From an uncultured Eubacteriales bacterium (GTDB lineage: Bacteria > Acidobacteriota > Aminicenantia > Aminicenantales > Aminicenantaceae): a stretch of DNA of 64,000 bases. A program made the position numbers and the translations under genes. The stretch is taken from positions 35,014 to 99,013 of the forward strand of contig CAYOSH010000009.1 in NCBI GenBank assembly GCA_964406575.1, given 5' to 3'. The stretch's first letter is position 1, and each line of letters begins with the position of its first letter. The notes under the pieces were generated by a model. That model had not been told where the DNA came from. It ran no database searches and saw only the letters and a list, made by a program, of their open reading frames with translations. This document shows, piece after piece, positions 1 to 64,000 of this stretch.

Positions 1-243
1 TTCTCTTTAGTGCTTTGGGCTGATAAACACGAGGCTCTTCAGAAGATTAGGCAGATTGAAAAAGAATTGGAAAATTGTGAAATTCTTTCTGATGCTGACA
101 TAACAACAAGTGTATCTTTCTCTATGATAGATGTATTGAAAAGTCAAAATAGTAAGAACATAGATCGGATTGTGAGAGGGATTTCCAATAGGATCAAAGA
201 AATAGAGAGAAGTGATATTTTTCTGAGGAGAGAATTAGAATGA
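1..243 (+). CDS. partial CDS, 3' end only (N-terminus lies upstream of the window); function unknown
   Basis: Frame 1 is open from base 1 (FSLVLWADKHEALQKIRQIEKELE...) to TGA at 241-243. The stop overlaps the next start (ATGA at 240-243). No recognisable motif. Confidence 0.4.
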   Translation, partial: FSLVLWADKHEALQKIRQIEKELENCEILSDADITTSVSFSMIDVLKSQNSKNIDRIVRGISNRIKEIERSDIFLRRELE

Positions 244-632
244 GCCAAAAAAAAATTCTTATTGTTGAAGATGATTTAGACTTGGCAAAGGCCTTAACCA
301 AACGGCTCAATGCCAATTCCTATGATGCTGTCTGTGCCTTTGATGCCATTTCGGCTACTCGTATGGCCCGAAGAGAAAAACCAGATTTGATAATCTTAGA
401 CATCGGTTTGCCAGGCGGAGATGGTTTTGTCGTCAAAAAAAGGCTGAAAATGTATACAAGCCTTTCTGATCTCCCTGTTATCGTTATTACAGGCAAAGAT
501 GTTATCAGTACCTTTGAACGGTCTATCAAGGCTCAAGTGGAAGCGTTCTTTCGAAAACCCGTTGATGAGGCCCAACTTTTGAGTGTTATCAGCAGAGTCC
601 TAGAAGAGCGTGATGATTCATTGAGAGGTTGA
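240..632 (+). CDS. stand-alone response regulator receiver (CheY-like)
   Basis: 130-aa ORF with the REC pattern ILIVEDD ... DLIILDIGLPGGDG ... VIVITGKD ... FRKP. There is no output domain. ATGA overlap with the upstream ORF. Confidence 0.9.
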   Translation: MSQKKILIVEDDLDLAKALTKRLNANSYDAVCAFDAISATRMARREKPDLIILDIGLPGGDGFVVKKRLKMYTSLSDLPVIVITGKDVISTFERSIKAQVEAFFRKPVDEAQLLSVISRVLEERDDSLRG

Positions 633-752
633 ATGCATTGGTTCTCTGTAATTATCGCTTAATCCATCTTGAACATTTTCAATCAATACCCGCACTAAAT
701 GGAACAGAATCTGTATAGTTGGCAGCCGATGTATCCAATTTAGCTTTCCTAA

Positions 753-1889
753 ATGAAGAAACCTCAAATCTTGGTTGTCGAAGACGAAGGCATAGTTGCG
801 AAAAGCATCCAGAATATGTTGCGTAATTTAGGATATAGTTCCTCAGGATTTGCGACTTCCGGAGAGATGGCCATACAAAAAGCAGAAGAGATCCAGCCTG
901 ATTTGATTTTGATGGATATCAGGCTAAAAGGGACTATGGATGGTGTGGAAGCGGCCCAAGAAATACACAGAAGGTTTGGTATTCCGATTGTGTATTTGAC
1001 AGCCTACGGAGATGAGAAAACTCTTGAAAGAGCAAAGATCAGCGAGCCATTTGGATATTTGCTCAAGCCTTTTGAAGAACAAGATCTGCACTCGACCATT
1101 GAAATGGCCCTGTATAAGAGCAAAATGGAGAAAAAACGGGAGGAACTTCATAGAAAATTGAAAGAATCTCAGGCCAAGCTTATTCAAACTGAAAAGATGG
1201 CGGCCATGGGAACAATGACAGCCGGACTTGCCCATGAACTGAACAATCCGCTCATGAGCATTCTCAATTTTGTGCTCTATGCCCAGAAACACACCCCGAA
1301 AGATTATAGGATATACCCTATGCTGCATGATGCGGAAACTGAGACTCGGCGTTGTGTGGATATTATACGTAATCTTTTAATGTATTCCCGGATGGAGGAG
1401 AGTGAAGAAGGATTCAAGAAAGAGAGTCTTGCCGTTATTCTGGAGCGTGTATTGGCACTGTTGTCGAGTCAAATAAAGAGCCAGAAAGTTCTACTAACGA
1501 AGAGAATTAGCAGGGGAATCCCAATGATATGGGTGTTGGAAAACAACATGCAGCAGATCTTTTTCAATATTATCGGCAACGCTTTGGATGCTGTGAAAGA
1601 AGTGGAGATAAAAAAAGTTCATGTTGACATGAGGCAGAAGGGAGAATACTGTCAGGTGCTCATTTCTGATAGTGGAAAAGGCATCTCTTCAGAAAATCAG
1701 TCAAAAATTTTTGATCCCTTTTTCACTACAAAATCAGTTGGTGAGGGGACAGGCCTTGGATTATCCATTTGCCAGAGTATAGTCAAGGCTCATGGGGGCA
1801 CGATTTCATTTGATAGCCAGTGTGACAAAGAAGCAACATTTAAGATTCTTCTTCCGATCGAGAGAAGAGGATCAAAGGAAGGTGTTTAA
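753..1889 (+). CDS. hybrid sensor histidine kinase (N-terminal REC + HisKA + HATPase_c)
   Basis: REC (ILVVEDEG...LILMDIRL...LLKPF), H-box LAHELNNPL, N-box NIIGNALDA, G-boxes DSGKGI and GEGTGLGLS. Confidence 0.9.
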   Translation: MKKPQILVVEDEGIVAKSIQNMLRNLGYSSSGFATSGEMAIQKAEEIQPDLILMDIRLKGTMDGVEAAQEIHRRFGIPIVYLTAYGDEKTLERAKISEPFGYLLKPFEEQDLHSTIEMALYKSKMEKKREELHRKLKESQAKLIQTEKMAAMGTMTAGLAHELNNPLMSILNFVLYAQKHTPKDYRIYPMLHDAETETRRCVDIIRNLLMYSRMEESEEGFKKESLAVILERVLALLSSQIKSQKVLLTKRISRGIPMIWVLENNMQQIFFNIIGNALDAVKEVEIKKVHVDMRQKGEYCQVLISDSGKGISSENQSKIFDPFFTTKSVGEGTGLGLSICQSIVKAHGGTISFDSQCDKEATFKILLPIERRGSKEGV

Positions 1890-1890
1890 A

Positions 1891-2274
1891 ATGCCTAGAC
1901 GTATTCTCGTCATTGATGACGAAACAGGTATCAGGAAATCATTTATGTTGGCATTCGAGGACACTCCCTATGAGGTCCAAACTGCAGAATCAGGGGAGAA
2001 AGGAATTGCCATGGCCAAAAAATCGAAATATGATTTGGCCTTTCTTGATTTAAAAATGCCAGGCATGAATGGGGTGGAGACATTGCGGGAACTCCGGAAA
2101 ATGGACAGGGATGTCCCTATATACATCATTACGGCCTTTCATCAGGAGTTCTTTGACCAGCTCAAGAAGGCTAAAGAAGACAAATTGGATTTTGAGCTCC
2201 TCCAGAAGCCGGTCGATAGTGAAAAACTTGTGGCGATTGTCAGGGCTATTTTTGAAGGTTCAGCAAGGTATTGA
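1891..2274 (+). CDS. stand-alone response regulator receiver
   Basis: ATG at 1891 lies 1 nt after the kinase stop. The product MPRRILVIDDETGIRKSF...LAFLDLKMPGMNG...LQKP is a complete REC. The upstream extension in the ORF track overlaps the kinase and was trimmed. Confidence 0.85.
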   Translation: MPRRILVIDDETGIRKSFMLAFEDTPYEVQTAESGEKGIAMAKKSKYDLAFLDLKMPGMNGVETLRELRKMDRDVPIYIITAFHQEFFDQLKKAKEDKLDFELLQKPVDSEKLVAIVRAIFEGSARY

Positions 2275-2284
2275 GAGGTTAGCC

Positions 2285-2545
2285 ATGTATTTATTAAGAC
2301 TTTACATTGCCGGTCAAACCGCCAAGGCCCAAAAAGCTATAAAGGATCTGGAAGCGCTTTTAGACGAATACTGCAAGGGAGAATATTCATTTGAGATTAT
2401 TGATATCATGGAGAACCCTCAACTGGCAACATATGATCAGATTATCGTCACGCCTACAATTATAAAGCTGCTGCCGCCACCAATAGCCAGAATAACAGGA
2501 GAGTTTAATGATAAAAACCGGGCCAAGGAAGCGTTAGGTTTATGA
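2285..2545 (+). CDS. kaiB: KaiB-family (circadian clock protein KaiB-like, thioredoxin-like fold) protein
   Basis: The 86-aa product MYLLRLYIAGQTAKAQKAIKDLEALL...FEIIDIMENPQLATYDQIIVTPTIIKLLPPPIARITGEF aligns end to end with cyanobacterial KaiB as I recall it (YILKLYVAGNTPNS...[37 protein letters not shown]). ATG lies 11 nt after the preceding REC gene. Confidence 0.85.
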   Translation: MYLLRLYIAGQTAKAQKAIKDLEALLDEYCKGEYSFEIIDIMENPQLATYDQIIVTPTIIKLLPPPIARITGEFNDKNRAKEALGL

Positions 2546-2668
2546 GGAGGGAAGGGAAGAGAAATTCTTGGCAGATCAGGAAAAGGTTTGTTTTCTTATG
2601 TTCCAATGAATGCGATCTTCAACATCAAATTTAAATCTTTTCCCAAATTTAAAAAGAAGGCAAAAAAA

Positions 2669-3055
2669 ATGACAAAAGCACAGCTACTTATTGTGGAAGA
2701 TGATGGTCTTGTGGCTAAAGACATTGAGATAATGCTGGAAAAGTTGAGTTACGGCGTCGCGGGAGTAGCCATGTCTGGAGAAAAAGCTGTTATTAAAGCG
2801 ACGGATTTGCGGCCAGATTTGATCCTGATGGATATCGGATTGAGAGGATACCTGAATGGGATAGAAGCAGCGGAAAAGATCCGTAGTCGGTTGAATATTC
2901 CTGTGGTCTATCTGACTGCCTATGGGGATGAGGATACCATTGAAAAAGCTAAAAAAACAAAGCCTTTGGGATTTTTATTCAAGCCCATCCAGGAGGATGA
3001 TTTATCTCACGCTATAGAGCAAGCTCTTTTTAAGAGTGAAACGGGAAGAAATTGA
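2669..3055 (+). CDS. response regulator receiver (REC only; probably the detached N-terminus of the next gene)
   Basis: MTKAQLLIVEDDGLVAKDIE...LILMDIGL...FLFKP. It is a close paralogue of the REC domains at 753 and 5442. It ends in an A-rich run 1 nt out of frame with the next ORF. Confidence 0.85.
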   Translation: MTKAQLLIVEDDGLVAKDIEIMLEKLSYGVAGVAMSGEKAVIKATDLRPDLILMDIGLRGYLNGIEAAEKIRSRLNIPVVYLTAYGDEDTIEKAKKTKPLGFLFKPIQEDDLSHAIEQALFKSETGRN

Positions 3056-4050
3056 AAAAGAAAAAGCATTGGGTAGAGGCAGCGTTCAAGATTATGGGGG
3101 ATGCAGTGATTACAACTGATAAAGAGGGCACAGTGACATTCATGAATCCTGTTGCTGAAGATCTGACAGGCTGGAAACTTGAAGAGGCGATAGGGAGAGA
3201 TTTGGGAGAAGAGCTCAATATTTTAAAGGATGAAAGAATAGCCTCGGGCGTTGTACGGAAAAAATATACTTCGGAAAACTGGGTGACGGAAGAAATTGAA
3301 TCTGATACTCAGGCAGTACTTGTGTCTAAAAAGGGAGAGAAGATACCAATTAGGTACAGCAAAACTCCTATTTATGACGAGAGAGATGACACTCTCAGTT
3401 GTGTGTTGGTTCTGAAGGATATTTCTCCTCAGAGGAAAGTTGAGGAAATTCTCAAGCAAAACAGTGAGAAATTGAGGAAGGCCATGGAATGCACTATCCA
3501 AGCCATATCCCTGATTGTGGAAACGAGGGATCACTACACGGCCACGCATCAACGAAGGGTTTCACACTTGGCATGCGCCATAGCAGAGAAGATGGGCTTT
3601 GTAGAGGAGAGGCTTAATGGAATTCTCGTGGCCGGTGGTTTTCATGATATTGGAAAGATATATTCACCCAAAGAAATTCTCAACAAACCCGGAAAATTGA
3701 CAGATAGTGAGTATGCAGTCATCATGAATCACTCCCAGGTAGGGTATGAAATCTTAAAGACTGTCGAATTCCCCTGGCCAATCGCCCAAAGGGTGCTCCA
3801 GCATCATGAAAGGATGGATGGATCGGGCTATCCAAATGGATTATCGGGTGAAGATATTCTTTTAGAAGCGAGACTATTGGCTGTCGCCGATGTTGTCGAG
3901 GCGATGTCGGCCGACCGGCCATACAGACGGGCATTAGGAATTGATGTGGCCTTGGAAGAGATCGAGAAGGAGAGAGGCGAAACGTTTGATCCTGAAGTTG
4001 TCGATGCCTGTTTGAGACTATTCAGAGAAGATGGATATAAACTTGATTAA
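3052..4050 (+). CDS. PAS domain + HD-GYP domain protein (putative c-di-GMP phosphodiesterase)
   Basis: PAS (GDAVITTDKEGTVTFMNPVAEDLTGW), HD (GGFHDIGKI) and HHERMDGSGYPNGL (GYP). The only available start is TTG at 3052. Confidence 0.8.
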   Translation: MKKKKHWVEAAFKIMGDAVITTDKEGTVTFMNPVAEDLTGWKLEEAIGRDLGEELNILKDERIASGVVRKKYTSENWVTEEIESDTQAVLVSKKGEKIPIRYSKTPIYDERDDTLSCVLVLKDISPQRKVEEILKQNSEKLRKAMECTIQAISLIVETRDHYTATHQRRVSHLACAIAEKMGFVEERLNGILVAGGFHDIGKIYSPKEILNKPGKLTDSEYAVIMNHSQVGYEILKTVEFPWPIAQRVLQHHERMDGSGYPNGLSGEDILLEARLLAVADVVEAMSADRPYRRALGIDVALEEIEKERGETFDPEVVDACLRLFREDGYKLD

Positions 4051-4062
4051 AAGAAGTGATGA

Positions 4063-4437
4063 ATGATGCGTGTATTCATTGCAGACGATTCTGGAGACAT
4101 TCGCACCTCCCTGAGGAAAAGACTGTCCCTGATTGAGGGAGTTGAAATTGTCGGAGATTCAGAGACTACAACTGGTGCCACAAGAGAAATAGAGAGGCTA
4201 AAGCCGGATTTTGTGATCCTGGATCTTTTTATGCCCGGAGGGGGTGGGATTGTTACACTCAAAGCAATAAAAAAGGCAAAACCTCCGCCAAAAGTTATCG
4301 TGTTTACAAACTATTCTCTCCCAGAATACAAAAAATTGTGTTTGGCATACGGAGCCGAACGCTTTTATGACAAATCCACCGAATTCCGTGAACTTATTGC
4401 TACTATCAGTCAATATCAAGAAATAAGATTTCAATAA
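4063..4437 (+). CDS. stand-alone response regulator receiver (NarL/FixJ-like REC without HTH)
   Basis: MMRVFIADDSGDIRTSL...FVILDLFMPGGGG...; 124 aa, no output domain. Confidence 0.85.
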   Translation: MMRVFIADDSGDIRTSLRKRLSLIEGVEIVGDSETTTGATREIERLKPDFVILDLFMPGGGGIVTLKAIKKAKPPPKVIVFTNYSLPEYKKLCLAYGAERFYDKSTEFRELIATISQYQEIRFQ

Positions 4438-4454
4438 AAGCCAGGAGGTTACGG

Positions 4455-4572
4455 ATGATGCATCTATTTACGTCTATTTATTGCAGACAATTCTGAGATG
4501 ATCCGGACATATCTAATGCCAACGATCTTTCCTACGCTGAAGTGTTATGTGAACCGCTGGAAAATTTTATGA
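4455..4572 (+). pseudogene. 5' remnant of a receiver-domain gene, disrupted by a 10-bp tandem duplication
   Basis: RBS-like CCAGGAGG precedes ATGATG. Removing one copy of the tandem CATCTATTTA/CGTCTATTTA (4461-4480) gives MMRLFIADNSEMIRTYL, which matches the start of the gene at 4063 (MMRVFIADDSGDIRTSL). Similarity is lost after about 17 codons, and the frame stops at 4570-4572. Confidence 0.55.
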
Positions 4573-4649
4573 ACGAGGGAGACGTTGTCATTTGATTTTG
4601 TGCCATCTGATTATGCGGACAATGAACAATTTGTTAAAGTTGAAAGTTT

Positions 4650-5240
4650 ATGGTTGAAGAAATTTATCTGATTCGTCACGGATTGACAGACTCGAATAAG
4701 AAAAAGATTTATGCGGGCTGGAATGGAGAGAGTTTGAGTGCGGAAGGAATTATGGCGATTAGAGATGTCAGTAAAAGGTTGCTGAAATTCCATATAGAAA
4801 AGATTTATTCGAGTCCTATCCGAAGAGCTATCCAGACCGCTGAAATCATCGGTAGTACCTTGAAGGTAGGTGTTGTTATTGAAGGATATCTTAAAGAAAT
4901 GCAAATGGGCCCATGGGAAGGATTATCTGAGAATGAAGTAGCAGAGATCTATCCAAATGAATGGAAAATATGGAACACAAAACCTTCAGACTTGAGGATA
5001 GAAAGAAGAGAGATTCTAAGAGATTTGCTGTTGAGATCTTTGATTGGCATAAACAGGATTTCTGGTCTTTCAAATTGCTCAAGAATTCTTGCTGTCACAC
5101 ATATCGCAATTATCCGAATGTTGATGGTTTATCACAACGGATTGTATCTGGATGACTACAGGAAAATAGAAGCGCCAAACGGCGCAGTTTTTGTTATCAA
5201 CAGTAACAAACCCTCAAAAAAAATGATACGAGTCTTCTAA
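4650..5240 (+). CDS. histidine phosphatase superfamily protein (phosphoglycerate mutase-like / CobC-like)
   Basis: N-terminal IYLIRHGLTDSN (RHG catalytic motif); 196 aa. Confidence 0.75.
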   Translation: MVEEIYLIRHGLTDSNKKKIYAGWNGESLSAEGIMAIRDVSKRLLKFHIEKIYSSPIRRAIQTAEIIGSTLKVGVVIEGYLKEMQMGPWEGLSENEVAEIYPNEWKIWNTKPSDLRIERREILRDLLLRSLIGINRISGLSNCSRILAVTHIAIIRMLMVYHNGLYLDDYRKIEAPNGAVFVINSNKPSKKMIRVF

Positions 5241-5441
5241 AAAATCCACTCCAATTGAAATGATATTTTTATTTGAAGGTTTATATCTTTTGTTCAATAA
5301 ATCATCTTTCTTTATACCTTTCACCTGCGGTCATAATCCATAGGAGATATATTTATTAAAATCCCCTCCAGGTAGCTATTTGATCAAAAAACTTAAAAGC
5401 TCAAGAATTTCTTCTTAAGTTATCGAAAAAGGAGTTGAATT

Positions 5442-6842
5442 ATGTCTACAGCAAGGATACTGGTCGTTGAGGATGAAGGCATTGTAGCTCAAAGCATACA
5501 AAACATGTTGAATAATTTGGGATATGATGTGTGCGGAATTGCTCTTACTGGGAAAGCAGCTGTCCGGAAAGCCGGGGAAACACAGCCTGATTTGGTGCTA
5601 ATGGATATCAAGCTGAAGGGAGATATGGACGGTGTGGATGCTGCGGAACAAATCCTTGAGTTATTCGACCTTCCTGTGGTTTTTCTGACTGCCTATGTTG
5701 ATGAGGCAACCCTCCGACGAGCCAAGATCACGCAACCTTTTGGATATTTGCTCAAACCTTTCGAAGAGCAGGATTTACATTCGACTATCGAGATTGCATT
5801 GTACAAAAGCAAAATGGACAGAAAACTGAAAGAGAGAGAACATTGGTTCTCAACAGTACTCCAGAGCATCGGCGATGGAGTGATTGTGACAGATAAAGGG
5901 GGGAAAGTGACATTCATGAATCCTGTAGCCGAGGAGTTGAGTGGCAAGAAGTTGGAAAAGGTGTCAGGAAAATCCATGAAGGGTAATTTCAATATAACAA
6001 ATGAAGAAACTGTTCTTTCCAAATTATATAATGGGAGAAAACCGATTGATAAAAGTAATCTCCATCGCATTAACCAATCCGTACTGAGCAAGGAAAATCG
6101 AAAGATTCCCATTGATTGTAACAATGCTCCAATATTGGATGATAAAGGCAGTATGCTGGGCAATGTATTGGTCTTCCGTGACATAACTGAAAGGGTGGAC
6201 GCTCAGGAAGAGCTTCGGCAGAGTTTCATAAAAACACAGCGTGTATTGGAAGAGACAATCCATGCTATCTCTAGAATAGTGGAGACGCGAGATCCTTACA
6301 CAGCAGGTCACCAGCAGCGTGTGGCAAATCTTGCATGTGCAATCGCCACAGAAATGGGTCTTCCTGACGATCAGATCGATGGCATTCGCTTTGCTGGTGC
6401 CATTCATGATATTGGCAAATTGTTCGTCCCTGCAGAGATTCTCTCTAAGCCAACAAAATTAAACGATGCAGAAATGGTCCTGGTAAAAAGCCATCCCAAG
6501 GTTGGATATGAAATATTGAAAGGGATTGAGTTCCCCTGGCCTGTAGCTGAAATCATACTCCAGCATCACGAGAGAATGCTGGGAGATGGCTACCCAAATG
6601 GATTAAAAGGGCCAGAGATTCTCTTGGGGGCCAGAATTTTAGCAGTCGCGGATGTCGTAGAGGCCATGTCTTCCCATCGGCCTTATCGTCCTGCTCTAGG
6701 AATTAATAAAGCCTTGGAAGAGATTTCCGTTTATAGATCATATTCTTACGATCCAGATGTGGTGGATGCGTGTTTGAGGATATTTGAGAAGAAGTATGAT
6801 TGGATCTCTAAAGAGATGGGAAAGCCTATTTTTGCCGAATGA
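5442..6842 (+). CDS. response regulator with PAS and HD-GYP output domains (REC-PAS-HD-GYP)
   Basis: REC (ILVVEDEGIVAQSIQ...LVLMDIKL...LLKPF), PAS (GDGVIVTDKGGKVTFMNPVAEELSG), HD (GAIHDIGKL) and HHERMLGDGYPNGL. Confidence 0.9.
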   Translation: MSTARILVVEDEGIVAQSIQNMLNNLGYDVCGIALTGKAAVRKAGETQPDLVLMDIKLKGDMDGVDAAEQILELFDLPVVFLTAYVDEATLRRAKITQPFGYLLKPFEEQDLHSTIEIALYKSKMDRKLKEREHWFSTVLQSIGDGVIVTDKGGKVTFMNPVAEELSGKKLEKVSGKSMKGNFNITNEETVLSKLYNGRKPIDKSNLHRINQSVLSKENRKIPIDCNNAPILDDKGSMLGNVLVFRDITERVDAQEELRQSFIKTQRVLEETIHAISRIVETRDPYTAGHQQRVANLACAIATEMGLPDDQIDGIRFAGAIHDIGKLFVPAEILSKPTKLNDAEMVLVKSHPKVGYEILKGIEFPWPVAEIILQHHERMLGDGYPNGLKGPEILLGARILAVADVVEAMSSHRPYRPALGINKALEEISVYRSYSYDPDVVDACLRIFEKKYDWISKEMGKPIFAE

Positions 6843-6865
6843 AGAAAATGCTCCTCCATATCTGA

Positions 6866-7114
6866 CCTCTCGAGTGTTTCAAACCAATCATAGAGATCAT
6901 TAATGAAAGTCGATCCTTCGATCAGAGCTCATACCCGTTAGGTGAAATTCAAAATATTTATAAACCAATCCAATCATCAAAACTGGATGGGATGCAGACA
7001 ATTGAGCAATCCCTCGTACAGCTTTGCAAAGAAGGAAAAATAAATTTTGAAATCGCGAAATCCTTTCTTAAGGATTATTCTAAATTTGAATTTATGCAGT
7101 TAGTGGGCAGCTAA
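6866..7114 (+). pseudogene. C-terminal remnant of a PilT/PilU-family type IV pilus retraction ATPase
   Basis: The frame is open only from 6866 to TAA at 7112-7114 and has no plausible full-length start. Its translation ...IQNIYKPIQSSKLDGMQTIEQSLVQLCKEGKINFEIAKSF... resembles the conserved PilT C-terminus (..GMQT.dQSL..L...G.I....A...). Confidence 0.5.
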
Positions 7115-7467
7115 TCAGTTAACAGAAAAAGAGAGGCAACCTCGCTTTTAATCCCTTACGTTCCTCCATATATCCTACATTTATCCTCCCCATATTAAGT
7201 TCTTTCCAAATATTCATTCCAAAAATTTATCCCTCCATCCTTTTCACCTCCTTCCTTTCGCTGACCTTGAGCGGTAGTTTATCTTTAGTTTAAAGTCTTT
7301 GTCTGGTGGGGAGGAGCTTTCCCCAACTTCCTTGCAAAATCGATGAAATTCATATAATCTTTTTATGCTCTTTACCAGAGTAAAAATGACTGCTCGAATC
7401 CAAACTCAGACATCGGCATCAAATGACGGTCTTATTTGATAATTTATATTAGTGAAGGAGTTTAAGA

Positions 7468-9495
7468 ATGTTACCTGGCGTAAAGAAATATCCACACATA
7501 TTCAGCCCGATACAGATTGGGAAGGTGTGGGCCAAAAACCGCATCAAGTACGCCTCCACAGAAACAAACTACAATTACAACGATGGTTTTGTGTCCGAGA
7601 AAGAGCTGGCCTATATCGAGGCCCATGCCCGGGGAGGATCAGGGATCGTGACCACCCAGGGTGCGTATACGGATCCGCGCGGAGAAGGACAGGGATATGT
7701 CGGCATGATGGGGATCTGGGATGACAAGTTTATCCCCGGCCTGAAGAAAATGGCGGATGTCATTCACCAGGGGGATGCCCTGGCCTGTCTCCAGTTGATG
7801 CACTGCGGACGGGTGGGAGGCATAAATTTGGATTATACGGTTGGCCCGTCCGTGATCGGACAGAGGCTCCGGCGGTTCCGTCCTCCGCGGAAAATGAGCA
7901 TTCCCGATGTGGAGGAGTGTATCCAGGAACACATTGACGGAGCTCGTAGAGCCGTTGAGGCCGGGTATGACATCGTCGAGATCTCCGGTATCGTGGGCTA
8001 CTTGATCTCCAACTTTATATCACCCTATACGAATTGGCGGAGTGATGAGTATGGTGGAGACATTCACGGCCGGTGCGCCTTTATGAGAAAGATCGTCGAA
8101 GGAGTCCGCAAGGAAGTCGGGCCCGATATCGCCGTCGGCATTCGCCTGTGCGGGTGGGAGATGCTGGATGACCGCGGCGGTAATACTGAGGATGAGAGCA
8201 TGGAATCCCTCAAGATCGCCGAAGCCGCGGGCTGTGATTACCTCAGCGTGACCGTTGGCTGGCAGGAATCTCTCGGCTCTGTGATCTCCAGGGACATTCC
8301 CATGGGCGAATGGCTCTATGTGGCAGAGCGCACGAAAAAGGCTCTCAATATCCCGATCAGCATGGCCTACCGTCTCTTTGTGCCCGAGATTCCCGAAAAA
8401 GCGATCGCTGAAGGCAAGCTGGATATCTGGGAGATGTGCCGGCCGCAGATCGCAGACCCCGCCCTTCCCAACAAGATCATGTGGGACAAACAGGAAGACA
8501 TTATTCCCTGTATCGCTTGCCAGGTTTGTTTGGCGCGTCTCTTTCGGGATGCTCCTGTAACCTGCACGGTCCGGCCTTCATGCAGTCATGAAGGTGAACG
8601 CGAATGGGGGTATTATGGATTTCCCAGGGCTGAGGTCAAGAGAAAGATTATTGTTGCAGGGGCAGGAATCGCAGGACTCCAGGCCGCGCGGATCGCCGCT
8701 GAGAAGGGGCATGAAGTCACGGTCTATGAGAAGACAGAAAACATTGGCGGCCAGTGGTATTATGCCTCACGAAATCCCTGGGGAGAGGATTCGGACAAGT
8801 ACTGGGATGATGAGGAGTTCATGCGATGGATCAATCACATGAAGGCCCAGTGCGATAAGTTCGGAGTCAAGTTCGTTCTCAACACACCCGTCACCAAGGA
8901 ACTCCTGGAAGCGGAAAAACCGGATTCTCTCGTCATCTCCACCGGAGCTGTGCCCGAAGTCCCTGCCATTCCTGGCATGGATAAGCCGCATGTGGTGAGT
9001 ATGTTTGACGTGTTTACGGGCAAAACCAAACTGGGAAAAGATGTTGTCATTTTGGGAGGCTCAGGCGCTGCGATATCGCTCGCGCTATTCGTGATCGACA
9101 AAATGGAAAAGGACGGCCTCGAGAACCCAAACATCGCCATGATCGACCCGGCCCCCCGCTTTGGTCAGGATGTGAATCCATCCTACATATGGAGGTACAG
9201 GCTGAGGCTGAAAAAGGCAAATGTTGCGCAGTTGACCTACGGACAGGTCAAAGAGATCAAGGACGAAGGCGTTGTCGCTGACTGGATGATCTATGACAGG
9301 AAAACAAAGGAGAAAACACCGTTCAAAGATCAGGCTGTCCCGGCAGACACTGTGATTTTAGCACAACTCATTCCCAACACTGAGCTGGGTTACGGAGCTT
9401 ATAAAGGAGACGTGGCTATGATAGGCGACTGTGTTATCGTCCGGCGTGGCATCGATGCCATCCAGGACGGCTATCGCCTGGGAATGAGATTCTAG
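7468..9495 (+). CDS. OYE-family FMN oxidoreductase fused to a [4Fe-4S] site and an FAD/NAD(P) domain (2-enoate reductase / 2,4-dienoyl-CoA reductase FadH-like)
   Basis: 675 aa. It has an OYE-like N-domain (FSPIQIG...LQLMHCGR), the Cys cluster CIACQVCLARLF...CTVRPSC, and a Rossmann motif IIVAGAGIAGLQAA...VTVYEK. Confidence 0.85.
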   Translation: MLPGVKKYPHIFSPIQIGKVWAKNRIKYASTETNYNYNDGFVSEKELAYIEAHARGGSGIVTTQGAYTDPRGEGQGYVGMMGIWDDKFIPGLKKMADVIHQGDALACLQLMHCGRVGGINLDYTVGPSVIGQRLRRFRPPRKMSIPDVEECIQEHIDGARRAVEAGYDIVEISGIVGYLISNFISPYTNWRSDEYGGDIHGRCAFMRKIVEGVRKEVGPDIAVGIRLCGWEMLDDRGGNTEDESMESLKIAEAAGCDYLSVTVGWQESLGSVISRDIPMGEWLYVAERTKKALNIPISMAYRLFVPEIPEKAIAEGKLDIWEMCRPQIADPALPNKIMWDKQEDIIPCIACQVCLARLFRDAPVTCTVRPSCSHEGEREWGYYGFPRAEVKRKIIVAGAGIAGLQAARIAAEKGHEVTVYEKTENIGGQWYYASRNPWGEDSDKYWDDEEFMRWINHMKAQCDKFGVKFVLNTPVTKELLEAEKPDSLVISTGAVPEVPAIPGMDKPHVVSMFDVFTGKTKLGKDVVILGGSGAAISLALFVIDKMEKDGLENPNIAMIDPAPRFGQDVNPSYIWRYRLRLKKANVAQLTYGQVKEIKDEGVVADWMIYDRKTKEKTPFKDQAVPADTVILAQLIPNTELGYGAYKGDVAMIGDCVIVRRGIDAIQDGYRLGMRF

Positions 9496-9509
9496 TCAAG
9501 GAGAGACCA

Positions 9510-9827
9510 ATGATACACAACAGAATAGCCAGCGCAAAACCTCAAATACCGGGCACCAAGATGAGTGTTTATCCGCATTCCTGGAGCAGTCACATGGCCC
9601 TCTATCCGTGGATCGATGCCTACCGGTGCACGGGATGTGGGGCTTGTGCACGGGCCTGCCCTCCGGATATTATCGGCATGCACAAAGGAAAAGCTGTCAT
9701 CATCCTCGATTTATGTTTGCAGTGTGGAGAATGCTTCGAGGCCTGCCCTGTGGAAGGCGCCATCCTCTTCAAGCTTCCTCCGGGAGCACCGGAAGGCGGG
9801 AACATGCCTTTCATTTCGAAGATATAA
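9510..9827 (+). CDS. 2x[4Fe-4S] ferredoxin-domain protein
   Basis: Two CxxCxxCxxxCP motifs (CTGCGACARACP and CLQCGECFEACP). An AAGGAG RBS precedes the ATG at 9510. Confidence 0.8.
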   Translation: MIHNRIASAKPQIPGTKMSVYPHSWSSHMALYPWIDAYRCTGCGACARACPPDIIGMHKGKAVIILDLCLQCGECFEACPVEGAILFKLPPGAPEGGNMPFISKI

Positions 9828-10226
9828 GGAAATATTTAAGATCGCCACTGAGTGAGGCTTATAGCAATAATGAGTATCTTTAAAGATAGAATCAGAGGAA
9901 ATGGTTTCGCTCCAGTCAGATTTTTCACGCCATTCCCTCATCGTTTTCTCGGCGCTGCGGAACTGCGCACGTTTATTAACATCACAAGGGAATGCTCCTC
10001 AACTATAGTCATCCCAACATGCTTGAACATCTCCTGCTCATACAGTCCTCGCGCCCGACTTCGTCAGGTCCCCTCGAAGACCGACTTAGGAAGGCTAAAT
10101 CTTCCGATGTCGCTCAATACATTACCTCTGATGCTCTTAAATGTAGATCCCAATATCAGATGCTCATTATTGCGATGGTTTTTAAGAGATTTGATTTATT
10201 GAAAATCACATAAAGGAGGAAAGCGA

Positions 10227-10655
10227 GTGCCGGAAAAAGTCAAAACGAACTATGTAGACCATATCTGTATGGCAGTGAATGATGTGAAAAAGGCCGAAAA
10301 GGACTATATCGATGCCTTTGGCTGGGAAGTGGCCTACCGCTATGTGGACGAGCCGGAAAAGATCAGGGTCACAGGTTTTATGGTGGGGCCCACGGCCATC
10401 GAGGTCATGGAAGATATGGACGGAACAGGGGAGGTGGCAAAATTCATAAGCCGCCGTGGCGAAGGTGTCATGCTCATCAGCTATAATGTGGATAACTGTG
10501 AGAAATCGCTTGAGAAGCTGAAGAAAAACAACGTCAAACTCATCGACCAGAAGCCCCGGTTCTTTGCTGAATACAAGAGGAATTTTGCCTTCATCCATCC
10601 GGTGCCCATGCACGGGATCCTGACCGAGATCATAGACGGCAAGTACGAAAAATAG
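10227..10655 (+). CDS. VOC/glyoxalase-fold protein, methylmalonyl-CoA epimerase-like
   Basis: GTG start after AAAGGAGG. VDHICMAVNDVKKAEKDY... is typical of the epimerase N-terminus, and the mutase subunits lie immediately downstream. Confidence 0.7.
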   Translation: MPEKVKTNYVDHICMAVNDVKKAEKDYIDAFGWEVAYRYVDEPEKIRVTGFMVGPTAIEVMEDMDGTGEVAKFISRRGEGVMLISYNVDNCEKSLEKLKKNNVKLIDQKPRFFAEYKRNFAFIHPVPMHGILTEIIDGKYEK

Positions 10656-10711
10656 CGAACATGAATTATGCAGTTAAATAAAACAGGTAAATAAAAAGTG
10701 CAGGGGAGTAA

Positions 10712-11116
10712 ATGACTTCGGACAAAAAAAGGATCCGAGTTGTGATCGCAAAGCCAGGCCTCGACGGGCATGACACGGGAGCCAAGGTCGTCGCCCATGC
10801 GCTCAAAGATGCGGGTATGGAGGTAATCTATACGGGGCTTCACCGCTCTATCGAAGACATCGTCAAAACAGCCTTGGAGGAGGATGCCGACGTCATCGGC
10901 ATGTCCATCTACTCGGGCGTTCATCTTCCATTGAGCAAAAAATTGTTGGATCAGCTCTGGGACAAAGGGATTGCGGATAAACTCGTTTTGATCGGAGGGA
11001 ACATTCCTCAAAAAGATATTAAAACCTTGAGGAATTACGGAGTGTCGGGTGTTTTTCCCACGGGTGCTCGGCTGGAGGAGATCGTTAAGTTCATCAGGGA
11101 AAACGTCAAAGAGTGA
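10712..11116 (+). CDS. B12-binding small subunit of an acyl-CoA mutase (methylmalonyl-CoA mutase C-terminal-domain type)
   Basis: RVVIAKPGLDGHDTGAKVVAHALKDAGMEVIYTG contains the DxHxxG cobalamin-binding motif; 134 aa. Confidence 0.85.
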   Translation: MTSDKKRIRVVIAKPGLDGHDTGAKVVAHALKDAGMEVIYTGLHRSIEDIVKTALEEDADVIGMSIYSGVHLPLSKKLLDQLWDKGIADKLVLIGGNIPQKDIKTLRNYGVSGVFPTGARLEEIVKFIRENVKE

Positions 11117-11266
11117 CAGCAGAAAAAAGTCTGGTTGGGGCACTCAAAGGGATAATAAGGGAGTAAAAGACAGCGAAAGGAGAATACAGCGGGATCGGAG
11201 AAATGAAAAAGCAAGACGAGGTGAGAGGGTGAGAGAAAAATTGAGAGAGAATTTGGGAGTGCTATC

Positions 11267-12889
11267 GTGACGGACAAGAAGAAACCGGAAAGAGCCGGCG
11301 ATCTAAGGGATGTCACACTGGAGTCAGGCATCAAAGTCAAACCCGTTTACGGACTTGAAGACATCCAGGATATCGATCTTGAACGAGAGATCGGACAGCC
11401 CGGCCGTTTCCCCTTCACCCGTGGGATCCATCCGTTCATGTACCGCGAGCGTCCTTGGACCATGCGCCAGTATTCAGGATTCGGCACTGCCAGAGAAACG
11501 AACGAACGTTTCAAATGGCTCCTCGGACAAGGGCAGACAGCCCTTAATGTGGCGTTTGACCTTCCGACACAGATGGGGCTGGATTCCGATGATCCCATGG
11601 CCGAGGAAGAGGTAGGCCGGGTTGGGATGGCGATCGACACGCTCAAAGACCTGGAGGAGGCATTTATCGATATCCCCATCGACCGGATCTCAACGTCCCT
11701 CACTATCAACCCAGTGGCATCCGTTATGCTGGCCATGTATCTTGTGGCCGCCGAAAAACAGGGTATCCCTTGGGACCGCGTGAGAGGAACGACCCAGAAT
11801 GACATCCTCAAAGAATACATCGGGCGGGGAACGTGGATCTTTCCGGTGGCGCCTTCCATCCGGCTCATCGGGGATATGGTGGAATTTTGTTCGCAGCATG
11901 TCCCAAAGTTCAATCCCTTCAGTGTTTGCGGTTACCACATCCGGGAATCCGGAGCCACTCCTGTTCAGGAGATGGCCTATGCCTTCGAGATCGCCATCAC
12001 CTATATCGAAGAAGTACTGAGCCGTGGGCTCGACATCGACAGTTTTGCCGGACGAATCGCCTTCAACTTCGATATCCACGGGAATATCTGGGAGCAGGTG
12101 GCCAAATTCAGAGCGGGCCGCAGGCTTTGGGCAAAGATCATCAAAGAGCGTTTCGGCTCAAAGGATCCTCGCTCAATGCTCATGAGGATGATCGCCGGTG
12201 GCGGGGGTGGAGGATTGACCGTCCAGCAGCCGGAGAACAACATTGTGCGCGGGGCCTATTATGCCCTGATTTCGGCGCTATCGGGGACACAAACCATGGC
12301 CCTCTGCTCGTATGATGAAGCATACACCATCCCCTCAAAGAAATCCGCTTTGATCAGCCTGAGGACAATGCAGATCCTTGCCGATGAGATGGGACTCACA
12401 GATACGGTCGACCCTCTGGGAGGATCCTACTACATCGAATGGCTCACAAATGAGATGGAGAAAAGGATCGTTATCTGCATGAAACAGGTTGAAGAGTTCG
12501 GGGGCATGGTCAAGGCTGTGGAATCAGGCTATATTCAGAGAGAAGTGAGCCGGCAGGCTTACATTCGAGAACGAAAGATACAATCGGGAGAGATCCCGAA
12601 GATCGGAGTCAACAAGTACGTGATGGAGGAGGAGATGGCCAATGTGCAACTCCATCCCTTCAATCCAAAGGTTGCCGAAGAGCAGAAGAAAAAGCTCGAT
12701 GAAATAAAGCGAACCCGGAACACAAGCGAAGTCAGCAAATCTCTGCAGAATCTGAAAGAAGCCGCTCAGTCGAAAGACAACGTCACGCCGCATATCCTGA
12801 AGGCTGTCAAGAGTTATGCAACCCTGGGTGAGATCACCCGGATTTTTAAAGACGTTTTTGGCGAATTCAAAGAGCCCGTGGGACTATGA
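11267..12889 (+). CDS. acyl-CoA mutase large (substrate-binding) subunit, methylmalonyl-CoA mutase-like
   Basis: 540 aa with a GTG start. FPFTRGIHPFMYRERPWTMRQYSGFGTARETNERFKWLLGQGQTALNVAFDLPTQMG is the conserved MCM TIM-barrel N-terminus. The Tyr in FMY and the Arg in EYIGRGTWIFP match the carboxylate-substrate (MCM-type) positions as I recall them. Confidence 0.85.
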   Translation: MTDKKKPERAGDLRDVTLESGIKVKPVYGLEDIQDIDLEREIGQPGRFPFTRGIHPFMYRERPWTMRQYSGFGTARETNERFKWLLGQGQTALNVAFDLPTQMGLDSDDPMAEEEVGRVGMAIDTLKDLEEAFIDIPIDRISTSLTINPVASVMLAMYLVAAEKQGIPWDRVRGTTQNDILKEYIGRGTWIFPVAPSIRLIGDMVEFCSQHVPKFNPFSVCGYHIRESGATPVQEMAYAFEIAITYIEEVLSRGLDIDSFAGRIAFNFDIHGNIWEQVAKFRAGRRLWAKIIKERFGSKDPRSMLMRMIAGGGGGGLTVQQPENNIVRGAYYALISALSGTQTMALCSYDEAYTIPSKKSALISLRTMQILADEMGLTDTVDPLGGSYYIEWLTNEMEKRIVICMKQVEEFGGMVKAVESGYIQREVSRQAYIRERKIQSGEIPKIGVNKYVMEEEMANVQLHPFNPKVAEEQKKKLDEIKRTRNTSEVSKSLQNLKEAAQSKDNVTPHILKAVKSYATLGEITRIFKDVFGEFKEPVGL

Positions 12890-15000
12890 CCAAATACAGG
12901 ATCGGCATAGATGTCGGGGGGACTTTTACGGATTTCCTCCTGACTTCAGAGGACGGAAGCTCCGAGATTTATAAGGTCCTATCCACTCCCGAAGATCCCT
13001 CGATCGGCCTTATGAACGGGCTTTCGGAGATGGCCAGGGCTAAAGATGTGTCTTTGCAGAATTTTATCAAAGATATCACGACCATAGTCCATGGAACCAC
13101 AGTGACGACGAACGCGGTTTTGACGCGCAGAGGGGCCAAGACAGGCCTACTGACCACCAAAGGCCTGAGAGATGCCCTGGAGATGCGAAGGGGGATCAGA
13201 GAGGAGCAGTACAACAACCGGTACACCAATATCGAACCGCTAGTGCCCAGATATCTGCGATACCCTGTCGAAGAACGGCTCAACTACAAAGGCGACGTGC
13301 TCAAAGAGATTAAAGAGTCGGATGTGCAGGATGCAGTTCGGTTGTTCGAAAAAGAAAATGTTGAGGCCGTTGCCATATGTTTTATGAATTCCTTCGCCAA
13401 CGGCTCTCATGAGGCTGTTACCGCAAAGGTCATCACAGAAGAAATGCCCGATGCCTATCTGACAGTGTCCTCGGGATTTCTGCCAAGCATCCGGTTTTAT
13501 GACCGCATTTCCACCACTGTCTTGAATTCGTATGTCGGCCCGATTCTGAGGAGGTATCTGACAAGCCTCATCCAGAAATTAAAGGATATCGGATTCGAGG
13601 GAGTCCTTCTCATCATGCAGTCCAACGGAGGAGTGGTCTCTCCGGAAAGTGCCATTGCCAGCGCTGCTGTGACCCTGCTTTCGGGGCCTGCGGCCGGGCC
13701 CATGGCTGGCATCGAGTACACATCCATCCAGGGTTATGAGGACTGCATCACCATCGATATGGGGGGGACGAGTTTTGATGCGGCGCTGATCAAGGATAAA
13801 ACGCCCCTTGTGACCACAGAAAGTGAGATCGACCGGCTCAGGATCGCTCTTCCCATGTTGGGGATTTACACCATCGGTGCCGGCGGAGGGAGTATCGGCT
13901 GGGTCGATGAGGGAGGGCTGCTGCGCATGGGTCCCCAGAGTGCGGGCTCCAATCCAGGACCGGCCTGTTATGACCTGGGCGGAAAGATTCCGACCTGTAC
14001 GGATGCGGACCTTGTTCTTGGATATCTGGATAAGGATTTTTTTGCAGGCGGGAAAATACCGCTCAATTATGACCGTGCGGCAAACGCCATCAAAGAAAAG
14101 ATCGCCGTCCCCCTGGGGATGGACGTGATTGCGGCCGCCGCAGGGATGTACAGAGTCATAAACGTCAACATGGCTTCGGGTGTGCGTGAAGTGAGCGTCA
14201 AGCGCGGACACGATCCAAGAGAGTTTCCGCTTGTTGTGGCTGGCGGTGCAGGTCCGGTTCATGCGTGTATGATCGCTCAGGAACTTGAGATCCCGGTCAT
14301 GATCATTCCCAAAGAGTCATCCATTTTCTGCGCGGCAGGTATGCTGATGTCTGACCTCAAGCACGACTTTGTGAGAACCTACACGACCCCACTTGAGGAG
14401 ATGAATATCGAAAGATTCAGGGCCTTTTTTGATGAGATGGAGCAGGAAGCCATAGGACTTCTTCGCTCTGAGCACATCCCTGAGAGCGCGATCCAGCACA
14501 TCTACTCCCTGGATATGCGTTACGTGAAGCAGTATCACGAGGTCAATGTGGAGATTACGAGGGATGCGCTGGAAAAGGGAGATGTGGAATCCATAGGCCG
14601 AAGCTTCCATCCGGAACACAACAGGCTTTTCGGCTATTCGTTGGAAGAGGAGAAAACGCCCATCGAACTCATCAATCTGAGAGTTCTGAGTGTGGGCCGG
14701 ACTGTGAAACCCCAGTTCAAACAGGAAGAGTACGACCAGGAAGATCCAGGAAAAGCTTTGAAGAAATGGCGGCAAGCCTTCCTTCCTAACAAAAACTCCT
14801 TCACCAAAGTGCCTGTCTATGACGGGCACAAACTCAACTTTGGCAATAGAATTGAAGGGCCGGCTCTCATCGAGCAGGTCAACACGACCACGCTTGTCAC
14901 AACCGAATACAATGTCCTCTGCGACAGGTATGGCAGCTATTCCATGTACCTAAAAACCAAGGAAAACGAGATGAGGGAAAAACTGGGGATCGGAAACTGA
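12886..15000 (+). CDS. hydantoinase A / oxoprolinase A / acetone-carboxylase beta family ATPase subunit (HyuA-like)
   Basis: 704 aa. YRIGIDVGGTFTDF is the typical N-terminus. ATGA overlap with the mutase stop (12886-12889). Confidence 0.85.
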   Translation: MTKYRIGIDVGGTFTDFLLTSEDGSSEIYKVLSTPEDPSIGLMNGLSEMARAKDVSLQNFIKDITTIVHGTTVTTNAVLTRRGAKTGLLTTKGLRDALEMRRGIREEQYNNRYTNIEPLVPRYLRYPVEERLNYKGDVLKEIKESDVQDAVRLFEKENVEAVAICFMNSFANGSHEAVTAKVITEEMPDAYLTVSSGFLPSIRFYDRISTTVLNSYVGPILRRYLTSLIQKLKDIGFEGVLLIMQSNGGVVSPESAIASAAVTLLSGPAAGPMAGIEYTSIQGYEDCITIDMGGTSFDAALIKDKTPLVTTESEIDRLRIALPMLGIYTIGAGGGSIGWVDEGGLLRMGPQSAGSNPGPACYDLGGKIPTCTDADLVLGYLDKDFFAGGKIPLNYDRAANAIKEKIAVPLGMDVIAAAAGMYRVINVNMASGVREVSVKRGHDPREFPLVVAGGAGPVHACMIAQELEIPVMIIPKESSIFCAAGMLMSDLKHDFVRTYTTPLEEMNIERFRAFFDEMEQEAIGLLRSEHIPESAIQHIYSLDMRYVKQYHEVNVEITRDALEKGDVESIGRSFHPEHNRLFGYSLEEEKTPIELINLRVLSVGRTVKPQFKQEEYDQEDPGKALKKWRQAFLPNKNSFTKVPVYDGHKLNFGNRIEGPALIEQVNTTTLVTTEYNVLCDRYGSYSMYLKTKENEMREKLGIGN

Positions 15001-15001
15001 T

Positions 15002-16738
15002 ATGGGAATAGACAAAATACTGGCTTCTGTTTTTCAGCGGCGGTTCAAATCCATCACCGAAGAGATGAGCATTGTGATGACGAAGACCACGCGCTCCCCC
15101 ATCCTGTGTGAGGCCAAGGATTTTGTCACTGGACTCTATGACGGGAAAGGGAAGATGCTCGAACAGACCGAGAACCTCCCCATCCTATCGTTCTCACTCG
15201 GTCCGGTCTGTGAGTATATCGTCAATTATTTTGGCGATGAGATCTATCCGGGAGATGTCATCTTCCACAACGATGTCTTTTCCATGGGGAATCAAAATAA
15301 CGATGTGGCTGTGTACAAGCCGATATTCTACGAAGATAAAATTGTTGCCTGGGCTGCGGCAAAAGGGCATCAAGCCGATATCGGAGGAGCGGTTCCAGGA
15401 GGATACAATCCCAAGGCTACGGAAGTCTGGCAGGAGACGCTCAGGATTCCCCCTGTCAAAGTCTATGAGAAAGGAAAACTGAGAAAGGATGTCTGGGATC
15501 TTATCTTCGCCAACATCCGGTTCGATATCGTTGCGGCGGACATGCGCGCCCAGATCGGCTCCTGTGTTGTGGGAGAGCGGGGGATCTTAAAGCTACTCGT
15601 TAAATATGGACTGGATGTGTTCGAATCCCACAAGCAATATCTCTTCGATTCCACAGAAAAGATGATGCGTGCGGAGATCAAGACCATTCCCAACGGAGAA
15701 TACAGAGGAGAGTCGATCGTCTATTATGATGGCCGGACGCCCGGGTCGAAGTACACAATCAGAGTGAAGATCACAGTGGAGGCTGAAGAGATTTCCTTTG
15801 ACTACTCAGAGACAGACCCGCAAACTGATGGATTCGTTAACGGGACCTACACCTCCTCAGCCAGCGCAACTCTGCTGACATTCCTCCAAATGGTCAATCC
15901 GGATATGCCTCACAATGACGGGATGGTAAGGCCTGTGCACATCATCATCCCTGAAGGCACGATCTTGAATGCCAGGTATCCGGCGGCCACGACCTTCGGC
16001 AATCATCTTTGTCCCCCGAACGCGGATGCTATCATTCGTGCACTCTCTAAGGGTATCCCACAGAGAGTGACTGCAGGCTGGAACCAGCTCCTCTGCTATC
16101 TCACCAGCGGATTCGACACGAGAAAAAAAACAAGTTATGTGGACATTGGTTTTCTGGGGCTGAAGGGAGGGTCGGGCGCGACATCCGGTGTGGATGGATA
16201 CGACCACATCGGCATGATCGATGCCTCGGGAGGTGTGCTGGACCAGGATTATGAGATGTTCGAACAACAGACTCCGCATCTGCTGCTGAAACATGAGTAC
16301 TGGACAGATTCAGCCGGAGCAGGCCAGTGGAGGGGAGGACTGGGAGTTGAAACTCGGTTTAAGATCGGCGGGGAAAACACGAAAGTCGTAACCTTCGGAG
16401 ATGGAAATGTGGAGCCGGCATTCGGCCTCTACGGGGGAAAAAGTGCCGCTCTAAATAAGATAGAGCTCCAATACCCGGACGGGAGGGTGTATCAAACGAC
16501 AACTAAAGATCTCATTGAGGATGTGCCTGAGGGGACGCTTCTCTTTCAACAGGCCGGTGGAGGCGGCGGTTACGGTCCCCCTTATCTCAGAGATTCTGTT
16601 CTTGTTGCGAAAGAAGTGAAGAACGGAATCATCAGCATCGAACGCGCCAAAGAGGATTACAGCGTGGTCGTTAACCCAAAGACGTTTGAGCTGGATAACG
16701 AAGCCACCCGTCGGTTGCGTGCCAAAATCCAATCCTAG
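15002..16738 (+). CDS. hydantoinase B / oxoprolinase family subunit (HyuB-like)
   Basis: 578 aa. It starts 1 nt after the HyuA-like stop. The IL..F..RF..I.EEM N-terminus and overall length are typical of HyuB. Confidence 0.85.
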   Translation: MGIDKILASVFQRRFKSITEEMSIVMTKTTRSPILCEAKDFVTGLYDGKGKMLEQTENLPILSFSLGPVCEYIVNYFGDEIYPGDVIFHNDVFSMGNQNNDVAVYKPIFYEDKIVAWAAAKGHQADIGGAVPGGYNPKATEVWQETLRIPPVKVYEKGKLRKDVWDLIFANIRFDIVAADMRAQIGSCVVGERGILKLLVKYGLDVFESHKQYLFDSTEKMMRAEIKTIPNGEYRGESIVYYDGRTPGSKYTIRVKITVEAEEISFDYSETDPQTDGFVNGTYTSSASATLLTFLQMVNPDMPHNDGMVRPVHIIIPEGTILNARYPAATTFGNHLCPPNADAIIRALSKGIPQRVTAGWNQLLCYLTSGFDTRKKTSYVDIGFLGLKGGSGATSGVDGYDHIGMIDASGGVLDQDYEMFEQQTPHLLLKHEYWTDSAGAGQWRGGLGVETRFKIGGENTKVVTFGDGNVEPAFGLYGGKSAALNKIELQYPDGRVYQTTTKDLIEDVPEGTLLFQQAGGGGGYGPPYLRDSVLVAKEVKNGIISIERAKEDYSVVVNPKTFELDNEATRRLRAKIQS

Positions 16739-16804
16739 AATAAAGAATTCGGATTTCAGAATGACCTCCGCAGGATTCAAGCAGTGAACGCAAAAATAGG
16801 AGAT

Positions 16805-17164
16805 TTATTTCACACGATAGAACCACATCAGCGGCAGCCAGAGCTGGTGCCCGTACGGGATTTTTTTATGGTTGATCAAAACGTCCGTTGTGTCCCAGTC
16901 ATGCACGAGGTTGAATAATTCAAATAGGTCTTCCACATCCTCGGGCGTATAAGTGGCGGAATGGCGGATCCACTCACCCTCCCCCTTTTCCGAATAAGTG
17001 GGATTCCTATGGGCAAGATCGACCGCCTTTTCGTAGTTCGGAGAGGTTTTATATCCGAATTCGATAGTGATCTTAAATTCTTTGGCGTGATCACTGGGGT
17101 GGAGGATAGAATCCAGTTTTTCCTCGGTAGCTTTATCATTTCCGTTTTTTTTCCATTCGCTCAT
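16805..17164 (-). CDS. hypothetical protein (119 aa), no recognised family
   Basis: Isolated ORF with non-repetitive composition (…WIRHSATYTPEDVEDLFELFNLVHDWDTTDVLINHKKIPYGHQLWLPLMWFY). No family recognised. Confidence 0.5.
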   Translation of the reverse strand: MSEWKKNGNDKATEEKLDSILHPSDHAKEFKITIEFGYKTSPNYEKAVDLAHRNPTYSEKGEGEWIRHSATYTPEDVEDLFELFNLVHDWDTTDVLINHKKIPYGHQLWLPLMWFYRVK

Positions 17165-17264
17165 GTATTCGATCCTCGTGCGCTAACGTGTTGTCAGTAT
17201 ATAAAATAGTCGTTCGGTTTGGCAATACCAAATGTTATGCTCTATCCTTGAGGCACTTCTTCAA

Positions 17265-18794
17265 TTATTTCTTCTCAAGCTTTTTCAGCATCTCTATGGC
17301 GTTGGTATTATCCGGATTAAGCCCGAGGGATTTTTTATAATTTTTGATCGCACGTTCGGTGTCGCCGCTGTTCATATATGCTTCGGCCAGACTGTCATAC
17401 ACATTCGCCGATTCGGGGTACAGCGCCATATTCAGTTTGAAAATCTCTATGGCTGCCGTTATTTTTCCGGCACCCATCAGTCGGTATCCCAGGGCATTAA
17501 ACTCGCTTTCCTCAAAATATAGCTTATTTGCGGGGTCGGATTTTATCTCCCTATACTTTTCCAGGCCTGCTTCAATACCGTTTTTGTTGATGACCTGTTC
17601 AATTCGATAGGCCGCTGAACCACCGATCATTCTTTCCACTTGGTCTAGCCGACTGTGGATCATGACCGCATCAACATCTTGAATCTCCAGAAATTTTTTG
17701 TAGTAATCCCTTGCTCTTTCGAGATCGCTCATTCCTCTGTAGATCTCTCCTAGCCTCCAGAGTGCATTTAATGACTTGGGATACAGGCTTAGCTCGTACT
17801 CAAAAAGCTCTATGGCATCTTTTGCTTTTCCCTCCTGGCTCAATTTGTCGCCTTCAAATGTCAGCATAAGAGATGGGGGATCAACCTCAAAACCGTAGTC
17901 CACGGACAGTTTTTCATAATAATGGATAATATCCTTCACATTGCTTGTCTGGAAATCATCAGGCAACTTATATGTGGCAAATAATGTTCTCAGCCCTTTG
18001 CTGAAAGGCATGGGAGTTATGAAATAACCGGAGGAATCACTGAATTCCATTTTAAAACGGAAGCCTTCTGGTTTTTCGGATTCAAGTAGGGTGGCAAACC
18101 TTTTCGCATATTCCAGGTCTTGGGGCCGCTCGTCTTTTTCGCATTTTACATAGAGGAAATTCTCCAGGGGCTTAGTCTTCTTGAAAAACTCCTCCGCCCT
18201 GGGATAAAGAAATTCCGTATTCTCAGGATTCATGAAAGGATTTTCTGACAGGACGGCATTAAAGAGCCCTGGTTTGGTGATGAGGGCGTAAAGACTGAAA
18301 ACAGCAGCCGCCTGGGGGCCGGCGAGTATCCGGAAATTCTTCGTCCTGTAGGTTTTGTCGATATGGGGGATCAACTCTTTCTCAAGAAACCTTAAAAAAT
18401 TATCCGCTCCTCCACCCTCACTGCGGCCCCTGGCTTTGACTGGCAGGAGATCCCTGTACCTGTTGGTGTTGGCTACACCGATGATGATCACAGGCGGAAT
18501 CTCCCCCGTCCCACCGAGTTTCTCGGTGATGATGGCTGCGTCTGCAAAATAGTTATAAATATCCACATACAAGATGTATAAAACAGGATAGTCCAATTGC
18601 GTATCCTCGTACTCCCGGGGGAGATGGACAAAGAGAAGCCTGTCTTCATCCAAAATTTGGGAATGAATCACTCTGTATTTGCCTAAGATGATGTCATCCC
18701 CATCCTTCTGAGCAAAACTCAATTGTGTTCCTAAAAAAAAGAATGCAATTAATAGAAATCCAAGCACATAATTAATCTTGGAATTTTTCATCAT
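17265..18794 (-). CDS. secreted 'putative esterase' (alpha/beta-fold, PF00756-like) domain fused to C-terminal TPR repeats
   Basis: The start is placed at the ATGATG that follows GAAGGAGG. Signal peptide MMKNSKINYVLGFLLIAFFFLGTQLSFAQ. The esterase-family core is YPVLYILY...IIIGVANTNRYRDL...FLRFLEKELIPHIDKTYRT. TPR-like repeats occupy the last ~200 aa (ALWRLGEIYRGMSDLERARDYYKKFLEI..., YDSLAEAYMNSGDTERAIKNYKKSLGLNPDN). Confidence 0.75.
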   Translation of the reverse strand: MMKNSKINYVLGFLLIAFFFLGTQLSFAQKDGDDIILGKYRVIHSQILDEDRLLFVHLPREYEDTQLDYPVLYILYVDIYNYFADAAIITEKLGGTGEIPPVIIIGVANTNRYRDLLPVKARGRSEGGGADNFLRFLEKELIPHIDKTYRTKNFRILAGPQAAAVFSLYALITKPGLFNAVLSENPFMNPENTEFLYPRAEEFFKKTKPLENFLYVKCEKDERPQDLEYAKRFATLLESEKPEGFRFKMEFSDSSGYFITPMPFSKGLRTLFATYKLPDDFQTSNVKDIIHYYEKLSVDYGFEVDPPSLMLTFEGDKLSQEGKAKDAIELFEYELSLYPKSLNALWRLGEIYRGMSDLERARDYYKKFLEIQDVDAVMIHSRLDQVERMIGGSAAYRIEQVINKNGIEAGLEKYREIKSDPANKLYFEESEFNALGYRLMGAGKITAAIEIFKLNMALYPESANVYDSLAEAYMNSGDTERAIKNYKKSLGLNPDNTNAIEMLKKLEKK

Positions 18795-18946
18795 AGCCTC
18801 CTTCATTTATCTCAATTCATCCGGTTTTAAATCCTCAATAATCCCGCATCCACCCAATAGATTTCTTAGCGTCCTGTTCTGTTGCTGCCAAAACAGAAGA
18901 GTTTTCGAAAAATTCATGCCTGATCTTGAGTCTGGATTTTCTTTAT

Positions 18947-19804
18947 TCATTTTTTCACGATCGTGTAGGACCGCCTGATGAAGGACAGCTGGGCGTGATG
19001 GATCTTTCCATTCTCATCACGGCTGAAGATCAGGGTCCAGGGCGCCTGTTTGAAATAAAAAAAATCCTTGGCTACGGGATAGATCTCATCGGGACCGAAT
19101 TCCATGATCTTTAACCGGTTCCCCTCTCTCCATACTTCGAGGAGCAAGTAATCTCCAATATAATATTTTCCTTCGTACTCATCGAGTTCGGCCTCTGAAA
19201 GCTCTACCGGATTCGGTTTTTTAAAATAGAGGTATTGGGGCGTCCGACCCATATCGTCTTTTTCGGTCATGGACACGCCTCTTTGTTTGAGCAGCGCGAT
19301 GACATTGTCGTGTCCGCTGCGGTATGCATAATGCATGGCCGTCCAGCCTTCGTTGGTTTTGATGTTCGGATTCGATCCGTGGTCGAGCAGGTATTCAACA
19401 ACATGAATATTCCCCCGCCAGATCGCCGTGTGTAGCTCTGTCATGCCCCACTGGTTGCGGATGTTAAGCCTGGCTCCTTTGTCGATTAGGATTTTGACGA
19501 TATCCACATTGTCATGATGGACGGCCCAGTTGATCTGTGTCCCCCCGTCTCCACCGACCACATTCAGGTCCGCGCCTTTTTCGATCAGATATTTGGCGAT
19601 GTCCCAATGCGCCCGGATGGCAGCCCAATGGAGAGCTGTATAGCCGTCCTCGTCCTTGGCATGGATCTTCGATGGATTGTTTTCTAGAATATCTTTTAAG
19701 GCCTGAAAATCTCCGGTTTTAGCAGCCTCCACAATGGGCTCAGCCGCAGCCATTGATAAAGTGAATACAAGAGCAAGAATGATGAACACTATGGCTTTTT
19801 TCAT
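18947..19804 (-). CDS. secreted ankyrin-repeat protein with an unassigned C-terminal beta-rich domain
   Basis: ATG at 19804 lies behind a GGAGGG RBS. Signal peptide MKKAIVFIILALVFTLSMAAA. There are at least 4 ANK repeats (GYTALHWAA..., GGTQINWAVHHDNVDIVKILIDKGA, GMTELHTAIWRGNIHVVEYLLDHGS, GWTAMHYAYRSGHDNVIALL). Confidence 0.8.
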   Translation of the reverse strand: MKKAIVFIILALVFTLSMAAAEPIVEAAKTGDFQALKDILENNPSKIHAKDEDGYTALHWAAIRAHWDIAKYLIEKGADLNVVGGDGGTQINWAVHHDNVDIVKILIDKGARLNIRNQWGMTELHTAIWRGNIHVVEYLLDHGSNPNIKTNEGWTAMHYAYRSGHDNVIALLKQRGVSMTEKDDMGRTPQYLYFKKPNPVELSEAELDEYEGKYYIGDYLLLEVWREGNRLKIMEFGPDEIYPVAKDFFYFKQAPWTLIFSRDENGKIHHAQLSFIRRSYTIVKK

Positions 19805-19997
19805 GTTTTTTCCCTCCATTTGAATATACGGATTTTTTGTCATTCGGGATATAATTTTCTTGTGGTCTCTCAAAGACATCGTTTGTTTCCAATTCAGCAA
19901 AAAGTATGCCATGATATTTGAGAATATTCAGGGGGAAGGGGGGAAATGTGCCGGCTTGTAGAGTAAATTTTTTTTACATGCCGGAAGCGGAATATTA

Positions 19998-20036
19998 AAA
20001 TCTATGAATTAAGGACCCAAATCTACGGATTAAGGA
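19998..20036. repeat. imperfect tandem direct repeat, 21-bp period
   Basis: AAATCTATGAATTAAGGA (19998-20015) and AAATCTACGGATTAAGGA (20019-20036). The repeat lies between the doxX-like stop and the ankyrin gene start. Confidence 0.6.
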
Positions 20037-20086
20037 TTCAAAAGGAGTTCTGTATTTATTCGATTCTCAAGCGTCATCGCGTTCAA

Positions 20087-20473
20087 TTACTTCGCTGTTC
20101 TGAACGCTTCCAGGCTGATTTTTCCCGCGCCATGAGACACGAGAAGGAGAAGACCTCCCATGATGGCCAGGTTCTTCATAAACATGATGACCTGTGTTTG
20201 ATCCGAGAATTCTGCGTGAAAGATCAATGTTGTCGGGATCAAAAAGAGAAATAGGACAAAAGCTCCCCATTTGACCTTGTATCCTGTGAGCACAGATAGC
20301 CCCCCCAGCAGTTCCACTGCGATCGCTCCAATGAGAAAGAGGAAAGTTAAAGGCATTCCATATTGGGCCATGTACTGCTGTGTTCCTGAAGGATTCATCA
20401 CTTTTCCTAAGCCGTTCATCAGAAAAATAAATGCAATCAAAAAACGAGCAAAAAGCTGAATCAATGCTTGCAT
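20087..20473 (-). CDS. DoxX-family integral membrane protein
   Basis: ATG at 20473 after GGAGGAGG. MQALIQLFARFLIAFIFLMNGLGK... is followed by four hydrophobic segments typical of DoxX. Confidence 0.75.
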   Translation of the reverse strand: MQALIQLFARFLIAFIFLMNGLGKVMNPSGTQQYMAQYGMPLTFLFLIGAIAVELLGGLSVLTGYKVKWGAFVLFLFLIPTTLIFHAEFSDQTQVIMFMKNLAIMGGLLLLVSHGAGKISLEAFRTAK

Positions 20474-21010
20474 GTTAGACCTCCTCCATCTGTGAAATCC
20501 CATTCCGACATCGGGATAAAAATATCAAACCAGAGTAGATAGAGTCAATAAAGATTGATAAACACTTCGTTCTGAAATAAACCTTGAAAAGGTCATCCCC
20601 AACTTTAGTACTTTCCCGAAAACTCAGAACATGGTATGGAATCAAAGCTGGGGTCATAAAATAGAGACTGCATCTTCGTCATTTTATCCTGTTCATCGAT
20701 GGGATGGTCTGTTGCGTTTCATCGGGGTGTATTTTAAGATTTCTTTTTTGTTTCTCTTGCTAATTTTTTTTTGCTTTGTTCACGAGGTCAGCGGCATGGA
20801 CAAAAGCTTGCACGTATCCTTCCATTTTAGCCTTTTTTCGCGGTCTGAAATTTTTGTGCGCTCTTTTCTCAATAGGAAGAGATTCCTGAGCCGGATGAAC
20901 ATACCTTCCAACCTATCTAATTCCAGAATCGCTTCGCTCTTCATCTCCTTGGCTATAAATTGTGATTCTTTTTTTTGTCAATAGAGCGCGTACAGTGTGT
21001 CTCAAGGAGA

Positions 21011-22060
21011 CTAGAGGATGAGCATGCAGTCCCCGTAGCTGTAGAATCTGTATTTTTGGGCGATGGCCTCTGTGTAGGCCTTTTTTAAGAGATCCAATCC
21101 GGTAAAAGCTGCGGCCAGCATCAAGAGAGTGGATTTGGGGAGGTGAAAATTGGTCAGAATTTTATCGACAACTTGAAACGTGTGGCCGGGAAAGATAAAA
21201 AGATCGGTCACATGTGTTCCTGGTATTATTCCATCTTCAGTGAAAGCGCTTTCCAGCGTGCGTACAGATGTGGTTCCCACGGCGATCACCGCTCTTTTCT
21301 CTTTTTTGGCGCGGTTTATGATTTTCGCCGCGCTTTCACTGATCGTATACGTTTCTTCGAGCATTTGGTGGTCTTCCACGCGCGTGACACGAACGGGTTG
21401 AAATGTGGCCAGGCCCACGTCCAGGGTGATTTTGACCACTTCGACGCCTTTGGCTTTGATGGAATTCAATATGACAGGAGTAAAATGAAGGCCTGCGGTG
21501 GGTGCGGCGATAGAACCTTCCTTATCCTCCTGAGCAAACACAGTCTGGTATCTCTCCAGATCCATGGATCGAATATCCCTCTGTGATCTTTTCCGCTTGA
21601 TATAGGGGGGAAGGGGGGCATAGCCTATGGTTTTAAGTTCAGAGAGGACATCCTCTGTGGAGAAGCGGATGTGTCTTCGACCCTCTGTTTCCTCTCCAAT
21701 GACCTCTCCTTGAAGGCGTGATGAAAAGTTGATGATATCGCCGCGCTTTAGTTTTTTTGCGGGGCGACAGAGGACTTCCCATGTCCCCTTTAGGATTTCT
21801 TTGAGGAAGAGAAACTCGATCTGTGCATCCTTTTTTTTGCCCCATGCTCTTGCAGGAATAACCTTCGAATTATTCAGGACCAAGACATCCCCTTTTTGGA
21901 GATAGCCCGGAAAATGCGGGAACTGGGAATGGATGATTTTGTCCTTATCGCGGTCCAGAACCATCATCCGGGATCGGTCTCTGTGTTCGAGCGGGACTTG
22001 GGCGATCCGCTCTTTAGGAAGGTCATAGTCAAAGTCTGAAACGAACAAGGGATCAATCAT
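21011..22060 (-). CDS. queA: S-adenosylmethionine:tRNA ribosyltransferase-isomerase
   Basis: MIDPLFVSDFDYDLPKERIAQ...; AAPTAGLHFT; the C-terminus YRFYSYGDCMLI is typical of QueA. Confidence 0.9.
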   Translation of the reverse strand: MIDPLFVSDFDYDLPKERIAQVPLEHRDRSRMMVLDRDKDKIIHSQFPHFPGYLQKGDVLVLNNSKVIPARAWGKKKDAQIEFLFLKEILKGTWEVLCRPAKKLKRGDIINFSSRLQGEVIGEETEGRRHIRFSTEDVLSELKTIGYAPLPPYIKRKRSQRDIRSMDLERYQTVFAQEDKEGSIAAPTAGLHFTPVILNSIKAKGVEVVKITLDVGLATFQPVRVTRVEDHQMLEETYTISESAAKIINRAKKEKRAVIAVGTTSVRTLESAFTEDGIIPGTHVTDLFIFPGHTFQVVDKILTNFHLPKSTLLMLAAAFTGLDLLKKAYTEAIAQKYRFYSYGDCMLIL

Positions 22061-23828
22061 GCCACAGATCATACTCTCTCAGAATTTGCTCTGTGGGTTC
22101 GCCTTTATCATTCCAACCCCGGACAGCATAGTATTGCTGGATGAGACCTTTAAAAAATTCTTTACCCAGGACCTGACCTCGCATGAAACCAGAGCAGGAT
22201 TTCTCCTTGAAAAAGCGTTCGGGCAAGATGTCATCCTTATATGTTCGACCATTTCTCAAGTTGTATCGTCTTGCCAAATGAGTCAGTTTCGCTCCGATCC
22301 GTATAAGAGATTCTGCCGTGTGGTCTGACCCTGTTGCCGCATTGAGCACGGGCACCAACTCCTCCAGCCCGCTGGGCACAAAATCACACACGATTATAGA
22401 GTTTCGGATATTGATCGTGTCGAGGCCGGAAGCGATCGATTGCGGGATATCTTCGATCCTGAAATCCGGACCCATCTCCGTTTCGGTGAGCCACAGCCGC
22501 GTGTGGCTGGCAAAGTCTGCCACAGAGAGGACCACACCCATTGTCAGGCATCCCAGGGGATTGACACCGGACATCTCCATCCCGAAGATGTTGATGGCGA
22601 ATTCTTCACTGCTTTTGCCGATTTTTTGGGCTGCGATTCGCGTTCCATCGGCGAAAATGTCCCCTATGCCCTGGCGATGGGCCATTTTTATGAGCAATTC
22701 TCTCTGCGCTTCGGCATTTCCCCAGGTGAGGTTGAGCCCGTTCCAATCATTCAGCAGTTCCTTTTCATAACATTCCATCGCAAACGAACATGTGACTCCT
22801 GCACTGATGGTGTCCATGCCGAGGTTATTACAGATCTCATTCGACCGTGCCAGGTCTTTACAGTCCGAGATCTCACATCCGGAACCGAGAAAAGCGGCAG
22901 ATTCATACTCGGGGCCTTCAATCTCATGGCCGTTCCATTTGGCGACCTTAGAGCAACGGATGGCGCAGTTGAAACATCCCACATCTTTCCAGCTGAGTTC
23001 CTTGCGGCACGTCTCTGAGGAGATCCCTTCGAATTTGTCAAAGACACACTTCTGGAAGTTTTTGGTGGGCAGAAACTCAAACTCCTGGCCGCTGCGCACG
23101 CATTTCATGGTTCCTTTTTCGCGGCGGAATATGACTCCGTCATTGGTCAGGATGTCTCTGGTGAGCTGCATGTTCAGCTCCATAAATTTCTCCTCGTCGG
23201 CATACTTGATGGGTTCATCTCCGTCGACCACAATCGCTTTGAGGTTCTTCGAGCCCATCACAGCGCCTGTTCCGCCTCTGCCATACTGCCTGTGTTTGTC
23301 CACGCCGATACAGGCGATCTTGACCTGGTTCTCTCCGGCAGGACCGATACAGGCGACTCTGGGCTCGACACCGGGATGTTGATTGAGCAACATATCGTTT
23401 GTCTGAAAAATGCCCTTGCCCCAAAGAGCGGAGGCATCTCGGATATCCACGCCCTCATGAGTGAGATACAGATAAACGGGTTTGTCAGATTTTCCTGTGA
23501 TAAAGACGTAGTCATAACCGGCTGCTTTCAGACGGGGCCCAAAGCGCCCGCCACAATGGGAATCGTGTATGGACCCGGTCAAAGGAGACCTCATCACCAC
23601 ACATGTTCGAGCGCTGGTTTGGACTTTTGTCCCGGTGAAAGGACCGTTGACAAAAATGAGAGGATTTTCGGGTCCGAGAGGATCAGGGTTTGGAGCATGT
23701 TTTTCCAGAAGCGCGAATCCCAGGCCCTTGCCGCCAACGTATTCTTCGAGCAAAGCCTTATCTGTAGGTTTGATCTCATGTGTGCCTGTCGTTAGGTTGA
23801 TATAAAGACATCTGCCTGTGTAGGACAC
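22053..23828 (-). CDS. aor: aldehyde:ferredoxin oxidoreductase family (tungsten/molybdopterin AOR)
   Basis: 591 aa. GTG start after TAAGGAGG. The AOR N-domain is (GRCLYINLTTGTHEIKPTD...YVGGKGLG), with a Cys cluster at DVGCFNCAIRCSK. Its 3' end overlaps the queA start by 8 nt. Confidence 0.85.
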   Translation of the reverse strand: MSYTGRCLYINLTTGTHEIKPTDKALLEEYVGGKGLGFALLEKHAPNPDPLGPENPLIFVNGPFTGTKVQTSARTCVVMRSPLTGSIHDSHCGGRFGPRLKAAGYDYVFITGKSDKPVYLYLTHEGVDIRDASALWGKGIFQTNDMLLNQHPGVEPRVACIGPAGENQVKIACIGVDKHRQYGRGGTGAVMGSKNLKAIVVDGDEPIKYADEEKFMELNMQLTRDILTNDGVIFRREKGTMKCVRSGQEFEFLPTKNFQKCVFDKFEGISSETCRKELSWKDVGCFNCAIRCSKVAKWNGHEIEGPEYESAAFLGSGCEISDCKDLARSNEICNNLGMDTISAGVTCSFAMECYEKELLNDWNGLNLTWGNAEAQRELLIKMAHRQGIGDIFADGTRIAAQKIGKSSEEFAINIFGMEMSGVNPLGCLTMGVVLSVADFASHTRLWLTETEMGPDFRIEDIPQSIASGLDTINIRNSIIVCDFVPSGLEELVPVLNAATGSDHTAESLIRIGAKLTHLARRYNLRNGRTYKDDILPERFFKEKSCSGFMRGQVLGKEFFKGLIQQYYAVRGWNDKGEPTEQILREYDLWHD

Positions 23829-23962
23829 GTCGGCCTCCTTACCTCATCTGTTTTTATACCGAGCTTCTGATTCATCATTTTTTTTCAAACCGCTTCTTTT
23901 GTCAAGGGTGTTTGGCCGGAATTATCCGCCGCTGACAGGGGGAGAAAGACGATTGCGCACAC

Positions 23963-24991
23963 TCACTTCTTTTCAAAGAGACTCCCTTGCGGGGAGGAAG
24001 AACCGGGAGAATAACCGAGGTGTTTGTAAGCTCTAGGAGTGACTTTACGTCCGCGTACGGTGCGTTCCAGAAATCCGATCCTCATCAGAAATGGCTCGTA
24101 GATGCTCTCGATGGTGTCTTTTTCTTCGTCGATGGCTGCCGAGATGGTGTTGATGCCCACCGGACCTCCACCGAAGTTTTCGATGATGGTCGAGAGGATC
24201 TTCCTGTCCACCTCATCCAGTCCCAAGGTGTCAACTTCCATCATGTCCAGAGCTTTTATCGCCTCTTCGGCTGTGATCTTGCCCTCGGATTTGACGTCAA
24301 CGTAATCTCTGACTCTCCGCAACAGCCTGTTGGCCACTCTCGGAGTGCCTCGCGAGCGGAGCGCGATCTGAAAAGCGCCTTTGTCGTTGATATCCACATC
24401 GAGGATCGAGGCCGACCTTTTGATGATCTTCTCTAAATCTTCCACGCCATAATAATCCAGACGGTGGATAATGCCGAATCGTCCTCGGAGAGGTGCTGTG
24501 ATCCGACCTGCCCGGGTTGTCGCTCCTGCGAGAGTGAATTTTTTAAGCTGCAGCTTGTGGCTTCTCGCACTGGGTCCCTGCCCGATCAAAATGTCCAGCC
24601 GGAAGTCCTCCATGGCGGAGTAGAGGATTTCCTCGACCGATGGGTGCAACCGATGGATCTCATCGATAAAGAGCACTTCCTTGTGCTGCAAGTTGGTGAG
24701 GATCGCGGAGAGGTCACCCGTCCTTTCGATCACCGGGCCGGAGGTGGGTTTGATCCCCACGCCCATTTCCTTGGCGATGAGGAACGCTAGGCTTGTTTTT
24801 CCCAGTCCGGGAGGGCCGTAGAGCAGCACATGATCCAGGTGTTCGTCTCTTTTTTTTGCCGCTTCGATAAAGATATTGAGGTTGGATTTGATGGTCTCCT
24901 GGCCGATAAATTCCTCGAAAGTCCGGGGCCTGAGGTTGTCCTCATACAGTAGGTCCTCTTTGGTTCGTACAGGACTGAGCACGGCTTCCAT
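23963..24991 (-). CDS. ruvB: Holliday junction branch migration helicase RuvB
   Basis: [13 protein letters not shown]...[14 protein letters not shown] (Walker A)...LFIDEIHRL (Walker B region). The ATG at 24991, behind AAGGG, is preferred over the upstream TTG. Confidence 0.95.
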
Positions 24992-25209
24992 TTGTCTGCC
25001 CTTAGTCAATGATCCATCGCTCCATCACATTATTCTCTCTTGATTCTCTAGTCTATCGAGTCTGGGCACAATTTTCAAGATATCAGTCAGGCATTCCTAG
25101 ACAGGGACATTTTTCCAAACAGTTCGTGCATGGCCCGTTCCTTCGGGGAATAGATCCACCATCGATATCTCCAAATAGGGAACGGTCACCCTCTTTTCGA
25201 TGATGCAGG

Positions 25210-25797
25210 TTAGAGTCTGGCCAGTTGTTTAAGGCTTTCTCTGAGGAGTGTTTCAAACCCGGAATCTACAGAATGTGCCTTTATGGTCTCATCCACGATC
25301 TTTTCGATCTCTTTGCGTTTAAAACCCATGTTCATAAGCGCAGAGATCAAATCCTCCCGCTCCTGAAACCCTTCGGCGTGCAGGATTCTTTCCTTTTCGA
25401 TCAATTTTTCTTGGAGCTCCAAAGCGATGCGCATAGCCGTTTTTTTGCCGATCCCGGGGATCAAAGATATACGGGCGACATCACTTCGCCTGATCGCATC
25501 TTCCAGGTCCGAAGCCTCTATGCCGGAGAGGATGTTCAATGCGATCTTTGGACCTATGCCCGATATCCCGATAAGCTTTAAAAAAATATCTTTTTCATCT
25601 TCGGAAGAAAAACCATACAGAGACAGCGAATTGTCGCTCATGTGAGTGTAGATGAGGAGCTCGGTGTGGTCGCCTGTATCACCTAACTTCAGGTAAGTGG
25701 ACAGCGGGATCAGAGCCCTGTAACCCACACCATTGATGTCGAGAATGGCCCGATTAGGTGCCTTCTGGAGAAGCTTGCCTTTTAGATATGCGATCAT
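25210..25797 (-). CDS. ruvA: Holliday junction DNA helicase subunit RuvA
   Basis: MIAYLKGKLLQK... is a canonical RuvA N-terminus, and HhH motifs are present (GIGPKIALNILS, IPGIGKKTAMRI). The upstream extension in the ORF track was trimmed. Confidence 0.9.
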   Translation of the reverse strand: MIAYLKGKLLQKAPNRAILDINGVGYRALIPLSTYLKLGDTGDHTELLIYTHMSDNSLSLYGFSSEDEKDIFLKLIGISGIGPKIALNILSGIEASDLEDAIRRSDVARISLIPGIGKKTAMRIALELQEKLIEKERILHAEGFQEREDLISALMNMGFKRKEIEKIVDETIKAHSVDSGFETLLRESLKQLARL

Positions 25798-25934
25798 CTC
25801 AACCTCTCGCTCGTATTTCTCAGGAGGATGATAACCCACAATTCTGAAAAGTTCAAATATAAGAGGGCTGATTTGAATCGCATTTTTTTGTTTGTGGTGT
25901 CTGAACGAGAGTGAGGAGCGCCATAAATGCATCT

Positions 25935-26426
25935 TTATTCAGACAGTTGGGACCTAAACGAGCGCGTGTTGATGTGGCAGAAGGCAACAGCCAGAGCGTC
26001 GGCTGCATCTGTCTCCAGGCCGTCGTCCTGAATGGCCAACAGAGCTTTGACCATAGTTATCATCTGATCTTTATCCGCCCGCCCGTAACCGGTCACGGCC
26101 TTCTTGACCTCGAGGGGTGAGTATTCAAATAATGGGCGATCCTGGGAAGCAATTGCGACCAAAGTCGCCCCTCTCACCTGGCCCAATGTGATGGCTGTCT
26201 GGATATTCTGCGCATAAAAGGGATTCTCGATGGCCACTTCATCGGGATCGTGACTTTTGATCAGGTCCTCCACACGGCAGCGAATATTATTCAACTTGTC
26301 ATGGAACGATAAGCTTCGCGACGGTTTTATGCAGCCATAACTTTGGACAGAATAGTTGTTGTCTGTGTATTCGATAATGCCGAAGCCTGTGGATTTAACG
26401 CTCGGGTCGATGCCTAGAACGATCAT
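25935..26426 (-). CDS. ruvC: crossover junction endodeoxyribonuclease RuvC
   Basis: MIVLGIDPSVKSTGFGII... and GYGRADKDQMITMVKALL are typical of RuvC. Confidence 0.9.
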   Translation of the reverse strand: MIVLGIDPSVKSTGFGIIEYTDNNYSVQSYGCIKPSRSLSFHDKLNNIRCRVEDLIKSHDPDEVAIENPFYAQNIQTAITLGQVRGATLVAIASQDRPLFEYSPLEVKKAVTGYGRADKDQMITMVKALLAIQDDGLETDAADALAVAFCHINTRSFRSQLSE

Positions 26427-26492
26427 CTTGAATGACAGGCCAAAATTAAAAGGCCAGAAGTTTGAGAGGGTTTAATACACACTTCGTTTAAT

Positions 26493-27242
26493 TTATTCGG
26501 AGTACTTGGCGATCTCTTCTTCGTCGATGTCAAAATTCGCCCAGACATGTTGAACGTCATCGTGGTCTTCCAGTTCTTCCATAAGGCGCAGCAGTTGCTG
26601 TGCTTGTTTGCCTTCGAGTTTCACATAGTTTTGGGGGACGTATCCCAGGTTGGACGCGGCGATCTCGATGTTGTTTTCTTCAAGGGCACTAACCACGGCT
26701 TCGTAGTCATCTGGAGCTGTGAATATCTCATAGTTGCTCCCGTCTTCCTCCAAGTCTTCCGCACCGGCCTCTAAGATCAGATCCAGCAGCGTGTTTTCGG
26801 AGGCCTTGGATTTTTCGACCACGATATAGCCCTTCCGGTTGAACATCCAGGCGACACAGCCGGACTCACCCATATTTCCTCCATTTTTGGAGAAGATCCG
26901 CCTGATCTCGGATACAGTTCTGTTTTTGTTGTCGGTCAGTGTTTCCACATAAATAGCCACCCCACCTGCGCCGTAACCCTCGTATGAGAGTTCCTCATAG
27001 GTCGTGCCTTCAAGCTGACCCGTACCCTTCAAGATGGCTCTTTTGATGTTATCAGAGGGCATGTTCACAGCTTTGGCGTCCGCAATGGCTTTCCTTAGCC
27101 GGGGATTAGCATCTGGTTCACCCCCGCCAGTCCGTGCGGCAACAACCAGTTCACGGATGATCTTGGTGAACATCTTCCCTCTTTTGGCATCCTGAGCAGC
27201 TTTTTTATACTTGATCGAATGCCATTTTGAATGCCCTGACAT
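26493..27242 (-). CDS. YebC/PmpR-family DNA-binding regulator
   Basis: MSGHSKWHSIKYKKAAQDAKRGKMFTKIIRE... is a canonical YebC N-terminus. It lies upstream of ruvC, as in the E. coli yebC-ruvC arrangement. Confidence 0.9.
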   Translation of the reverse strand: MSGHSKWHSIKYKKAAQDAKRGKMFTKIIRELVVAARTGGGEPDANPRLRKAIADAKAVNMPSDNIKRAILKGTGQLEGTTYEELSYEGYGAGGVAIYVETLTDNKNRTVSEIRRIFSKNGGNMGESGCVAWMFNRKGYIVVEKSKASENTLLDLILEAGAEDLEEDGSNYEIFTAPDDYEAVVSALEENNIEIAASNLGYVPQNYVKLEGKQAQQLLRLMEELEDHDDVQHVWANFDIDEEEIAKYSE

Positions 27243-27445
27243 GTTCTCTCCTCTGACGTTGTTCCAGGAAATTGTAACACATACATCAAAATATTAAAAG
27301 CAAGCTTCTTTTGTGAGGGACCTCTTGAAAATTCCGATATATCGAGTATATATTAGAGCAGCGTTGAAACCTAAAAAAATGGCTTTGGGTGGTAGATAAT
27401 GCGTCCCCTTTCATTTCGGTCAAGTATTAAAAAAGAATAACAAGG

Positions 27446-28084
27446 TTGTCTGAATCAATGGATTCCAATCCAGATATTTCACAGAACAAACTTTATAATA
27501 AGGGACTCTATCTCGAATATTTTACTATCGCCTATAACATCGTGGAGGCTGTCTTGTCTATCCTCTTCGGGAGTTTGGCCAAGAGTATCGCTCTTGTTGG
27601 ATTCGGGCTGGACAGTATCGTCGAATCCCTATCCGGGATGATCTTGATCTGGAGGTTGCGCAAGCACGGGAAGATCCCCGAAGAGGAAGAGGAGAGGATC
27701 GAGAAAAAAGCCCAGAAATTTGTAGCCCTGACCTTCTTTACGCTGGGTCTCTATGTCCTCTTCCAATCTGTCAAAAAGTTAGTCTTCAAGGATATCCCCG
27801 ATCCTTCTATTCCTGGAATAATCATTGCTCTCGTATCGTTAATTGTGATGCCTGTGTTGAGCCATCAAAAACACAGGACGGGTAAACAGATCCGGAGCGA
27901 AGCCTTGATTGCCGACTCGAAAGAAACTCTGGCTTGCGCCTTCCTTTCCCTGGCGTTACTTATAGGGCTGGGATTGAATGTTCTCTTCGGATTCTGGCAG
28001 GCGGATGCCATTACGGGATTGATCATTGTTTTATTTTTAATGAGGGAAGGCCTTGAGATCTGGAGAGAATCAAGAGAAGAGTAA
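27446..28084 (+). CDS. cation-efflux (CDF-like) transmembrane-domain protein lacking a cytoplasmic C-terminal domain
   Basis: 212 aa, about 5-6 hydrophobic helices. AVLSILFGSLAKSIALVGFGLDSIVES and ALIADSKET resemble CDF TM2/TM5 metal-site regions. Start is TTG 27446 or ATG 27458. Confidence 0.6.
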   Translation: MSESMDSNPDISQNKLYNKGLYLEYFTIAYNIVEAVLSILFGSLAKSIALVGFGLDSIVESLSGMILIWRLRKHGKIPEEEEERIEKKAQKFVALTFFTLGLYVLFQSVKKLVFKDIPDPSIPGIIIALVSLIVMPVLSHQKHRTGKQIRSEALIADSKETLACAFLSLALLIGLGLNVLFGFWQADAITGLIIVLFLMREGLEIWRESREE

Positions 28085-28108
28085 AAAATTTCGGCTTTTT
28101 AAAAAATC

Positions 28109-28207
28109 ATGAGGAGACAGATTGACATCGCGGTCATTTTCTTGCTGATAAGTCTGGTCGGTTTCTGTCCGCTTTATGTAGCGCTTAGTATAAACAAGAA
28201 AATGTAA
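28109..28207 (+). CDS. possible 32-aa DUF2892 (YgaP-like TM) mini-protein or remnant
   Basis: MRRQIDIAVIFLLISLVGFCPLYVALSINKKM carries the G-F-C-P-L-Y signature of DUF2892. No convincing RBS. The ORF is below the ORF-track size cutoff. Confidence 0.25.
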   Translation: MRRQIDIAVIFLLISLVGFCPLYVALSINKKM

Positions 28208-28215
28208 TAAAAAAG

Positions 28216-28245
28216 TTGACAAGGCATAGGGGGGTATGGTATATT
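28216..28245 (+). promoter_or_regulatory. sigma70-like promoter with an embedded CsoR-operator-like G-tract site (site A)
   Basis: TTGACA (28216-28221), 18 nt, TATATT (28240-28245). The spacer contains CATAGGGGGGTATG (28225-28238), and the 12-mer TAGGGGGGTATG is shared with site C. Confidence 0.55.
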
Positions 28246-28308
28246 ATAATTGAAAGGAGATTCAAGATTGTTTAGAAGAAGTAAATTAAACGTAAGGAGG
28301 TAAAGAAA

Positions 28309-28524
28309 ATGTGGGGAAATCATTGGATGTTTGGGGGTTTTATGTGGATATTTTGGATTGGGGTGCTCGTGGCACTATTCTTCTTTATCAAATGGATAGT
28401 CCAACAAAAACCTGGCTATCAAAAACCTGAGGAAAATGCTCTGGATGTATTAAAAAAGAGATATGCAAAAGGTGAGATCGATAAAGATGAGTTCGAGCAG
28501 AAAAAAAAGGATTTATTATCATGA
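28309..28524 (+). CDS. small membrane protein with a C-terminal SHOCT domain
   Basis: One N-terminal TM helix (FGGFMWIFWIGVLVALFFFI) plus LKKRYAKGEIDKDEFEQKKKDLL (SHOCT signature). Strong RBS AAGGAGG. Confidence 0.8.
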   Translation: MWGNHWMFGGFMWIFWIGVLVALFFFIKWIVQQKPGYQKPEENALDVLKKRYAKGEIDKDEFEQKKKDLLS

Positions 28525-28865
28525 AGTTAGTAAAGGCCTATATCAGGACATTTATGGCCGATGATGTCATTAATGCCTTGAAAGATCTTAAGGCACCGAG
28601 GATTACGGCTATTGATGTAAAAGCACTTGGAGACGAGATTGACCCAGGTGATCTTAAAATTTCCGCAGAATTAAGCTCGACGTACACCACTATGGTAAAG
28701 ATTGAAATTGTCTGCACGGATGAATGTGTGGAGAGAGTAAAGGAAACAATTCTGAAGTATGCAAGAACGGGATATAAGGGCGATGGTTTAATTGCCATTT
28801 CGCATGTAGATGAGGCCATAAGCATAAGGACTGGGAAGAATGGAGTTTTACCATTTTCAGAGTAG
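28521..28865 (+). CDS. PII-superfamily (GlnB-like fold) protein with a divergent T-loop
   Basis: MKLVKAYIRTFMADDVINALKDL...MVKIEIVCTDECVERVKETILKYARTGYKGDGLIAISHVDEAISIRTG parallels GlnB/GlnK (MKKIEAIIRPFKLDEV...KIEIVV...ARTGEIGDGKIFV...IRTGE). ATGA overlap with the SHOCT gene. Confidence 0.8.
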   Translation: MKLVKAYIRTFMADDVINALKDLKAPRITAIDVKALGDEIDPGDLKISAELSSTYTTMVKIEIVCTDECVERVKETILKYARTGYKGDGLIAISHVDEAISIRTGKNGVLPFSE

Positions 28866-28912
28866 GAAATTACATACAAGCTTAATAAATTTTATACAGA
28901 AGGTGAATAAGA

Positions 28913-29287
28913 ATGAAAGATCCGATTGTGAGAAAAAGAAAGGTTGCTGTGGTAAGTTTGGCCCAGGTTTCAGACATCAATCGGATTAAAGAGAGCTTGA
29001 TGAAGATAACCGGGATGATTTCCGTAGATGCAGATGTTCAAAAAAATGTTCTCAAATTGGAATATGACCTGAGAAAAATAAAATTTGAGGTTATAGAGAA
29101 ATCAATAAAAGAATTGGGCTTGAAGTTGTCTCAGAAGTTTTTCCAAAGATGTAAAAGAGGAATGGCCAAATTCACTGAACAGAATGAATTGGATAATCTA
29201 AATGCTCCATTATCATCATGTTGTGATGATCCTAAAGGAAATGCCCGGGATTGTAAGAGTTGTATTACGCAAGGAAAAAATTTTTAG
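28913..29287 (+). CDS. degenerate HMA-like (ferredoxin-fold) domain protein with a Cys-rich tail
   Basis: KVAVVSLAQVSDINRIKESLMKITGMISVDADVQKNVLKLEYD...IEKSIKELGLKL follows the CopZ/HMA beta-alpha-beta-beta-alpha-beta pattern, but the GMxCxxC loop is replaced by SLAQVSD. The tail reads SSCCDDPKGNARDCKSC. Confidence 0.55.
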   Translation: MKDPIVRKRKVAVVSLAQVSDINRIKESLMKITGMISVDADVQKNVLKLEYDLRKIKFEVIEKSIKELGLKLSQKFFQRCKRGMAKFTEQNELDNLNAPLSSCCDDPKGNARDCKSCITQGKNF

Positions 29288-29297
29288 GCAACAATAA

Positions 29298-29317
29298 TAC
29301 CATAGCCGGGTATGGTA
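29298..29317 (+). promoter_or_regulatory. perfect 7-bp inverted repeat, CsoR-operator-like (site B)
   Basis: TACCATA-GCCGGG-TATGGTA, located 54 nt upstream of the second SHOCT-type reading frame. Confidence 0.45.
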
Positions 29318-29370
29318 ATGAACATGAAGGTAAATTCAATATAAGGAGGCAAAAATATAAGGAGACAAAA

Positions 29371-29567
29371 ATGTTGATGGGAGGCATGGGAATCCTATGG
29401 ATTCTGAATTAGTAGGTATTGCTTTTTTGTTTAAAGAGCGCTTTCAGAGCAAAAGAGAGGATGAAGTTAAAAATCAAGCTGGTGCAGTTGAGGTATTGAA
29501 ACAGAGATATGCTAGAGGAGATATCGATAGAAATGAGTTTGAGCAGAAAAAGAGAGATCTTTTATAA
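29371..29567 (+). pseudogene. second SHOCT-domain membrane protein gene, apparently frameshifted
   Basis: ATG 29371 (RBS AAGGAG) encodes MLMGGMGILWILN, then TAG at 29410-29412. The rest (VGIAFLFKERF...VEVLKQRYARGDIDRNEFEQKKRDLL*) continues in another frame, which has its own ATG at 29397 and stops at 29565-29567. Joined, the two parts parallel the gene at 28309. Confidence 0.55.
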
Positions 29568-29673
29568 AGGAAGGTTTTATATTTTTTAGAGGCGTAAAAG
29601 TGGGTGGAGAGAACATTCTCATTTTGGAAAAAACCGATATAAAAAATAAAAATATCGAAAGGAGGTGAGAAAG

Positions 29674-29838
29674 ATGACAGAAAGAGTGAAAGATTTAGTG
29701 TGTGGCATGGAGTTTGAAAAAGAGACTGCAAGCGGCTCATTCGAGTACAAAGGAAAAACCTATTATTTTTGCAGCCTAGGATGTAAGGATAAATTTGCTC
29801 AATATCCCGAGAAGTATATTGTTCAAGAGGAAAAATGA
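29674..29838 (+). CDS. 54-aa stand-alone YHS/TRASH-domain metal-binding protein (absent from the ORF track because it is too short)
   Basis: RBS AAAGGAGG lies 7 nt upstream. [54 protein letters not shown] has the C-G-M ... Y-Y-F-C-S..C YHS pattern. Confidence 0.75.
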   Translation: MTERVKDLVCGMEFEKETASGSFEYKGKTYYFCSLGCKDKFAQYPEKYIVQEEK

Positions 29839-29906
29839 GCATGTCCTAAATAAGAAGATCAATCATTTTTAAAAAGGACAGATTATTAAGAAAGGAGGTG
29901 ACAAGA

Positions 29907-30341
29907 ATGGGTAAGAACTTGAAAAAAGCAGGTGCTTTTTCTTTTATCGCAGTCCTCGTTCTTGCAGCGGCAGCCATCGGTTTTACGAGCCAGCAAACAG
30001 GCATGATGCACCAGAAGGAAATGATGGGGAAGATGGACAAAATGATGGGAAGTTGCAGCCAGATGATGATGAACATGGATAAAATGCTGATGAAGCAGTG
30101 TCCTGCGATGATGGGCATGATGATGAACATGAAAAATATGTCCCAGCAAACCAAAGCCATGATGGAGCATATGAATTCTCTGATGATGGATGAAGAATAC
30201 AAGAATAATGACATGATGAAGAGTTACATGGATACGATTCAGGAACACATGCAGACAATGAGCAATTCCATGCAGAAAGTCATGGAGACCATGCAGAAGA
30301 TGACAGAAAAAGCCTCAGAAATGCAGAAAGAGAAAAAGTAG
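29907..30341 (+). CDS. exported methionine-rich protein (putative Cu(I)/Ag(I) 'sponge')
   Basis: ATG 29907 follows AAAGGAGG. Signal/anchor MGKNLKKAGAFSFIAVLVLAAAAIG. The remainder is extremely Met-rich (MMHQKEMMGKMDKMMGSCSQMMMNMDKMLMKQCPAMMGMMMNMKNM...). Confidence 0.8.
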   Translation: MGKNLKKAGAFSFIAVLVLAAAAIGFTSQQTGMMHQKEMMGKMDKMMGSCSQMMMNMDKMLMKQCPAMMGMMMNMKNMSQQTKAMMEHMNSLMMDEEYKNNDMMKSYMDTIQEHMQTMSNSMQKVMETMQKMTEKASEMQKEKK

Positions 30342-30385
30342 CCGGTCAATGGAGGGTCGGCACCATGGATCGTGTCGGTCCTCAT

Positions 30386-30415
30386 TTGACATACTTTAGG
30401 GGGGTATGCTATTGT
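30386..30415 (+). promoter_or_regulatory. sigma70-like promoter with an embedded CsoR-operator-like site (site C), upstream of csoR
   Basis: TTGACA (30386-30391), 18 nt, TATTGT (30410-30415). The spacer holds CATACTTTAGGGGGGTATG (30390-30408), i.e. ATAC/GTAT half-sites around a G6 tract. Confidence 0.6.
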
Positions 30416-30462
30416 AGTGAGAAGAAAAAGAAAATTGGTCTCTGAGTTTAAAGGAGGTTTTA

Positions 30463-30747
30463 ATGAATGATCAGATAACAACCCACGAAGAAGAACTCGT
30501 CAGGCTCAGAAGAATAGAAGGACAGATTCGTGGAATTCAGAAAATGATCGAGGAGAAAAGGTACTGTGTTGATATACTGACACAGCTTACATCGATCGTA
30601 GGCGCGATAAAGAGTGTTGAGGAGAATATCTTGGAAAGACACCTGAAGGGTTGTGTACATCAATCTTTCATAAAGGGAAGCAAAGAGGACAAAGCAAGGA
30701 AAATAAATGAAGTTGTAGACGTCTTGAAAAAGTTTAGAAGGTATTGA
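30463..30747 (+). CDS. csoR: CsoR/RcnR-family (DUF156) metal-sensing repressor, Cu(I)-sensor type
   Basis: 94 aa. LRRIEGQIRGIQKMIEEKRYCVDILTQL...ERHLKGCV has Cys, His and Cys at the positions of the CsoR Cu(I) ligand triad (x-C-H-C pattern). Confidence 0.85.
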   Translation: MNDQITTHEEELVRLRRIEGQIRGIQKMIEEKRYCVDILTQLTSIVGAIKSVEENILERHLKGCVHQSFIKGSKEDKARKINEVVDVLKKFRRY

Positions 30748-30757
30748 AAGGAAAAAA

Positions 30758-31144
30758 ATGAGCTATTATTTCAATAAAACAATTAAGGGATCGTTTGAAA
30801 AGGTGATTGAAAAGGTGACGGCATCTCTTAATAATGAAGGATTCGGAATTCTAACAGCGATAGATGTGAAAGAAATCCTAAAGAAAAAAATGGATGTCAA
30901 TTTCAGAAAATATAAAATTCTTGGGGCTTGCAATCCGCCTTTTGCCTATAAAGCCCTTCAAGCCGAAGATAAGATAGGAACCATGCTCCCCTGCAATGTC
31001 ATAGTGCAAGAGATAGCGGAGAATGAGGTTGAAGTTGCCGCGGTTGATCCGATCGCTTCGATGAAAGCCATCGATAATCAAGAACTTTTTGGGATTGCAA
31101 CGCAAGTCCAAGAAAAATTAAAGAACATGGTTAATCACCTCTAA
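30758..31144 (+). CDS. DUF302-domain protein
   Basis: 128 aa. SFEKVIEKVTASLNNEGFGILTAIDVKEILKKK...YKILGACNPPFAYKAL...MLPCNVIVQE is the DUF302 pattern. Confidence 0.75.
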   Translation: MSYYFNKTIKGSFEKVIEKVTASLNNEGFGILTAIDVKEILKKKMDVNFRKYKILGACNPPFAYKALQAEDKIGTMLPCNVIVQEIAENEVEVAAVDPIASMKAIDNQELFGIATQVQEKLKNMVNHL

Positions 31145-31173
31145 AGTATCGTTAATTTTAAGGAGCAATTTTG

Positions 31174-33843
31174 ATGGCTAAAGACCTAGTCTGTGGCATG
31201 GAAGTAAACAAAGATGAAGCAGCGGCCTCATCTTTATATAAAGGTAAAAAGTACTATTTTTGTTCTCCTGTGTGCAAAACAAAATTCGATGAGAATCCGG
31301 AAAAATATCTGAAGGCTAGTGAGAATAAGGGATGTGATGTTAATTTTGGCAGTCAAACTTCTCAAGAAAAAAGTCTTCCAAAGCCTGAGAATAAGCACGG
31401 AGCAATGACGGAAAGAATTGACCTCCCCATTGTTGGGATGAGCTGTGCCAGTTGTGCCTCGACTATCCAACGGAATTTATCCCATCTCAAGGGAGTGGAA
31501 AAAGCTAATGTTAATTTTGCAACCTCTAAGGCCACGATATTTTTCCAGCCACAGGATATTAAGCCTGAAGATTTTATCACCTCAATTCGGAAAAGTGGCT
31601 ATGAAGTAGGAACCGTTACAGTTGAACTTCCTATTAAAGGAATTCAATGTGCATCATGTGTTCAAAAAATTGAGAGAGCTCTTATGCAAACCAGGGGTGT
31701 CACAAAAGCCGTAGTAAATTTAGCAACCGAAAGAGCAAAAGTTGAATATCTGCCCACTGAAATAAACTTGGAGGAAATAAAACGCGCCATAGAATCTACG
31801 GGTTATAAAGTGCTTGAACTATCTCCTTCAGATGAAGGCTTAGATCCAGAAAAGGCCATTCGTGAAAGAGAATACAAGAAGCTAAAAACAAAATTTATGG
31901 TGGGGCTTAGCCTTGGTCTTATCGTGTTTCTGGGAAGTTCGCGGCACTGGTTTCCCTGGATCCCAGAAATTTTTGGCAATTTTTATGTGCTTTGGGCTCT
32001 TGCTACGCCGGTTCAATTCGTGATCGGCTGGCAATTTTACAAGGGGGCTTGGGGTGCCTTCAAGCACAGAAGCGCGGATATGAACACCTTAATTGTGGTT
32101 GGAACCTCTGCGGCCTATTTATACAGCGTGACAGCCACTGTATTCCCCTCTTTTTTTAAGGTAGGCGGTATTAAGGCACATGTTTATTTCGATACTTCTG
32201 CATTGATTATCGTTCTCATATTGTTGGGAAGACTCCTTGAAGCAAGAGCTAAAGGGCAGACTTCTGATGCCATCAAGAAGCTCATGGGTTTACAGCCAAA
32301 AACAGCTCGAGTCATCAGAGATGGAAAAGAAATGGACATTCATGTTGAAGAGGTTCTTGTCAGTGATATTGTCACCGTGAGGCCTGGAGAGAAAATACCG
32401 GTAGATGGAATTATCCGGGAAGGGAAGTCTGCCGTGGATGAGTCCATGATAACAGGAGAAAGCATACCGGTCAAAAAGAGCCCTGGCAGCGAAGTCATCG
32501 GAGCCACAATTAATAAAACAGGAAGTTTCAAGTTTCAGGCCACAAAAGTAGGAAAAAATACCGCACTTGCTCAAATAATAAAGCTGGTCCAGGATGCTCA
32601 AGGTTCAAAGGCCCCTATACAAAGATTGGCAGACGTCATTTCCGGATATTTTGTACCCATAGTCATTTCGATTGCCATTGCCACTTTCATTATATGGTTT
32701 AACTTCGGTCCGATCCCGTCTCTTACCTTCGCTCTGCTGAATTTCGTGGCGGTAATGATTATCGCCTGTCCCTGTGCGTTGGGATTGGCCACACCAACGG
32801 CTGTTATGGTTGGGACGGGAAAAGGCGCTGAGAACGGAATTTTAATCAAGGGAGGAGAAAGCTTAGAAACTGCTCATAAATTGGATACAATCGTTTTTGA
32901 CAAAACAGGAACATTGACCAAAGGGGAACCGGAGGTTACGGATATTATTGCCGTCAATGGTTTTTCCGAGGAAGAAATCTTGAAGTATGCGGCAAGCGCT
33001 GAGAAGAACTCTGAGCACCCGCTTGCTGAGGCACTTATAAAAAGTGCGAAAGAGAAGGAGATCAAGCTATTTGATCCCGAGCAGTTTAATGCAATCGGGG
33101 GGCATGGTATCGAGGCAAACATCAACGGTAAGGAAATACTCCTCGGTAACGCAAAACTCATGCGCGATCGGCAAATTGAAATCAAGAATCTCGAAACGAA
33201 GGCAGAGGATCTCGCACAGGATGGAAAGACTCCCATATACATTTCGCTTGCAGGAAGGACTGCCGGACTAATTGGGGTGGCTGACACATTAAAAGAAAGT
33301 TCCGTCCGAGCGGTAGGCAAACTTCAGAAAATGGGACTTAAGGTCGTTATGCTTACAGGCGATAACAGAAAGACCGCTGAGGCTATCGCTAAAAAAGCTG
33401 GGATTGATAATGTGCTTTCTGAAGTTCTGCCAGAAGATAAAGTGCATGAGATAAAAAAGCTCCAATCGGGAGGTCGGAGAGTGGCAATGGTGGGTGACGG
33501 AATAAATGATGCGCCAGCACTTGCCCAAGCCGATATTGGGATTGCCATTGGATCAGGTACGGATGTGGCAATGGAAGCATCTGATATCACTTTGATAAAA
33601 GGTGATTTAAGTGGGGTTGTTTCTGCCATTGAATTGAGTAAAAAGACAATCAGAATTATAAAACAGAATCTCTTTTGGGCCTTTTTTTACAATACGGCGG
33701 GTATTCCGATTGCAGCTGGAATCCTTTATCCATTCTTTGGGATCTTGCTTAATCCCATTTTCGCGTCTATGGCAATGGCTTTTAGTTCAGTTTCAGTGGT
33801 TTCTAATTCTTTAAGGCTTAGACGAGTCAAGCTGAGAGATTAA
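31174..33843 (+). CDS. copA: copper-translocating P1B-type ATPase with an N-terminal YHS domain and two HMA domains
   Basis: YHS ([12 protein letters not shown]...[14 protein letters not shown]), HMA x2 ([18 protein letters not shown]), TGES, CPC ([11 protein letters not shown]), DKTGTLT and GDGINDAP. Confidence 0.95.
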
Positions 33844-33858
33844 TTCAGGAGTTTCGTA

Positions 33859-34233
33859 ATGTTAGTGAAAATAATAGTCACAGTTTTTGGTGCCGGAATC
33901 ATAATATTGGTCAATTGGTACTTTTTATTCTCAAGAAGAAAGACTTTTCAAGCTGAGTTAAAGGAGAAGGGAATCCAGGAAATCAAAGTTGTGGTCAAGG
34001 GGGGATACAGTCCGGATACTATTGTTGTGAAAAAGGGGATCCCTGTTCGGTTGTTTTTTTATAGAGATGAAACAGCAGATTGTTCAGATACTATTGTTTT
34101 CGGAGATTTCAAGATAAGAAAAGCCCTTCCTGCTTTTAAAACGACAGTAATTGAATTTACTCCTGAAAAAGAAGGGGAGTATGTGTTTACCTGTGGGATG
34201 GGAATGATGAGAGGAAAGCTCATCGTAAGGTAG
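33859..34233 (+). CDS. membrane-anchored cupredoxin-like domain protein
   Basis: N-terminal TM helix, then GYSPDTIVVKKGIPVRLFFYRDE...EGEYVFTCGMGMMRGKLIV (cupredoxin_1-type C..M motif). Confidence 0.7.
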   Translation: MLVKIIVTVFGAGIIILVNWYFLFSRRKTFQAELKEKGIQEIKVVVKGGYSPDTIVVKKGIPVRLFFYRDETADCSDTIVFGDFKIRKALPAFKTTVIEFTPEKEGEYVFTCGMGMMRGKLIVR

Positions 34234-34331
34234 GCATGAGAAAGAAAAACGGCTAATAAAAAGAAAGAAATTGATGATGTCATGAACTCTGTATACAAGT
34301 TTATCAACTAAATTTAAAAAGGAAAAAGAAA

Positions 34332-35621
34332 ATGAAGAAGTATTTTATACTGTTTCTTGCCATTGTCTTTGTTTTCGAGGGATTTGCAGCTTTCTCTCAA
34401 ACAGAGGTCGATAATACAAATGATGTGCTGAAAGAATTGATCCAGGAAGCATTAGAGAACAATCCCAAGCTGGAGGCTGCTATTCAACGCGCATTATCTG
34501 CTGAAAAAGTCATACCTCAAGCTGGTGCCCTTCCTGATCCAGCGCTTACTTTCGGTTTGTCGAATCTTCCGGTCAATAGTTTTGCTTTTGATCAAGACCC
34601 GATGACAGGCAAAGTGATCGGAGTCATGCAGATGTTTCCTTTTCCGGGAAAATTGTCTCTTGCGACAGATATTGCAGAATACGAGGCTGCAGCAATTAAA
34701 TATCAGCGGGAAGAGATTCGAAACCAAATTATCCAAATGGTAAAACAGACATATTTTGACTTATATGCGACCGATCGAGCCATTGAAACGACTGAAAAAA
34801 ACAAAGCATTAATGGGACAGTTTGTTCAAGTAGCGGAGACAAAATACGCTACGGGATCAGGGCTTCAGCAGGATGTCCTTCGTTCTCAGGTCGAAATCTC
34901 CAAATTAGAAGACGATCTTATCATGTGGCAACAAAAAAGACTCTCTGTAGTCGCTAGGTTGAATGCATTACTGAATAGACCTGTTGATACTCTTGTTGAT
35001 AAGACACTTCCAGAGCTAAAGTTGCCTGATGGTCCAGTAACAATTTTTCCTGCCGAGAAAATAGAGCAGAATAGGCCGCTCTTGAAAGCCTGGAACGAAA
35101 GGATTCAAAAGGCGGAGACGGCCGTTAAACTTGCCGAGCGTGACATTTGGCCCAATTTCACAGTCGGAGCCAGTTACCGGCAGCGCAACCGTTTAGCTGA
35201 TGGCAGGCAGATGACTGACTTTTTTTCTGCCACTGTATCGCTGAACATCCCGCTCTACTTTAAGCGCAAGCAAAAGGCAAAAGTGGCAGAGAAAAAGTTG
35301 GGCTTCAATGCGACCAAGTCTGAGTATGAAAATGTAAAAATCAATATTTTATCGGAGATAAAGAGCATATTAGCTGAACTGGAGCGAAACCGGAAGAGAG
35401 TGGAATTGTATAAGGGCGGCATTCTCCTCCAGGCCCAGCAGTCACTTGAGTCTGCCCAAGCAGGCTACCGCGTGGGAAAAGTTGATTTTTTGACTCTTAT
35501 AAACAACTGGATGATGCTTCAGAATTATGAATTGCAGTATTTCTTTGCGGTATCCAATTTTTATAAAAATTTAGCGAATTACGAACTTGCGGTTGGCGGG
35601 AATGATATCCAAGGAAACTGA
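34332..35621 (+). CDS. TolC-family outer membrane factor (CusC-like)
   Basis: Signal peptide. Two repeated alpha/beta OMF halves, and the typical N-terminus LKELIQEALENNPKLEAA. Confidence 0.8.
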   Translation: MKKYFILFLAIVFVFEGFAAFSQTEVDNTNDVLKELIQEALENNPKLEAAIQRALSAEKVIPQAGALPDPALTFGLSNLPVNSFAFDQDPMTGKVIGVMQMFPFPGKLSLATDIAEYEAAAIKYQREEIRNQIIQMVKQTYFDLYATDRAIETTEKNKALMGQFVQVAETKYATGSGLQQDVLRSQVEISKLEDDLIMWQQKRLSVVARLNALLNRPVDTLVDKTLPELKLPDGPVTIFPAEKIEQNRPLLKAWNERIQKAETAVKLAERDIWPNFTVGASYRQRNRLADGRQMTDFFSATVSLNIPLYFKRKQKAKVAEKKLGFNATKSEYENVKINILSEIKSILAELERNRKRVELYKGGILLQAQQSLESAQAGYRVGKVDFLTLINNWMMLQNYELQYFFAVSNFYKNLANYELAVGGNDIQGN

Positions 35622-35669
35622 ATCGTATGGTTAATTATAGAGAAGAAAAAAACGACATAGGAGTATAGA

Positions 35670-37460
35670 ATGAAAGCAAAAATTTTCGCTATCCTTATTA
35701 TTGGGATTGTTATCGGAGCCACAGCGACCTATTTTATTGCGCCGATAGTAAGAACATCAGGAGGTGAAATTCCTGAAACTGGGGAGCAGCTCTATTCTTG
35801 TGGAATGCATCCAGAAGTCATTTCCGATAAACCAGGAAATTGCCCAATATGCGGAATGAAGCTCACGCCCATTAAAAATACCGCTCAGGATATAGGGCAA
35901 ATACAAACTGGCGAATCAGCACAAGAACGTAAGATCCTCTACTGGCGTGCTCCTATGGACCCCACAGAAATCTACGATAAACCCGGAAAATCCAAGATGG
36001 GAATGGACTTGATACCTGTTTATGAAGGTGAAGAAGCAGGGGGAGCAGGCAGCATAACCATTGATGGTGCTTTACAGCAGAACATGAATCTGCGAATTGC
36101 CAAAGTTGAGCGTCGGGATATCTCCAATGTGATCCGGGCTTACGGTAAAGTCACTTATGCGGAAGATCAAGAATACTCTGTCAATACAAAAATCAGTGGA
36201 TGGATTGAAAAGCTCTATGTCAACACCAGCGGTCAAAAAGTAGAAAAAGGTCAACCTCTATTAGAGATTTATTCGCCTGAATTGGTTTCTACCCAGGAAG
36301 AGTATCTGCTTGCCTTGAACAATTACGAAAAATTGGCTTCAAGTCCATACGAGAGTGTCCGAAAAAGCGCTGAAAAAATGGTCACTTTAGCAAGGGATCG
36401 TCTGGAATATTGGGATATTTCAAAAACTGAGATAGATAATATTGAAAAAACGGGCAAATCCCACCGGTCCATTCTTTTGCAGGCTCCAATAGCAGGCATT
36501 GTCACTCATAAAGCTGTGGTCGAAGGAGATAAAGTCGGTCCTGGCATGGATCTTTTCCTTATCGCGGACCTGAGTAAAATCTGGGTAGAAGCTTCTGTCT
36601 ATGAATCGGAACTCTCTTTCGTTAAAGTCGGACAAAAGGCCGAGCTTGAACTTGATCATCTTTTGGGGCAGAAACTGGAAGGAAAAGTTGATTTTATTTA
36701 TCCTTACCTCGATCAAAAATCGAGGGCAAATAACATCAGATTGGTGTTTAACAATCCTGATCTTTTCTTAAAACCCGATATGTACGCTACCGTTAGCATT
36801 TACAGCCATGCCGCCAGTGATTCATTGGCTATTCCCTCAGAGGCGATCATTCATTCTGGAAAGCGCAAGATTGTTTTTGTTACGAAAGGTGATGGAAAGT
36901 TTGATCCTCGAGAGATAAAAATCGGAGCAGAGTCCGAAGATGGGTACATCCAGGTCATCTCCGGCTTGTTCGATCATGAGGAGGTTGTAGTATCCGGGCA
37001 ATTTCTGTTGGATTCAGAAAGCAGGACCCGGGAAGCCATCGCCAAGATGCGGGCAGTCCAGACACAGAGGACTCAAAAAGTTTCCAAAGAAGAACAGAAA
37101 AGCGCCGCTGAATCTCATGAGATGGAACATGGAGTTGAGTCCGTCGAAAGAGCTCCAGAGACTGAATCACATGAAAAAGTCGAGCACAGTCATGAAGTCC
37201 AAGAACATGAAAAACAGGAGATTGATGCCGATAGGTTATACACCTGTCCCATGCATCCTGAATTCATTACCTCTGATCCTAACGCCAAATGTCCTGATTG
37301 TGGTATGAACCTCGTACCAATAAAGGAATTGGGTGATAAAGTCAATCTTGAAAAGGCTGAATTCTATACTTGTCCCATGCATCCCGATTTTTTAACTACA
37401 GATAGAAACGCTCGTTGTCCGGAATGCGGCATGAAACTGGAAAGGGCAAAAAAGAAATAG
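35670..37460 (+). CDS. cusB: RND periplasmic adaptor (CusB-like) carrying three Cys4 heavy-metal-binding domains
   Basis: MFP core (LLEIYSPELVSTQEEYL..., GIVTHKAVVEGDKVGPG...). Three HMBD modules: YSCGMHPEVISDKPGNCPICGMKL, YTCPMHPEFITSDPNAKCPDCGMNL and YTCPMHPDFLTTDRNARCPECGMKL. A His/Glu-rich linker is also present. Confidence 0.85.
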   Translation: MKAKIFAILIIGIVIGATATYFIAPIVRTSGGEIPETGEQLYSCGMHPEVISDKPGNCPICGMKLTPIKNTAQDIGQIQTGESAQERKILYWRAPMDPTEIYDKPGKSKMGMDLIPVYEGEEAGGAGSITIDGALQQNMNLRIAKVERRDISNVIRAYGKVTYAEDQEYSVNTKISGWIEKLYVNTSGQKVEKGQPLLEIYSPELVSTQEEYLLALNNYEKLASSPYESVRKSAEKMVTLARDRLEYWDISKTEIDNIEKTGKSHRSILLQAPIAGIVTHKAVVEGDKVGPGMDLFLIADLSKIWVEASVYESELSFVKVGQKAELELDHLLGQKLEGKVDFIYPYLDQKSRANNIRLVFNNPDLFLKPDMYATVSIYSHAASDSLAIPSEAIIHSGKRKIVFVTKGDGKFDPREIKIGAESEDGYIQVISGLFDHEEVVVSGQFLLDSESRTREAIAKMRAVQTQRTQKVSKEEQKSAAESHEMEHGVESVERAPETESHEKVEHSHEVQEHEKQEIDADRLYTCPMHPEFITSDPNAKCPDCGMNLVPIKELGDKVNLEKAEFYTCPMHPDFLTTDRNARCPECGMKLERAKKK

Positions 37461-37514
37461 TCAATCTCTCTTCTGATAAGTATGAGAAGGAATCTCTTTT
37501 GAAAAATTGAATGG

Positions 37515-40500
37515 ATGGAACGAAACATGCTGGAAAAAATTATTGAATGGTCTGTTAACAATCGGTTCTTAGTAACAATCGGCATCTTTGCTGTAATCCT
37601 TGCCGGAATTGTGTCAATACAAACAACACCTGTTGACGCCATACCTGATCTTAGTGATGTTCAGGTCATCATCCTCACCGAATATCCGGGCCAGGGGCCC
37701 AATGTTGTTGAAGATCAGGTGACGTATCCCTTAACAACAGCGATGCTGGCTGTCCCGTATGCGACTGTTGTCAGAGGGTATTCCTTTTTCGGTTTTTCAC
37801 TTGTTTACATCCTTTTCGAGGATGGCACTGACCTTTACTGGGCACGCAGTCGAGTGCTTGAGTATTTGAATTTTGCTGCAGGTCGACTGCCACAAGGCGT
37901 AATCCCTCAGCTCGGTCCCGATGCAACAGGGGTGGGATGGGTATATGAATACATTCTTGACGGCGGCGATAAATACGATCTCCAACAATTGAGGTCGATT
38001 CAAGATTGGTATTTACGGTATGAATTGGCCAGCGTTCCGGGCGTTAGTGAAGTAGCCAGCATCGGTGGTTTCGTTAAACAGTATCAGGTCGAGGTGGATC
38101 CTCTTAAACTTCAGGCTTATAACATCCCTCTTCAAAAAGTCAGAATGGCCATAAAACGAAGCAATAACGATGTCGGGGGCCGGCTGATCGAGATGGGTGA
38201 GACAGAGTTTATGGTCAGAGGGCTGGGATATATCAAGAATATCGGTGACTTGAAATCTGTTCCCGTTGGGATGGGACCGAATAATGCACCCATTCTCCTG
38301 AAGGATATTGCCAATATACATCTCGGTCCGGAGCTTCGGCGTGGAATAGCAGAGTGGAATGGAGAAGGCGAAACCGTTGGGGGGATCATTGTCATTCGGT
38401 TTGGCGAGAATGCTTTAAAAGTCATTGATGGAGTGAAGGCAAAGCTAGAGGAATTGAAAAAAGGTTTACCTGAGGGAGTGACTGTGAAAACAGCTTATGA
38501 TCGTTCCTCTTTGATAAAGCGTGCTATTTCGACTCTGAAAGAAAAATTACTCGAAGAGACTATCGTAGTGGCTCTAATCATCATTATTTTTCTCCTCCAT
38601 CTGTCGAGCTCATTTGTAGCTGTTTTTACTCTTCCGCTGGGGGTTTTAATGGCCTTTATTGTCATGAGGGCCCAAGGGCTCAATGCAAACATCATGTCAC
38701 TGGGAGGGATTGCAATTGCCATTGGGGTTATGGTGGATGCCGTTGTCGTCATGATCGAGAATGTCCATAAGCACATGGAAAGGGAGCCATATCAAAAAGG
38801 CAAAGAAAGGTGGGGTCTAATCATCAAGGCCTCAAAAGAGGTCGGACCTGCCTTGTTCTATTCATTGCTGATCATAACTCTTTCGTTTATTCCTGTCTTT
38901 ACCCTGCAGCAGCAGGAAGGAAGACTCTTTAAACCGCTGGCTTATACAAAGACATACGCCATGGCGGCATCTGCCTTCCTGGCCATCACAGTTGTTCCTG
39001 TATTAATGGGGTATTTTATTCGGGGTAAGATTAAACCGGAGGCTAAACACCCTCTTAGCAGAATTCTCATTAGATCGTATCGGCCTGTAATTCATTTTGT
39101 TCTTAAACATAAAATGGCTACAATCCTTGTAGCTGTACTGATTGTTCTTGTAAGCGTTTTCCCCTTCTCCAGACTCGGATCTGAATTTATGCCGCCTCTG
39201 AATGAAGGAGATTTGCTTTATATGCCAACCACTTTGCCAGGAATATCAGTCACGAAAGCCAAAGAGCTCCTTCAGCAAACAGACAAAATCATTGCCAGTT
39301 TTCCTGAAGTTGAATCTGTATTTGGGAAAATTGGACGAGCGGAGACAGCCACAGATCCCGCTCCTCTGACTATGATTGAGACCACCATCATGCTGAAGGA
39401 TGAAAAGGATTGGCGACCAGGAATGACCATAGAAAAACTGACAGAAGAGCTTAACGATGCTGTCCAATTTCCTGGTCTGACCAATGCCTGGACGATGCCT
39501 ATCAAAACGCGGATTGATATGCTGAGCACAGGTATTAAAACACCAGTAGGAATCAAACTTATGGGTCCTGACCTGCAAACTCTTAGCGATCTGGGAGAGC
39601 AGATTGAGGCTATCATACGTCAGGTTCCGGGAACTGGAAGTGTGATCTCGGAAAGGGTCACAGGAGGAAATTATTTAGACTTTATCATTAATAGAGAAGC
39701 GGCTGCACGCTACGGACTAACAGTAGGTGATGTTCAAGATATCATAATGTCTGCTATTGGCGGAATGAATGTAACGACAACTGTAGAAGGATTAGAGCGA
39801 TATCCTGTGAATGTGCGGTATAGCCGGGAATTGCGTGATAATTTACCTGCTCTAAAACGTGTCCTGATTCCAACACCGTCTGGGGCTGAAATCCCTCTTA
39901 GTCAAGTGGCAGATTTCCAGATTAATAAGGGACCTGCAGCCATCAAGAGCGAGAATGCCAGAAGAACAGCATGGCTGTATGTAGATCTACGGAATATTGA
40001 TGTTGGCTCTTATGTCAAAATGGCAAAGAAGGTTGTCGATACAACTGTGGAGTTTCCCCCGGGTTATAGTATCGTCTGGAGTGGGCAATATGAATATATG
40101 CAGCGCGCTCAGGAACGATTACGGCTTGTTGTTCCCGTAACACTATTGATTATTTTCTTGTTACTTTATTTCAATTTTAAAAACATCGGAGAAAGCCTGA
40201 TCATCATGCTGTCTCTCCCTTTTGCTCTGGTCGGTGGAATCTGGCTGATGTGGGTGAGCGGATACAACATGAGTGTGGCTGTGGGGGTCGGCTTCATTGC
40301 TCTGGCTGGCCTTGCTGCTGAAACAGGAGTCGTGATGTTGCTTTATATTGACAATGCCTATAAGGATCGTTTATTGCATGGACAGATGAACACCCGGGAA
40401 GATCTTCATGCCGCAATCGTACATGGAGCCGTGGAACGAGTGCGGCCGAAACTCATGACTGTCAGTACGACTATTATAGGATTGTTACCCATTATGTGGG

Positions 40501-40676
40501 GGCACGGAACCGGTTCACAGGTGATGAAACGTATAGCAGCACCAATGGTCGGAGGTCTGATCACATCCACGTTCCTCACTCTTATTGTGATTCCTGCGAT
40601 TTATTATCTATGGAGAGGAAGAAAATTGAGAGGGGATGAAAAGAAGGATCAGGACTATAAGCATCAAAGCGATTGA
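37515..40676 (+). CDS. cusA: HME-RND inner membrane pump, CusA-type (Cu(I)/Ag(I))
   Basis: Collinear with E. coli CusA as I recall it (TPVDAIPDLSDVQVII...GPDATGVGWVYEY...). The three Met of the CusA Cu site appear conserved (DLLYM, APLTM, RIDM). An alternative start at ATG 37527 fits the family N-terminus. Confidence 0.9.
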   Translation: MERNMLEKIIEWSVNNRFLVTIGIFAVILAGIVSIQTTPVDAIPDLSDVQVIILTEYPGQGPNVVEDQVTYPLTTAMLAVPYATVVRGYSFFGFSLVYILFEDGTDLYWARSRVLEYLNFAAGRLPQGVIPQLGPDATGVGWVYEYILDGGDKYDLQQLRSIQDWYLRYELASVPGVSEVASIGGFVKQYQVEVDPLKLQAYNIPLQKVRMAIKRSNNDVGGRLIEMGETEFMVRGLGYIKNIGDLKSVPVGMGPNNAPILLKDIANIHLGPELRRGIAEWNGEGETVGGIIVIRFGENALKVIDGVKAKLEELKKGLPEGVTVKTAYDRSSLIKRAISTLKEKLLEETIVVALIIIIFLLHLSSSFVAVFTLPLGVLMAFIVMRAQGLNANIMSLGGIAIAIGVMVDAVVVMIENVHKHMEREPYQKGKERWGLIIKASKEVGPALFYSLLIITLSFIPVFTLQQQEGRLFKPLAYTKTYAMAASAFLAITVVPVLMGYFIRGKIKPEAKHPLSRILIRSYRPVIHFVLKHKMATILVAVLIVLVSVFPFSRLGSEFMPPLNEGDLLYMPTTLPGISVTKAKELLQQTDKIIASFPEVESVFGKIGRAETATDPAPLTMIETTIMLKDEKDWRPGMTIEKLTEELNDAVQFPGLTNAWTMPIKTRIDMLSTGIKTPVGIKLMGPDLQTLSDLGEQIEAIIRQVPGTGSVISERVTGGNYLDFIINREAAARYGLTVGDVQDIIMSAIGGMNVTTTVEGLERYPVNVRYSRELRDNLPALKRVLIPTPSGAEIPLSQVADFQINKGPAAIKSENARRTAWLYVDLRNIDVGSYVKMAKKVVDTTVEFPPGYSIVWSGQYEYMQRAQERLRLVVPVTLLIIFLLLYFNFKNIGESLIIMLSLPFALVGGIWLMWVSGYNMSVAVGVGFIALAGLAAETGVVMLLYIDNAYKDRLLHGQMNTREDLHAAIVHGAVERVRPKLMTVSTTIIGLLPIMWGHGTGSQVMKRIAAPMVGGLITSTFLTLIVIPAIYYLWRGRKLRGDEKKDQDYKHQSD

Positions 40677-40787
40677 TGATCTTTGCATTCAATCATCCTC
40701 TCCGGAGTTATAGAGCGTTTACGGCTGCTCACATGTGGGCCTTGAGATAAGGAGTGCTTTTCAAAAAAGGATTCGTTTTAAAATTCA

Positions 40788-40829
40788 TTGACAAATACTA
40801 TAGATATTATAAAATATATATACTATAAG
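40788..40829 (+). promoter_or_regulatory. promoter-like AT-rich element with an internal ATACTATA direct repeat
   Basis: TTGACA (40788-40793) is followed by AATACTATAGATATTATAAAATATATATACTATAAG. ATACTATA occurs at 40795 and 40820. The element lies 28 nt upstream of the ATG at 40857. Confidence 0.35.
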
Positions 40830-40856
40830 AAGCATTTATTTCTAAAGGAGATTTTA

Positions 40857-41480
40857 ATGTCGAAGAAAACATTGCTACTGGTAGTATTTCTTGTTTTTTC
40901 AATGACTCTAGTAATGGTTGCGTTGGACAAGAGCGTGAATGATGAAACCCTGAAATGTCCGGTAAGCGGCAAAGAATTCAAAAAATCTGAAGCCACTCCG
41001 AAATATGAATACGAGGGAAAGACGTATTACTTCTGTTGTGAAAACTGCAAGGATGCTTTCATCAAAGATCCCGAGAAGTACACCATAAAGGAAGAGCCTG
41101 AAGGCCATATGCACCATCAGATGGAAGAACGCACAGAGGAACATGCCGGTCATATGCACGCCGAACAGGATAAAAACGGTATGGTTGTCGATCCCGTCTG
41201 TGGGATGGAGCTCAAAAAAGAAGATGCCAAGGCGACATATGAGCACAATGGCAAAACTTATTATTTCTGCACGGAGGAATGCAAGGATAAGTTCGTTAAA
41301 GAGCCCGGCAATTACATCAGGGCCGATGAAGATATCGTCACCTGTCCGGTGAGCGGTGAGTCGTTCAATAAATCGGAGTTCACCGAATCCATCGATTACG
41401 AAGGAAAGACCTATTATTTCTGCTGCTTGGGATGCAAAGAGAAGTTTGAAAAAAATCCGGAGAAGTACGTTAAGAAGTAG
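40857..41480 (+). CDS. exported protein with three tandem YHS domains and a His/Met-rich linker
   Basis: ATG 40857 after AAAGGAG. Signal/anchor MSKKTLLLVVFLVFSMTLVMVA. The YHS modules end ...YEGKTYYFCCENCKDAF, ...HNGKTYYFCTEECKDKF and ...YEGKTYYFCCLGCKEKF. The linker reads PEGHMHHQMEERTEEHAGHMHAEQ. Confidence 0.8.
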   Translation: MSKKTLLLVVFLVFSMTLVMVALDKSVNDETLKCPVSGKEFKKSEATPKYEYEGKTYYFCCENCKDAFIKDPEKYTIKEEPEGHMHHQMEERTEEHAGHMHAEQDKNGMVVDPVCGMELKKEDAKATYEHNGKTYYFCTEECKDKFVKEPGNYIRADEDIVTCPVSGESFNKSEFTESIDYEGKTYYFCCLGCKEKFEKNPEKYVKK

Positions 41481-41495
41481 TTATATATTTTTTTT

Positions 41496-42476
41496 CTACA
41501 AGATCCCCTTGTCTTTCAGCCAGGCATTGTTGTAGATCGAGCTGAGGTATCGATTGGCTGAGTCTGGAAAAATTGTGACGATTCTGGCATCCGTGTCAAT
41601 TTCCCGAGCTAACTTCAGGCATCCCCACAAGGCGGCACCACTCGATCCTCCGGCCAAGATAGCTTCTTTATTGGCCATTTCTCTGGTCATTTCAAATGCC
41701 TGTTTATCCGTGATTTTGTAAATATCGTCAATCAAGCTGAAATCAACACAGCCGATGAGAAACTCATCCCCCAAACCTTCAAGAAGATATGGCGAAGGTT
41801 TTATAAGTTCTTTGGAATGAAAATAGTCAAAAAAAACAGAACCTGCAGGATCGATTCCGATAACTTTTATGTTCGGATCTTTTTCTTTGAGATATTTGGC
41901 CACTCCACAGATCGTTCCACCTGTGCCGATGCCGGCTAAGAAATAGTCTATTTTTCCCTCCATTTGCTCCCAGATTTCAGGGCCGGTTATCTTGGTATGG
42001 GTTTCGTTATTCTCACGATTGTTGTGCTGATCGAGATAATAGCTATTGGGTGTATCTTTGGCTATCTGCGGTGCAAGGTTGTTATAGCTGCCGGGGGATT
42101 CAGGGGAGAGTGTACTGTCGACCATAATGAGTTCAACATTTAGAGCCTTGAGGAATTTTATTTTTTCAGAACTCAGACTGTCCCTGACGACGATTTTCAA
42201 CGAGTATCCTTTTATTGCGCAAACCATCGCCAAAGCAAGCGCCGTGTTTCCCGAAGAGTTATCCACAATTGTGTCTCCTGGCTTTATCCTACCTTCTTTC
42301 TCAGCCTTTTCGATCATGTGTTTGGCGATCCGATCCTTTATGCTCCCCATGGGATTCAAAAATTCGAGCTTGGCAAAAATATCTGCTCGGACCTCTTTTG
42401 TTATTTGATTTAGTTTGATCAATGGAGTATTGCCTATGCCTTCCAGGATATTATGAAAATATACTTCTTGTGACAT
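41496..42476 (-). CDS. PLP-dependent cysteine synthase / cystathionine beta-synthase family enzyme
   Basis: GNTPLIKL...NPMGSIKDRIA (PLP-Lys motif)...SSGNTALALA...GIGTGGTICG. Confidence 0.85.
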   Translation of the reverse strand: MSQEVYFHNILEGIGNTPLIKLNQITKEVRADIFAKLEFLNPMGSIKDRIAKHMIEKAEKEGRIKPGDTIVDNSSGNTALALAMVCAIKGYSLKIVVRDSLSSEKIKFLKALNVELIMVDSTLSPESPGSYNNLAPQIAKDTPNSYYLDQHNNRENNETHTKITGPEIWEQMEGKIDYFLAGIGTGGTICGVAKYLKEKDPNIKVIGIDPAGSVFFDYFHSKELIKPSPYLLEGLGDEFLIGCVDFSLIDDIYKITDKQAFEMTREMANKEAILAGGSSGAALWGCLKLAREIDTDARIVTIFPDSANRYLSSIYNNAWLKDKGIL

Positions 42477-42711
42477 GCTCTTCTATCCTTTTCTGTGGAG
42501 ATGATATCTTTTTATTTAGCGTACCTCAATTAAAGGGGAAATTATATAGCAACGCAAGAGTTGTAAGTCAATGCAAAAAAAAGAACGTGGTGAAAACATA
42601 GAGATTTCATGCACTAACGATTCAGGCTGCCTGACTGCTGAGAATAATTGAGATGCTGATAATTTGGCTTTTGGAGACAGTTTGAATCTGGTATCTTATG
42701 GGGGAAAGAAA

Positions 42712-43806
42712 ATGAATTCAAAAAGAGTTGTTGTGGCCATGAGCGGAGGGGTGGATTCCTCTGTTGCTGCAGGCCTCCTCTTAGAACAGGGGTATGAAGT
42801 GGTCGGTGTTACGATGAATCTTTTCCCTCTGCCAAAGGAGTTTTGTCTGGATAGCGGTTTAAAAAGCTGTTGTGGCCAAGGAGCTATCGCAGATGCAAAC
42901 CGGGTGGCTTTAAAATTGGGAATTCCCCATCATGTCTACAACCTCAAGGATTCTTTTGAAGACTTGGTTGTTTCAAATTTTGTCGAAGAGTATTCTCAAG
43001 GACGCACACCCAATCCCTGCATCCGGTGCAATCAGTTCATCAAGTTCGATGTGTTGATGCATAGAGCTCTAAAACTTGGGGCCAGCAAGATTTCCACAGG
43101 ACACCATGCGCGTATCGAAAAAGACGGTGGATCAGGTTTTTATTATCTCAGGAAGGGGATGGATTCAGAGAAGGACCAGTCTTACTTCCTCTACACCATG
43201 ACTCAAGACCAATTATCCAACACACTCTTTCCCGTGGGGGATTTCACCAAAGCAGAGATCAGAAAAAAGGCGCTTGAGTGGGGGCTTCCGGTGGCAGGCA
43301 GTCGGGAAAGCCAGGAGATCTGTTTTATTCCCGATGATAATTACGTTGGGTTTCTAAAAAAAAGAATTCCGGAAGCTTTCCGCCCCGGATCGATTGTCAA
43401 TAGAGAAGGCGATGTTTTGAACCACCATGACGGGATCATTCATTTCACAGTGGGGCAGCGGCGAGGTCTGGGGATAGCGGCGCCACACCCTCTCTATGTT
43501 CTCGAGATCAACAGCCTCAGGAATGAAGTCGTGGTCGGGCCAAATGAGTTGCTCTATAAAAAAGAACTTTTCGCTGATCAGGTCCATCGGATCGCTGGTG
43601 GAGAAACAGTCTCACCTGTACCGATTAAAGCAAGGATCCGCTATAAGCACAAAGAAGCTGAGGCCGACCTGAGCTTCTTGGATTCTGGGAGAGTCCGAGT
43701 GGAATTTGAAAAACCGCAGAGGGCTATCACTCCAGGCCAGGCTGTAGTCTTTTATGATGGGGACATTGTTCTCGGAGGTGGGATCATTGTATCGAGTGGA
43801 TATTGA
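42712..43806 (+). CDS. mnmA: tRNA-specific 2-thiouridylase
   Basis: RVVVAMSGGVDSSVAA (PP-loop), TPNPCIRCNQFIKF, KDQSYFL. Confidence 0.9.
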   Translation: MNSKRVVVAMSGGVDSSVAAGLLLEQGYEVVGVTMNLFPLPKEFCLDSGLKSCCGQGAIADANRVALKLGIPHHVYNLKDSFEDLVVSNFVEEYSQGRTPNPCIRCNQFIKFDVLMHRALKLGASKISTGHHARIEKDGGSGFYYLRKGMDSEKDQSYFLYTMTQDQLSNTLFPVGDFTKAEIRKKALEWGLPVAGSRESQEICFIPDDNYVGFLKKRIPEAFRPGSIVNREGDVLNHHDGIIHFTVGQRRGLGIAAPHPLYVLEINSLRNEVVVGPNELLYKKELFADQVHRIAGGETVSPVPIKARIRYKHKEAEADLSFLDSGRVRVEFEKPQRAITPGQAVVFYDGDIVLGGGIIVSSGY

Positions 43807-43838
43807 GCTGTCTATCAGGCTGATAGGATACTGTTTCT

Positions 43839-44846
43839 TTAAAGCAGAAATGCGATCATGAGGATACTGCAGCCGGCAACGACAAGGGAGCCGATCAATC
43901 CAACGATAAGTGGCTTGATGCCGACTATTTTGAACGAACTGAAAACCGTGTTGAGTCCGATCCCCGCCAGCCCTAAAAGAATAAGAAACCGTCCTGCTGT
44001 GTTAAAGGCTTTGACTCCATCAGGGCTGAAGTATCCCAGAGTGTTAAGGCCGGCCATGATGAAATAGCCGAAGAGAAACCAGGGGAACGCCTTGGCAATG
44101 TTGATATGCGTTCCCTCCGTTTTTTCCTTCGACAAGATGTTCTTTGTGTACCAGACTGCAATCACAAATGCCAGAGGCACCATGAAACAATTCCGGACGA
44201 GTTTCACAGCGGTGGCTGTCTTTCCTGCGAGGTCAGAGAAGATGAATCCAGCTCCGACCACCTGAGGAGTGGAATGAATGGCAGTCCCGGCAAAAACGCC
44301 GAAGTTGATGTCCGATACTCCGACCAGCTGTGCGATCTTTGGGTAAAAAATAATGGCGATTAGCCCCCAAAGAGCGATCGTGCCAATGGCATAGCTCGTC
44401 TCTTCTTCTTTGGCTTTGATGAGAGGGGCCGTGACCGCGATCGCAGAGCCTCCGCATATTGTGGTTCCCACAGAAAGCAATACAGCAAGTGCCGTGGGGA
44501 GTTTAAAGACTTTTCCAAGAAAATAAATCACAAAAAAGCTGATGGTCATCGTCACTACAATGATGGCGAGTATGTTCAGTCCCTGGGAGGCAAAGTTTTT
44601 AAAATTCAGAGATGCTCCGATGAACACGATCCCGATGATCAAGATCTTCTCGAACGCTTTTATTCCCGGGAGGCATACCTTTGGGACCAGACCAAGATTG
44701 CGGAGCAGGATGCCGAGGACGATGGCGATGACAACAGCTTCGATGGGGTGTTTTCCGCCGACTTCCACCAATTTCGATATGGATGTGGCCACAATCCCCA
44801 CGAGGAGCATCAATATCCAGCCTGGAAAAAATTCCTTTTTTATCAT
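43839..44846 (-). CDS. YeiH/UPF0324-family integral membrane protein (putative sulfate exporter family)
   Basis: 335 aa, about 10 TM segments. The composition and length are typical of UPF0324. Confidence 0.65.
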   Translation of the reverse strand: MIKKEFFPGWILMLLVGIVATSISKLVEVGGKHPIEAVVIAIVLGILLRNLGLVPKVCLPGIKAFEKILIIGIVFIGASLNFKNFASQGLNILAIIVVTMTISFFVIYFLGKVFKLPTALAVLLSVGTTICGGSAIAVTAPLIKAKEEETSYAIGTIALWGLIAIIFYPKIAQLVGVSDINFGVFAGTAIHSTPQVVGAGFIFSDLAGKTATAVKLVRNCFMVPLAFVIAVWYTKNILSKEKTEGTHINIAKAFPWFLFGYFIMAGLNTLGYFSPDGVKAFNTAGRFLILLGLAGIGLNTVFSSFKIVGIKPLIVGLIGSLVVAGCSILMIAFLL

Positions 44847-45161
44847 CCCTTCCTCATTGTAGTTTTTCTCGTCACAGGTTTGGAATTAAGCGCCTATTGT
44901 ATCGGTCGGCTGCCCCATCTGTCAATCTTATGATAGTACCTGGAAGCATCCTTATTTCCGTGTTGTTCTCAAGTCAAATGATAATAGCAGGAGTTCGTCA
45001 CAGTCCATATTCGTCGAAGACCCTCCCACCCGCCACCATCCGACTCATAAGGACAGTGACTCACACTTTTTGTCATGGAGCTTCTTGTGATGCAAAGGTG
45101 TTCCAACAGAAGGTTCAAAATTTGCTAGAGTTCATTTATACTAGGGGAAAGCAGGTAAAGC

Positions 45162-46040
45162 ATGAAATACGGATGTTCGTCTGAAGTCGGTGAGGTTAAA
45201 AGCCTTTTGCTTAAACGTCCGCAGGAGGCTTTTGTGACTCAGGAAAATATAAACGATCAATGGATCGACCTGAATTACCTGGGTCGTCCTGATTTTACGA
45301 AAGCGGTCGAAGAGTATAAAAACTTTGTGGCCCTTCTCCAAAAAATCGTTCCTGAAATTCATTATCTGCCCCAAAACGATAAAACCGGGCTTGATTCTAT
45401 CTACGTCCATGATCCGGTGATGATCACAGAACACGGGGCGATCCTGTGCCGGATGGGGAAGGAATTGCGTAAGGAAGAACCTCTGGCCGTTGGGGAATTT
45501 CTCAAAGGTCGTGATGTTCCCATCCTTGGTGCGATCGAAGATCCTGGCAAGCTTGAAGGCGGGGACGTGATCCAATTTGACGGGCAGACCCTGGCAGTCG
45601 GACAGGGCTACCGAACCAATGCTGAAGGAATCCGGCAGCTCAGAGAGCTGACAAAGGATTTTATCAAAGAATTGGTGGTCGTTCCGTTGCCTCATTGGAA
45701 TGGTCCCGCAGATGTCCTTCACCTGATGTCCTTTATCAGCCCTGTCGCCCGGGATTGTGCTCTGGTCTACTCCCGATTGATGCCCGTCCCTTTCAGGGAA
45801 TGGCTCCTCGAGCGAGGTTTCGCCCTCGTCGAAGTGCCTGATCTGGAGTACGAAACCATGGCCTGCAATGTTCTTGCTGTGGCACCCCGAAAATGTATCA
45901 TACTGTCTGGAAATTCGGCCACAAAACAGCTCCTCGAAAAGGCCGGTATAGAAGTCTGGGAATATTCCGGTGAAGAGATCTCAAAGAAGGGCGCGGGTGG
46001 CCCCACCTGCCTTACAAGGCCGCTCTCTAGGTCCCATTAA
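45162..46040 (+). CDS. amidinotransferase-superfamily enzyme (dimethylarginine dimethylaminohydrolase / arginine deiminase-like)
   Basis: 292 aa. LEGGDVI..., HLMSFISPV and the C-terminal GGPTCLTRPL (catalytic Cys motif of the DDAH/ADI fold). Confidence 0.7.
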   Translation: MKYGCSSEVGEVKSLLLKRPQEAFVTQENINDQWIDLNYLGRPDFTKAVEEYKNFVALLQKIVPEIHYLPQNDKTGLDSIYVHDPVMITEHGAILCRMGKELRKEEPLAVGEFLKGRDVPILGAIEDPGKLEGGDVIQFDGQTLAVGQGYRTNAEGIRQLRELTKDFIKELVVVPLPHWNGPADVLHLMSFISPVARDCALVYSRLMPVPFREWLLERGFALVEVPDLEYETMACNVLAVAPRKCIILSGNSATKQLLEKAGIEVWEYSGEEISKKGAGGPTCLTRPLSRSH

Positions 46041-46126
46041 TACTCCTGTTTTTCACATTCGAAGCTCTCGATCGATTCCGTTTCTTTGTTTATTTCGGTG
46101 GGTTCGTTTGATCTGAAGATCATAGG

Positions 46127-46150
46127 CCTTTTCGGAGCAGGACGAAAAGG
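46127..46150. terminator. perfect 8-bp stem-loop between convergent genes (possible bidirectional terminator; no U-tract)
   Basis: CCTTTTCG-gagcagga-CGAAAAGG. Confidence 0.3.
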
Positions 46151-46186
46151 GAGTAAGGGAAAATTTTAATATGGAAGGACGATGGA

Positions 46187-46483
46187 TTATTGTGTCTTGC
46201 CGATGGCTTTGAGTTTCGAAATCACAGAGGAATCCTTATCGAGCCTGTGGTCCACATGGAGATCGATATGAATACGTTGCACACCCATATCGATGAGCAC
46301 CTTGTGGGTTTGTTCCACAAGGTTAAACAGAGTTCTCAGGTCTGGCGCTTCTATCGTGGTGGCCATTCCACCTGTGTAACTTTTGAGGCCTGAGCTTTCG
46401 ATGACTTTAATGACTTCCTTGACGTACCGGCTGACAGATGCCCCTTCGCTCGTTGGGAAAATCGCCAATTCTCCGATGATCAT
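46187..46483 (-). CDS. MTH1187/YkoF-family (DUF77) thiamine-binding-like protein
   Basis: 98 aa. MIIGELAIFPTSEGASVSRYVKEVIKVIESSGLKSYTGGMATTIE is the family pattern. Confidence 0.7.
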   Translation of the reverse strand: MIIGELAIFPTSEGASVSRYVKEVIKVIESSGLKSYTGGMATTIEAPDLRTLFNLVEQTHKVLIDMGVQRIHIDLHVDHRLDKDSSVISKLKAIGKTQ

Positions 46484-46564
46484 TGTTTACCTCACCTTAT
46501 AGATTTAGAAACAGATTCTATCAATCCTCAGTTTCAATATCAATGCTTCTCTGTCTGTCGAATC

Positions 46565-47590
46565 TTACAGCGACTGGCATCTCTTTTTGACCTTTAGGAC
46601 TTCTTCGTTTCCTTCCTCGATCAACAGGTGAATGGCATCTTTGAGAGGACGAATTTGGTTGATAAGGCCGACACTCTGTCCTGCCATAAGAGAGCCAAAC
46701 TCCACATCTCCCTCCTTGACCGCTCGACGGAGCGCTCCCGTCCAGTAGACTTCGACCCGGTATTGGGCCTCTGCATGTGAGATTTCCTTTCTTTTCCTCT
46801 TCCCGACAAGCTCTATCTGAAGTTCTGCGAAGGAATCATGGCCCTTATTCTTTAAGGCCCGAACAGCCACGACTTTGAGGTCTGAACCGAGCTGGGGTGT
46901 GGCTATGGCATCACGCGCTCTCGCTCGGATGAAGGCCTCCTTGAATTTGGGATGGGTCCGGCATTCTTCGGTTAAAACAAAAAAAGTGCCGAGTTGCACT
47001 CCAGCAGCGCCCATGAGAAGAAGGTGGGCCATAAACGCTCCGGTGGCGATTCCCCCAGCAACAAAAATCGGTACTCTATCGACCTTAAAAAGGACTTGCT
47101 GGAGTAAGATTCCTAGAGACACATGGCCCACGTGACCGCCGGCCTCACTTCCTTCCAGGATCAGGGCATCCACTCCCATGTCAATAAGACGGTGGGCCAG
47201 AGATTCTGTGGAAGCAAAGCTGAGCACTTTGGCTCCGCTCGCCTTTGCCAGTTCGATTTCCGGTTTTCGCGGATAACTCCCGGCAAACACAATGAAGGGG
47301 ACCCTGTTTTCAATGGCTACATTGAGATGTTGTTTGTAAAAGGGGGCAATCGTGATCAGATTCACGGCAAAGGGATTTTCTGTGAGCTCCTTTGTCTTTT
47401 TGATCTCTGAATCGAACAGATCCGGCTCCATATTTCCTGCCGCCAGACACCCAAAGGCTCCTTCATTACAGACAGCTGAGACAAATTGACTATCGGAGAT
47501 CCAGGTCATAGCCCCGGCGATTATGGGATAGGGAACGCCGAGAAAAGCTTTTCCTTTTGTCCAGAGGGATTCAAGGTTATGCATGTTCAT
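46565..47590 (-). CDS. nitronate monooxygenase / FabK-like FMN oxidoreductase (NPD family)
   Basis: YPIIAGAMTWISD...; GSEAGGHVG; VAGGIATG. Confidence 0.8.
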   Translation of the reverse strand: MNMHNLESLWTKGKAFLGVPYPIIAGAMTWISDSQFVSAVCNEGAFGCLAAGNMEPDLFDSEIKKTKELTENPFAVNLITIAPFYKQHLNVAIENRVPFIVFAGSYPRKPEIELAKASGAKVLSFASTESLAHRLIDMGVDALILEGSEAGGHVGHVSLGILLQQVLFKVDRVPIFVAGGIATGAFMAHLLLMGAAGVQLGTFFVLTEECRTHPKFKEAFIRARARDAIATPQLGSDLKVVAVRALKNKGHDSFAELQIELVGKRKRKEISHAEAQYRVEVYWTGALRRAVKEGDVEFGSLMAGQSVGLINQIRPLKDAIHLLIEEGNEEVLKVKKRCQSL

Positions 47591-47646
47591 TTTCCTTTTC
47601 CGATATTATCTCTAAAGGAAAGTCGGAATTTTTCTTTTGATGCGCG

Positions 47647-49734
47647 TCACGAGCCGGAACATCTGTTCCAACCGCAATTCGGGCATGTCGGGCACTTCTC
47701 ATCCGGGAGGCTGGCGCCGCAGATTTTACACATCACAGTGAAGAAATCCTTGGCCTTTGTTTTCGTTTTGCCGAGATGTCTTTCCATCACCTTGGCGATA
47801 GCATCAGGGATAGATTGAACCAACCCACCCTCCGTAAATATCGGTTCAGAACCCCCGATCCCTTTGAGTTGACTGATGACATCTTTGGGATCGACGCCAC
47901 TCCGCAGGGCTAAAGATATGAGCCTCCCCAGGGCTTCGGCATCGGCCATCGTGGAGTATCCGCTCTTTCCGATGCTGGTGAAGACTTCAAAAGGTTTTTG
48001 ATTAAAGTAGGAGATCGTGACATAGAGGTTTCCGAAGCCCGTTTTGATCTTATCGGTCACAGAGGGGACGGAATTGGGCCGTTCTTTGGGATGAAGTTTT
48101 TGTGTGGGCAGGTTGAGAACCTGTTCGGTCCGGCTGCCGTCCCTGTAAATGGTGATTCCCTTAGTATTCAGTTCATACGCAAGGAGATAGGTGTTTTTGA
48201 CGTCTTCTTTTGTGGCGCTGTTTGGAAAATTTATGGTCTTGGACACCGAGTTGTCCACATGTTTTTGGAATGCGGCCTGCGTTTTGATGTGCCATTCCGG
48301 TGGGATATCATGAGCGGTCCTGAAGTAAGAGGGCAAGGGCTCATCCGGATTTTTGCTCTTCCACTCCTCATAAAGGGAGTGAACATCTTTGAGCTCGCCG
48401 TCGAGGATCTTCGAAGTGAATTCGAAGGCAAATACGGGCTCGATGCTGGACGAACAACCCGCAATCCGCGAGATCGTCCCAGTAGGTGCAATGGTCAGCA
48501 CAGTAGCGTTGCGCATCCTTTGGCCCCTGTAGATCGAGTGTTCGATGTTCGGGAAACTTCCCCGCTCTTCCGCCAATCTTCGGGATTCGGCCTCCGCATT
48601 TTTTCTCAGGAATGCGGCGACCTTTTCGGCAAGTTTAATCGCTTTTGTTGAGTCGTACTTGATCTTCATCTTGATCAAGAGGTCTGCCCACCCCATGACA
48701 CCCAGGCCAATGCGCCTGTTCGCCTTGGTCGTCTGTTCGATTTCAGGTAAGGGATATCTGTTGACCTCGATCACGTTATCCAGAAATCTAACGGCAACCT
48801 GGATAACTCTTCTAAACCTCTCCCAATCGAATTGATCCTTTTTTCTCGGGGCAAAAAAGTTCGAGAGATTCAGCGAGCCCAGGTTGCAGGATTCATAAGC
48901 ATGTAAAGGCTGCTCTCCGCAGGGGTTTGTGGCCTGTATCGGTCCGAGCCCGGAAGTGGGATTGTGTTTGTTGATCTTATCTATAAATATTAAGCCGGGA
49001 TCACCCACTGCCCAGGCAGATTCCACGATCTTATCAAAGATTTTGCTGGCTTTTTTCTTCCCCACTTTTTTATTGAGGAAAGGATCGTGGATGCTGTAAG
49101 ACCTACCCTCCTTCAATGCCTCCATGAATTCATCCGTGATCGCCACAGAGATGTTAAAGTTGTTGATGCTTCGGCCGTCCTTTTTTAAGTTGATAAATTC
49201 TTCGATATCAGGGTGATCGACACGCAGGATTCCCATGTTAGCCCCCCTGCGTGTCCCTCCCTGCTTGACGGCTTCGGTCGCGGCATCGATGACTTTCAGG
49301 AAGGATATGGGACCGGAGGCGATTCCCTGTGTCTTGTGCACAATACTTCCAGCCGGACGGAGCTGACTGAAATCAAATCCTGTCCCACCTCCTTCTTTAT
49401 GGACAAGAGCAGTGTTCTTGACGGTTTCGAATATGGAGTCCATGGAATCCTCGATGGGGAGAACAAAACAGGCACTCAGACACAGGCCTCTTCCAGAGCC
49501 AGTGAGGGTGGGGCTGTTGGGCATAAAATCTCGATCCATCATGATTTTAAAAAATTTACTCTCCCACCTCTTCTGTTCGCTACCTGTCGCCTCGGCTGAG
49601 GCGATGTGCTTGGCCACTCTCGCAAAAAGGTCAGATGGCGATTTATCCAAGAACTCTCCGCCTTCACTCTTCATAAAATAGCGGGCCTTGAGGATTCGAA
49701 TTGCATTTTGAGAGAAAGTATTCCCTTCTGTCAT
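47647..49734 (-). CDS. nrdJ: adenosylcobalamin-dependent (class II) ribonucleotide reductase with a C-terminal Cys4 tail
   Basis: About 695 aa. NPCGEQPL..., ATNPCGE, the active-site region ..TIAPTGT.. and the tail CKICGASLPDEKCPTCPNCG. The ATG at 49734, 7 nt after GAGG, is preferred. Confidence 0.9.
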   Translation of the reverse strand: MTEGNTFSQNAIRILKARYFMKSEGGEFLDKSPSDLFARVAKHIASAEATGSEQKRWESKFFKIMMDRDFMPNSPTLTGSGRGLCLSACFVLPIEDSMDSIFETVKNTALVHKEGGGTGFDFSQLRPAGSIVHKTQGIASGPISFLKVIDAATEAVKQGGTRRGANMGILRVDHPDIEEFINLKKDGRSINNFNISVAITDEFMEALKEGRSYSIHDPFLNKKVGKKKASKIFDKIVESAWAVGDPGLIFIDKINKHNPTSGLGPIQATNPCGEQPLHAYESCNLGSLNLSNFFAPRKKDQFDWERFRRVIQVAVRFLDNVIEVNRYPLPEIEQTTKANRRIGLGVMGWADLLIKMKIKYDSTKAIKLAEKVAAFLRKNAEAESRRLAEERGSFPNIEHSIYRGQRMRNATVLTIAPTGTISRIAGCSSSIEPVFAFEFTSKILDGELKDVHSLYEEWKSKNPDEPLPSYFRTAHDIPPEWHIKTQAAFQKHVDNSVSKTINFPNSATKEDVKNTYLLAYELNTKGITIYRDGSRTEQVLNLPTQKLHPKERPNSVPSVTDKIKTGFGNLYVTISYFNQKPFEVFTSIGKSGYSTMADAEALGRLISLALRSGVDPKDVISQLKGIGGSEPIFTEGGLVQSIPDAIAKVMERHLGKTKTKAKDFFTVMCKICGASLPDEKCPTCPNCGWNRCSGS

Positions 49735-49781
49735 GATCATACCTCGCATCTGGGAGTCGTACAGGATATAGTAGCATCCTG

Positions 49782-49810
49782 AATATAAACTCCCACATGA
49801 GGTATGTCAA
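49782..49810 (-). promoter_or_regulatory. sigma70-like promoter for nrdJ
   Basis: On the minus strand: TTGACA (49810-49805), 17 nt, TATATT (49787-49782). It is followed by the palindrome CAGGAT-N8-ATCCTG. Confidence 0.4.
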
Positions 49811-49990
49811 GTAAAATTTATGGAATTTATAGGAATTATCAAAGGAATGAAAAAATTGAGAGATCGTGAAGGAAAGTAATGAGATTATCTACTGAGACGC
49901 TAAGCGCTGGAATTTGAGTTTCGTGCGCTAGAATCTTCTATTGTTTAGGAGGTGCCGGTCTCCCTCCTTTTGTTGGCCCATTCCTCTCTG

Positions 49991-51274
49991 TTAGCATTCC
50001 AGACGGCGGTCAGATCTTGATAGCTTATCTTTAAGAACTCGAAATCCCAGTTTTAAGAAAAGCTTGAAGCTTTTCGTCTCGGCCCAGATTTTTTTGTATG
50101 TTTGCTGGCCGGAGACGATGTTAAAGAGAGCATTCTTTAACGTCGGCTCGTTTTCTGCTGAGGCGAGGACACTGTCCAGGAAACCGTACTTGGAAGACTT
50201 GTTTGATAAAAATCTTAATGTCTTCCCATACGGAATATCGCACGTTATATCAGAACAGCTATTCAAGTAGGAATTGAAGCCCTGTTTTGACATCCCATGA
50301 CTTAAAATGACCTGAGCGGCATTTATCCCTGTAACAACAGCAGAATTGATTCCTTTCCCTTTGAACGGTCTTATCATTCCTGCAGAATCGCCAACCATCA
50401 TATAGTGGTCTCCAAAGATTCCCTTGGCGGGAAGCGTTGGAAACTTCCCCTTAAAATAGTAGAGCTGGGTTTTTATGTGCTCAAAATTTTGTGGCAACGC
50501 CTTTTGCACACACGGGATGTCCAGGAATGCATCCATCATCCCGGCGTCAACAGGATTCCCCGCAATATTTATGGCAAGATGGTTGTCTTTGGGCGTGATG
50601 GCACCGAATTCGACATGAGGTAGGGACTTTGGAAGAAAGGCATGGATATAGTTTCCGAATCTCTTCATCTCTCCTTCGCCCGGGTGAATCTTCGTCACAA
50701 TTGAGGACAGAAATTTTGGCTGACGGTAGGGGGTCAACCGTTCAAAGATTTTGGCCATCCCGTCATCCAGGCCGAACGCGCCCACAACACACTCCGCCTT
50801 GATGTTATTGCTCTCGCTGTATACCATTACGCCGTCTGCATCAAAGTCCAAATCAGTGACACGCGCTTGGAAGGTCTCTATACCCAATTCCTTCACCTTC
50901 TGGAAAAGATAGTTGTCGAATTCGACTCTCCGGCATGAATAGGATGGCTCATGCTCTCCTTCGAGCTTAAGGGAATATTTTCCCGTATGAATAAAGTATC
51001 CGTTGATCTTTTTGTTTATGATATCCCATGGAAAAGGGACACCTAAATCTTTCTCTAGTATATTTTCAATGGGAGGAGAAAGCACACCTATACACTGGTT
51101 GTAATAGCTCTTTTTCTCGAATCTTTTCCCCTCATAGACGACAATCCGAGGATCAGTCCCCAGTTCTTGAGACAGCTTTTTAAGCTTAATGGCACAGCTC
51201 GCGCCTGCGGGCCCGCCACCTATGATGACGATAGTACTCTTATCGTTTATCGCTGTAAGCATTGTTTCTGTCAT
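49991..51274 (-). CDS. FAD-dependent oxidoreductase (geranylgeranyl-reductase-like family)
   Basis: VIIGGGPAGASCA dinucleotide motif; ...MVGDSAGMIRPFKGKGIN. Confidence 0.7.
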   Translation of the reverse strand: MTETMLTAINDKSTIVIIGGGPAGASCAIKLKKLSQELGTDPRIVVYEGKRFEKKSYYNQCIGVLSPPIENILEKDLGVPFPWDIINKKINGYFIHTGKYSLKLEGEHEPSYSCRRVEFDNYLFQKVKELGIETFQARVTDLDFDADGVMVYSESNNIKAECVVGAFGLDDGMAKIFERLTPYRQPKFLSSIVTKIHPGEGEMKRFGNYIHAFLPKSLPHVEFGAITPKDNHLAINIAGNPVDAGMMDAFLDIPCVQKALPQNFEHIKTQLYYFKGKFPTLPAKGIFGDHYMMVGDSAGMIRPFKGKGINSAVVTGINAAQVILSHGMSKQGFNSYLNSCSDITCDIPYGKTLRFLSNKSSKYGFLDSVLASAENEPTLKNALFNIVSGQQTYKKIWAETKSFKLFLKLGFRVLKDKLSRSDRRLEC

Positions 51275-51374
51275 GCTTGGATTCTTTGAATGAACTGGGT
51301 CATCTTCATTTTGTTGGAATCACATTTTCATGATAAAACATCTCAGTAATAGTACACCCTATCGGTGGAATTTT

Positions 51375-52187
51375 CTACTGGATCTGGATCTTTGCTCCTT
51401 CCTCGATTTGTTTTTCATCGATGGAATAGAGGGCGTCTAGAAGGCCGATCTGAAAGCTCCCAGGAGTGGACGCTTTTCTAGCCGCTTTTTCACCGGCAAG
51501 GCCAAAGTAGGCCAGCGCTGTTGTCGTCGCTGTGAGGGGGTTACTGTCTACTGCCAAGAAAGCTCCAATTATAACCGTCGCCGTACAGCCTGTCCCTGTG
51601 ACAAACCTCATAAGCTCATGTCCATTCGAAACGCGATGGATCTCTTTCCCATCCGTAATCAAATCCACCACCCCTGTGATTGCCAGAGTTGTGTTTAGTT
51701 CTCTAGAGAGCGTGAGTGCGGAATCAGCGGCATCATCGACACTGTGAATGGAATCCACTCCCTTTGTCCGTGAGCCTTTTTGGGCGAGGGAGAGCACTTC
51801 AGAGGCATTTCCGCGAACCACACTTATGGAGAGTTCATCGATAAGTCGCTTGGCAGAATCTGTGCGTAATTTGGTGGCTCCTGAACCCACCGGGTCTAAA
51901 ACTATCGAAGTGTTCAGTTCGTTTGCGCGTTTCCCCGCTTTGAGCATTGAGTCGAGCCAGTAAGGCGTGAGAGTTCCTATGTTGAGTACCAGAGCCCCCG
52001 CAAAGGACACCATTTCTTCCACTTCCTCTTGGGCATGAGCCATTACAGGAGAGGCTCCACAAGCAAGCAGAGCATTGGCAGTATAATTCATGACGACAAA
52101 ATTCGTGATGTTGTGGATCAGCGGTTTTTTCTCCCGGAGGAGTTTTAAATTTTCTGCGGCTTTTTGTGCGAGATGGCGGTCATACAC
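51375..52187 (-). CDS. thiM: hydroxyethylthiazole kinase
   Basis: PLIHNITNFVVMNYTANALLACGASPVMA. A GTG start at 52187, behind TAAGGAGG, is chosen so that it follows the thiL stop. The longer ORF-track start overlaps thiL. Confidence 0.85.
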   Translation of the reverse strand: MYDRHLAQKAAENLKLLREKKPLIHNITNFVVMNYTANALLACGASPVMAHAQEEVEEMVSFAGALVLNIGTLTPYWLDSMLKAGKRANELNTSIVLDPVGSGATKLRTDSAKRLIDELSISVVRGNASEVLSLAQKGSRTKGVDSIHSVDDAADSALTLSRELNTTLAITGVVDLITDGKEIHRVSNGHELMRFVTGTGCTATVIIGAFLAVDSNPLTATTTALAYFGLAGEKAARKASTPGSFQIGLLDALYSIDEKQIEEGAKIQIQ

Positions 52188-52197
52188 TCTTTCCTCC

Positions 52198-53223
52198 TTA
52201 TGTTTTAAAGTGATCCCATCCCGAAGGTGTGACGGGTCGCTTGCTCCCATCAGGGAGTATGAGTCGGATTTTCTCGTCCGCATGAGTTATTCGCCCGATC
52301 TCAGCTATCGGAATATTACTGATCTTAGATATGATAGATTGGACCTTCCTTGCATTTTTGTAAGCACAGGTAATAATCAGTTCATAGTCATCGCTGTCGC
52401 TAAGGATCAGGTCGTATGGATTACGCTTCCATTGCGAAGCAACCTGACGGAGAGCTTGGCTGAGGGGTAACTTTTCTTGAATCAGTTCAGCTCCTACGTT
52501 GCTCTCTTCGCAGATGTGGCCAAGATCCGCGAGAAATCCATCACTCGTATCGATCATGGCTTTGCCATATCCGGATTGCGCAATGGCATGGCCTTCGCGG
52601 GCCCTGTGTTTGGGTGTGTTATAAGCTTGCACAAGAGGGTGGTCTTGGATATTCTTTGGGGGCTGAGATCGCTTCAAAAGCCTAAGCCCAGCAGCGGCCT
52701 GACCCGGATACCCGGTAACGAGGATCGCATCCCCCACTTCAGCAGAAGATCGGAGCATCAGCTTGCCCTCTTTCACTTCACCCACTAATGTGATATCGAT
52801 AAAATTGATCCCCTCGGTCCTGGTGATATTGCCCCCGATGATCGAGGCCTTAAATGGGTTAAGTTCCATAAAAAAACCCCGGTACATGTCTTCCACAGAC
52901 TTCACAGGAGTGTCTGCCCGCAATCCCAAGGAGATCAGAGCATACAGGGGCAAACCACCTATGGCGCCAATGTCGCTGATATTCACGGCCATACCGCGCC
53001 GTCCCAAAGCCTCTGAACTTATAAAATCAGGTAAATAATGTCTGCCCTCCGCCAAACAATCACACGTGACCAATAATTCATATCCCGCACGGGGCCGGAT
53101 GGCTGCGGTATCGTCTCCAATTCCCAAAGAAACTCCTGGATTCTCAACTCCCTCTTTCTGGATCAGTTTTTGAATGCGCTGAATCAGTCCAAATTCACCG
53201 ATCTCAGATATGGTTTTAGACAT
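52198..53223 (-). CDS. thiL: thiamine-monophosphate kinase
   Basis: MSKTISEIGEFGLIQRI...GIGDDTAAI is the ThiL/PurM-superfamily N-terminus. Confidence 0.85.
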   Translation of the reverse strand: MSKTISEIGEFGLIQRIQKLIQKEGVENPGVSLGIGDDTAAIRPRAGYELLVTCDCLAEGRHYLPDFISSEALGRRGMAVNISDIGAIGGLPLYALISLGLRADTPVKSVEDMYRGFFMELNPFKASIIGGNITRTEGINFIDITLVGEVKEGKLMLRSSAEVGDAILVTGYPGQAAAGLRLLKRSQPPKNIQDHPLVQAYNTPKHRAREGHAIAQSGYGKAMIDTSDGFLADLGHICEESNVGAELIQEKLPLSQALRQVASQWKRNPYDLILSDSDDYELIITCAYKNARKVQSIISKISNIPIAEIGRITHADEKIRLILPDGSKRPVTPSGWDHFKT

Positions 53224-53281
53224 GGTTGTTTTCTCGCGTCTCACAATGGATGGAGATACATATCCCCGTATGGTTGTATTC

Positions 53282-53911
53282 TCATTTCTTATTTTTGAGC
53301 GCTTGAAAGAGTTCTCTTGTAGCTTGCTCAGGATATTTATGACAACACACGGCTGAGATGACAGCTATCCCGTGTGCACCGGCTTGGATAACCTCGGGAG
53401 TATTGTCCTTGTTCACACCTCCAATGGCAATTATGGGAATAGGGACCTTTTCGACGACCTGTTTCATGAGTTCGATACCAGTCACAGGGCCTGCATCCGC
53501 TTTGGATGTGGTCGGGTAAACTGGGCCGAATCCAACATAATCTGCGCCTTCGTCAAGGCATTTCCGGGCTTCTTCCAGCGTGACTGCTGACCCGCCGATG
53601 ATCCGGTTCTCTCCTAATAATTCACGGGCTAAGGGGATAGGGAAATCGTTTTGGCCTAAGTGAACTCCATCAGAATTAGAGGCAATCGCCACATCTAATC
53701 GGTCATTCACGATGAATGTTACACAGGCAGCAGTGCAGAGCTGTTTCAAGTCTCTTGCCATATCTATCATTTCGCGAGTCGATCCAGCCTTTTGGCGGTA
53801 CTGGATGGTATCCGCGCCTCCTGCAATTGCCATTCTCGCCAGGTTGAGATGCGAAAAGTGAGTCTGGAGTTCTGTGTCCGTAATGACATGTAAGCGTCCG
53901 ATTTTTTTCAT
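53282..53911 (-). CDS. thiE: thiamine-phosphate synthase
   Basis: MKKIGRLHVITD...; GADYVGFGPVYPTTSK; IAIGGV. Confidence 0.85.
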   Translation of the reverse strand: MKKIGRLHVITDTELQTHFSHLNLARMAIAGGADTIQYRQKAGSTREMIDMARDLKQLCTAACVTFIVNDRLDVAIASNSDGVHLGQNDFPIPLARELLGENRIIGGSAVTLEEARKCLDEGADYVGFGPVYPTTSKADAGPVTGIELMKQVVEKVPIPIIAIGGVNKDNTPEVIQAGAHGIAVISAVCCHKYPEQATRELFQALKNKK

Positions 53912-54031
53912 GCTCGCTATCCAGGCACCAATAAGTATATCAATAAGTTGCGGCAAATCGCATCAGCAAAATAACACAAGAATATTTTGATGTCAAAATC
54001 GGAAATCAACGAAGAAAGAAGAAAACAAAAC

Positions 54032-55414
54032 CTAAGGCTTTTTTTGTAGTTCGATCCAGCCTCTCATGCCATTTTTAAGCTTTCTGGTGAGTAAAATGAG
54101 TGTATTGAACAGTAGTGAAATTTGCAATTTAAGATCGAGAGAAGTTTTAAAAATATCACGATAGGATATATTTCCTGTGAACATATTCCAGAGGATCAGT
54201 CTGATTTTTTGGGGAGGGCCTGCCTGGTTTTGTTTTTTCGCCAGGGCTAAGTGAGATTGGGTGAGGAGAGGAATAGATGAGATGAAATCATTGACAAGAA
54301 AAAGAATTCGTCCATATGTGTTGTCATGAATAATCTGCTTTTTTGCCTGTTTGTAATAGTGCTTTTTTATAGAGGAAGCATGCACTCCATAAAATATTGC
54401 GGTTTCTGCGGCCAATCTTGCTGTCAGAAAGGCTGATTCGATGCCGTTCTTGTAGTGTCTTGAGAAACTGGCATCTCCGATCATGATCATCCTGTGAGTG
54501 AATGGTTTTTTTGATGGAGAAACAGTTATCTTTGGATAACAAGAACAGTGGGGCTTGAGTGCGGGGATTTTTCCCTTTATATCTTGGAGATTGAGGAATT
54601 CTTGGAATATGTCTTTTGTAGCATCTTTTTTCCCAATCAGTGTGACTGTAACGAAGTCTTCCTTGGGGATCACTGTCGCATAACGAATGATGTTTTTATT
54701 GGGCATATAAACATGAATAGTGTTCCCGAAGTTTTCTAGGATTCTTTCTCTGCCAATTTTGAGCTCGGCTTGGTAAGTAGAAAGCGTAGATGGCACCCTG
54801 TATCCGAAGCCCAAATCTTTGATCCTATTCATCAGATGAGCATTTACGCCAAAAGCGCCGACAATAAGTTCCGCTTTAAACTCACGAGGATTATCTTTTT
54901 CTCCAAAGACAAGTGTTAATGGCTGAGATATGTCTTTGGGAAATTTGATATCCCATACAGGGGCAGAAATGACCTCTGCCCCCGAGTCCTGAGCCCAGCT
55001 CAGGAGAAAATCGTCGAAGCTTATGATTTCTGGAAATGTCGAATAGCGTGGTCCGTTTCCTCTGAATACAGTTGCAATGGCATTTTTCTCATTCTCTGCA
55101 CTAGTAAGAAGCAGGCTTTCACCGTCCACATGCAAAGTGTATCCTTCAATCCGGCTGATTATTCTTTTTTCTGGAAGATGAATACCTTCATTTTTCAGCT
55201 TCAGATTCAAGCTCTCTGCTATAACCCCAGCACAAAGATTGCATCCCCGCGGACCCTTTTGTAAGAAATCTTTTCCGTCAAAAATAGTGGTCGAAACCTG
55301 GATTCCTTTTTCCTGGGCGAATTTGTGGATGAAGTGAGCAAAAAAAGATCCCGCCGGACCCCCACCGATGATGGCAATCTTCGAATCCTTTCCAAGTTTG
55401 AGTTGCTCTCTCAT
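54032..55414 (-). CDS. FAD-dependent oxidoreductase (paralogue-like to 49991..51274) with a ~100-aa hydrophobic/basic C-terminal extension
   Basis: IAIIGGGPAGSFFA; ...MIGDASFSRHYKNGIES. Same domain order as the gene at 49991. Confidence 0.7.
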   Translation of the reverse strand: MREQLKLGKDSKIAIIGGGPAGSFFAHFIHKFAQEKGIQVSTTIFDGKDFLQKGPRGCNLCAGVIAESLNLKLKNEGIHLPEKRIISRIEGYTLHVDGESLLLTSAENEKNAIATVFRGNGPRYSTFPEIISFDDFLLSWAQDSGAEVISAPVWDIKFPKDISQPLTLVFGEKDNPREFKAELIVGAFGVNAHLMNRIKDLGFGYRVPSTLSTYQAELKIGRERILENFGNTIHVYMPNKNIIRYATVIPKEDFVTVTLIGKKDATKDIFQEFLNLQDIKGKIPALKPHCSCYPKITVSPSKKPFTHRMIMIGDASFSRHYKNGIESAFLTARLAAETAIFYGVHASSIKKHYYKQAKKQIIHDNTYGRILFLVNDFISSIPLLTQSHLALAKKQNQAGPPQKIRLILWNMFTGNISYRDIFKTSLDLKLQISLLFNTLILLTRKLKNGMRGWIELQKKP

Positions 55415-55773
55415 ACCATTTAGATAGCAGGAGTATTTTTAGTTTTTAGTCATATAAATGTGACTGTTGCATCAATCAATAGTTGACAAATATTATAGTT
55501 ACTATTATATCTATAAAAGATATTAATTCAATATAGAATATTGTTCCTTTGATTGAGGAAGCATTCAAACGATTTGAAGCGATTTGGAATTTTAAGGATT
55601 TCACTGATCCAAATTGGAAAATGGGATTCAACTCCACTTATTGCCACCTATCGCCCTCAGTTGACATCAGGTTATATTAATTTTATAGTATTTGTAATCT
55701 TAAATCTTATAGAATTTATTGCATTCTAAATTCTAAAAGAAGAATAACTTCCCCTATAAAGGAGGCTTGTGTA

Positions 55774-56187
55774 ATGAAAATGAGCAAATCTGGAGCTAAG
55801 ATCTTGGTCATCGATGACGATCCTGATTTCAGGAAAGTAATCTCACTGATGTTAGAATCTAAATCTTACGGTGTTGTTACTGCCAATAATCCCAAGGAAG
55901 CCAAGAAGATCCTTATGACAGAGAAGCCCGACTTAATTCTTCTTGACATTATGATGGATTCTATTTTTGACGGGTATTCTTTGTGTAACGAAATTAAAAC
56001 GTCCGAAGAATATCAAGAATTAAAAGACACTCCGATTATTTTTGTTTCTGCCGTGAAAGAAAAAGCCGGCTCCAGATTAACTTTTGATACAAGTGAACAT
56101 GGCCTTGTGGGACCGGATGACTACATTGACAAACCAGTCAATCCCGAGGACTTGTATATGCGGATCGAAAAATTGCTCAATAGATAA
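55774..56187 (+). CDS. stand-alone response regulator receiver
   Basis: AKILVIDDDPDFRKV...LILLDIMMDS...IDKP. RBS AAAGGAGG. Confidence 0.85.
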   Translation: MKMSKSGAKILVIDDDPDFRKVISLMLESKSYGVVTANNPKEAKKILMTEKPDLILLDIMMDSIFDGYSLCNEIKTSEEYQELKDTPIIFVSAVKEKAGSRLTFDTSEHGLVGPDDYIDKPVNPEDLYMRIEKLLNR

Positions 56188-56406
56188 CCGGATAAATACT
56201 TAATGTATAAAGTTTTATATTGGATAAATCATAGATTTAAATTATGTGTGTCGTTTCCCAATTTAGAATTATTATCAAAGATGTGCCTCTTAGATAAACC
56301 ATCGAGAAAATAGAATCGGCGTGTGAATCAAAATTTAGAGCAAATCTCATCGAATTGCGCGAAGGATAACATTTTCGTTTGAGGAGTGGTTCAAACGGGA
56401 ATCATT

Positions 56407-58011
56407 ATGCTACGAAAAAGCTTAGCTTTAAAAATTATTTTTGTACTAGCAACGGTTCTCGTACTGACGATAGGAATTTTTGCATTCATAAACATAAATC
56501 TGCAGAGAAAACATCTCATTGAGGGAATGCGACGAAATGCAATCCGACTGAGCGAGACTATAGAGAAAAGCATCAAGTATGATATGCTGACGGCCCGGAG
56601 TGATTATGTGCAGAGAACCATAGAGGACATAGGAAAGCAAGAAGGAATTGAAAATGTTAGGATATTCGATAAAGAAGGAGAAATCATTATCGCTGATTCT
56701 ATAGAAGAAATTGGCGATATTATCGATAAAAAAGCAGAGGCGTGTTACATTTGTCATAGTGAGAAGGAACCTCTGAAAAGACTCTCTACCCAAGAAAGGA
56801 CCAGGATTTTTAAATCAGAGGGAGGGAATAGAGTCCTTGGCGTAATCAATCCGATCTACAATGAGCCCGATTGTGCCAATAATGCCTGTCATTTTCATCC
56901 CAGGGAACAAAATGTTCTGGGAGTAATGGATATTCTAATATCTTTAGCTCCCCTAGACGAACAGATAGGGATGGGCCGCAGACAAATCTTAATCTACTTT
57001 ATATTTTCATTCTTTTTTATTTCGATAAGCATCAGCCTTGTAATTTATATATTCGTGAATACCCCTATTCATAAATTGATGGAGGGCACCCAAAAAATAG
57101 CGCAAGGGGATCTCGATTATCGAATCGGAAGCCATCATTCTGATGAGATAGGAGAGCTTGGCAAATCTTTCGATGAGATGACCGCAAAATTACAAAAATC
57201 CCGGGAGGAAATCGAGCAGTGGAATGTGAAGCTAAAAAATGAAATAAAAAAGGCAACCGAAAAACTCAAACAAACCAATGATGAGTTAAATATGGCAAAT
57301 ACGAAACTTCAAGCACTCGATGATATGAAATCGGATTTTATGAGAAGGATTGAACATGGATCACGGTCCCACCTTTCAGTCGTAAAAAGCTGCCTGAGCC
57401 TGGTTCTGGGAGAACACTATTCTCAACTGAACGATCAGCAGAAGGATTTAATAGAGATGGCCGAACGCAGAAGCTCGACGATGTTAGAGCTGCTTGATGA
57501 TTTTTTGTTGCTGTCTTATCGAAAATCAACCTTAGGGGCTTATCACATGGAGCCTGTGCAGTTATTAGAAATAATCACAAATATCGTTGCTGAGCTTAAA
57601 CCTGAATCTGAAAAGAAAAATGTTGCGATCGATATTCGGATTCCTTCAGATTTTCCTCAACTGTGGGCGGACCGTGAAGGTCTAAATGAGGTATTCTCCA
57701 ATTTGTTGAACAATGCTGTGAAATATAATGGAGAGAATGGTGCGATCAAAGTATCTGCCAAACAAAAAGACGATTTTATTGAGATAAATGTGGCAGATAC
57801 CGGTATAGGTATTGCTTCTGAAGATTGTCCTAAGATTTTTGATGAATTTTATCGGTCTGCCAATGCAAAATTATACAAAATAGAGGGGACTGGACTTGGA
57901 TTGGCAATTGTGAAAGAGATTGTTGAGGCCCACGATGGTTGTATTTCAGTCCAAAGTGAGCTCGGGAAAGGATGCAAATTTACAGTATTATTTCCAAAAA
58001 GGCGCTTATAA
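56407..58011 (+). CDS. sensor histidine kinase: TM - periplasmic domain with CXXCH and CX4CH motifs - TM - HAMP - HisKA - HATPase_c
   Basis: TM1 LALKIIFVLATVLVLTIGIFAF. The periplasmic stretch holds CYICH (56743-56757) and CANNACH (56872-56892). TM2 ILIYFIFSFFFISISISLVIYIF. HAMP (..DEIGELGKSFDEM). The H-box region is FMRRIEHGSRSHL, and G-boxes are DTGIGI and GTGLGLAIV. Start is ATG 56407 or GTG 56386. Confidence 0.85.
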   Translation: MLRKSLALKIIFVLATVLVLTIGIFAFININLQRKHLIEGMRRNAIRLSETIEKSIKYDMLTARSDYVQRTIEDIGKQEGIENVRIFDKEGEIIIADSIEEIGDIIDKKAEACYICHSEKEPLKRLSTQERTRIFKSEGGNRVLGVINPIYNEPDCANNACHFHPREQNVLGVMDILISLAPLDEQIGMGRRQILIYFIFSFFFISISISLVIYIFVNTPIHKLMEGTQKIAQGDLDYRIGSHHSDEIGELGKSFDEMTAKLQKSREEIEQWNVKLKNEIKKATEKLKQTNDELNMANTKLQALDDMKSDFMRRIEHGSRSHLSVVKSCLSLVLGEHYSQLNDQQKDLIEMAERRSSTMLELLDDFLLLSYRKSTLGAYHMEPVQLLEIITNIVAELKPESEKKNVAIDIRIPSDFPQLWADREGLNEVFSNLLNNAVKYNGENGAIKVSAKQKDDFIEINVADTGIGIASEDCPKIFDEFYRSANAKLYKIEGTGLGLAIVKEIVEAHDGCISVQSELGKGCKFTVLFPKRRL

Positions 58012-58252
58012 TGGCCATGTTGTTTTTTCTTTTGCATATCAAAAAAGCCTCTGCGCCAGCCATGTGTGTTCGATAGCCTCGTCAAAAGGATTCGATTTAT
58101 CAGCCAGGCATTTATTCCAGGCTTCCGCAAGGAGCTGTATGGCCGCAAGTGACATATCATCGGTTTCTCTTATGGATAAAAAGTTGACTTCGATGATAAA
58201 ATAAGTAAATTTATTAGAAAAGAATAGAATGTACTGGATTTGGAGATTTCTC

Positions 58253-60166
58253 ATGTTTAAAAATTCTCATGGAAACAGGATGTCTTTGTCTGTCATTATG
58301 CTAGTTTTTCTGTGTGTGTTTCTTATCTCCTTCGCTGCTGCCCAAGAGGAGGAGGAATACGAAAAAATAAGTAGTGGAGACTGTATCGAATGCCATGAAA
58401 CAAGCAAGCATGAGACCAAGATTGCAGATGATATTTCCCATTCCATCCATGCTAGTCTGGAATGTCTGGATTGTCATGCAGATAAGAACACTTCACCGCA
58501 CAAAGAGGTTTCAGGCTTCAATGTGGGGTGTGAAGGCTGTCGGGCATGCCATGAAAAGCAGAGCGAAGAGTATATCGCCCATGGACGTAAAGAGTACAAA
58601 GAATGTGTAGACGCCCCATCGTGTGCCGACTGTCATGGTGATCACGATGTTCTGCCCTCTTCAGTCAAACTTTCAAGGACTCATCCAGCTAATCTTCCCG
58701 CTACATGCGGGAAATGCCACGAGGATCTGAACCTGACAAAGAAGTACGAAATTCTGATCGATCATCCCATCGAGATCTATGAGGCCAGCGTCCATGGCCG
58801 GGCGACTAAAGGAGGAATATATGTCGCGGCCACTTGTAACGACTGCCATTCCACGGGTGGAACTTCGCATAAGATCTTGTCGCCTGGATATCCGGAGTCT
58901 TCCATCAATCATTTCAATATCCCCAAAACTTGCGGCAAGTGTCATAAGGGTGTGGAGCAAGATTATTGGGATGGTATCCATGGTCAGTTAGTAAAGCGGG
59001 GTGAATCAGATGCTCCTGTCTGCACGCACTGTCATGGGGAACATGGCATCATTTCTCCCGATGATCCGAACTCGCCGGTGTCAAAAGCACGTGTTGCGGA
59101 AGCCACCTGTTCTCCGTGTCATGAATCCATTACGCTCACAGAAAAGTACGGACTGCAGACCGGACGTCTGACGTCATTTATCGATAGCTACCATGGTTTA
59201 AAGAGCAAGGCGGGAGACCTTCATGTAGCCAATTGTGCATCCTGTCACGGTGTTCATCGGATCCTTCCCAGCTCAGATCCCACGTCCACGATATATCCAG
59301 GCAATTTGAGAGCCACCTGCGGAGAATGTCATCCTGGAATCTCTGCGGCTTTGGCGGCGAGTCCGATACACGATATTAGCGGAAGAGGGCTCCAGACCAA
59401 AGCTGCAGAGATCGTCAAGAATGTCTATATCGCGGCGATCATTATCATTATCGGATTAATGGTTCTCCACTGGCTGATCGATCTTATCCGGCAGATTGTT
59501 CTCGTGATGAAAAGGCCTCAGGTCCGAAGAATGAGGATTGGAGAAGTATGGCAACACACACTGCTCATGATCAGCTTCATCGCGCTTGTGATCTCTGGAT
59601 TTGCCTTGAGATTCAGTAATTCGTGGTTGACACAGATCTTTTTCGGCTGGGAAAGAGGCTTTGAATTAAGAGGACAGATCCACAGGGGCGCAGCCGTTGT
59701 TATGATTTTTGTCACAGTGTGGCACATTATTTACCTGTTCACCCGAAGAGGACGGGTGTTTTTCAGGGATATGATGCCCAAAATGTCTGATTTTAGAGAA
59801 TTTGTCCAGCGAATTCTGTTCAACCTCGGCAGGTCCAAGGAAACTCCCCGGTTCAAACGGTTTAGTTATATCGAGAAAGCCGAGTACTGGGCACTCATAT
59901 GGGGTACAGTGGTCATGATTTTTACAGGACTTTTCCTTTGGTTTGACAATTTTATCGTCCAGATCCTGCCCAAAGGCTTTTTAGATATCACGCTGGTGAT
60001 TCATTATTATGAGGCCATTTTGGCAACATTGGCCATTTTTATCTGGCATTTGTACTCCACAGTGTTTAATCCTGTGGTCTATCCTATGAATCCTTCATGG
60101 CTGACAGGGAAGATGCCCAAAGACATGTACGAACATGAACATTCGGATGCGCCAATAGAGGAATAG
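58253..60166 (+). CDS. 11-heme c-type cytochrome fused to a C-terminal FdnI/HydC-like membrane cytochrome b domain (CbcL-like)
   Basis: Signal peptide, then 11 CXXCH motifs (hand count: CIECH, CLDCH, CRACH, CADCH, CGKCH, CNDCH, CGKCH, CTHCH, CSPCH, CASCH, CGECH). About 5 TM helices follow, with conserved His (WQHTLLMISF, IHRGAAVVMIFVTVWH, VIHYYEA...IWH). The ATG at 58253, behind GGAG, is preferred. Confidence 0.85.
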   Translation: MFKNSHGNRMSLSVIMLVFLCVFLISFAAAQEEEEYEKISSGDCIECHETSKHETKIADDISHSIHASLECLDCHADKNTSPHKEVSGFNVGCEGCRACHEKQSEEYIAHGRKEYKECVDAPSCADCHGDHDVLPSSVKLSRTHPANLPATCGKCHEDLNLTKKYEILIDHPIEIYEASVHGRATKGGIYVAATCNDCHSTGGTSHKILSPGYPESSINHFNIPKTCGKCHKGVEQDYWDGIHGQLVKRGESDAPVCTHCHGEHGIISPDDPNSPVSKARVAEATCSPCHESITLTEKYGLQTGRLTSFIDSYHGLKSKAGDLHVANCASCHGVHRILPSSDPTSTIYPGNLRATCGECHPGISAALAASPIHDISGRGLQTKAAEIVKNVYIAAIIIIIGLMVLHWLIDLIRQIVLVMKRPQVRRMRIGEVWQHTLLMISFIALVISGFALRFSNSWLTQIFFGWERGFELRGQIHRGAAVVMIFVTVWHIIYLFTRRGRVFFRDMMPKMSDFREFVQRILFNLGRSKETPRFKRFSYIEKAEYWALIWGTVVMIFTGLFLWFDNFIVQILPKGFLDITLVIHYYEAILATLAIFIWHLYSTVFNPVVYPMNPSWLTGKMPKDMYEHEHSDAPIEE

Positions 60167-60183
60167 GCAAGGCGAATCTCAGA

Positions 60184-62958
60184 TTATTTGTATCCCAAAA
60201 GCATGCTGTAGATGATCAGGACGATCAGGCTGATTCCGATCGCAAGGAAAGTATAACCGAAAATCTTAACCAGCATCATTTTTTTTGGGGATATTTCTTT
60301 GAGGACGACATCTTTTTTGAGCCTGCCCGATTCCTTCAAGTATTTGTACTCCTCTGGTCGATCTTCCTTATATTCGTCGAGGGGGACCACACCCGTGAAG
60401 ATGACAGGATCAAGAGGGAAAGATTCCGGACGCAAATGCGTGTTGAAGAAATGGATCGTAAAAATAAAGCCGACAGCCAGCAAGGCCTCATCGCTGTGGA
60501 TGATCATGGCCACATTGATGAACCAGCCAGGTAAAAGTTTTGTAAAGAATTCTGGAAACCACAAAATCAATCCGGAAAACCCGATGACTCCAACTCCCCA
60601 GAAGACAGCCATGTAATCGAATTTCTCCCAGTATGTCCAGCGCCCGTATGCTGGTCGAGGGCCCAAACCTAGGAACCACTTTATAGAGCCGATAAAGTCT
60701 TGGAGATCTTTTTTGTTAAACCAGAGAGCTCTGCCTCCGAAGAGCAGCTGACGGATAGTGGCCTTCGTTCTGATCTTTAGTCTGATCATAGAGTAAATGT
60801 GAGCGAAGAAGTATCCGAAAGTGATTGCAGCAGAAAATCTATGGATACGCCCAGCCGCCTCTACTCCACCAAGCATATCGGCGAGAAATCTTGCCCAGGG
60901 CATGCTCGCAAACTTGAGCATCATTCCTGTCAGCGCCAATCCCATAAAACTCAGAATAACAAAGATATGCATGATCCTGTGTTCTGTGGTGAATCGCTGG
61001 ATGTAATACCTCTTGTGGATTTTTTCTGCTTTTCTTTTTTCTTTGAGATGTTTGTAAGAACGGGGCATCCACAATAGGGTGTGAACACCGAAAAAGCTGA
61101 AGACGACAATGAGCAAACCGGTCATAGCCCAGAAAGTAAAATACAGAATTGGATATTTCTTTTTATCGTGATGAGTGGCATGCGTAAGGTAGCCCGTAAA
61201 TCGTCGATTGGCATCTGGGTGGCATTTCTGGCAGGTTTCTATTTCCTTGTTGAATCCCACATGGGAATCCGGGTCATCGACTTTAGTGATGTCATGGGCC
61301 CCATGACAGTCTGAACACCTGGCCGCTTTTAGATATCCCAGAGTGTAAGCCTTTCCGTGGATGGTCTCTGTGTATGTTTTGGCCAGGTCTGCATGACACG
61401 ATCCACATTGAAGGGTGACTTCGGCCATAAACTGATCCAGGTGGATGTCTTTGATTTTATGGGCGGAATGGCAGTCTTCGCAGTTGGGAAGTTTCTCGTT
61501 TGTTTTTGAGACAGTCGGACTGTGGATGCTGTTTACGAATTCTTTGTAGATTCCCTCATGGCATGTGGCACAAGTTGAGGGAAGGTTTTTATGGTTAATT
61601 GATGACCGCTCATCATCAGGTTTCAGTATAAAGTGCGTGCTGTGACAGTCTGTACAGACCGCGCTGGGCAGCAAGCCTTTCTTTATCAGCCCCTGCCCAT
61701 GCACACTGTTTGAATAATCGACGAGAACAGTGCCTTGATCGGTCTTTATGGTGGCCGGACGGCTCAGCTTGCTATGGCAATCTCCGCAGAGTTCTGGGAT
61801 TTTCGACCGGTATGTTTTCGCCAGTTCATTCAGATGGGATAGGACCTTATGTTTCCCGTGGCAGTCCGTGCAATAGGGAGAATCCGGATTCTTCTCAAAA
61901 TAGGCCTGTCCATGACCGCTCTCAAAATAATCTTCGGCGATCTGGGCGTGACAATTAGAGCAATCGACCCGGCCCGCAGTCTCGCAGGGACGATGTCTCT
62001 GCGGGTCGATATCCGCGTGGCACTTCACGCAGGGGATGTTTCTGTGTGCAGATTCTTGAATGTCATCCTTTTTTACAGTGAGGGAAACCGGCTGGTTCTC
62101 GACAGTTTTTATGATGTCCTCTTGTTCATGGCACTTCAGGCATTCCCGGTCTGAGGTTCTCAGAACCAAGCTTGTTCGTCTTATGGTGTGGGGTTGGTGA
62201 CAATCTGTACAAGCGGGAATGGCTCCCGGTTCCTGTTCCCAGAGTTCGCCCTTGATGATCTTGATGTGCACTTCTTCGATCCGGGCATGACATTTTGTAC
62301 AAGTTGCAGCAATATTGCGGGCGGACACTGTGGATCTGGAATTCGTATGGGGGAGAATGAGATGGTTTCCATGGCAATCATTGCAGGTGGCTGTGACGAT
62401 GAGGCCCTGTTTGAACAGCCCCTCTCCATGAATGCTCTGAGAGTAATTTGTCAAAATGTCGTGTTCTGCAATGTTATAAACTCGTGCTACAGGAGCTCCC
62501 TCTCGGTGACATTTGCCACAGAGAACCGGGATATTCATTTTGTATGTCCGGGATCTGATATCGCTCCGGGGAAATATGTCATGATCGCCATGGCACTCTT
62601 TACAGGTCGGGGCGTAAGGGGCACCCCTTCTCAAGGCACTTCCGTGGATACCGGCATAAAATTCTGCATCGGCGACGTCATGACAGATCCCACAATTGAC
62701 ATTTTCCAGTTGTTCTGGATGTGGAAAATCCTTGACATCGGCATCCTGGTGACAGTCGATACAATCCAGGTTTTTATGAACCGACTCTGCAAATCTCTTA
62801 AAATCCACGTAAAGAGAGACTGTCCGTCCCCTTCTCTCTGTCGTCAACTCTCGGTCGGAATGGCAGGCTTCGCAGTCTTCTTTGCTCTGAGATCGCACGG
62901 GCCAAGGGAAAAGAACAAAACCCAGAATGATGAACACGATTGTTTTTTTTACAGTCAT
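60184..62958 (-). CDS. 19-heme c-type cytochrome fused to a C-terminal FdnI/HydC-like membrane cytochrome b domain
   Basis: 924 aa. Signal peptide MTVKKTIVFIILGFVLFPWPVRSQ. 19 CXXCH motifs by hand count. The C-terminal ~330 aa has about 5-6 TM helices and His-containing motifs (EHRIMHIFVILSF, RIHRFSAAITFGYFFAH, IIHSDEA...FTIH). Confidence 0.85.
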   Translation of the reverse strand: MTVKKTIVFIILGFVLFPWPVRSQSKEDCEACHSDRELTTERRGRTVSLYVDFKRFAESVHKNLDCIDCHQDADVKDFPHPEQLENVNCGICHDVADAEFYAGIHGSALRRGAPYAPTCKECHGDHDIFPRSDIRSRTYKMNIPVLCGKCHREGAPVARVYNIAEHDILTNYSQSIHGEGLFKQGLIVTATCNDCHGNHLILPHTNSRSTVSARNIAATCTKCHARIEEVHIKIIKGELWEQEPGAIPACTDCHQPHTIRRTSLVLRTSDRECLKCHEQEDIIKTVENQPVSLTVKKDDIQESAHRNIPCVKCHADIDPQRHRPCETAGRVDCSNCHAQIAEDYFESGHGQAYFEKNPDSPYCTDCHGKHKVLSHLNELAKTYRSKIPELCGDCHSKLSRPATIKTDQGTVLVDYSNSVHGQGLIKKGLLPSAVCTDCHSTHFILKPDDERSSINHKNLPSTCATCHEGIYKEFVNSIHSPTVSKTNEKLPNCEDCHSAHKIKDIHLDQFMAEVTLQCGSCHADLAKTYTETIHGKAYTLGYLKAARCSDCHGAHDITKVDDPDSHVGFNKEIETCQKCHPDANRRFTGYLTHATHHDKKKYPILYFTFWAMTGLLIVVFSFFGVHTLLWMPRSYKHLKEKRKAEKIHKRYYIQRFTTEHRIMHIFVILSFMGLALTGMMLKFASMPWARFLADMLGGVEAAGRIHRFSAAITFGYFFAHIYSMIRLKIRTKATIRQLLFGGRALWFNKKDLQDFIGSIKWFLGLGPRPAYGRWTYWEKFDYMAVFWGVGVIGFSGLILWFPEFFTKLLPGWFINVAMIIHSDEALLAVGFIFTIHFFNTHLRPESFPLDPVIFTGVVPLDEYKEDRPEEYKYLKESGRLKKDVVLKEISPKKMMLVKIFGYTFLAIGISLIVLIIYSMLLGYK

Positions 62959-63076
62959 GAATGAAACTCTCAGCCCATGAATATAAGAATAGCACCCATC
63001 TTTTTTGGGGAAAAGTGGGACCGTAAACTATGGTCTTTTTCAGTCTCAGGTCGCAAATATAAGTGAATTCAAACCG

Positions 63077-63595
63077 TTATTGCTTTTCAGGTACGGGATG
63101 CTTGACTTTTTCCCATGCTGTGTCAAAGTCGAAGGGCTTGTCGTGGGGATTTTCATGACAGGAAAGGCACTGCGCTTTTATGGCCTCGGCTGAACCGTAT
63201 AGTATCAAACCGTTCTTCACAGCTTCGGCTTGGTCCTTCATGATGCTCATCTTTTTATATTCGCTTCCCGGTCCGTGACAAACTTCGCATGTCACTCCCT
63301 CTTCTTTAAGCTCGGGTGCTTTTTGGGCAAGGGGAGCATGGCATTTTAAGCATTTTTCGTTCTCGGGAGCATCCGCAGCTAGTGCCTTCGCATCTTCCGA
63401 GATGAGAGCTGAAAACGATTTAGAATGTTTCGTGGCCTCCCAGAGGGGATATTGCTGACCCTGTTTTTCACTCTTGTGGCATATTTTGCACTTAGCGGCA
63501 CCCACATAAGTGAAATCCTGACTGAAAAGCATAAAAGGAACAATGATAAGTAAAATGCCGATTAAAAGGACTGTCTTTTTCAACTCATCCTCCAT
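63077..63595 (-). CDS. periplasmic tetraheme c-type cytochrome (cytochrome c554-like family)
   Basis: Signal/anchor, then CKICH, CLKCH, CEVCH and CLSCH; 172 aa. Confidence 0.8.
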   Translation of the reverse strand: MEDELKKTVLLIGILLIIVPFMLFSQDFTYVGAAKCKICHKSEKQGQQYPLWEATKHSKSFSALISEDAKALAADAPENEKCLKCHAPLAQKAPELKEEGVTCEVCHGPGSEYKKMSIMKDQAEAVKNGLILYGSAEAIKAQCLSCHENPHDKPFDFDTAWEKVKHPVPEKQ

Positions 63596-63714
63596 TGTTG
63601 AGATAGAATTATTTCGGATTTTATTATTATAGCAAAATGTGTGCCAAAATAAAGAGGATATTAATTTGCAGTGATCAAAGAAGTTGCGAGCGATAGCAGC
63701 AGGATTTTTTAATG

Positions 63715-63764
63715 GGGTGAAATAGTGGATGGGTCATATCACCCATACGCGGGGAATTTCACCC
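63715..63764. repeat. nested inverted repeats (potential structured RNA or protein-binding site)
   Basis: Outer arms are GGGTGAAAT (63715-63723) and ATTTCACCC (63756-63764). Inner arms are ATGGGT (63729-63734) and ACCCAT (63741-63746). Confidence 0.5.
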
Positions 63765-63799
63765 AGGAGATTTATGGATAGATTTCGATAATTTCTTTT

Positions 63800-64000
63800 T
63801 CATCTGTCTTTTCCTAAGGATTCCACATTTTTTATCAAATTTGTCAGGGCCTCTTCGATATACATAAAGTTGTGAATTCCCGAACTTCCGTCAAGCAGAA
63901 TGTTCTGAAAAGATCTTTCTGTCCCATGTATGAGGTTTTTTTCTTGTTCAGTCAATGTTAATTTCTTCTTTTCTTTCAAAAGGGACGTCAGAGATGCGGA
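63800..64000 (-). CDS. partial CDS, 3' end only (N-terminus beyond the window end); unknown function
   Basis: The minus-strand frame is open from 64000 to TGA (63802-63800): ...KKLTLTEQEKNLIHGTERSFQNILLDGSSGIHNFMYIEEALTNLIKNVESLGKDR*. Confidence 0.4.
   Translation of the reverse strand, partial: SASLTSLLKEKKKLTLTEQEKNLIHGTERSFQNILLDGSSGIHNFMYIEEALTNLIKNVESLGKDR

Follow-up and report, generated by a model that had tools for sequence, protein, structure and literature searches.

Between yebC and a cysteine-synthase-like gene, the MAG of an uncultured Candidatus Aminicenantes bacterium (89% complete, 4.34 Mb) carries a 14-kb block of metal-related genes, which raises the question of whether these genes arrived together as one acquired island or belong to a copper locus of long standing at this site. 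The block lies within a stretch of 64,000 nucleotides, here called the window, and an initial annotation had portrayed it as an AT-rich copper/silver island with an unusually redundant set of Cu(I)-binding modules. All 15 genes named there were recovered by Pfam, or for the HMA-like fold by AF2 and Foldseek, and both flanking genes were as described (Table 1). Judged by its sequence, the block is a genuine copper/silver detoxification cluster of mostly conventional make-up, in which known core machinery is joined by conserved accessory genes without an assigned role.

Table 1. Genes and regulatory elements of the copper locus and its flanks (positions in the window).
Feature	Position	Strand	Evidence or remark
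yebC, conserved left flank	26493..27242	-	Pfam TACO1/YebC
Short CDF transporter, 212 aa, transmembrane domain only	27446..28084	+	Pfam Cation_efflux 1.6e-21
Promoter A, TTGACA-18-TATATT	28216..28245	+	Operator 28222-28241 between -35 and -10
SHOCT1, predicted single-pass membrane protein, C-terminal SHOCT domain	28309..28524	+	Pfam SHOCT 1.7e-11
PII-like protein	28521..28865	+	Pfam P-II 1.4e-14
HMA-fold protein without CxxC	28913..29287	+	Pfam HMA 24.3 bits, AF2, Foldseek
Operator B, palindrome TACCATA-N6-TATGGTA	29298..29317	+	Upstream of SHOCT2/YHS
SHOCT2, frameshifted SHOCT1 paralogue	29371..29567	+	Pfam SHOCT 1.3e-9 on downstream frame
YHS mini-protein, 54 aa, predicted cytoplasmic	29674..29838	+	Pfam YHS 7.8e-16
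Met-rich protein, predicted N-terminal signal/anchor	29907..30341	+	Met count
Promoter C, TTGACA-18-TATTGT	30386..30415	+	CsoR-type operator 30392-30411
csoR	30463..30747	+	Pfam 7.1e-27
DUF302 protein, TT1751-like	30758..31144	+	Pfam 9.1e-26; PDB 1J3M 4.6e-21
CopA, P1B-1 Cu(I) ATPase, N-terminal YHS + 2 HMA (CxxC)	31171..33843	+	Pfam
CupA-type Cu(I) chaperone, predicted membrane-anchored	33859..34233	+	PDB 2MRY/4F2E CupA E=2.1e-25
Outer-membrane factor (CusC role)	34332..35621	+	Pfam OEP, 2 stretches, 3.5e-48
CusB adaptor	35670..37460	+	Pfam HlyD_D23 and HMBD
CusA-type HME-RND pump, three-Met Cu(I)/Ag(I) site	37515..40676	+	Pfam ACR_tran; NCBIfam CusA/CzcA 1272 bits
3xYHS promoter, TTGACA-16-TAAAAT	40788..40815	+	Separate, no G-tract operator
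3xYHS protein, predicted exported	40857..41480	+	Pfam YHS x3, 6.1e-41
PALP/cysteine-synthase-like gene, conserved right flank	41496..42476	-	Pfam PALP

The AT-richness that the annotation had judged by eye is real but modest: the GC content is 42.2%, against 46.9% for the genome, at the 2.3rd percentile of 14-kb windows and thus below 97.7% of them. The k-mer profile is likewise atypical (tetranucleotide distance in the top 2.2%), and from SHOCT1 to cusA GC3 is 0.26-0.44 where the genome averages 0.54, which places these genes in the lowest 1-5% of 2523 long ORFs with the exception of the Met-rich gene (0.635). The edge genes are native in composition, with GC3 of 0.559 for the CDF gene and 0.543 for 3xYHS. 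Low GC is by itself a weak sign of foreign origin, since other parts of the window, within ordinary signalling genes, have low-GC patches as well. As the annotation had stated, signs of mobility were absent, with no integrase or transposase domain detected by Pfam in any block gene, no tRNA gene found in the block and no repeats found flanking it.

DNA homology with G003, a genome of the same genus, extends on the left to position 27353 and resumes on the right at the 3xYHS promoter, delimiting a variable segment at 27354-40786. The 3xYHS gene, previously counted as part of a single unit, therefore belongs to the conserved flank. yebC, which on the minus strand is preceded by ruvC, ruvA and ruvB, shares 89-92% amino acid identity with its counterparts in five genus members; for the cysteine-synthase-like gene (cysK) the range among genus members is 89-93%. 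Within the genus the CDF and 3xYHS genes are collinear with these flanks, and 3xYHS, at 68-72% amino acid identity, also adjoins cysK in G003 and G005. The CDF protein contains no ZT_dimer or C-terminal domain by Pfam and matches the NCBIfam CDF superfamily below cut-off; orthologues of about 200-217 aa adjoin yebC in six related genomes. No CsoR-type operator was found upstream of the CDF gene, which is probably a long-resident neighbour of yebC and need not belong to the copper regulon.

A single recent genomic island, inserted between cysK and yebC and since deprived of its integrase and attachment repeats by decay, would agree with the low GC content and tetranucleotide distance of the block, with the direct adjacency of yebC and cysK in three genera of the family (gaps of 57-171 bp), and with the patchy occurrence of this precise CusA type among genus members. 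Across the order, however, yebC adjoins CsoR/CopA-type genes in at least five families, with copper genes within about 5 kb of it in a further one, and wherever the flanks are assembled in a genus member (G001-G005), a copper locus occupies the site. The edge genes have native GC3 and flank-like identity, the interior segments differ in their nearest relatives and degrees of identity, and integrase, tRNA and terminal repeat are all absent. We therefore consider such an insertion very unlikely and reject the notion of one acquired island. The three genera with touching yebC and cysK, in which none of the nine upstream proteins from CDF to DUF302 has a match, are most simply explained by loss of the copper genes; what is foreign would be the current filling of the site and not the copper site.

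The efflux core follows well-known systems. CopA scores above the cut-off of NCBIfam ATPase-IB1_Cu and contains the motifs CPC, DKTGT, N-x6-YN-x4-P and M-x2-SS-x5-N. The protein previously annotated as a cupredoxin corresponds instead to CupA of Streptococcus pneumoniae (2MRY/4F2E), a Cu(I) chaperone with a cupredoxin fold and a membrane anchor, encoded in the copY-cupA-copA operon: it shares a predicted N-terminal transmembrane helix, a His-free cupredoxin-like domain and, in the alignment, both cysteines (Cys75 and C112-G-M-G-M-M) and the C-x-M-x-M motif, and its gene adjoins copA. Unlike the pneumococcal arrangement, the gene lies 3' of copA, the partner CopA has a YHS + 2 HMA N-terminus with no CupA-like domain, the regulator is CsoR and not CopY, and the host, a diderm, belongs to a distant phylum.

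At all three positions equivalent to E. coli M573/M623/M672 (with a tag offset of 7 residues assumed), CusA has methionine, as the annotation had proposed, and its site region matches E. coli CusA with E=9e-59 vs 2e-12 for ZneA. Alignment of CusB to its E. coli homolog placed an E. coli-type Met3 site (PM...MGM) at residues 95-112. These features and the outer-membrane factor resemble E. coli CusCFBA, from which the locus differs in three extra HMBD modules (residues 42, 524 and 566) and a His/Glu-rich linker in CusB, in the predicted exported 3xYHS product encoded 3' of cusA, and in the apparent control by cytoplasmic CsoR instead of a periplasm-sensing two-component system, CusRS being absent here. 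The HMBD modules had been described as Cys4; their pattern, Y-x-C-x-M-H-P...C-x-x-C-G-M, is Cys3-His. CusF was not found in the 89%-complete MAG, and the 3xYHS protein is a candidate for the periplasmic copper carrier in its place. For its gene we take ATG 40857 as the most likely start, since the TTG at 40788 serves as the -35 box in its promoter.

Upstream, the SHOCT1 stop overlaps the start of the PII-like gene (ATGA). The family alignment of the PII-like protein shows a retained TGxxGDG B-loop, K60 and R103, and an acidic, rewritten T-loop. The HMA-like protein falls just below the Pfam cut-off (24.3 vs 24.8 bits), but its AF2 model (pLDDT 78-89 over residues 1-70, with a disordered tail) confirms an HMA fold, matching CopZ, CsoZ and ATP7B domains at Foldseek TM 0.79-0.88. 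In the orthologue alignment the tail is invariant, KRGMAKFTEQNE-x-DNL...SSCC-D/E-DP, and among 129 relatives those with a named source are Aminicenantes-type metagenome proteins. SHOCT2, a DNA repeat (D2) 78% identical to SHOCT1, was rightly called broken: in the MAG assembly, on which this reading is based, it lacks 1 nt near position 29408 relative to intact homologues at two other loci. The YHS mini-protein is counted from the ATG that follows a ribosome-binding site (repeat D20). The Met-rich protein, with orthologues at three other loci, has 37 Met in 147 aa, 35 of them within the 113 residues past the anchor.

The single CsoR/RcnR-family gene of the genome is csoR, whose product bears the C35-H60-C64 Cu(I) signature and aligns, ligands included, with Geobacillus and Streptomyces CsoR. 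G-tract TAC-X9-GTA operators precede SHOCT1-PII-HMA-like, SHOCT2/YHS and csoR-DUF302-copA-cupA-cusCBA, and their motif matches the published hallmark of type-2 CsoR sites, TAC-X9-GTA flanking G-tracts (PMC3902906). Two of the three are placed within strong promoters, in the spacer that separates the -35 and -10 boxes; no clear sigma-70 promoter was seen for operator B. The consensus TACCATAGGGGGGTATGGTA, allowing up to 3 mismatches, has three occurrences across the 4.34-Mb genome, each of them intergenic and within the block, against an estimated chance expectation of about 0.26; it is matched without mismatch in two unrelated MAGs (L050 and L061), and both genomic occurrences of the 12-mer TAGGGGGGTATG fall in the block. 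The architecture of promoter A is also found 5' of SHOCT-PII at ten other loci, operator B is kept 5' of SHOCT2 or the YHS mini-gene at three, and promoter C with its operator 5' of csoR at eleven. Promoter context was seen for 10 of 11 operator sites in relatives; in PII-family loci, all 24 sites are on the coding strand, 23 of them directly 5' of csoR, SHOCT-PII, PII or YHS genes, an architecture that recurs in other phyla. We infer that one type of copper-sensor operator also controls several conserved genes without an assigned function. The probable extents of the operons follow from short gaps and from the lack of predicted terminators or promoters in between.

This organization resembles the CsoR-controlled cop operons of B. 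subtilis (csoR/copZA), M. tuberculosis (cso) and S. lividans in the C-H-C Cu(I) site of CsoR, in a csoR gene, autoregulated to judge from its operator, that adjoins a P1B-1 CopA, and in promoter-overlapping G-tract TAC-X9-GTA operators, several per genome (three in the Streptomyces lividans regulon; PMC3902906). It differs in its diderm host, in a csoR unit that continues into a cusCBA RND system, and in a regulon that apparently includes PII-like, SHOCT, DUF302, Cys-less HMA-like and YHS mini-proteins, with no CopZ.

Even more doubtful than the single insertion is the possibility that SHOCT-PII-HMA-like and SHOCT2-YHS-Met-rich form a separate stress or nitrogen/energy-signalling module merely neighbouring cop/cus. 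The PII fold usually serves nitrogen or energy signalling, the best PDB matches of the PII-like protein are GlnB/GlnK (GlnB, 6.5e-16), and its T-loop has no Cys/His/Met cluster. For the PII-like, SHOCT, DUF302, HMA-like, Met-rich and multi-YHS proteins, the literature gave only genomic or transcriptomic hints of a role in copper homeostasis and no experimental tie, in line with the annotation's remark that about half of the genes lack an established one. Against such a module, its promoter contains csoR's operator, here and in relatives, in a genome with one CsoR-family protein. Moreover, a CusA/CusB-like or CopA-like gene lies no more than 8 kb away in 64 of 80 PII-family loci, which span at least 10 phyla; SHOCT (31/80), YHS (26/80) and DUF302 (20/80) are neighbours too, and many of the PII-like relatives lie directly 3' of a cusA-like gene. 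Silver induces a SHOCT membrane protein in Haloferax (PMC10694973). PII-NG proteins have been linked with HME-RND operons of the czc type (Sant'Anna et al. 2009, as cited in PMC7726332; Geobacter sulfurreducens GSU2134), and in Geobacter their genes stand first in a czc operon that metals induce (PMC7726332). As far as that account describes PII-NG, the protein studied here shares a GlnB-derived PII fold and a place within metal-efflux operons, without implying membership of the PII-NG clade, and differs in its coupling, behind a CsoR-type operator, with a SHOCT membrane protein and an HMA-like one and in belonging to a family found mainly outside Proteobacteria.

The explanation that we favor, and consider probable, is a CsoR-controlled chromosomal Cu/Ag homeostasis locus, old at its site, whose content has been exchanged piecewise. 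Gene identities, ligand motifs, the operator sites and how far they are conserved, synteny and the patterns of identity are observations; from them we infer CsoR binding, copper induction and protein topologies, and propose roles for the PII-like, SHOCT, DUF302, HMA-like, Met-rich and YHS proteins. Cu(I)-sensing CsoR would repress three transcription units through its operators: SHOCT1-PII-like-HMA-like, frameshifted SHOCT2-YHS mini-protein (possibly with the Met-rich gene), and csoR-DUF302-copA-cupA-cusC-cusB-cusA. A rise in cytoplasmic Cu(I) would release CsoR from DNA; the CupA-type chaperone and the YHS and HMA modules, acting as cytoplasmic carriers, would pass Cu(I) to CopA, with the SSCC-tailed HMA-like protein possibly acting as another carrier, and CopA would pump it into the periplasm. 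There, the Met-rich and separately transcribed 3xYHS proteins may buffer or carry Cu(I), replacing the absent CusF, and CusCBA would expel it across the outer membrane by means of the CusA three-Met relay, the CusB Met3 site and the three Cys3-His modules.

Comparison of the interior with relatives bears on its exchange. The G003 copper locus, between yebC and cysK, has flanks at 90-92% amino acid identity and CusC/B/A at 31/33/48%, and by these values is a different cusCBA lineage at the same site; in its type-B cassette GC3 is native (0.46-0.56), which shows that low GC3 is not imposed by function. The 1.6-kb SHOCT-PII-HMA-SHOCT2-YHS cassette (28205-29798) shares 85-87% DNA identity with contig C96 of G010, from another genus, whose ruvA/ruvC/yebC flanks share 66-76%. 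Purely vertical inheritance, with low GC and uneven identity produced by gene-specific constraint (membrane, low expression, Met/Lys-rich), agrees with the ordinary signalling genes in the window's other low-GC patches and with the similar amino acid identities of CopA/CusCB (64-74%) and housekeeping flanks (59-86%) between G000 and G010, but the G003 and G010 comparisons make it the least probable reading. The csoR-cupA segment is 86-91% identical in DNA to G004/G007, with flanks at 75-86%, an excess that stronger constraint could partly explain. The interior thus appears to be a mosaic, with junctions at about 27.35, 28.2, 34.3 and 40.79 kb as placed in the MAG assembly, of sub-cassettes with separate histories swapped among Aminicenantes lineages. 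Chimeric assembly of co-occurring strains could also give such junctions. Under piecewise exchange, the locus would have turned over by recombination between its yebC/CDF and 3xYHS/cysK edges, which would account for both the low interior GC3 and the missing mobility genes. The many Cu(I)-binding modules stressed by the annotation are present, but their redundancy is not unusual: it is typical of the copper loci of this lineage and not peculiar to the source genome.

The copper/silver gene block (27446-41480), bordered by yebC and a PALP/cysteine-synthase-like gene (hereafter cysK), belongs to a MAG that is 89% complete, 4.34 Mb in size and 46.9% in GC content. Gene calling with an ORF listing and Pfam and NCBIfam scans recovered every gene named in the initial annotation, with all block genes on the + strand in the ORF listing. 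The observation made there is confirmed overall, with corrections, among them to the CusB modules and to the protein called a cupredoxin; the reading of the block as an acquired island is only partly supported.

Genes of the copper/silver block and its borders, in order along the window
Feature	Position	Strand	Remarks
yebC	26493-27242	-	left border of block
CDF transporter		+	1st block gene; 212 aa, without cytoplasmic domain
SHOCT1		+	2nd; stop codon overlaps PII-like start
PII-like gene		+	3rd, after SHOCT1
HMA-like gene		+	4th, after PII-like gene
SHOCT2	29371-29567	+	5th; frameshifted
YHS mini-gene		+	6th, after SHOCT2
Met-rich gene		+	7th; 37 Met in 147 aa
csoR		+	8th, after Met-rich gene
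DUF302 gene		+	9th, after csoR
copA		+	10th; YHS + 2 HMA
Cupredoxin_1 gene (CupA-type)		+	11th, after copA
OMF gene		+	12th, before cusB
cusB		+	13th, before cusA
cusA		+	14th, before 3xYHS gene
3xYHS gene		+	15th and last, before cysK
PALP/cysteine-synthase-like gene (cysK)	41496-42476	-	right border of block

The possibility that the CDF gene is a truncated pseudogene was rejected because its orthologues in six relatives are equally short, and the sole Pfam match of the Met-rich protein, a sub-threshold hit to DUF4709, was taken as compositional. The DUF302 protein is a homologue of Thermus TT1751. The second SHOCT gene, previously described as broken, carries a frameshift with respect to intact homologues, which read MLMGGMGILWILILVGIAFLF..., the window being one base short near 29408 and yielding MLMGGMGILWILN*; this could be either a real pseudogene or an error in the MAG consensus. 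The most likely start of the 3xYHS gene is the ATG at 40857, from which a signal-like segment (MSKKTLLL...) is read; at 40788, a TTG forms part of the -35 hexamer of a predicted TTGACA-16-TAAAAT promoter before the gene. Over 76 nt, the YHS mini-gene (29741-29816) shares 79% DNA identity with the last of the three repeats in the 3xYHS gene (41392-41467), which suggests that the cytoplasmic and exported YHS modules are linked by a duplication or by gene conversion.

The csoR gene is the sole member of the CsoR/RcnR family in the genome. Its product matches Pfam Trns_repr_metal (7.1e-27), and alignment with the CsoR proteins of Geobacillus (4M1P) and S. lividans (4ADZ) puts C35, H60 and C64 at their ligand positions. 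Searching both strands of the 4.34-Mb genome for TACCATAGGGGGGTATGGTA with up to 3 mismatches returned three intergenic sites (28222-28241, 29298-29317 and 30392-30411) and no others, against a chance expectation of ~0.26 estimated at equal base frequencies. The 12-mer TAGGGGGGTATG occurs twice in the genome, both times in the block. Two of the three sites fall exactly between the TTGACA and -10 elements of the region's best sigma-70-like promoters, and 11 related loci keep, upstream of csoR, the operator found here at 30392-30411 between -35 and -10. The consensus is not circular, since copies with 0 mismatches precede csoR in two unrelated MAGs (loci L050 and L061). The TTGACA-operator-TATxxT architecture recurs 10 times in relatives, where one further operator match lies inside copA, and 24 times in PII-family loci of other phyla, in all cases on the coding strand (24/24) and in 23 of the 24 directly upstream of csoR, SHOCT-PII, PII or YHS.

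In published type-2 CsoR operators a TAC-X9-GTA dyad brackets a G-tract, and a second GTA is present in some (PMC3902906); the block motif carries these hallmarks. The locus resembles CsoR-regulated copper operons both in its Cu(I) ligand signature and in a G-tract TAC-X9-GTA operator overlapping the csoR promoter. From the operator sites, their conservation and the published hallmarks, we infer a single CsoR regulon with three predicted units: SHOCT1-PII-HMA-like, SHOCT2-YHS(-Met-rich) and csoR-DUF302-copA-cupA-cusCBA. Gaps in the csoR-to-cusA unit are of 10-98 bp, with no internal promoter or terminator predicted within it. The CDF and 3xYHS genes have promoters of their own; a CsoR-type operator was sought upstream of both genes and not found, and they were therefore not placed in the regulon.

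The P1B-1 signature of CopA is complete, encompassing the TM6 CPC at residue 533, DKTGT at 577, the TM7 N-x6-YN-x4-P at 833 and, for the motif M-x2-SS-x5-[NS], the TM8 M-x2-SS-x5-N at 869; the protein scores 661 bits against NCBIfam TIGR01511 (cut-off 397). The protein first described as a cupredoxin does match Cupredoxin_1, and its identity was refined to a homologue of the CupA-type Cu(I) chaperone (phmmer E=2.1e-25 to Streptococcus pneumoniae CupA, PDB 2MRY/4F2E). It shares with the latter a TM anchor, here an N-terminal TM helix, a cupredoxin-like domain with 0 His, and a Cys...C-x-M-x-M cluster, with Cys75 and C112-G-M-G-M-M aligned to CupA. In contrast to CupA systems, the partner CopA has YHS and two HMA domains in place of a CupA-like N-terminal domain.

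Alignment to E. coli CusA chains upheld the three-Met Cu site reported for CusA, with Met at all positions of E. coli M573/M623/M672 if the PDB numbering is taken to be shifted by a 7-residue tag, and over the site segment the match to E. coli CusA (9e-59) is stronger than that to ZneA (2e-12). The N-terminal Met3 site of CusB is kept as well (ILYWRAPMDPTEIYDKPGKSK-MGMDLIPVY aligned to E. coli ILFWYDPMYPNTRFDKPGKSPFMDMDLVPKY). Three extra CusB modules have the form Y-x-C-x-M-H-P...C-x-x-C-G-M; they had been described as Cys4 HMBDs, and a motif check instead found three Cys and one His in each. The locus is like E. coli CusCFBA in its CusA three-Met and CusB Met3 sites, and unlike it in the three Cys3-His modules added to CusB and in having no CusF, with no PF11604 match across the 89%-complete genome and positive E. 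coli and Caulobacter controls.

Among the accessory proteins, the HMA-like protein scores slightly under the Pfam HMA cut-off and has no CxxC. Its AF2 model (10 orthologues) presents a confident beta-alpha-beta-beta-alpha-beta core, which Foldseek matches to CopZ, CsoZ and ATP7B domains. The model resolves the HMA core alone, with low confidence for the conserved C-terminal motif, KRGMAKFTEQNE-x-DNL...SSCC-(D/E)-DP, an invariant tail common to all orthologues. The PII-like protein (Pfam P-II, 54.7 bits) keeps the B-loop TGxxGDG (T83-G84..G87-D88-G89), K60 and R103 in the family alignment, and its T-loop is acidic, without the GlnB Q39/K40 pattern. A profile search for this family yielded 80 loci from named genomes, spanning Aminicenantes, Omnitrophota, WOR-3, Zixibacteria, Binatia, KSB1, Gemmatimonadota, Balneolaceae, Bacteroidales, Chlorobiota and Nitrospirota. 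A CusA/CusB-like or CopA-like gene lies within 8 kb of the PII-like gene in 64 of the 80 loci (54 of the 61 spanning at least 9 kb). Within the same distance, CusA-like RND genes were found in 46/80 loci, frequently directly upstream, SHOCT in 31/80, YHS in 26/80 and DUF302 in 20/80, the usual orders being cusCBA-PII-DUF302-SHOCT, YHS-PII-copA and PII-copA-...-csoR.

Compared by profile and neighbourhood, the PII-like protein shares with PII-NG the PII fold/HMM with a nucleotide-binding B-loop and the linkage to heavy-metal RND genes. In Geobacter, Co induces PII-NG genes that stand first in czc operons (PMC7726332), a Haloferax SHOCT membrane protein is Ag-induced (PMC10694973), and the YHS domain of a mycobacterial cyclase behaves as a copper sensor (PMC4626032). 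Literature searches returned little else on copper-related roles of PII-like, DUF302, SHOCT or YHS proteins beyond descriptions of islands, and nothing on Aminicenantes copper systems. These few hints support a copper link indirectly and agree with the earlier statement that the accessory genes have no established copper role; PII and SHOCT/DUF302 are tied to metal systems by genomics or transcriptomics only.

In the mechanism we propose from the gene content, Cu(I) would free CsoR from the three predicted operators, and CupA, together with the YHS and HMA modules, would buffer and deliver cytoplasmic Cu(I), the SSCC-tailed HMA-like protein possibly being among the cytoplasmic carriers. CopA would then move Cu(I) into the periplasm, and CusCBA, loaded via the CusB Met3 and Cys3-His sites, would drive it out through the outer membrane. 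Periplasmic Cu(I) binding in place of CusF would fall to the Met-rich protein and to the exported 3xYHS protein, whose gene is transcribed separately. It is conceivable, though we think it unlikely, that the PII-like protein, the translationally coupled SHOCT protein and often DUF302 constitute a conserved copper-regulon module acting post-translationally on the efflux pumps. A nucleotide-binding PII trimer might dock on CopA or CusA, by analogy with GlnK on AmtB and SbtB on SbtA, or be held at the membrane by SHOCT, and might gate Cu(I) export by energy or metal status. If true, this would extend PII signalling to transition-metal efflux in at least 10 phyla, most of them uncultured.

The atypical, AT-rich composition noted for the block was borne out by GC, GC3 and tetranucleotide profiling. 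Its GC content (42.2%) falls at the 2.3rd percentile of 14-kb windows and its tetranucleotide distance in the top 2.2%. From SHOCT1 through cusA, GC3 is 0.26-0.44, except for the Met-rich gene (0.635), placing the interior at the 1st-5th percentile (genome mean 0.538 +/- 0.058); the two edge genes are native in GC3 (CDF 0.559, 3xYHS 0.543). Low GC is not specific to the copper block, since two further low-GC stretches of the window (1-7000 and 54000-58000, 37-44%) hold signalling genes encoding response regulators, histidine kinases and PAS/HD-domain proteins. The reported lack of an integrase or transposase stands, every block gene being otherwise assigned with Pfam, and the window has no tRNA genes. 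As also reported, there are no flanking repeats: no att-like pair, direct or inverted, was found to span the borders, the search returning only internal paralogous repeats (YHS, SHOCT, HMBD and promoter-operator).

In three related genomes of the family (G011, G013 and G018), yebC and cysK are directly adjacent, separated by 57-171 bp, and these genomes have no match to the nine upstream block proteins from CDF to DUF302. Among genus members with flanks, none has an empty site: G003 carries yebC-csoR-DUF302-copA-cusCBA-x-3xYHS-cysK, csoR and copA adjoin yebC in G002 and G005, and CDF adjoins yebC in G001 and G004, followed by csoR in G001. Beyond the family, yebC adjoins CsoR/CopA(YHS) genes in G015, G017, G019, G024, G025, G027 and G029, and in G020 and G028 the distance to them is no more than ~5 kb. 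This distribution, within the genus and beyond the family, indicates that the yebC-linked copper locus is ancient, the empty yebC-cysK sites being most simply explained as losses.

Identity to G003 is 90% for YebC, 92% for CysK and 72% for 3xYHS, and 71% for CsoR, 63% for DUF302, 69% for CopA and 31/33/48% for CusC/B/A, with DNA homology stopping at 27353 and restarting precisely with the 3xYHS promoter (40787). The segment from the promoter before SHOCT1 through the YHS mini-gene (28205-29798) has 85-87% DNA identity to contig C96 of G010, a genome of another genus whose ruvA/ruvC/yebC are 66-76% identical. The csoR-cupA segment is 86-91% identical to G004 and G007; flanks of G004 are 75-86% identical and its cusCBA only 74%, with CusC amino acid identities of 66% for G004 versus 90% for G007. 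GC3 of the type-A cassette is low (0.37-0.47) in G007, G010 and G012, and that of the type-B cassette, at the same site in G003, is native. A single acquired island does not fit a site filled in all genus members with flanks, with segments differing in identity and partners. From these segment-wise identities and the lack of tRNA genes, integrase or bordering repeats, we conclude that the interior probably changed at a fixed site, through recombination and through cassettes exchanged among Aminicenantes, and not through insertion of a mobile island. As the locus illustrates, a metal-resistance region can mimic an island in its low GC and patchy content though it occupies an old fixed chromosomal site, and cassette-by-cassette swapping between relatives without mobility genes calls for caution in composition-based island calling in MAGs.

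The Aminicenantes are a widespread uncultured lineage of sediment and subsurface. The CsoR, CopA, CupA and CusCBA core is textbook copper detoxification, and its presence in this lineage is unsurprising. The shared operator and the cross-phylum neighbourhoods point to specific candidates for new copper-homeostasis components: the PII-like protein with its rewritten T-loop, the SHOCT membrane proteins, DUF302, the HMA-fold protein with the invariant SSCC tail, and the cytoplasmic and exported YHS proteins, the exported one as a possible CusF substitute.

Related copper loci vary in content. Some encode YHS fused to a thioredoxin-reductase-like FAD/NAD oxidoreductase, and a Rieske-like protein follows SHOCT2 in L032/L033 (positions noted: L027:4257-5312, L033 ~10206 and L032 ~11019); both are absent from the copper locus of the genome under study. 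In G008, of another genus, the PII-like gene and csoR are separated by the opposite-strand gene of a second P-type ATPase with 40% identity to CopA (L018:3615-5678). Downstream of cusA in G012, short ORFs matching RND pump, adaptor and OMF fragments (L012:18647-19950) look like a decayed second efflux system. In G010 the SHOCT/PII/HMA-like/YHS cassette is present in at least 3 copies or variant forms on different contigs (C96, C76, the end of C24 and the start of C32). In public MAG loci recorded as 'uncultured Eubacteriales' (L032-L034, L036, L037, L041 and L044), the PII-like protein is 73-93% identical to that of the studied Aminicenantes genome and, in four of them, YebC is 83-87% identical; the taxonomic label of these records is probably wrong.

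Follow-up and report, generated by a model that had tools for sequence, protein, structure and literature searches.

A convergent pair of 11- and 19-haem cytochrome c/cytochrome b fusion genes from an Aminicenantes bacterium: probable paralogues within the CbcL/MtoC/MtrH family

Introduction

CbcL (GSU0274) of Geobacter sulfurreducens is an inner-membrane menaquinol oxidase that serves low-potential extracellular acceptors. It carries, in one polypeptide of 619 aa, a signal peptide, an N-terminal c domain whose nine haems are all bis-His ligated, and a C-terminal dihaem cytochrome b of the HydC/FdnI type. It is the only genetically characterised member of the family of b-c fusions, and experimental study of such a fusion is confined to it; a 2022 preprint still terms CbcL unique.

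A wider family has nevertheless been catalogued. Zhong & Shi (2018; PMC6295460) described CbcL/MtoC/MtrH homologues with 3-23 haem motifs, most of them with six transmembrane (TM) helices, although five-TM members were also reported. MtoC and MtrH are often encoded within clusters of multihaem cytochromes, and a role for MtoC as a quinone reductase in Fe(II) oxidation has been proposed (PMC6295460). Table S2 of the same catalogue lists Cabys_319 of Caldithrix abyssi (WP_006928296.1), a protein of 920 aa with 19 CX2CH motifs and six TM helices, whose motifs are spaced 37,23,30,28,45,28,30,23,37,23,30,28,45,28,29,25,30,28 (PMC6295460). This protein and the other 19-motif entries of the table are known from the catalogue alone. 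A recent preprint on multihaem cytochromes of peat mentions neither cytochrome b nor CbcL.

Here we analyse a 64,000-nucleotide stretch of DNA, referred to throughout as the window, that encodes two such fusions side by side. Our best overall explanation, which we regard as probable, is that the two proteins, A and B, are paralogous members of this already catalogued family of inner-membrane 'bc' cytochromes.

Results

Two intact convergent genes

The two genes and their parts are as follows.

58253..60166, plus strand: gene A, 637 aa; fusion of an 11-haem cytochrome c with a cytochrome b of the FdnI type; CbcL/MtoC/MtrH family, five-TM class
58253..58342, plus strand: signal peptide of A, MFKNSHGNRMSLSVIMLVFLCVFLISFAAA, read from the sequence
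58343..59398, plus strand: periplasmic domain of A, with 11 CxxCH motifs
59399..60163, plus strand: membrane domain of A; linker helix TM0, then a four-helix FdnI-type cytochrome b
60184..62958, minus strand: gene B, 924 aa; fusion of a 19-haem cytochrome c with a cytochrome b of the FdnI type; six TM helices
62161..62886, minus strand: haem block 1 of B, residues 25-266, haems 1-8
61159..62160, minus strand: haem block 2 of B plus three more haems, residues 267-600, haems 9-19
60187..61158, minus strand: membrane domain of B; TM0, a four-helix cytochrome b of the FdnI type, helices on the cytoplasmic side, and TM5, an additional helix at the C-terminus

The stop codons of A (60164-60166) and B (60184-60186) are separated by 17 nt, as an earlier note on this DNA had stated. 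No terminator was found between the convergent stops, and RNA folding of the junction was no better than that of shuffled sequence (z ~0.1) on either strand; scanning the window for tRNAs and Rfam families gave no matches. The open reading frame of A spans 58229..60166 from stop to stop on the plus strand. Within it, the ATG at 58253 is the best start because a GGAG lies 7 nt upstream, the n-region of the resulting signal peptide contains K and R, and the 637-aa product has the length of its closest homologues. Database gene calls for A begin at 58280, giving 628 aa. The putative cleavage site of the signal peptide is AAA/Q.

The haem counts of the earlier note, 11 and 19, proved exact: CxxCH occurs exactly 11 times in A and 19 times in B, and CxxxCH, CxxxxCH and CxxCK variants occur in neither. 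The counts are well conserved, with 11 motifs kept in 119 of 120 homologues of A and 19 in 114 of 120 homologues of B, where lower motif counts belong to shorter homologues. In addition, another assembly, L003, matches the window at 100% identity across 6160 bp that include both genes. Because of this identity and the conserved counts, a frameshift or assembly error behind the haem numbers is excluded.

The haem domains and the expansion of B

Residues that could supply the second axial ligands are conserved in both proteins. At least 10 non-motif His columns are invariant in the periplasmic domain of A, so most or all of its haems are probably bis-His. B has 21 conserved non-motif His for its 19 haems and a single conserved Met, M141 (95% of B homologues), a pattern that agrees with the all-bis-His haem domain of CbcL. 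The c-type haem chains of both proteins are thus apparently bis-His.

The first six motifs of A and B follow one shared pattern, as had been noted. The alternation proposed for the later motifs holds in part, since motifs 9-11 of B break it. The proposal that B grew by duplication of haem pairs gives way to a different history, in which, judging from its internal repeats, B expanded through tandem duplication of an 8-haem block, giving a layout of 8 + 8 + 3. When B was compared with itself by BLAST, residues 25-264 matched residues 269-507 (32.5% identity, E 1.8e-48), and the motif spacing 37,23,30,28,45,28,30,23 is repeated. Moreover, residues 267-600 of B are colinear with the entire haem domain of A and with the entire haem domain of the 9-haem CbcL-type proteins.

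Matches of the haem domains to other families were distant. TIGR03508, the MtrA/DmsE decahaem family, matched that of B in four stretches at 86.7 bits (family cutoff 192), and TIGR03153 (21 bits, cutoff 134) and TIGR02161 (34 bits, cutoff 310) gave weak partial matches to A and B. The same MtrA/DmsE signature is accompanied by a weak PDB match of B to the 333-aa chain A of 6R2Q, which we take to be MtrA; MtrA, however, is a soluble decahaem inside an outer-membrane porin, whereas A and B are anchored by cytochrome b. The NapC/NirT/NrfH (CymA-type) arrangement, a single N-terminal TM anchor and a tetrahaem domain with an above-cutoff score, is found in neither protein. The top PDB sequence match of both haem domains, 28pb_A, is uninformative; it is also distant from the CbcL-type representative P0298 (E 3e-5).

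A dihaem cytochrome b of the FdnI type

The earlier assignment of the C-terminal domains to FdnI/HydC-type dihaem cytochrome b, in a CbcL-like architecture, was borne out by profile, ligand and fold comparisons. A joint profile of the b domains of A and B matched Escherichia coli FdnI (1KQF chain C; E 4.7e-7, residues 3-210). In this alignment the four haem ligands of FdnI, H18, H57, H155 and H169, coincide with H664, H706, H821 and H836 of B (ligand codons at 60967, 60841, 60496 and 60451) and with the ligand codons of A at 59555, 59681, 60002 and 60047, all checked as His. As in FdnI, one ligand lies in TM1, one in TM2 and two in TM4. Among 150 family representatives, three of these His are present in every protein and the fourth in 145, the other five having a gap. 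AF2 models of A (pLDDT 80.4) and B (pLDDT 75.5) both matched 1KQF_C in Foldseek with probability 1.0 (TMt 0.76 and 0.77, respectively); searched against the PDB, the models gave no significant match beyond the b domain and none for the haem domains.

The resemblance to FdnI has clear limits. FdnI is a 217-aa protein in its own right, docked onto FdnGH, whereas the b domains of A and B, 16-17% identical to it, are each joined by an additional helix to a multihaem c domain in one polypeptide. FdnI also lacks the fifth His, in TM2, that is common in the family of A and B. A third b haem, held by this His at the cytoplasmic end of TM2 together with a TM0 His that is likewise conserved in A and B, was considered and rejected as a joint site, there being no co-variation: the TM2 His occurs in 125 of the 150 representatives, 61 have His and 56 have Met at the TM0 position, and 18 of the 61 TM0-His proteins have no TM2 His.

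About five TM helices had been expected in each membrane domain. A does have five after its haem domain, whereas B has six (603-643, 658-682, 698-731, 776-800, 811-841 and 891-922), the last, at the C-terminus, being extra. The suggested check against PF01292 succeeded for A (47 bits, cutoff 30.1) and fell below the cutoff for B alone (24.7 bits), although most B homologues carry a precomputed PF01292 assignment.

Family membership and spread of the 19-haem form

Both proteins have four features of the family: a signal peptide and a domain with multiple CX2CH motifs, a fused b domain, TM His residues, and five or six TM helices. With CbcL they share the order of domains and the lack of FeS, flavin or molybdopterin partners, and B shares its six TM helices. 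CbcL differs in size and haem number (9 haems and 619 aa, against 11 and 637 aa in A and 19 and 924 aa in B), in having more TM helices than A, and in coming from a host of a different phylum. Our comparison with CbcL was made through proteins that resemble it in motif spacing and through the published table, with the GSU0274 motif positions taken from Zhong & Shi. B aligns end to end, over ~620-650 columns and at 34-40% identity, with six-TM representatives that have 9 haems and GSU0274-like spacing; A is just 26-28% identical to 9-haem CbcL-type representatives with such spacing.

MtoC and MtrH (Dechloromonas aromatica Daro_1404, Gallionella, Rhodoferax ferrireducens Rfer_4073) belong to the same b-c fusion family. 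They have 9 haems and ~655-673 aa and, unlike A and B, adjoin mtoAB/mtrAB porin-cytochrome genes, none of which were found at the A/B locus. B also corresponds to Cabys_319, whose layout, compared through the tabulated motif and TM positions, is essentially identical to that of B with a 6-residue offset.

The impression that 19 haems on a b-type anchor is exceptional does not survive these comparisons, given the published range of 3-23 motifs with a 19-motif Caldithrix protein among them. Orthologues of B with ~924 aa and 19 haems occur in Aminicenantes, Calditrichota, Bacteroidota, Ignavibacteria, Zixibacteria, Acidobacteriota and other phyla, and 63 of 70 full-length orthologues, drawn from genome loci in more than 10 phyla, have 19 haems. 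Those of Caldithrix and Calditrichaceae MAGs are 69-73% identical to B over the full length. The group also includes proteins of the cultured Caldithrix abyssi, Maribellus sp. YY47 and Mangrovibacterium lignilyticum. More broadly, over 1000 clusters at 50% identity match the b domain at E <= 1e-30; among the best 150 such clusters, five have 19 haems and one has 22.

The neighbourhood of the pair

The surrounding genes in the window include the following.

55774..56187, plus strand: response regulator, a stand-alone receiver (PF00072, 78.8 bits), upstream of the kinase and syntenic in L001 and L002
56386..58011, plus strand: sensor histidine kinase (Pfam HAMP/HisKA/HATPase_c)
63077..63595, minus strand: c554-like periplasmic tetrahaem cytochrome, 172 aa, directly upstream of B (PF13435, 44.8 bits)
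63800..64000, minus strand: 3' end of a NapC/NrfH-like membrane cytochrome, cut by the edge of the window and present in full in L003

The haem-sensor kinase and tetrahaem neighbours that had been noted are therefore both present, together with the response regulator. Between its two TM helices, in a segment predicted to be periplasmic, the kinase has one CxxCH (residue 120) and one Cx4CH (residue 163), and both motifs are conserved in kinases that adjoin B orthologues of four phyla. Of 80 loci in other genomes, 26 have a homologue of the c554-like tetrahaem no more than 10 kb from B, and 23 have a second b-c paralogue nearby; other cytochrome genes are also conserved neighbours. The tetrahaem is likely to be a soluble partner of B. 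The paralogue paired with B is a shorter, five-TM protein, represented here by A and elsewhere by forms with 9-17 haems. A itself is an accessory cassette, missing from the nearest relative.

The NapC/NrfH-like neighbour has 667 aa, with 17 CxxCH and one Cx4CH motif (18 haems), and its N-terminal part is of the NapC/NirT type, scoring 33.9 bits against a PF03264 cutoff of 24.1. Beyond the window, the identical contig encodes this protein, ResB/CcsA, an HAO-family octahaem that matches 6H5L_A (E 2e-33), a decahaem, and a 623-aa protein for which the beta-barrel call is weak (24.9 bits against 28.7). The decahaem and the putative beta-barrel lie upstream of B on the same strand. No homologue of the HAO-like gene scored above threshold in the 80 other loci. 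The earlier picture of a self-contained conduit is hard to maintain, with A missing from the nearest relative and candidate outer-membrane and periplasmic partners lying beyond the window.

Discussion

The most likely function of A and B, judged by their domains and relatives, is electron transfer from the quinone pool to the periplasm. We infer haem occupancy, quinone reactivity, direction, partners and regulation as follows. Each protein would be exported by its Sec signal peptide, placing a chain of c haems (11 in A, 19 in B) in the periplasm, joined by the linker helix TM0 to a four-helix bundle of the FdnI/HydC type. Two b haems, stacked across the membrane, would relay electrons through it and so connect menaquinone with the c haems; analogy places the quinone site at the cytoplasmic face. 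The c-haem chain would exchange electrons with periplasmic partners, of which the co-transcribed c554-like tetrahaem is the first candidate; the upstream cluster of 18-haem NapC/NrfH-like protein, HAO-family octahaem, decahaem and putative beta-barrel may provide others. In what is probably an anaerobic host, A and B would most likely oxidise quinol and export the electrons. Expression is probably tuned to the redox state of the periplasm by the dihaem sensor kinase and the response regulator next to A. The nearby HAO-family octahaem allows a purely periplasmic role in nitrogen-oxide metabolism.

The same machinery could run in reverse, a reading that we consider unlikely. A and B would then be quinone reductases that pass periplasmic electrons to menaquinone at the cytoplasmic face, in a pmf-generating redox loop resembling Fdn-N. 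As with MtoC, extracellular Fe(II) or reduced humics could serve as donors; alternatively, the HAO-family octahaem could donate through the c554-like tetrahaem, by the hao-cycA-cycB logic of nitrifiers. This is the direction of FdnI, whose fold and ligands A and B share; MtoC of Fe(II) oxidisers is in the same family, in which oxidases and reductases have no distinguishing sequence feature; and the octahaem, tetrahaem and NapC/NrfH-like cytochrome occur together on the contig. The HAO-like gene, however, is not a conserved neighbour of B, and CbcL, the family's sole genetically characterised member, is a quinol oxidase. Also against this direction, the closest homologues of A and B are named as Aminicenantes, a group of anoxic habitats that is usually described as fermentative.

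A second alternative concerns the reach of B. MtrA has 10 haems spanning about 8 nm, and scaling from it suggests that 19 haems in a roughly linear chain would extend ~15 nm. By this analogy B might be a wire across the periplasm that reaches an outer-membrane cytochrome/beta-barrel complex with no shuttle, which strikes us as quite unlikely. The MtrA/DmsE-like signature of its haem domain, the strict conservation of haem number and protein length across phyla, and the decahaem and putative beta-barrel upstream on the same strand are all consistent with a wire. Yet the two copies of the 8-haem block could lie alongside each other, the beta-barrel evidence is under threshold, and the most conserved neighbour is a small tetrahaem, which suggests use of a shuttle. 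In the fullest form of this reading, itself rather improbable, B would span most of the periplasm and link menaquinone directly to an outer-membrane cytochrome/beta-barrel module, and the A/B pair would form two quinone gates of different potential or opposite direction under control of the dihaem kinase. If that were true, FCB and Acidobacteriota lineages would have a widespread and uncharacterised system of extracellular electron transfer that differs from Mtr and Pcc.

It is very improbable that A and B serve a formate dehydrogenase or a hydrogenase as its membrane subunits: some database names read 'cytochrome b subunit of formate dehydrogenase' and TIGR01583 is the best NCBIfam match of the b domain, but its scores (50.2 and 31.9 bits) are far under the equivalog cutoff of 115.85, no molybdopterin, FeS or NiFe catalytic subunit genes were called within the 10-kb flanks here or in L001-L004, the b domain is already fused to its own periplasmic redox partner, and CbcL is described as having no such accessory subunits.

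Overall, these data place A and B in a known family, and the locus reveals no new kind of system. The b-c fusion may nonetheless be among the commonest ways in which bacteria outside Proteobacteria connect their quinone pool with haem chains in the periplasm, and its 19-haem form is conserved almost unchanged in more than 10 phyla. The A/B cluster encodes ~70 c-type haems, which points to a capacity for respiratory or extracellular electron transfer in its Aminicenantes host. Since orthologues of B are present in cultured bacteria, the function of this form is directly testable.

Two convergent cytochrome genes and their haem counts

The earlier note had described two convergent genes for multihaem cytochrome c/cytochrome b fusions, one (A) with 11 haems and the other (B) with 19, and the ORFs and motif counts confirm this observation. 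There are exactly 11 CxxCH motifs in A and exactly 19 in B; neither contains variant motifs, and the stop codons of the two genes lie 17 nt apart (60167..60183). In a scan of the 64-kb window, at least two such motifs were otherwise found only in the neighbouring kinase, the tetrahaem gene and a 144-codon ORF at 6024..6458.

Genes at and beyond the A/B locus (window coordinates; positions 1..9796 of L003, another assembly with an identical contig, are the same contig past window position 64000)
5' of A, plus strand: receiver-only response regulator, followed by the kinase
56386..58011, plus strand: HAMP histidine kinase with CxxCH (residue 120) and Cx4CH (residue 163) between two transmembrane segments
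58229..60166, plus strand: A, by the longest-ORF rule
60184..62958, minus strand: B, a 924-aa ORF convergent with A
118 bp upstream of B, minus strand: c554-like tetrahaem gene
63800..64000 (last 66 codons; rest in L003), upstream of the tetrahaem gene: NapC/NrfH-like cytochrome, 667 aa, 18 motifs
L003, next: CcsA and ResB
L003, after these: HAO-family octahaem cytochrome, 408 aa (6H5L_A, E 2e-33)
L003, after the octahaem: decahaem cytochrome, 711 aa, two similar halves
L003, after the decahaem: 623-aa protein with sub-threshold OMP beta-barrel and GSU2204-family matches

A database protein identical to A starts at 58280 (628 aa). On sequence grounds, ATG 58253 fits best as the start, because GGAG lies 7 nt 5' of it, the resulting signal peptide has a charged n-region and an AAA/Q site, and the 637-aa product has the length of its closest homologues. 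Frameshift or assembly error, which could have lowered the haem counts on re-inspection, did not produce them: over 6160 bp that include both genes, L003 matches the window at 100% identity, and the counts recur in the homologues, with 19 motifs in 114/120 for B and 11 motifs in 119/120 for A.

The membrane domain resembles FdnI

The suggestion that both proteins end in a cytochrome b domain was examined with profiles and models. The Pfam profile PF01292 (cutoff 30.1) recognizes A, at 47 bits, but not B alone, at 24.7; most B homologues carry a precomputed PF01292 match. When a profile of the A and B family C-terminal domains was compared with PDB sequences, the only significant match was FdnI, the cytochrome b556 subunit of E. 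coli formate dehydrogenase-N (Fdn-N; 1KQF chain C, E 4.7e-7, FdnI residues 3-210). AlphaFold2 models of A (mean pLDDT 80.4) and B (75.5) gave the same answer in a fold search: 1KQF_C was the only significant match for each, with TM-scores on target of 0.76 and 0.77 and a probability of 1.0. In A, the haem domain is followed by five helices, a linker helix and a four-helix bundle; B has a sixth, at the C-terminus.

In the profile alignment, the columns of FdnI H18, H57, H155 and H169, the haem ligands of Fdn-N, are conserved histidines in both A and B, in line with the His pattern described in the earlier note. Among the best 150 family representatives, three of these histidines are present in 150/150 and the fourth in 145/150, with a gap in the other 5. 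A fifth histidine (TM2) and a His/Met on the linker helix are common among representatives, neither universal nor correlated. We read the membrane domain as dihaem.

Nineteen haems from a duplicated block

Full-length A aligns to B residues 267-869 (29% identity, E 8e-86), and its first eight haems also align with the first eight of B. When B is aligned with itself, residues 25-264 match 269-507 (32.5% identity, E 1.8e-48), and its motif spacing repeats: 37,23,30,28,45,28,30,23, then 37,23,30,28,44,28,30,25,30,28. Self-alignment and spacing together indicate that B arose by tandem duplication of an 8-haem block, placed ahead of an A-like 11-haem arrangement, and contradict the idea that it grew by duplication of haem pairs. 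In one representative with 22 haems, the arrangement resembles 11 + 11.

The periplasmic part of the B family has 21 conserved non-motif histidines and one conserved methionine, M141, in 95% of B homologues; A has at least 10 invariant non-motif histidines. This pattern fits bis-His electron-transfer haems like those of CbcL. The nearest haem-domain sequence signature is that of the MtrA/DmsE decahaem family, with a score far under the family cutoff.

A widespread family related to CbcL

CbcL (GSU0274) of Geobacter sulfurreducens is a dihaem b/nine-haem c menaquinol oxidase required for low-potential acceptors, with six TM helices and a haem domain shown spectroscopically to be all bis-His. 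A survey of CbcL/MtoC/MtrH homologues recorded them in 15 phyla, at lengths of 416-1034 aa; the proteins carry 3-23 CX2CH motifs and conserved TM histidines, and most have six TM segments (Zhong and Shi, 2018, PMC6295460). The published table gives GSU0274 six TM segments and a spacing of 23,25,23,24,29,28,43,28. Nine-haem stand-ins for CbcL, with GSU0274-like spacing, are 34-40% identical to B across ~620-650 aligned columns (E 1e-113 to 1e-138) and 26-28% identical to A. The alignments, with the FdnI-type b domain seen by profile and fold, support the earlier reading of a CbcL-type b-c fusion.

A b-domain profile matched 3414 clusters (50% identity) at E <= 0.001 and 1049 at E <= 1e-30. In the best 150 clusters, haem counts span 0-22, with peaks at 11 (42 clusters), 9, 7, 13 and 19; fragments may account for some of the low values. 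Two representatives from outside the window have alternative domain orders: P0359 (615 aa) has an N-terminal cytochrome b domain (matched residues 12-227) and 16 haem motifs, and P0388 (1126 aa) has ~470 residues without haem motifs ahead of 11 haems.

Among species-representative genomes, the B membrane domain was matched in 80 loci (52-83% identity, best tblastn segment) from Aminicenantes, Calditrichota, Bacteroidales/Prolixibacteraceae, Chlorobiota/Ignavibacteriales, Latescibacterota, Eisenbacteria, Krumholzibacteriia, Zixibacteria, KSB1, Acidobacteriota, Gemmatimonadota and Phycisphaerae, including the isolates Maribellus sp. YY47 and Mangrovibacterium lignilyticum. The earlier view that 19 haems are exceptional is not supported: 63/70 full-length B orthologues have 19 motifs, as does Caldithrix abyssi Cabys_319 (920 aa), whose tabulated motif positions give essentially the spacing of B (PMC6295460, Table S2). 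Similar entries come from Ignavibacteria, Bacteroidetes, Omnitrophica and marine sediment.

A larger cytochrome cluster with a variable site

Pfam and haem motifs bear out the heme-sensor kinase and tetraheme cytochrome as neighbours of A and B. Kinases beside B orthologues in four distant phyla (Aminicenantes, Bacteroidales, Calditrichota and Chlorobiota) carry both motifs as well (comparison loci: L001 13841..15445; L011 3606..5243; L012 636..2294; L045 16305..17945), suggesting that a dihaem c-type redox-sensor kinase is conserved in association with the cytochrome cluster. The proposal of a self-contained conduit is not supported, because A and B belong to a larger cluster, which continues past the window edge into L003 and totals about 70 c-haem sites; no PDB relative was found for its 711-aa decahaem protein. 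Of the 80 loci in other genomes, 26 have a tetrahaem homologue and 23 a second b-c paralogue within 10 kb of B; the paralogue carries 9-17 haems, is always without the C-terminal TM, and occurs in any orientation. Also recurrent at Bacteroidota loci are a six-haem membrane cytochrome, a seven-haem cytochrome, a small cytochrome b and a 305-aa protein with a signal-peptide-like N-terminus.

Comparison with L001, the nearest relative of the contig (B 88% identical), indicates that A is an accessory cassette at a variable site, because L001 is syntenic on both sides and carries, where A would be, an unrelated ORF of 246 aa without a Pfam match. Between window 58012..60183 and L001 12776..13840, nucleotide homology ends exactly at the B stop and resumes at the kinase stop; adjoining B, L001 retains a possible 18-residue relic of the A C-terminus (E 0.012). 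The A/B junction showed no terminator-like hairpin and folded no better than shuffled sequence, so the two transcripts may overlap antisense at their 3' ends. A and the tetrahaem gene are closely preceded by promoter-like matches (58173-58211 and 63647-63618, respectively), in themselves weak evidence.

Other regions of the window

The region at about 28000..41500 has low GC (0.37-0.44) and strong positive GC skew, and looks like a copper/silver efflux island.

Genes of the low-GC region
31171..33843: CopA-like P-type ATPase, YHS and HMA domains
35670..37460: CusB-like membrane-fusion protein, heavy-metal-binding domains
37515..40676: AcrB/CusA-like RND pump

A higher-GC block at 7468..23828 (0.50-0.53 over 8-16 kb) encodes anaerobe-type metabolism: an OYE-type flavin oxidoreductase fused to a pyridine-nucleotide disulphide oxidoreductase domain, methylmalonyl-CoA mutase, hydantoinase/oxoprolinase A and B subunits, and aldehyde:ferredoxin oxidoreductase.

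Proposed function

On the evidence, A and B are best read as bc cytochromes of the CbcL/MtoC/MtrH family that sit in the inner membrane and couple to the quinone pool. As in FdnI, two b haems would span the membrane, with the quinone site on the cytoplasmic face; as in CbcL, menaquinol would be oxidized and its electrons passed outward along the c-haem chain. The tetrahaem cytochrome would be the first acceptor, followed by other cytochromes of the cluster, and protons would be released on the cytoplasmic side, making this a non-conserving step, as argued for CbcL. The opposite direction, in which A and B reduce quinone in the way proposed for MtoC or seen in Fdn-N, is locally plausible because of the nearby HAO-like, c554-like and NapC-like trio, which recalls the hao-cycA-cycB module of nitrifiers; however, in the 80 loci of other genomes the HAO-like gene is not conserved beside B. 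Read as CbcL/MtoC/MtrH-type bc cytochromes, A and B are additions to a known family that is experimentally almost unexplored.
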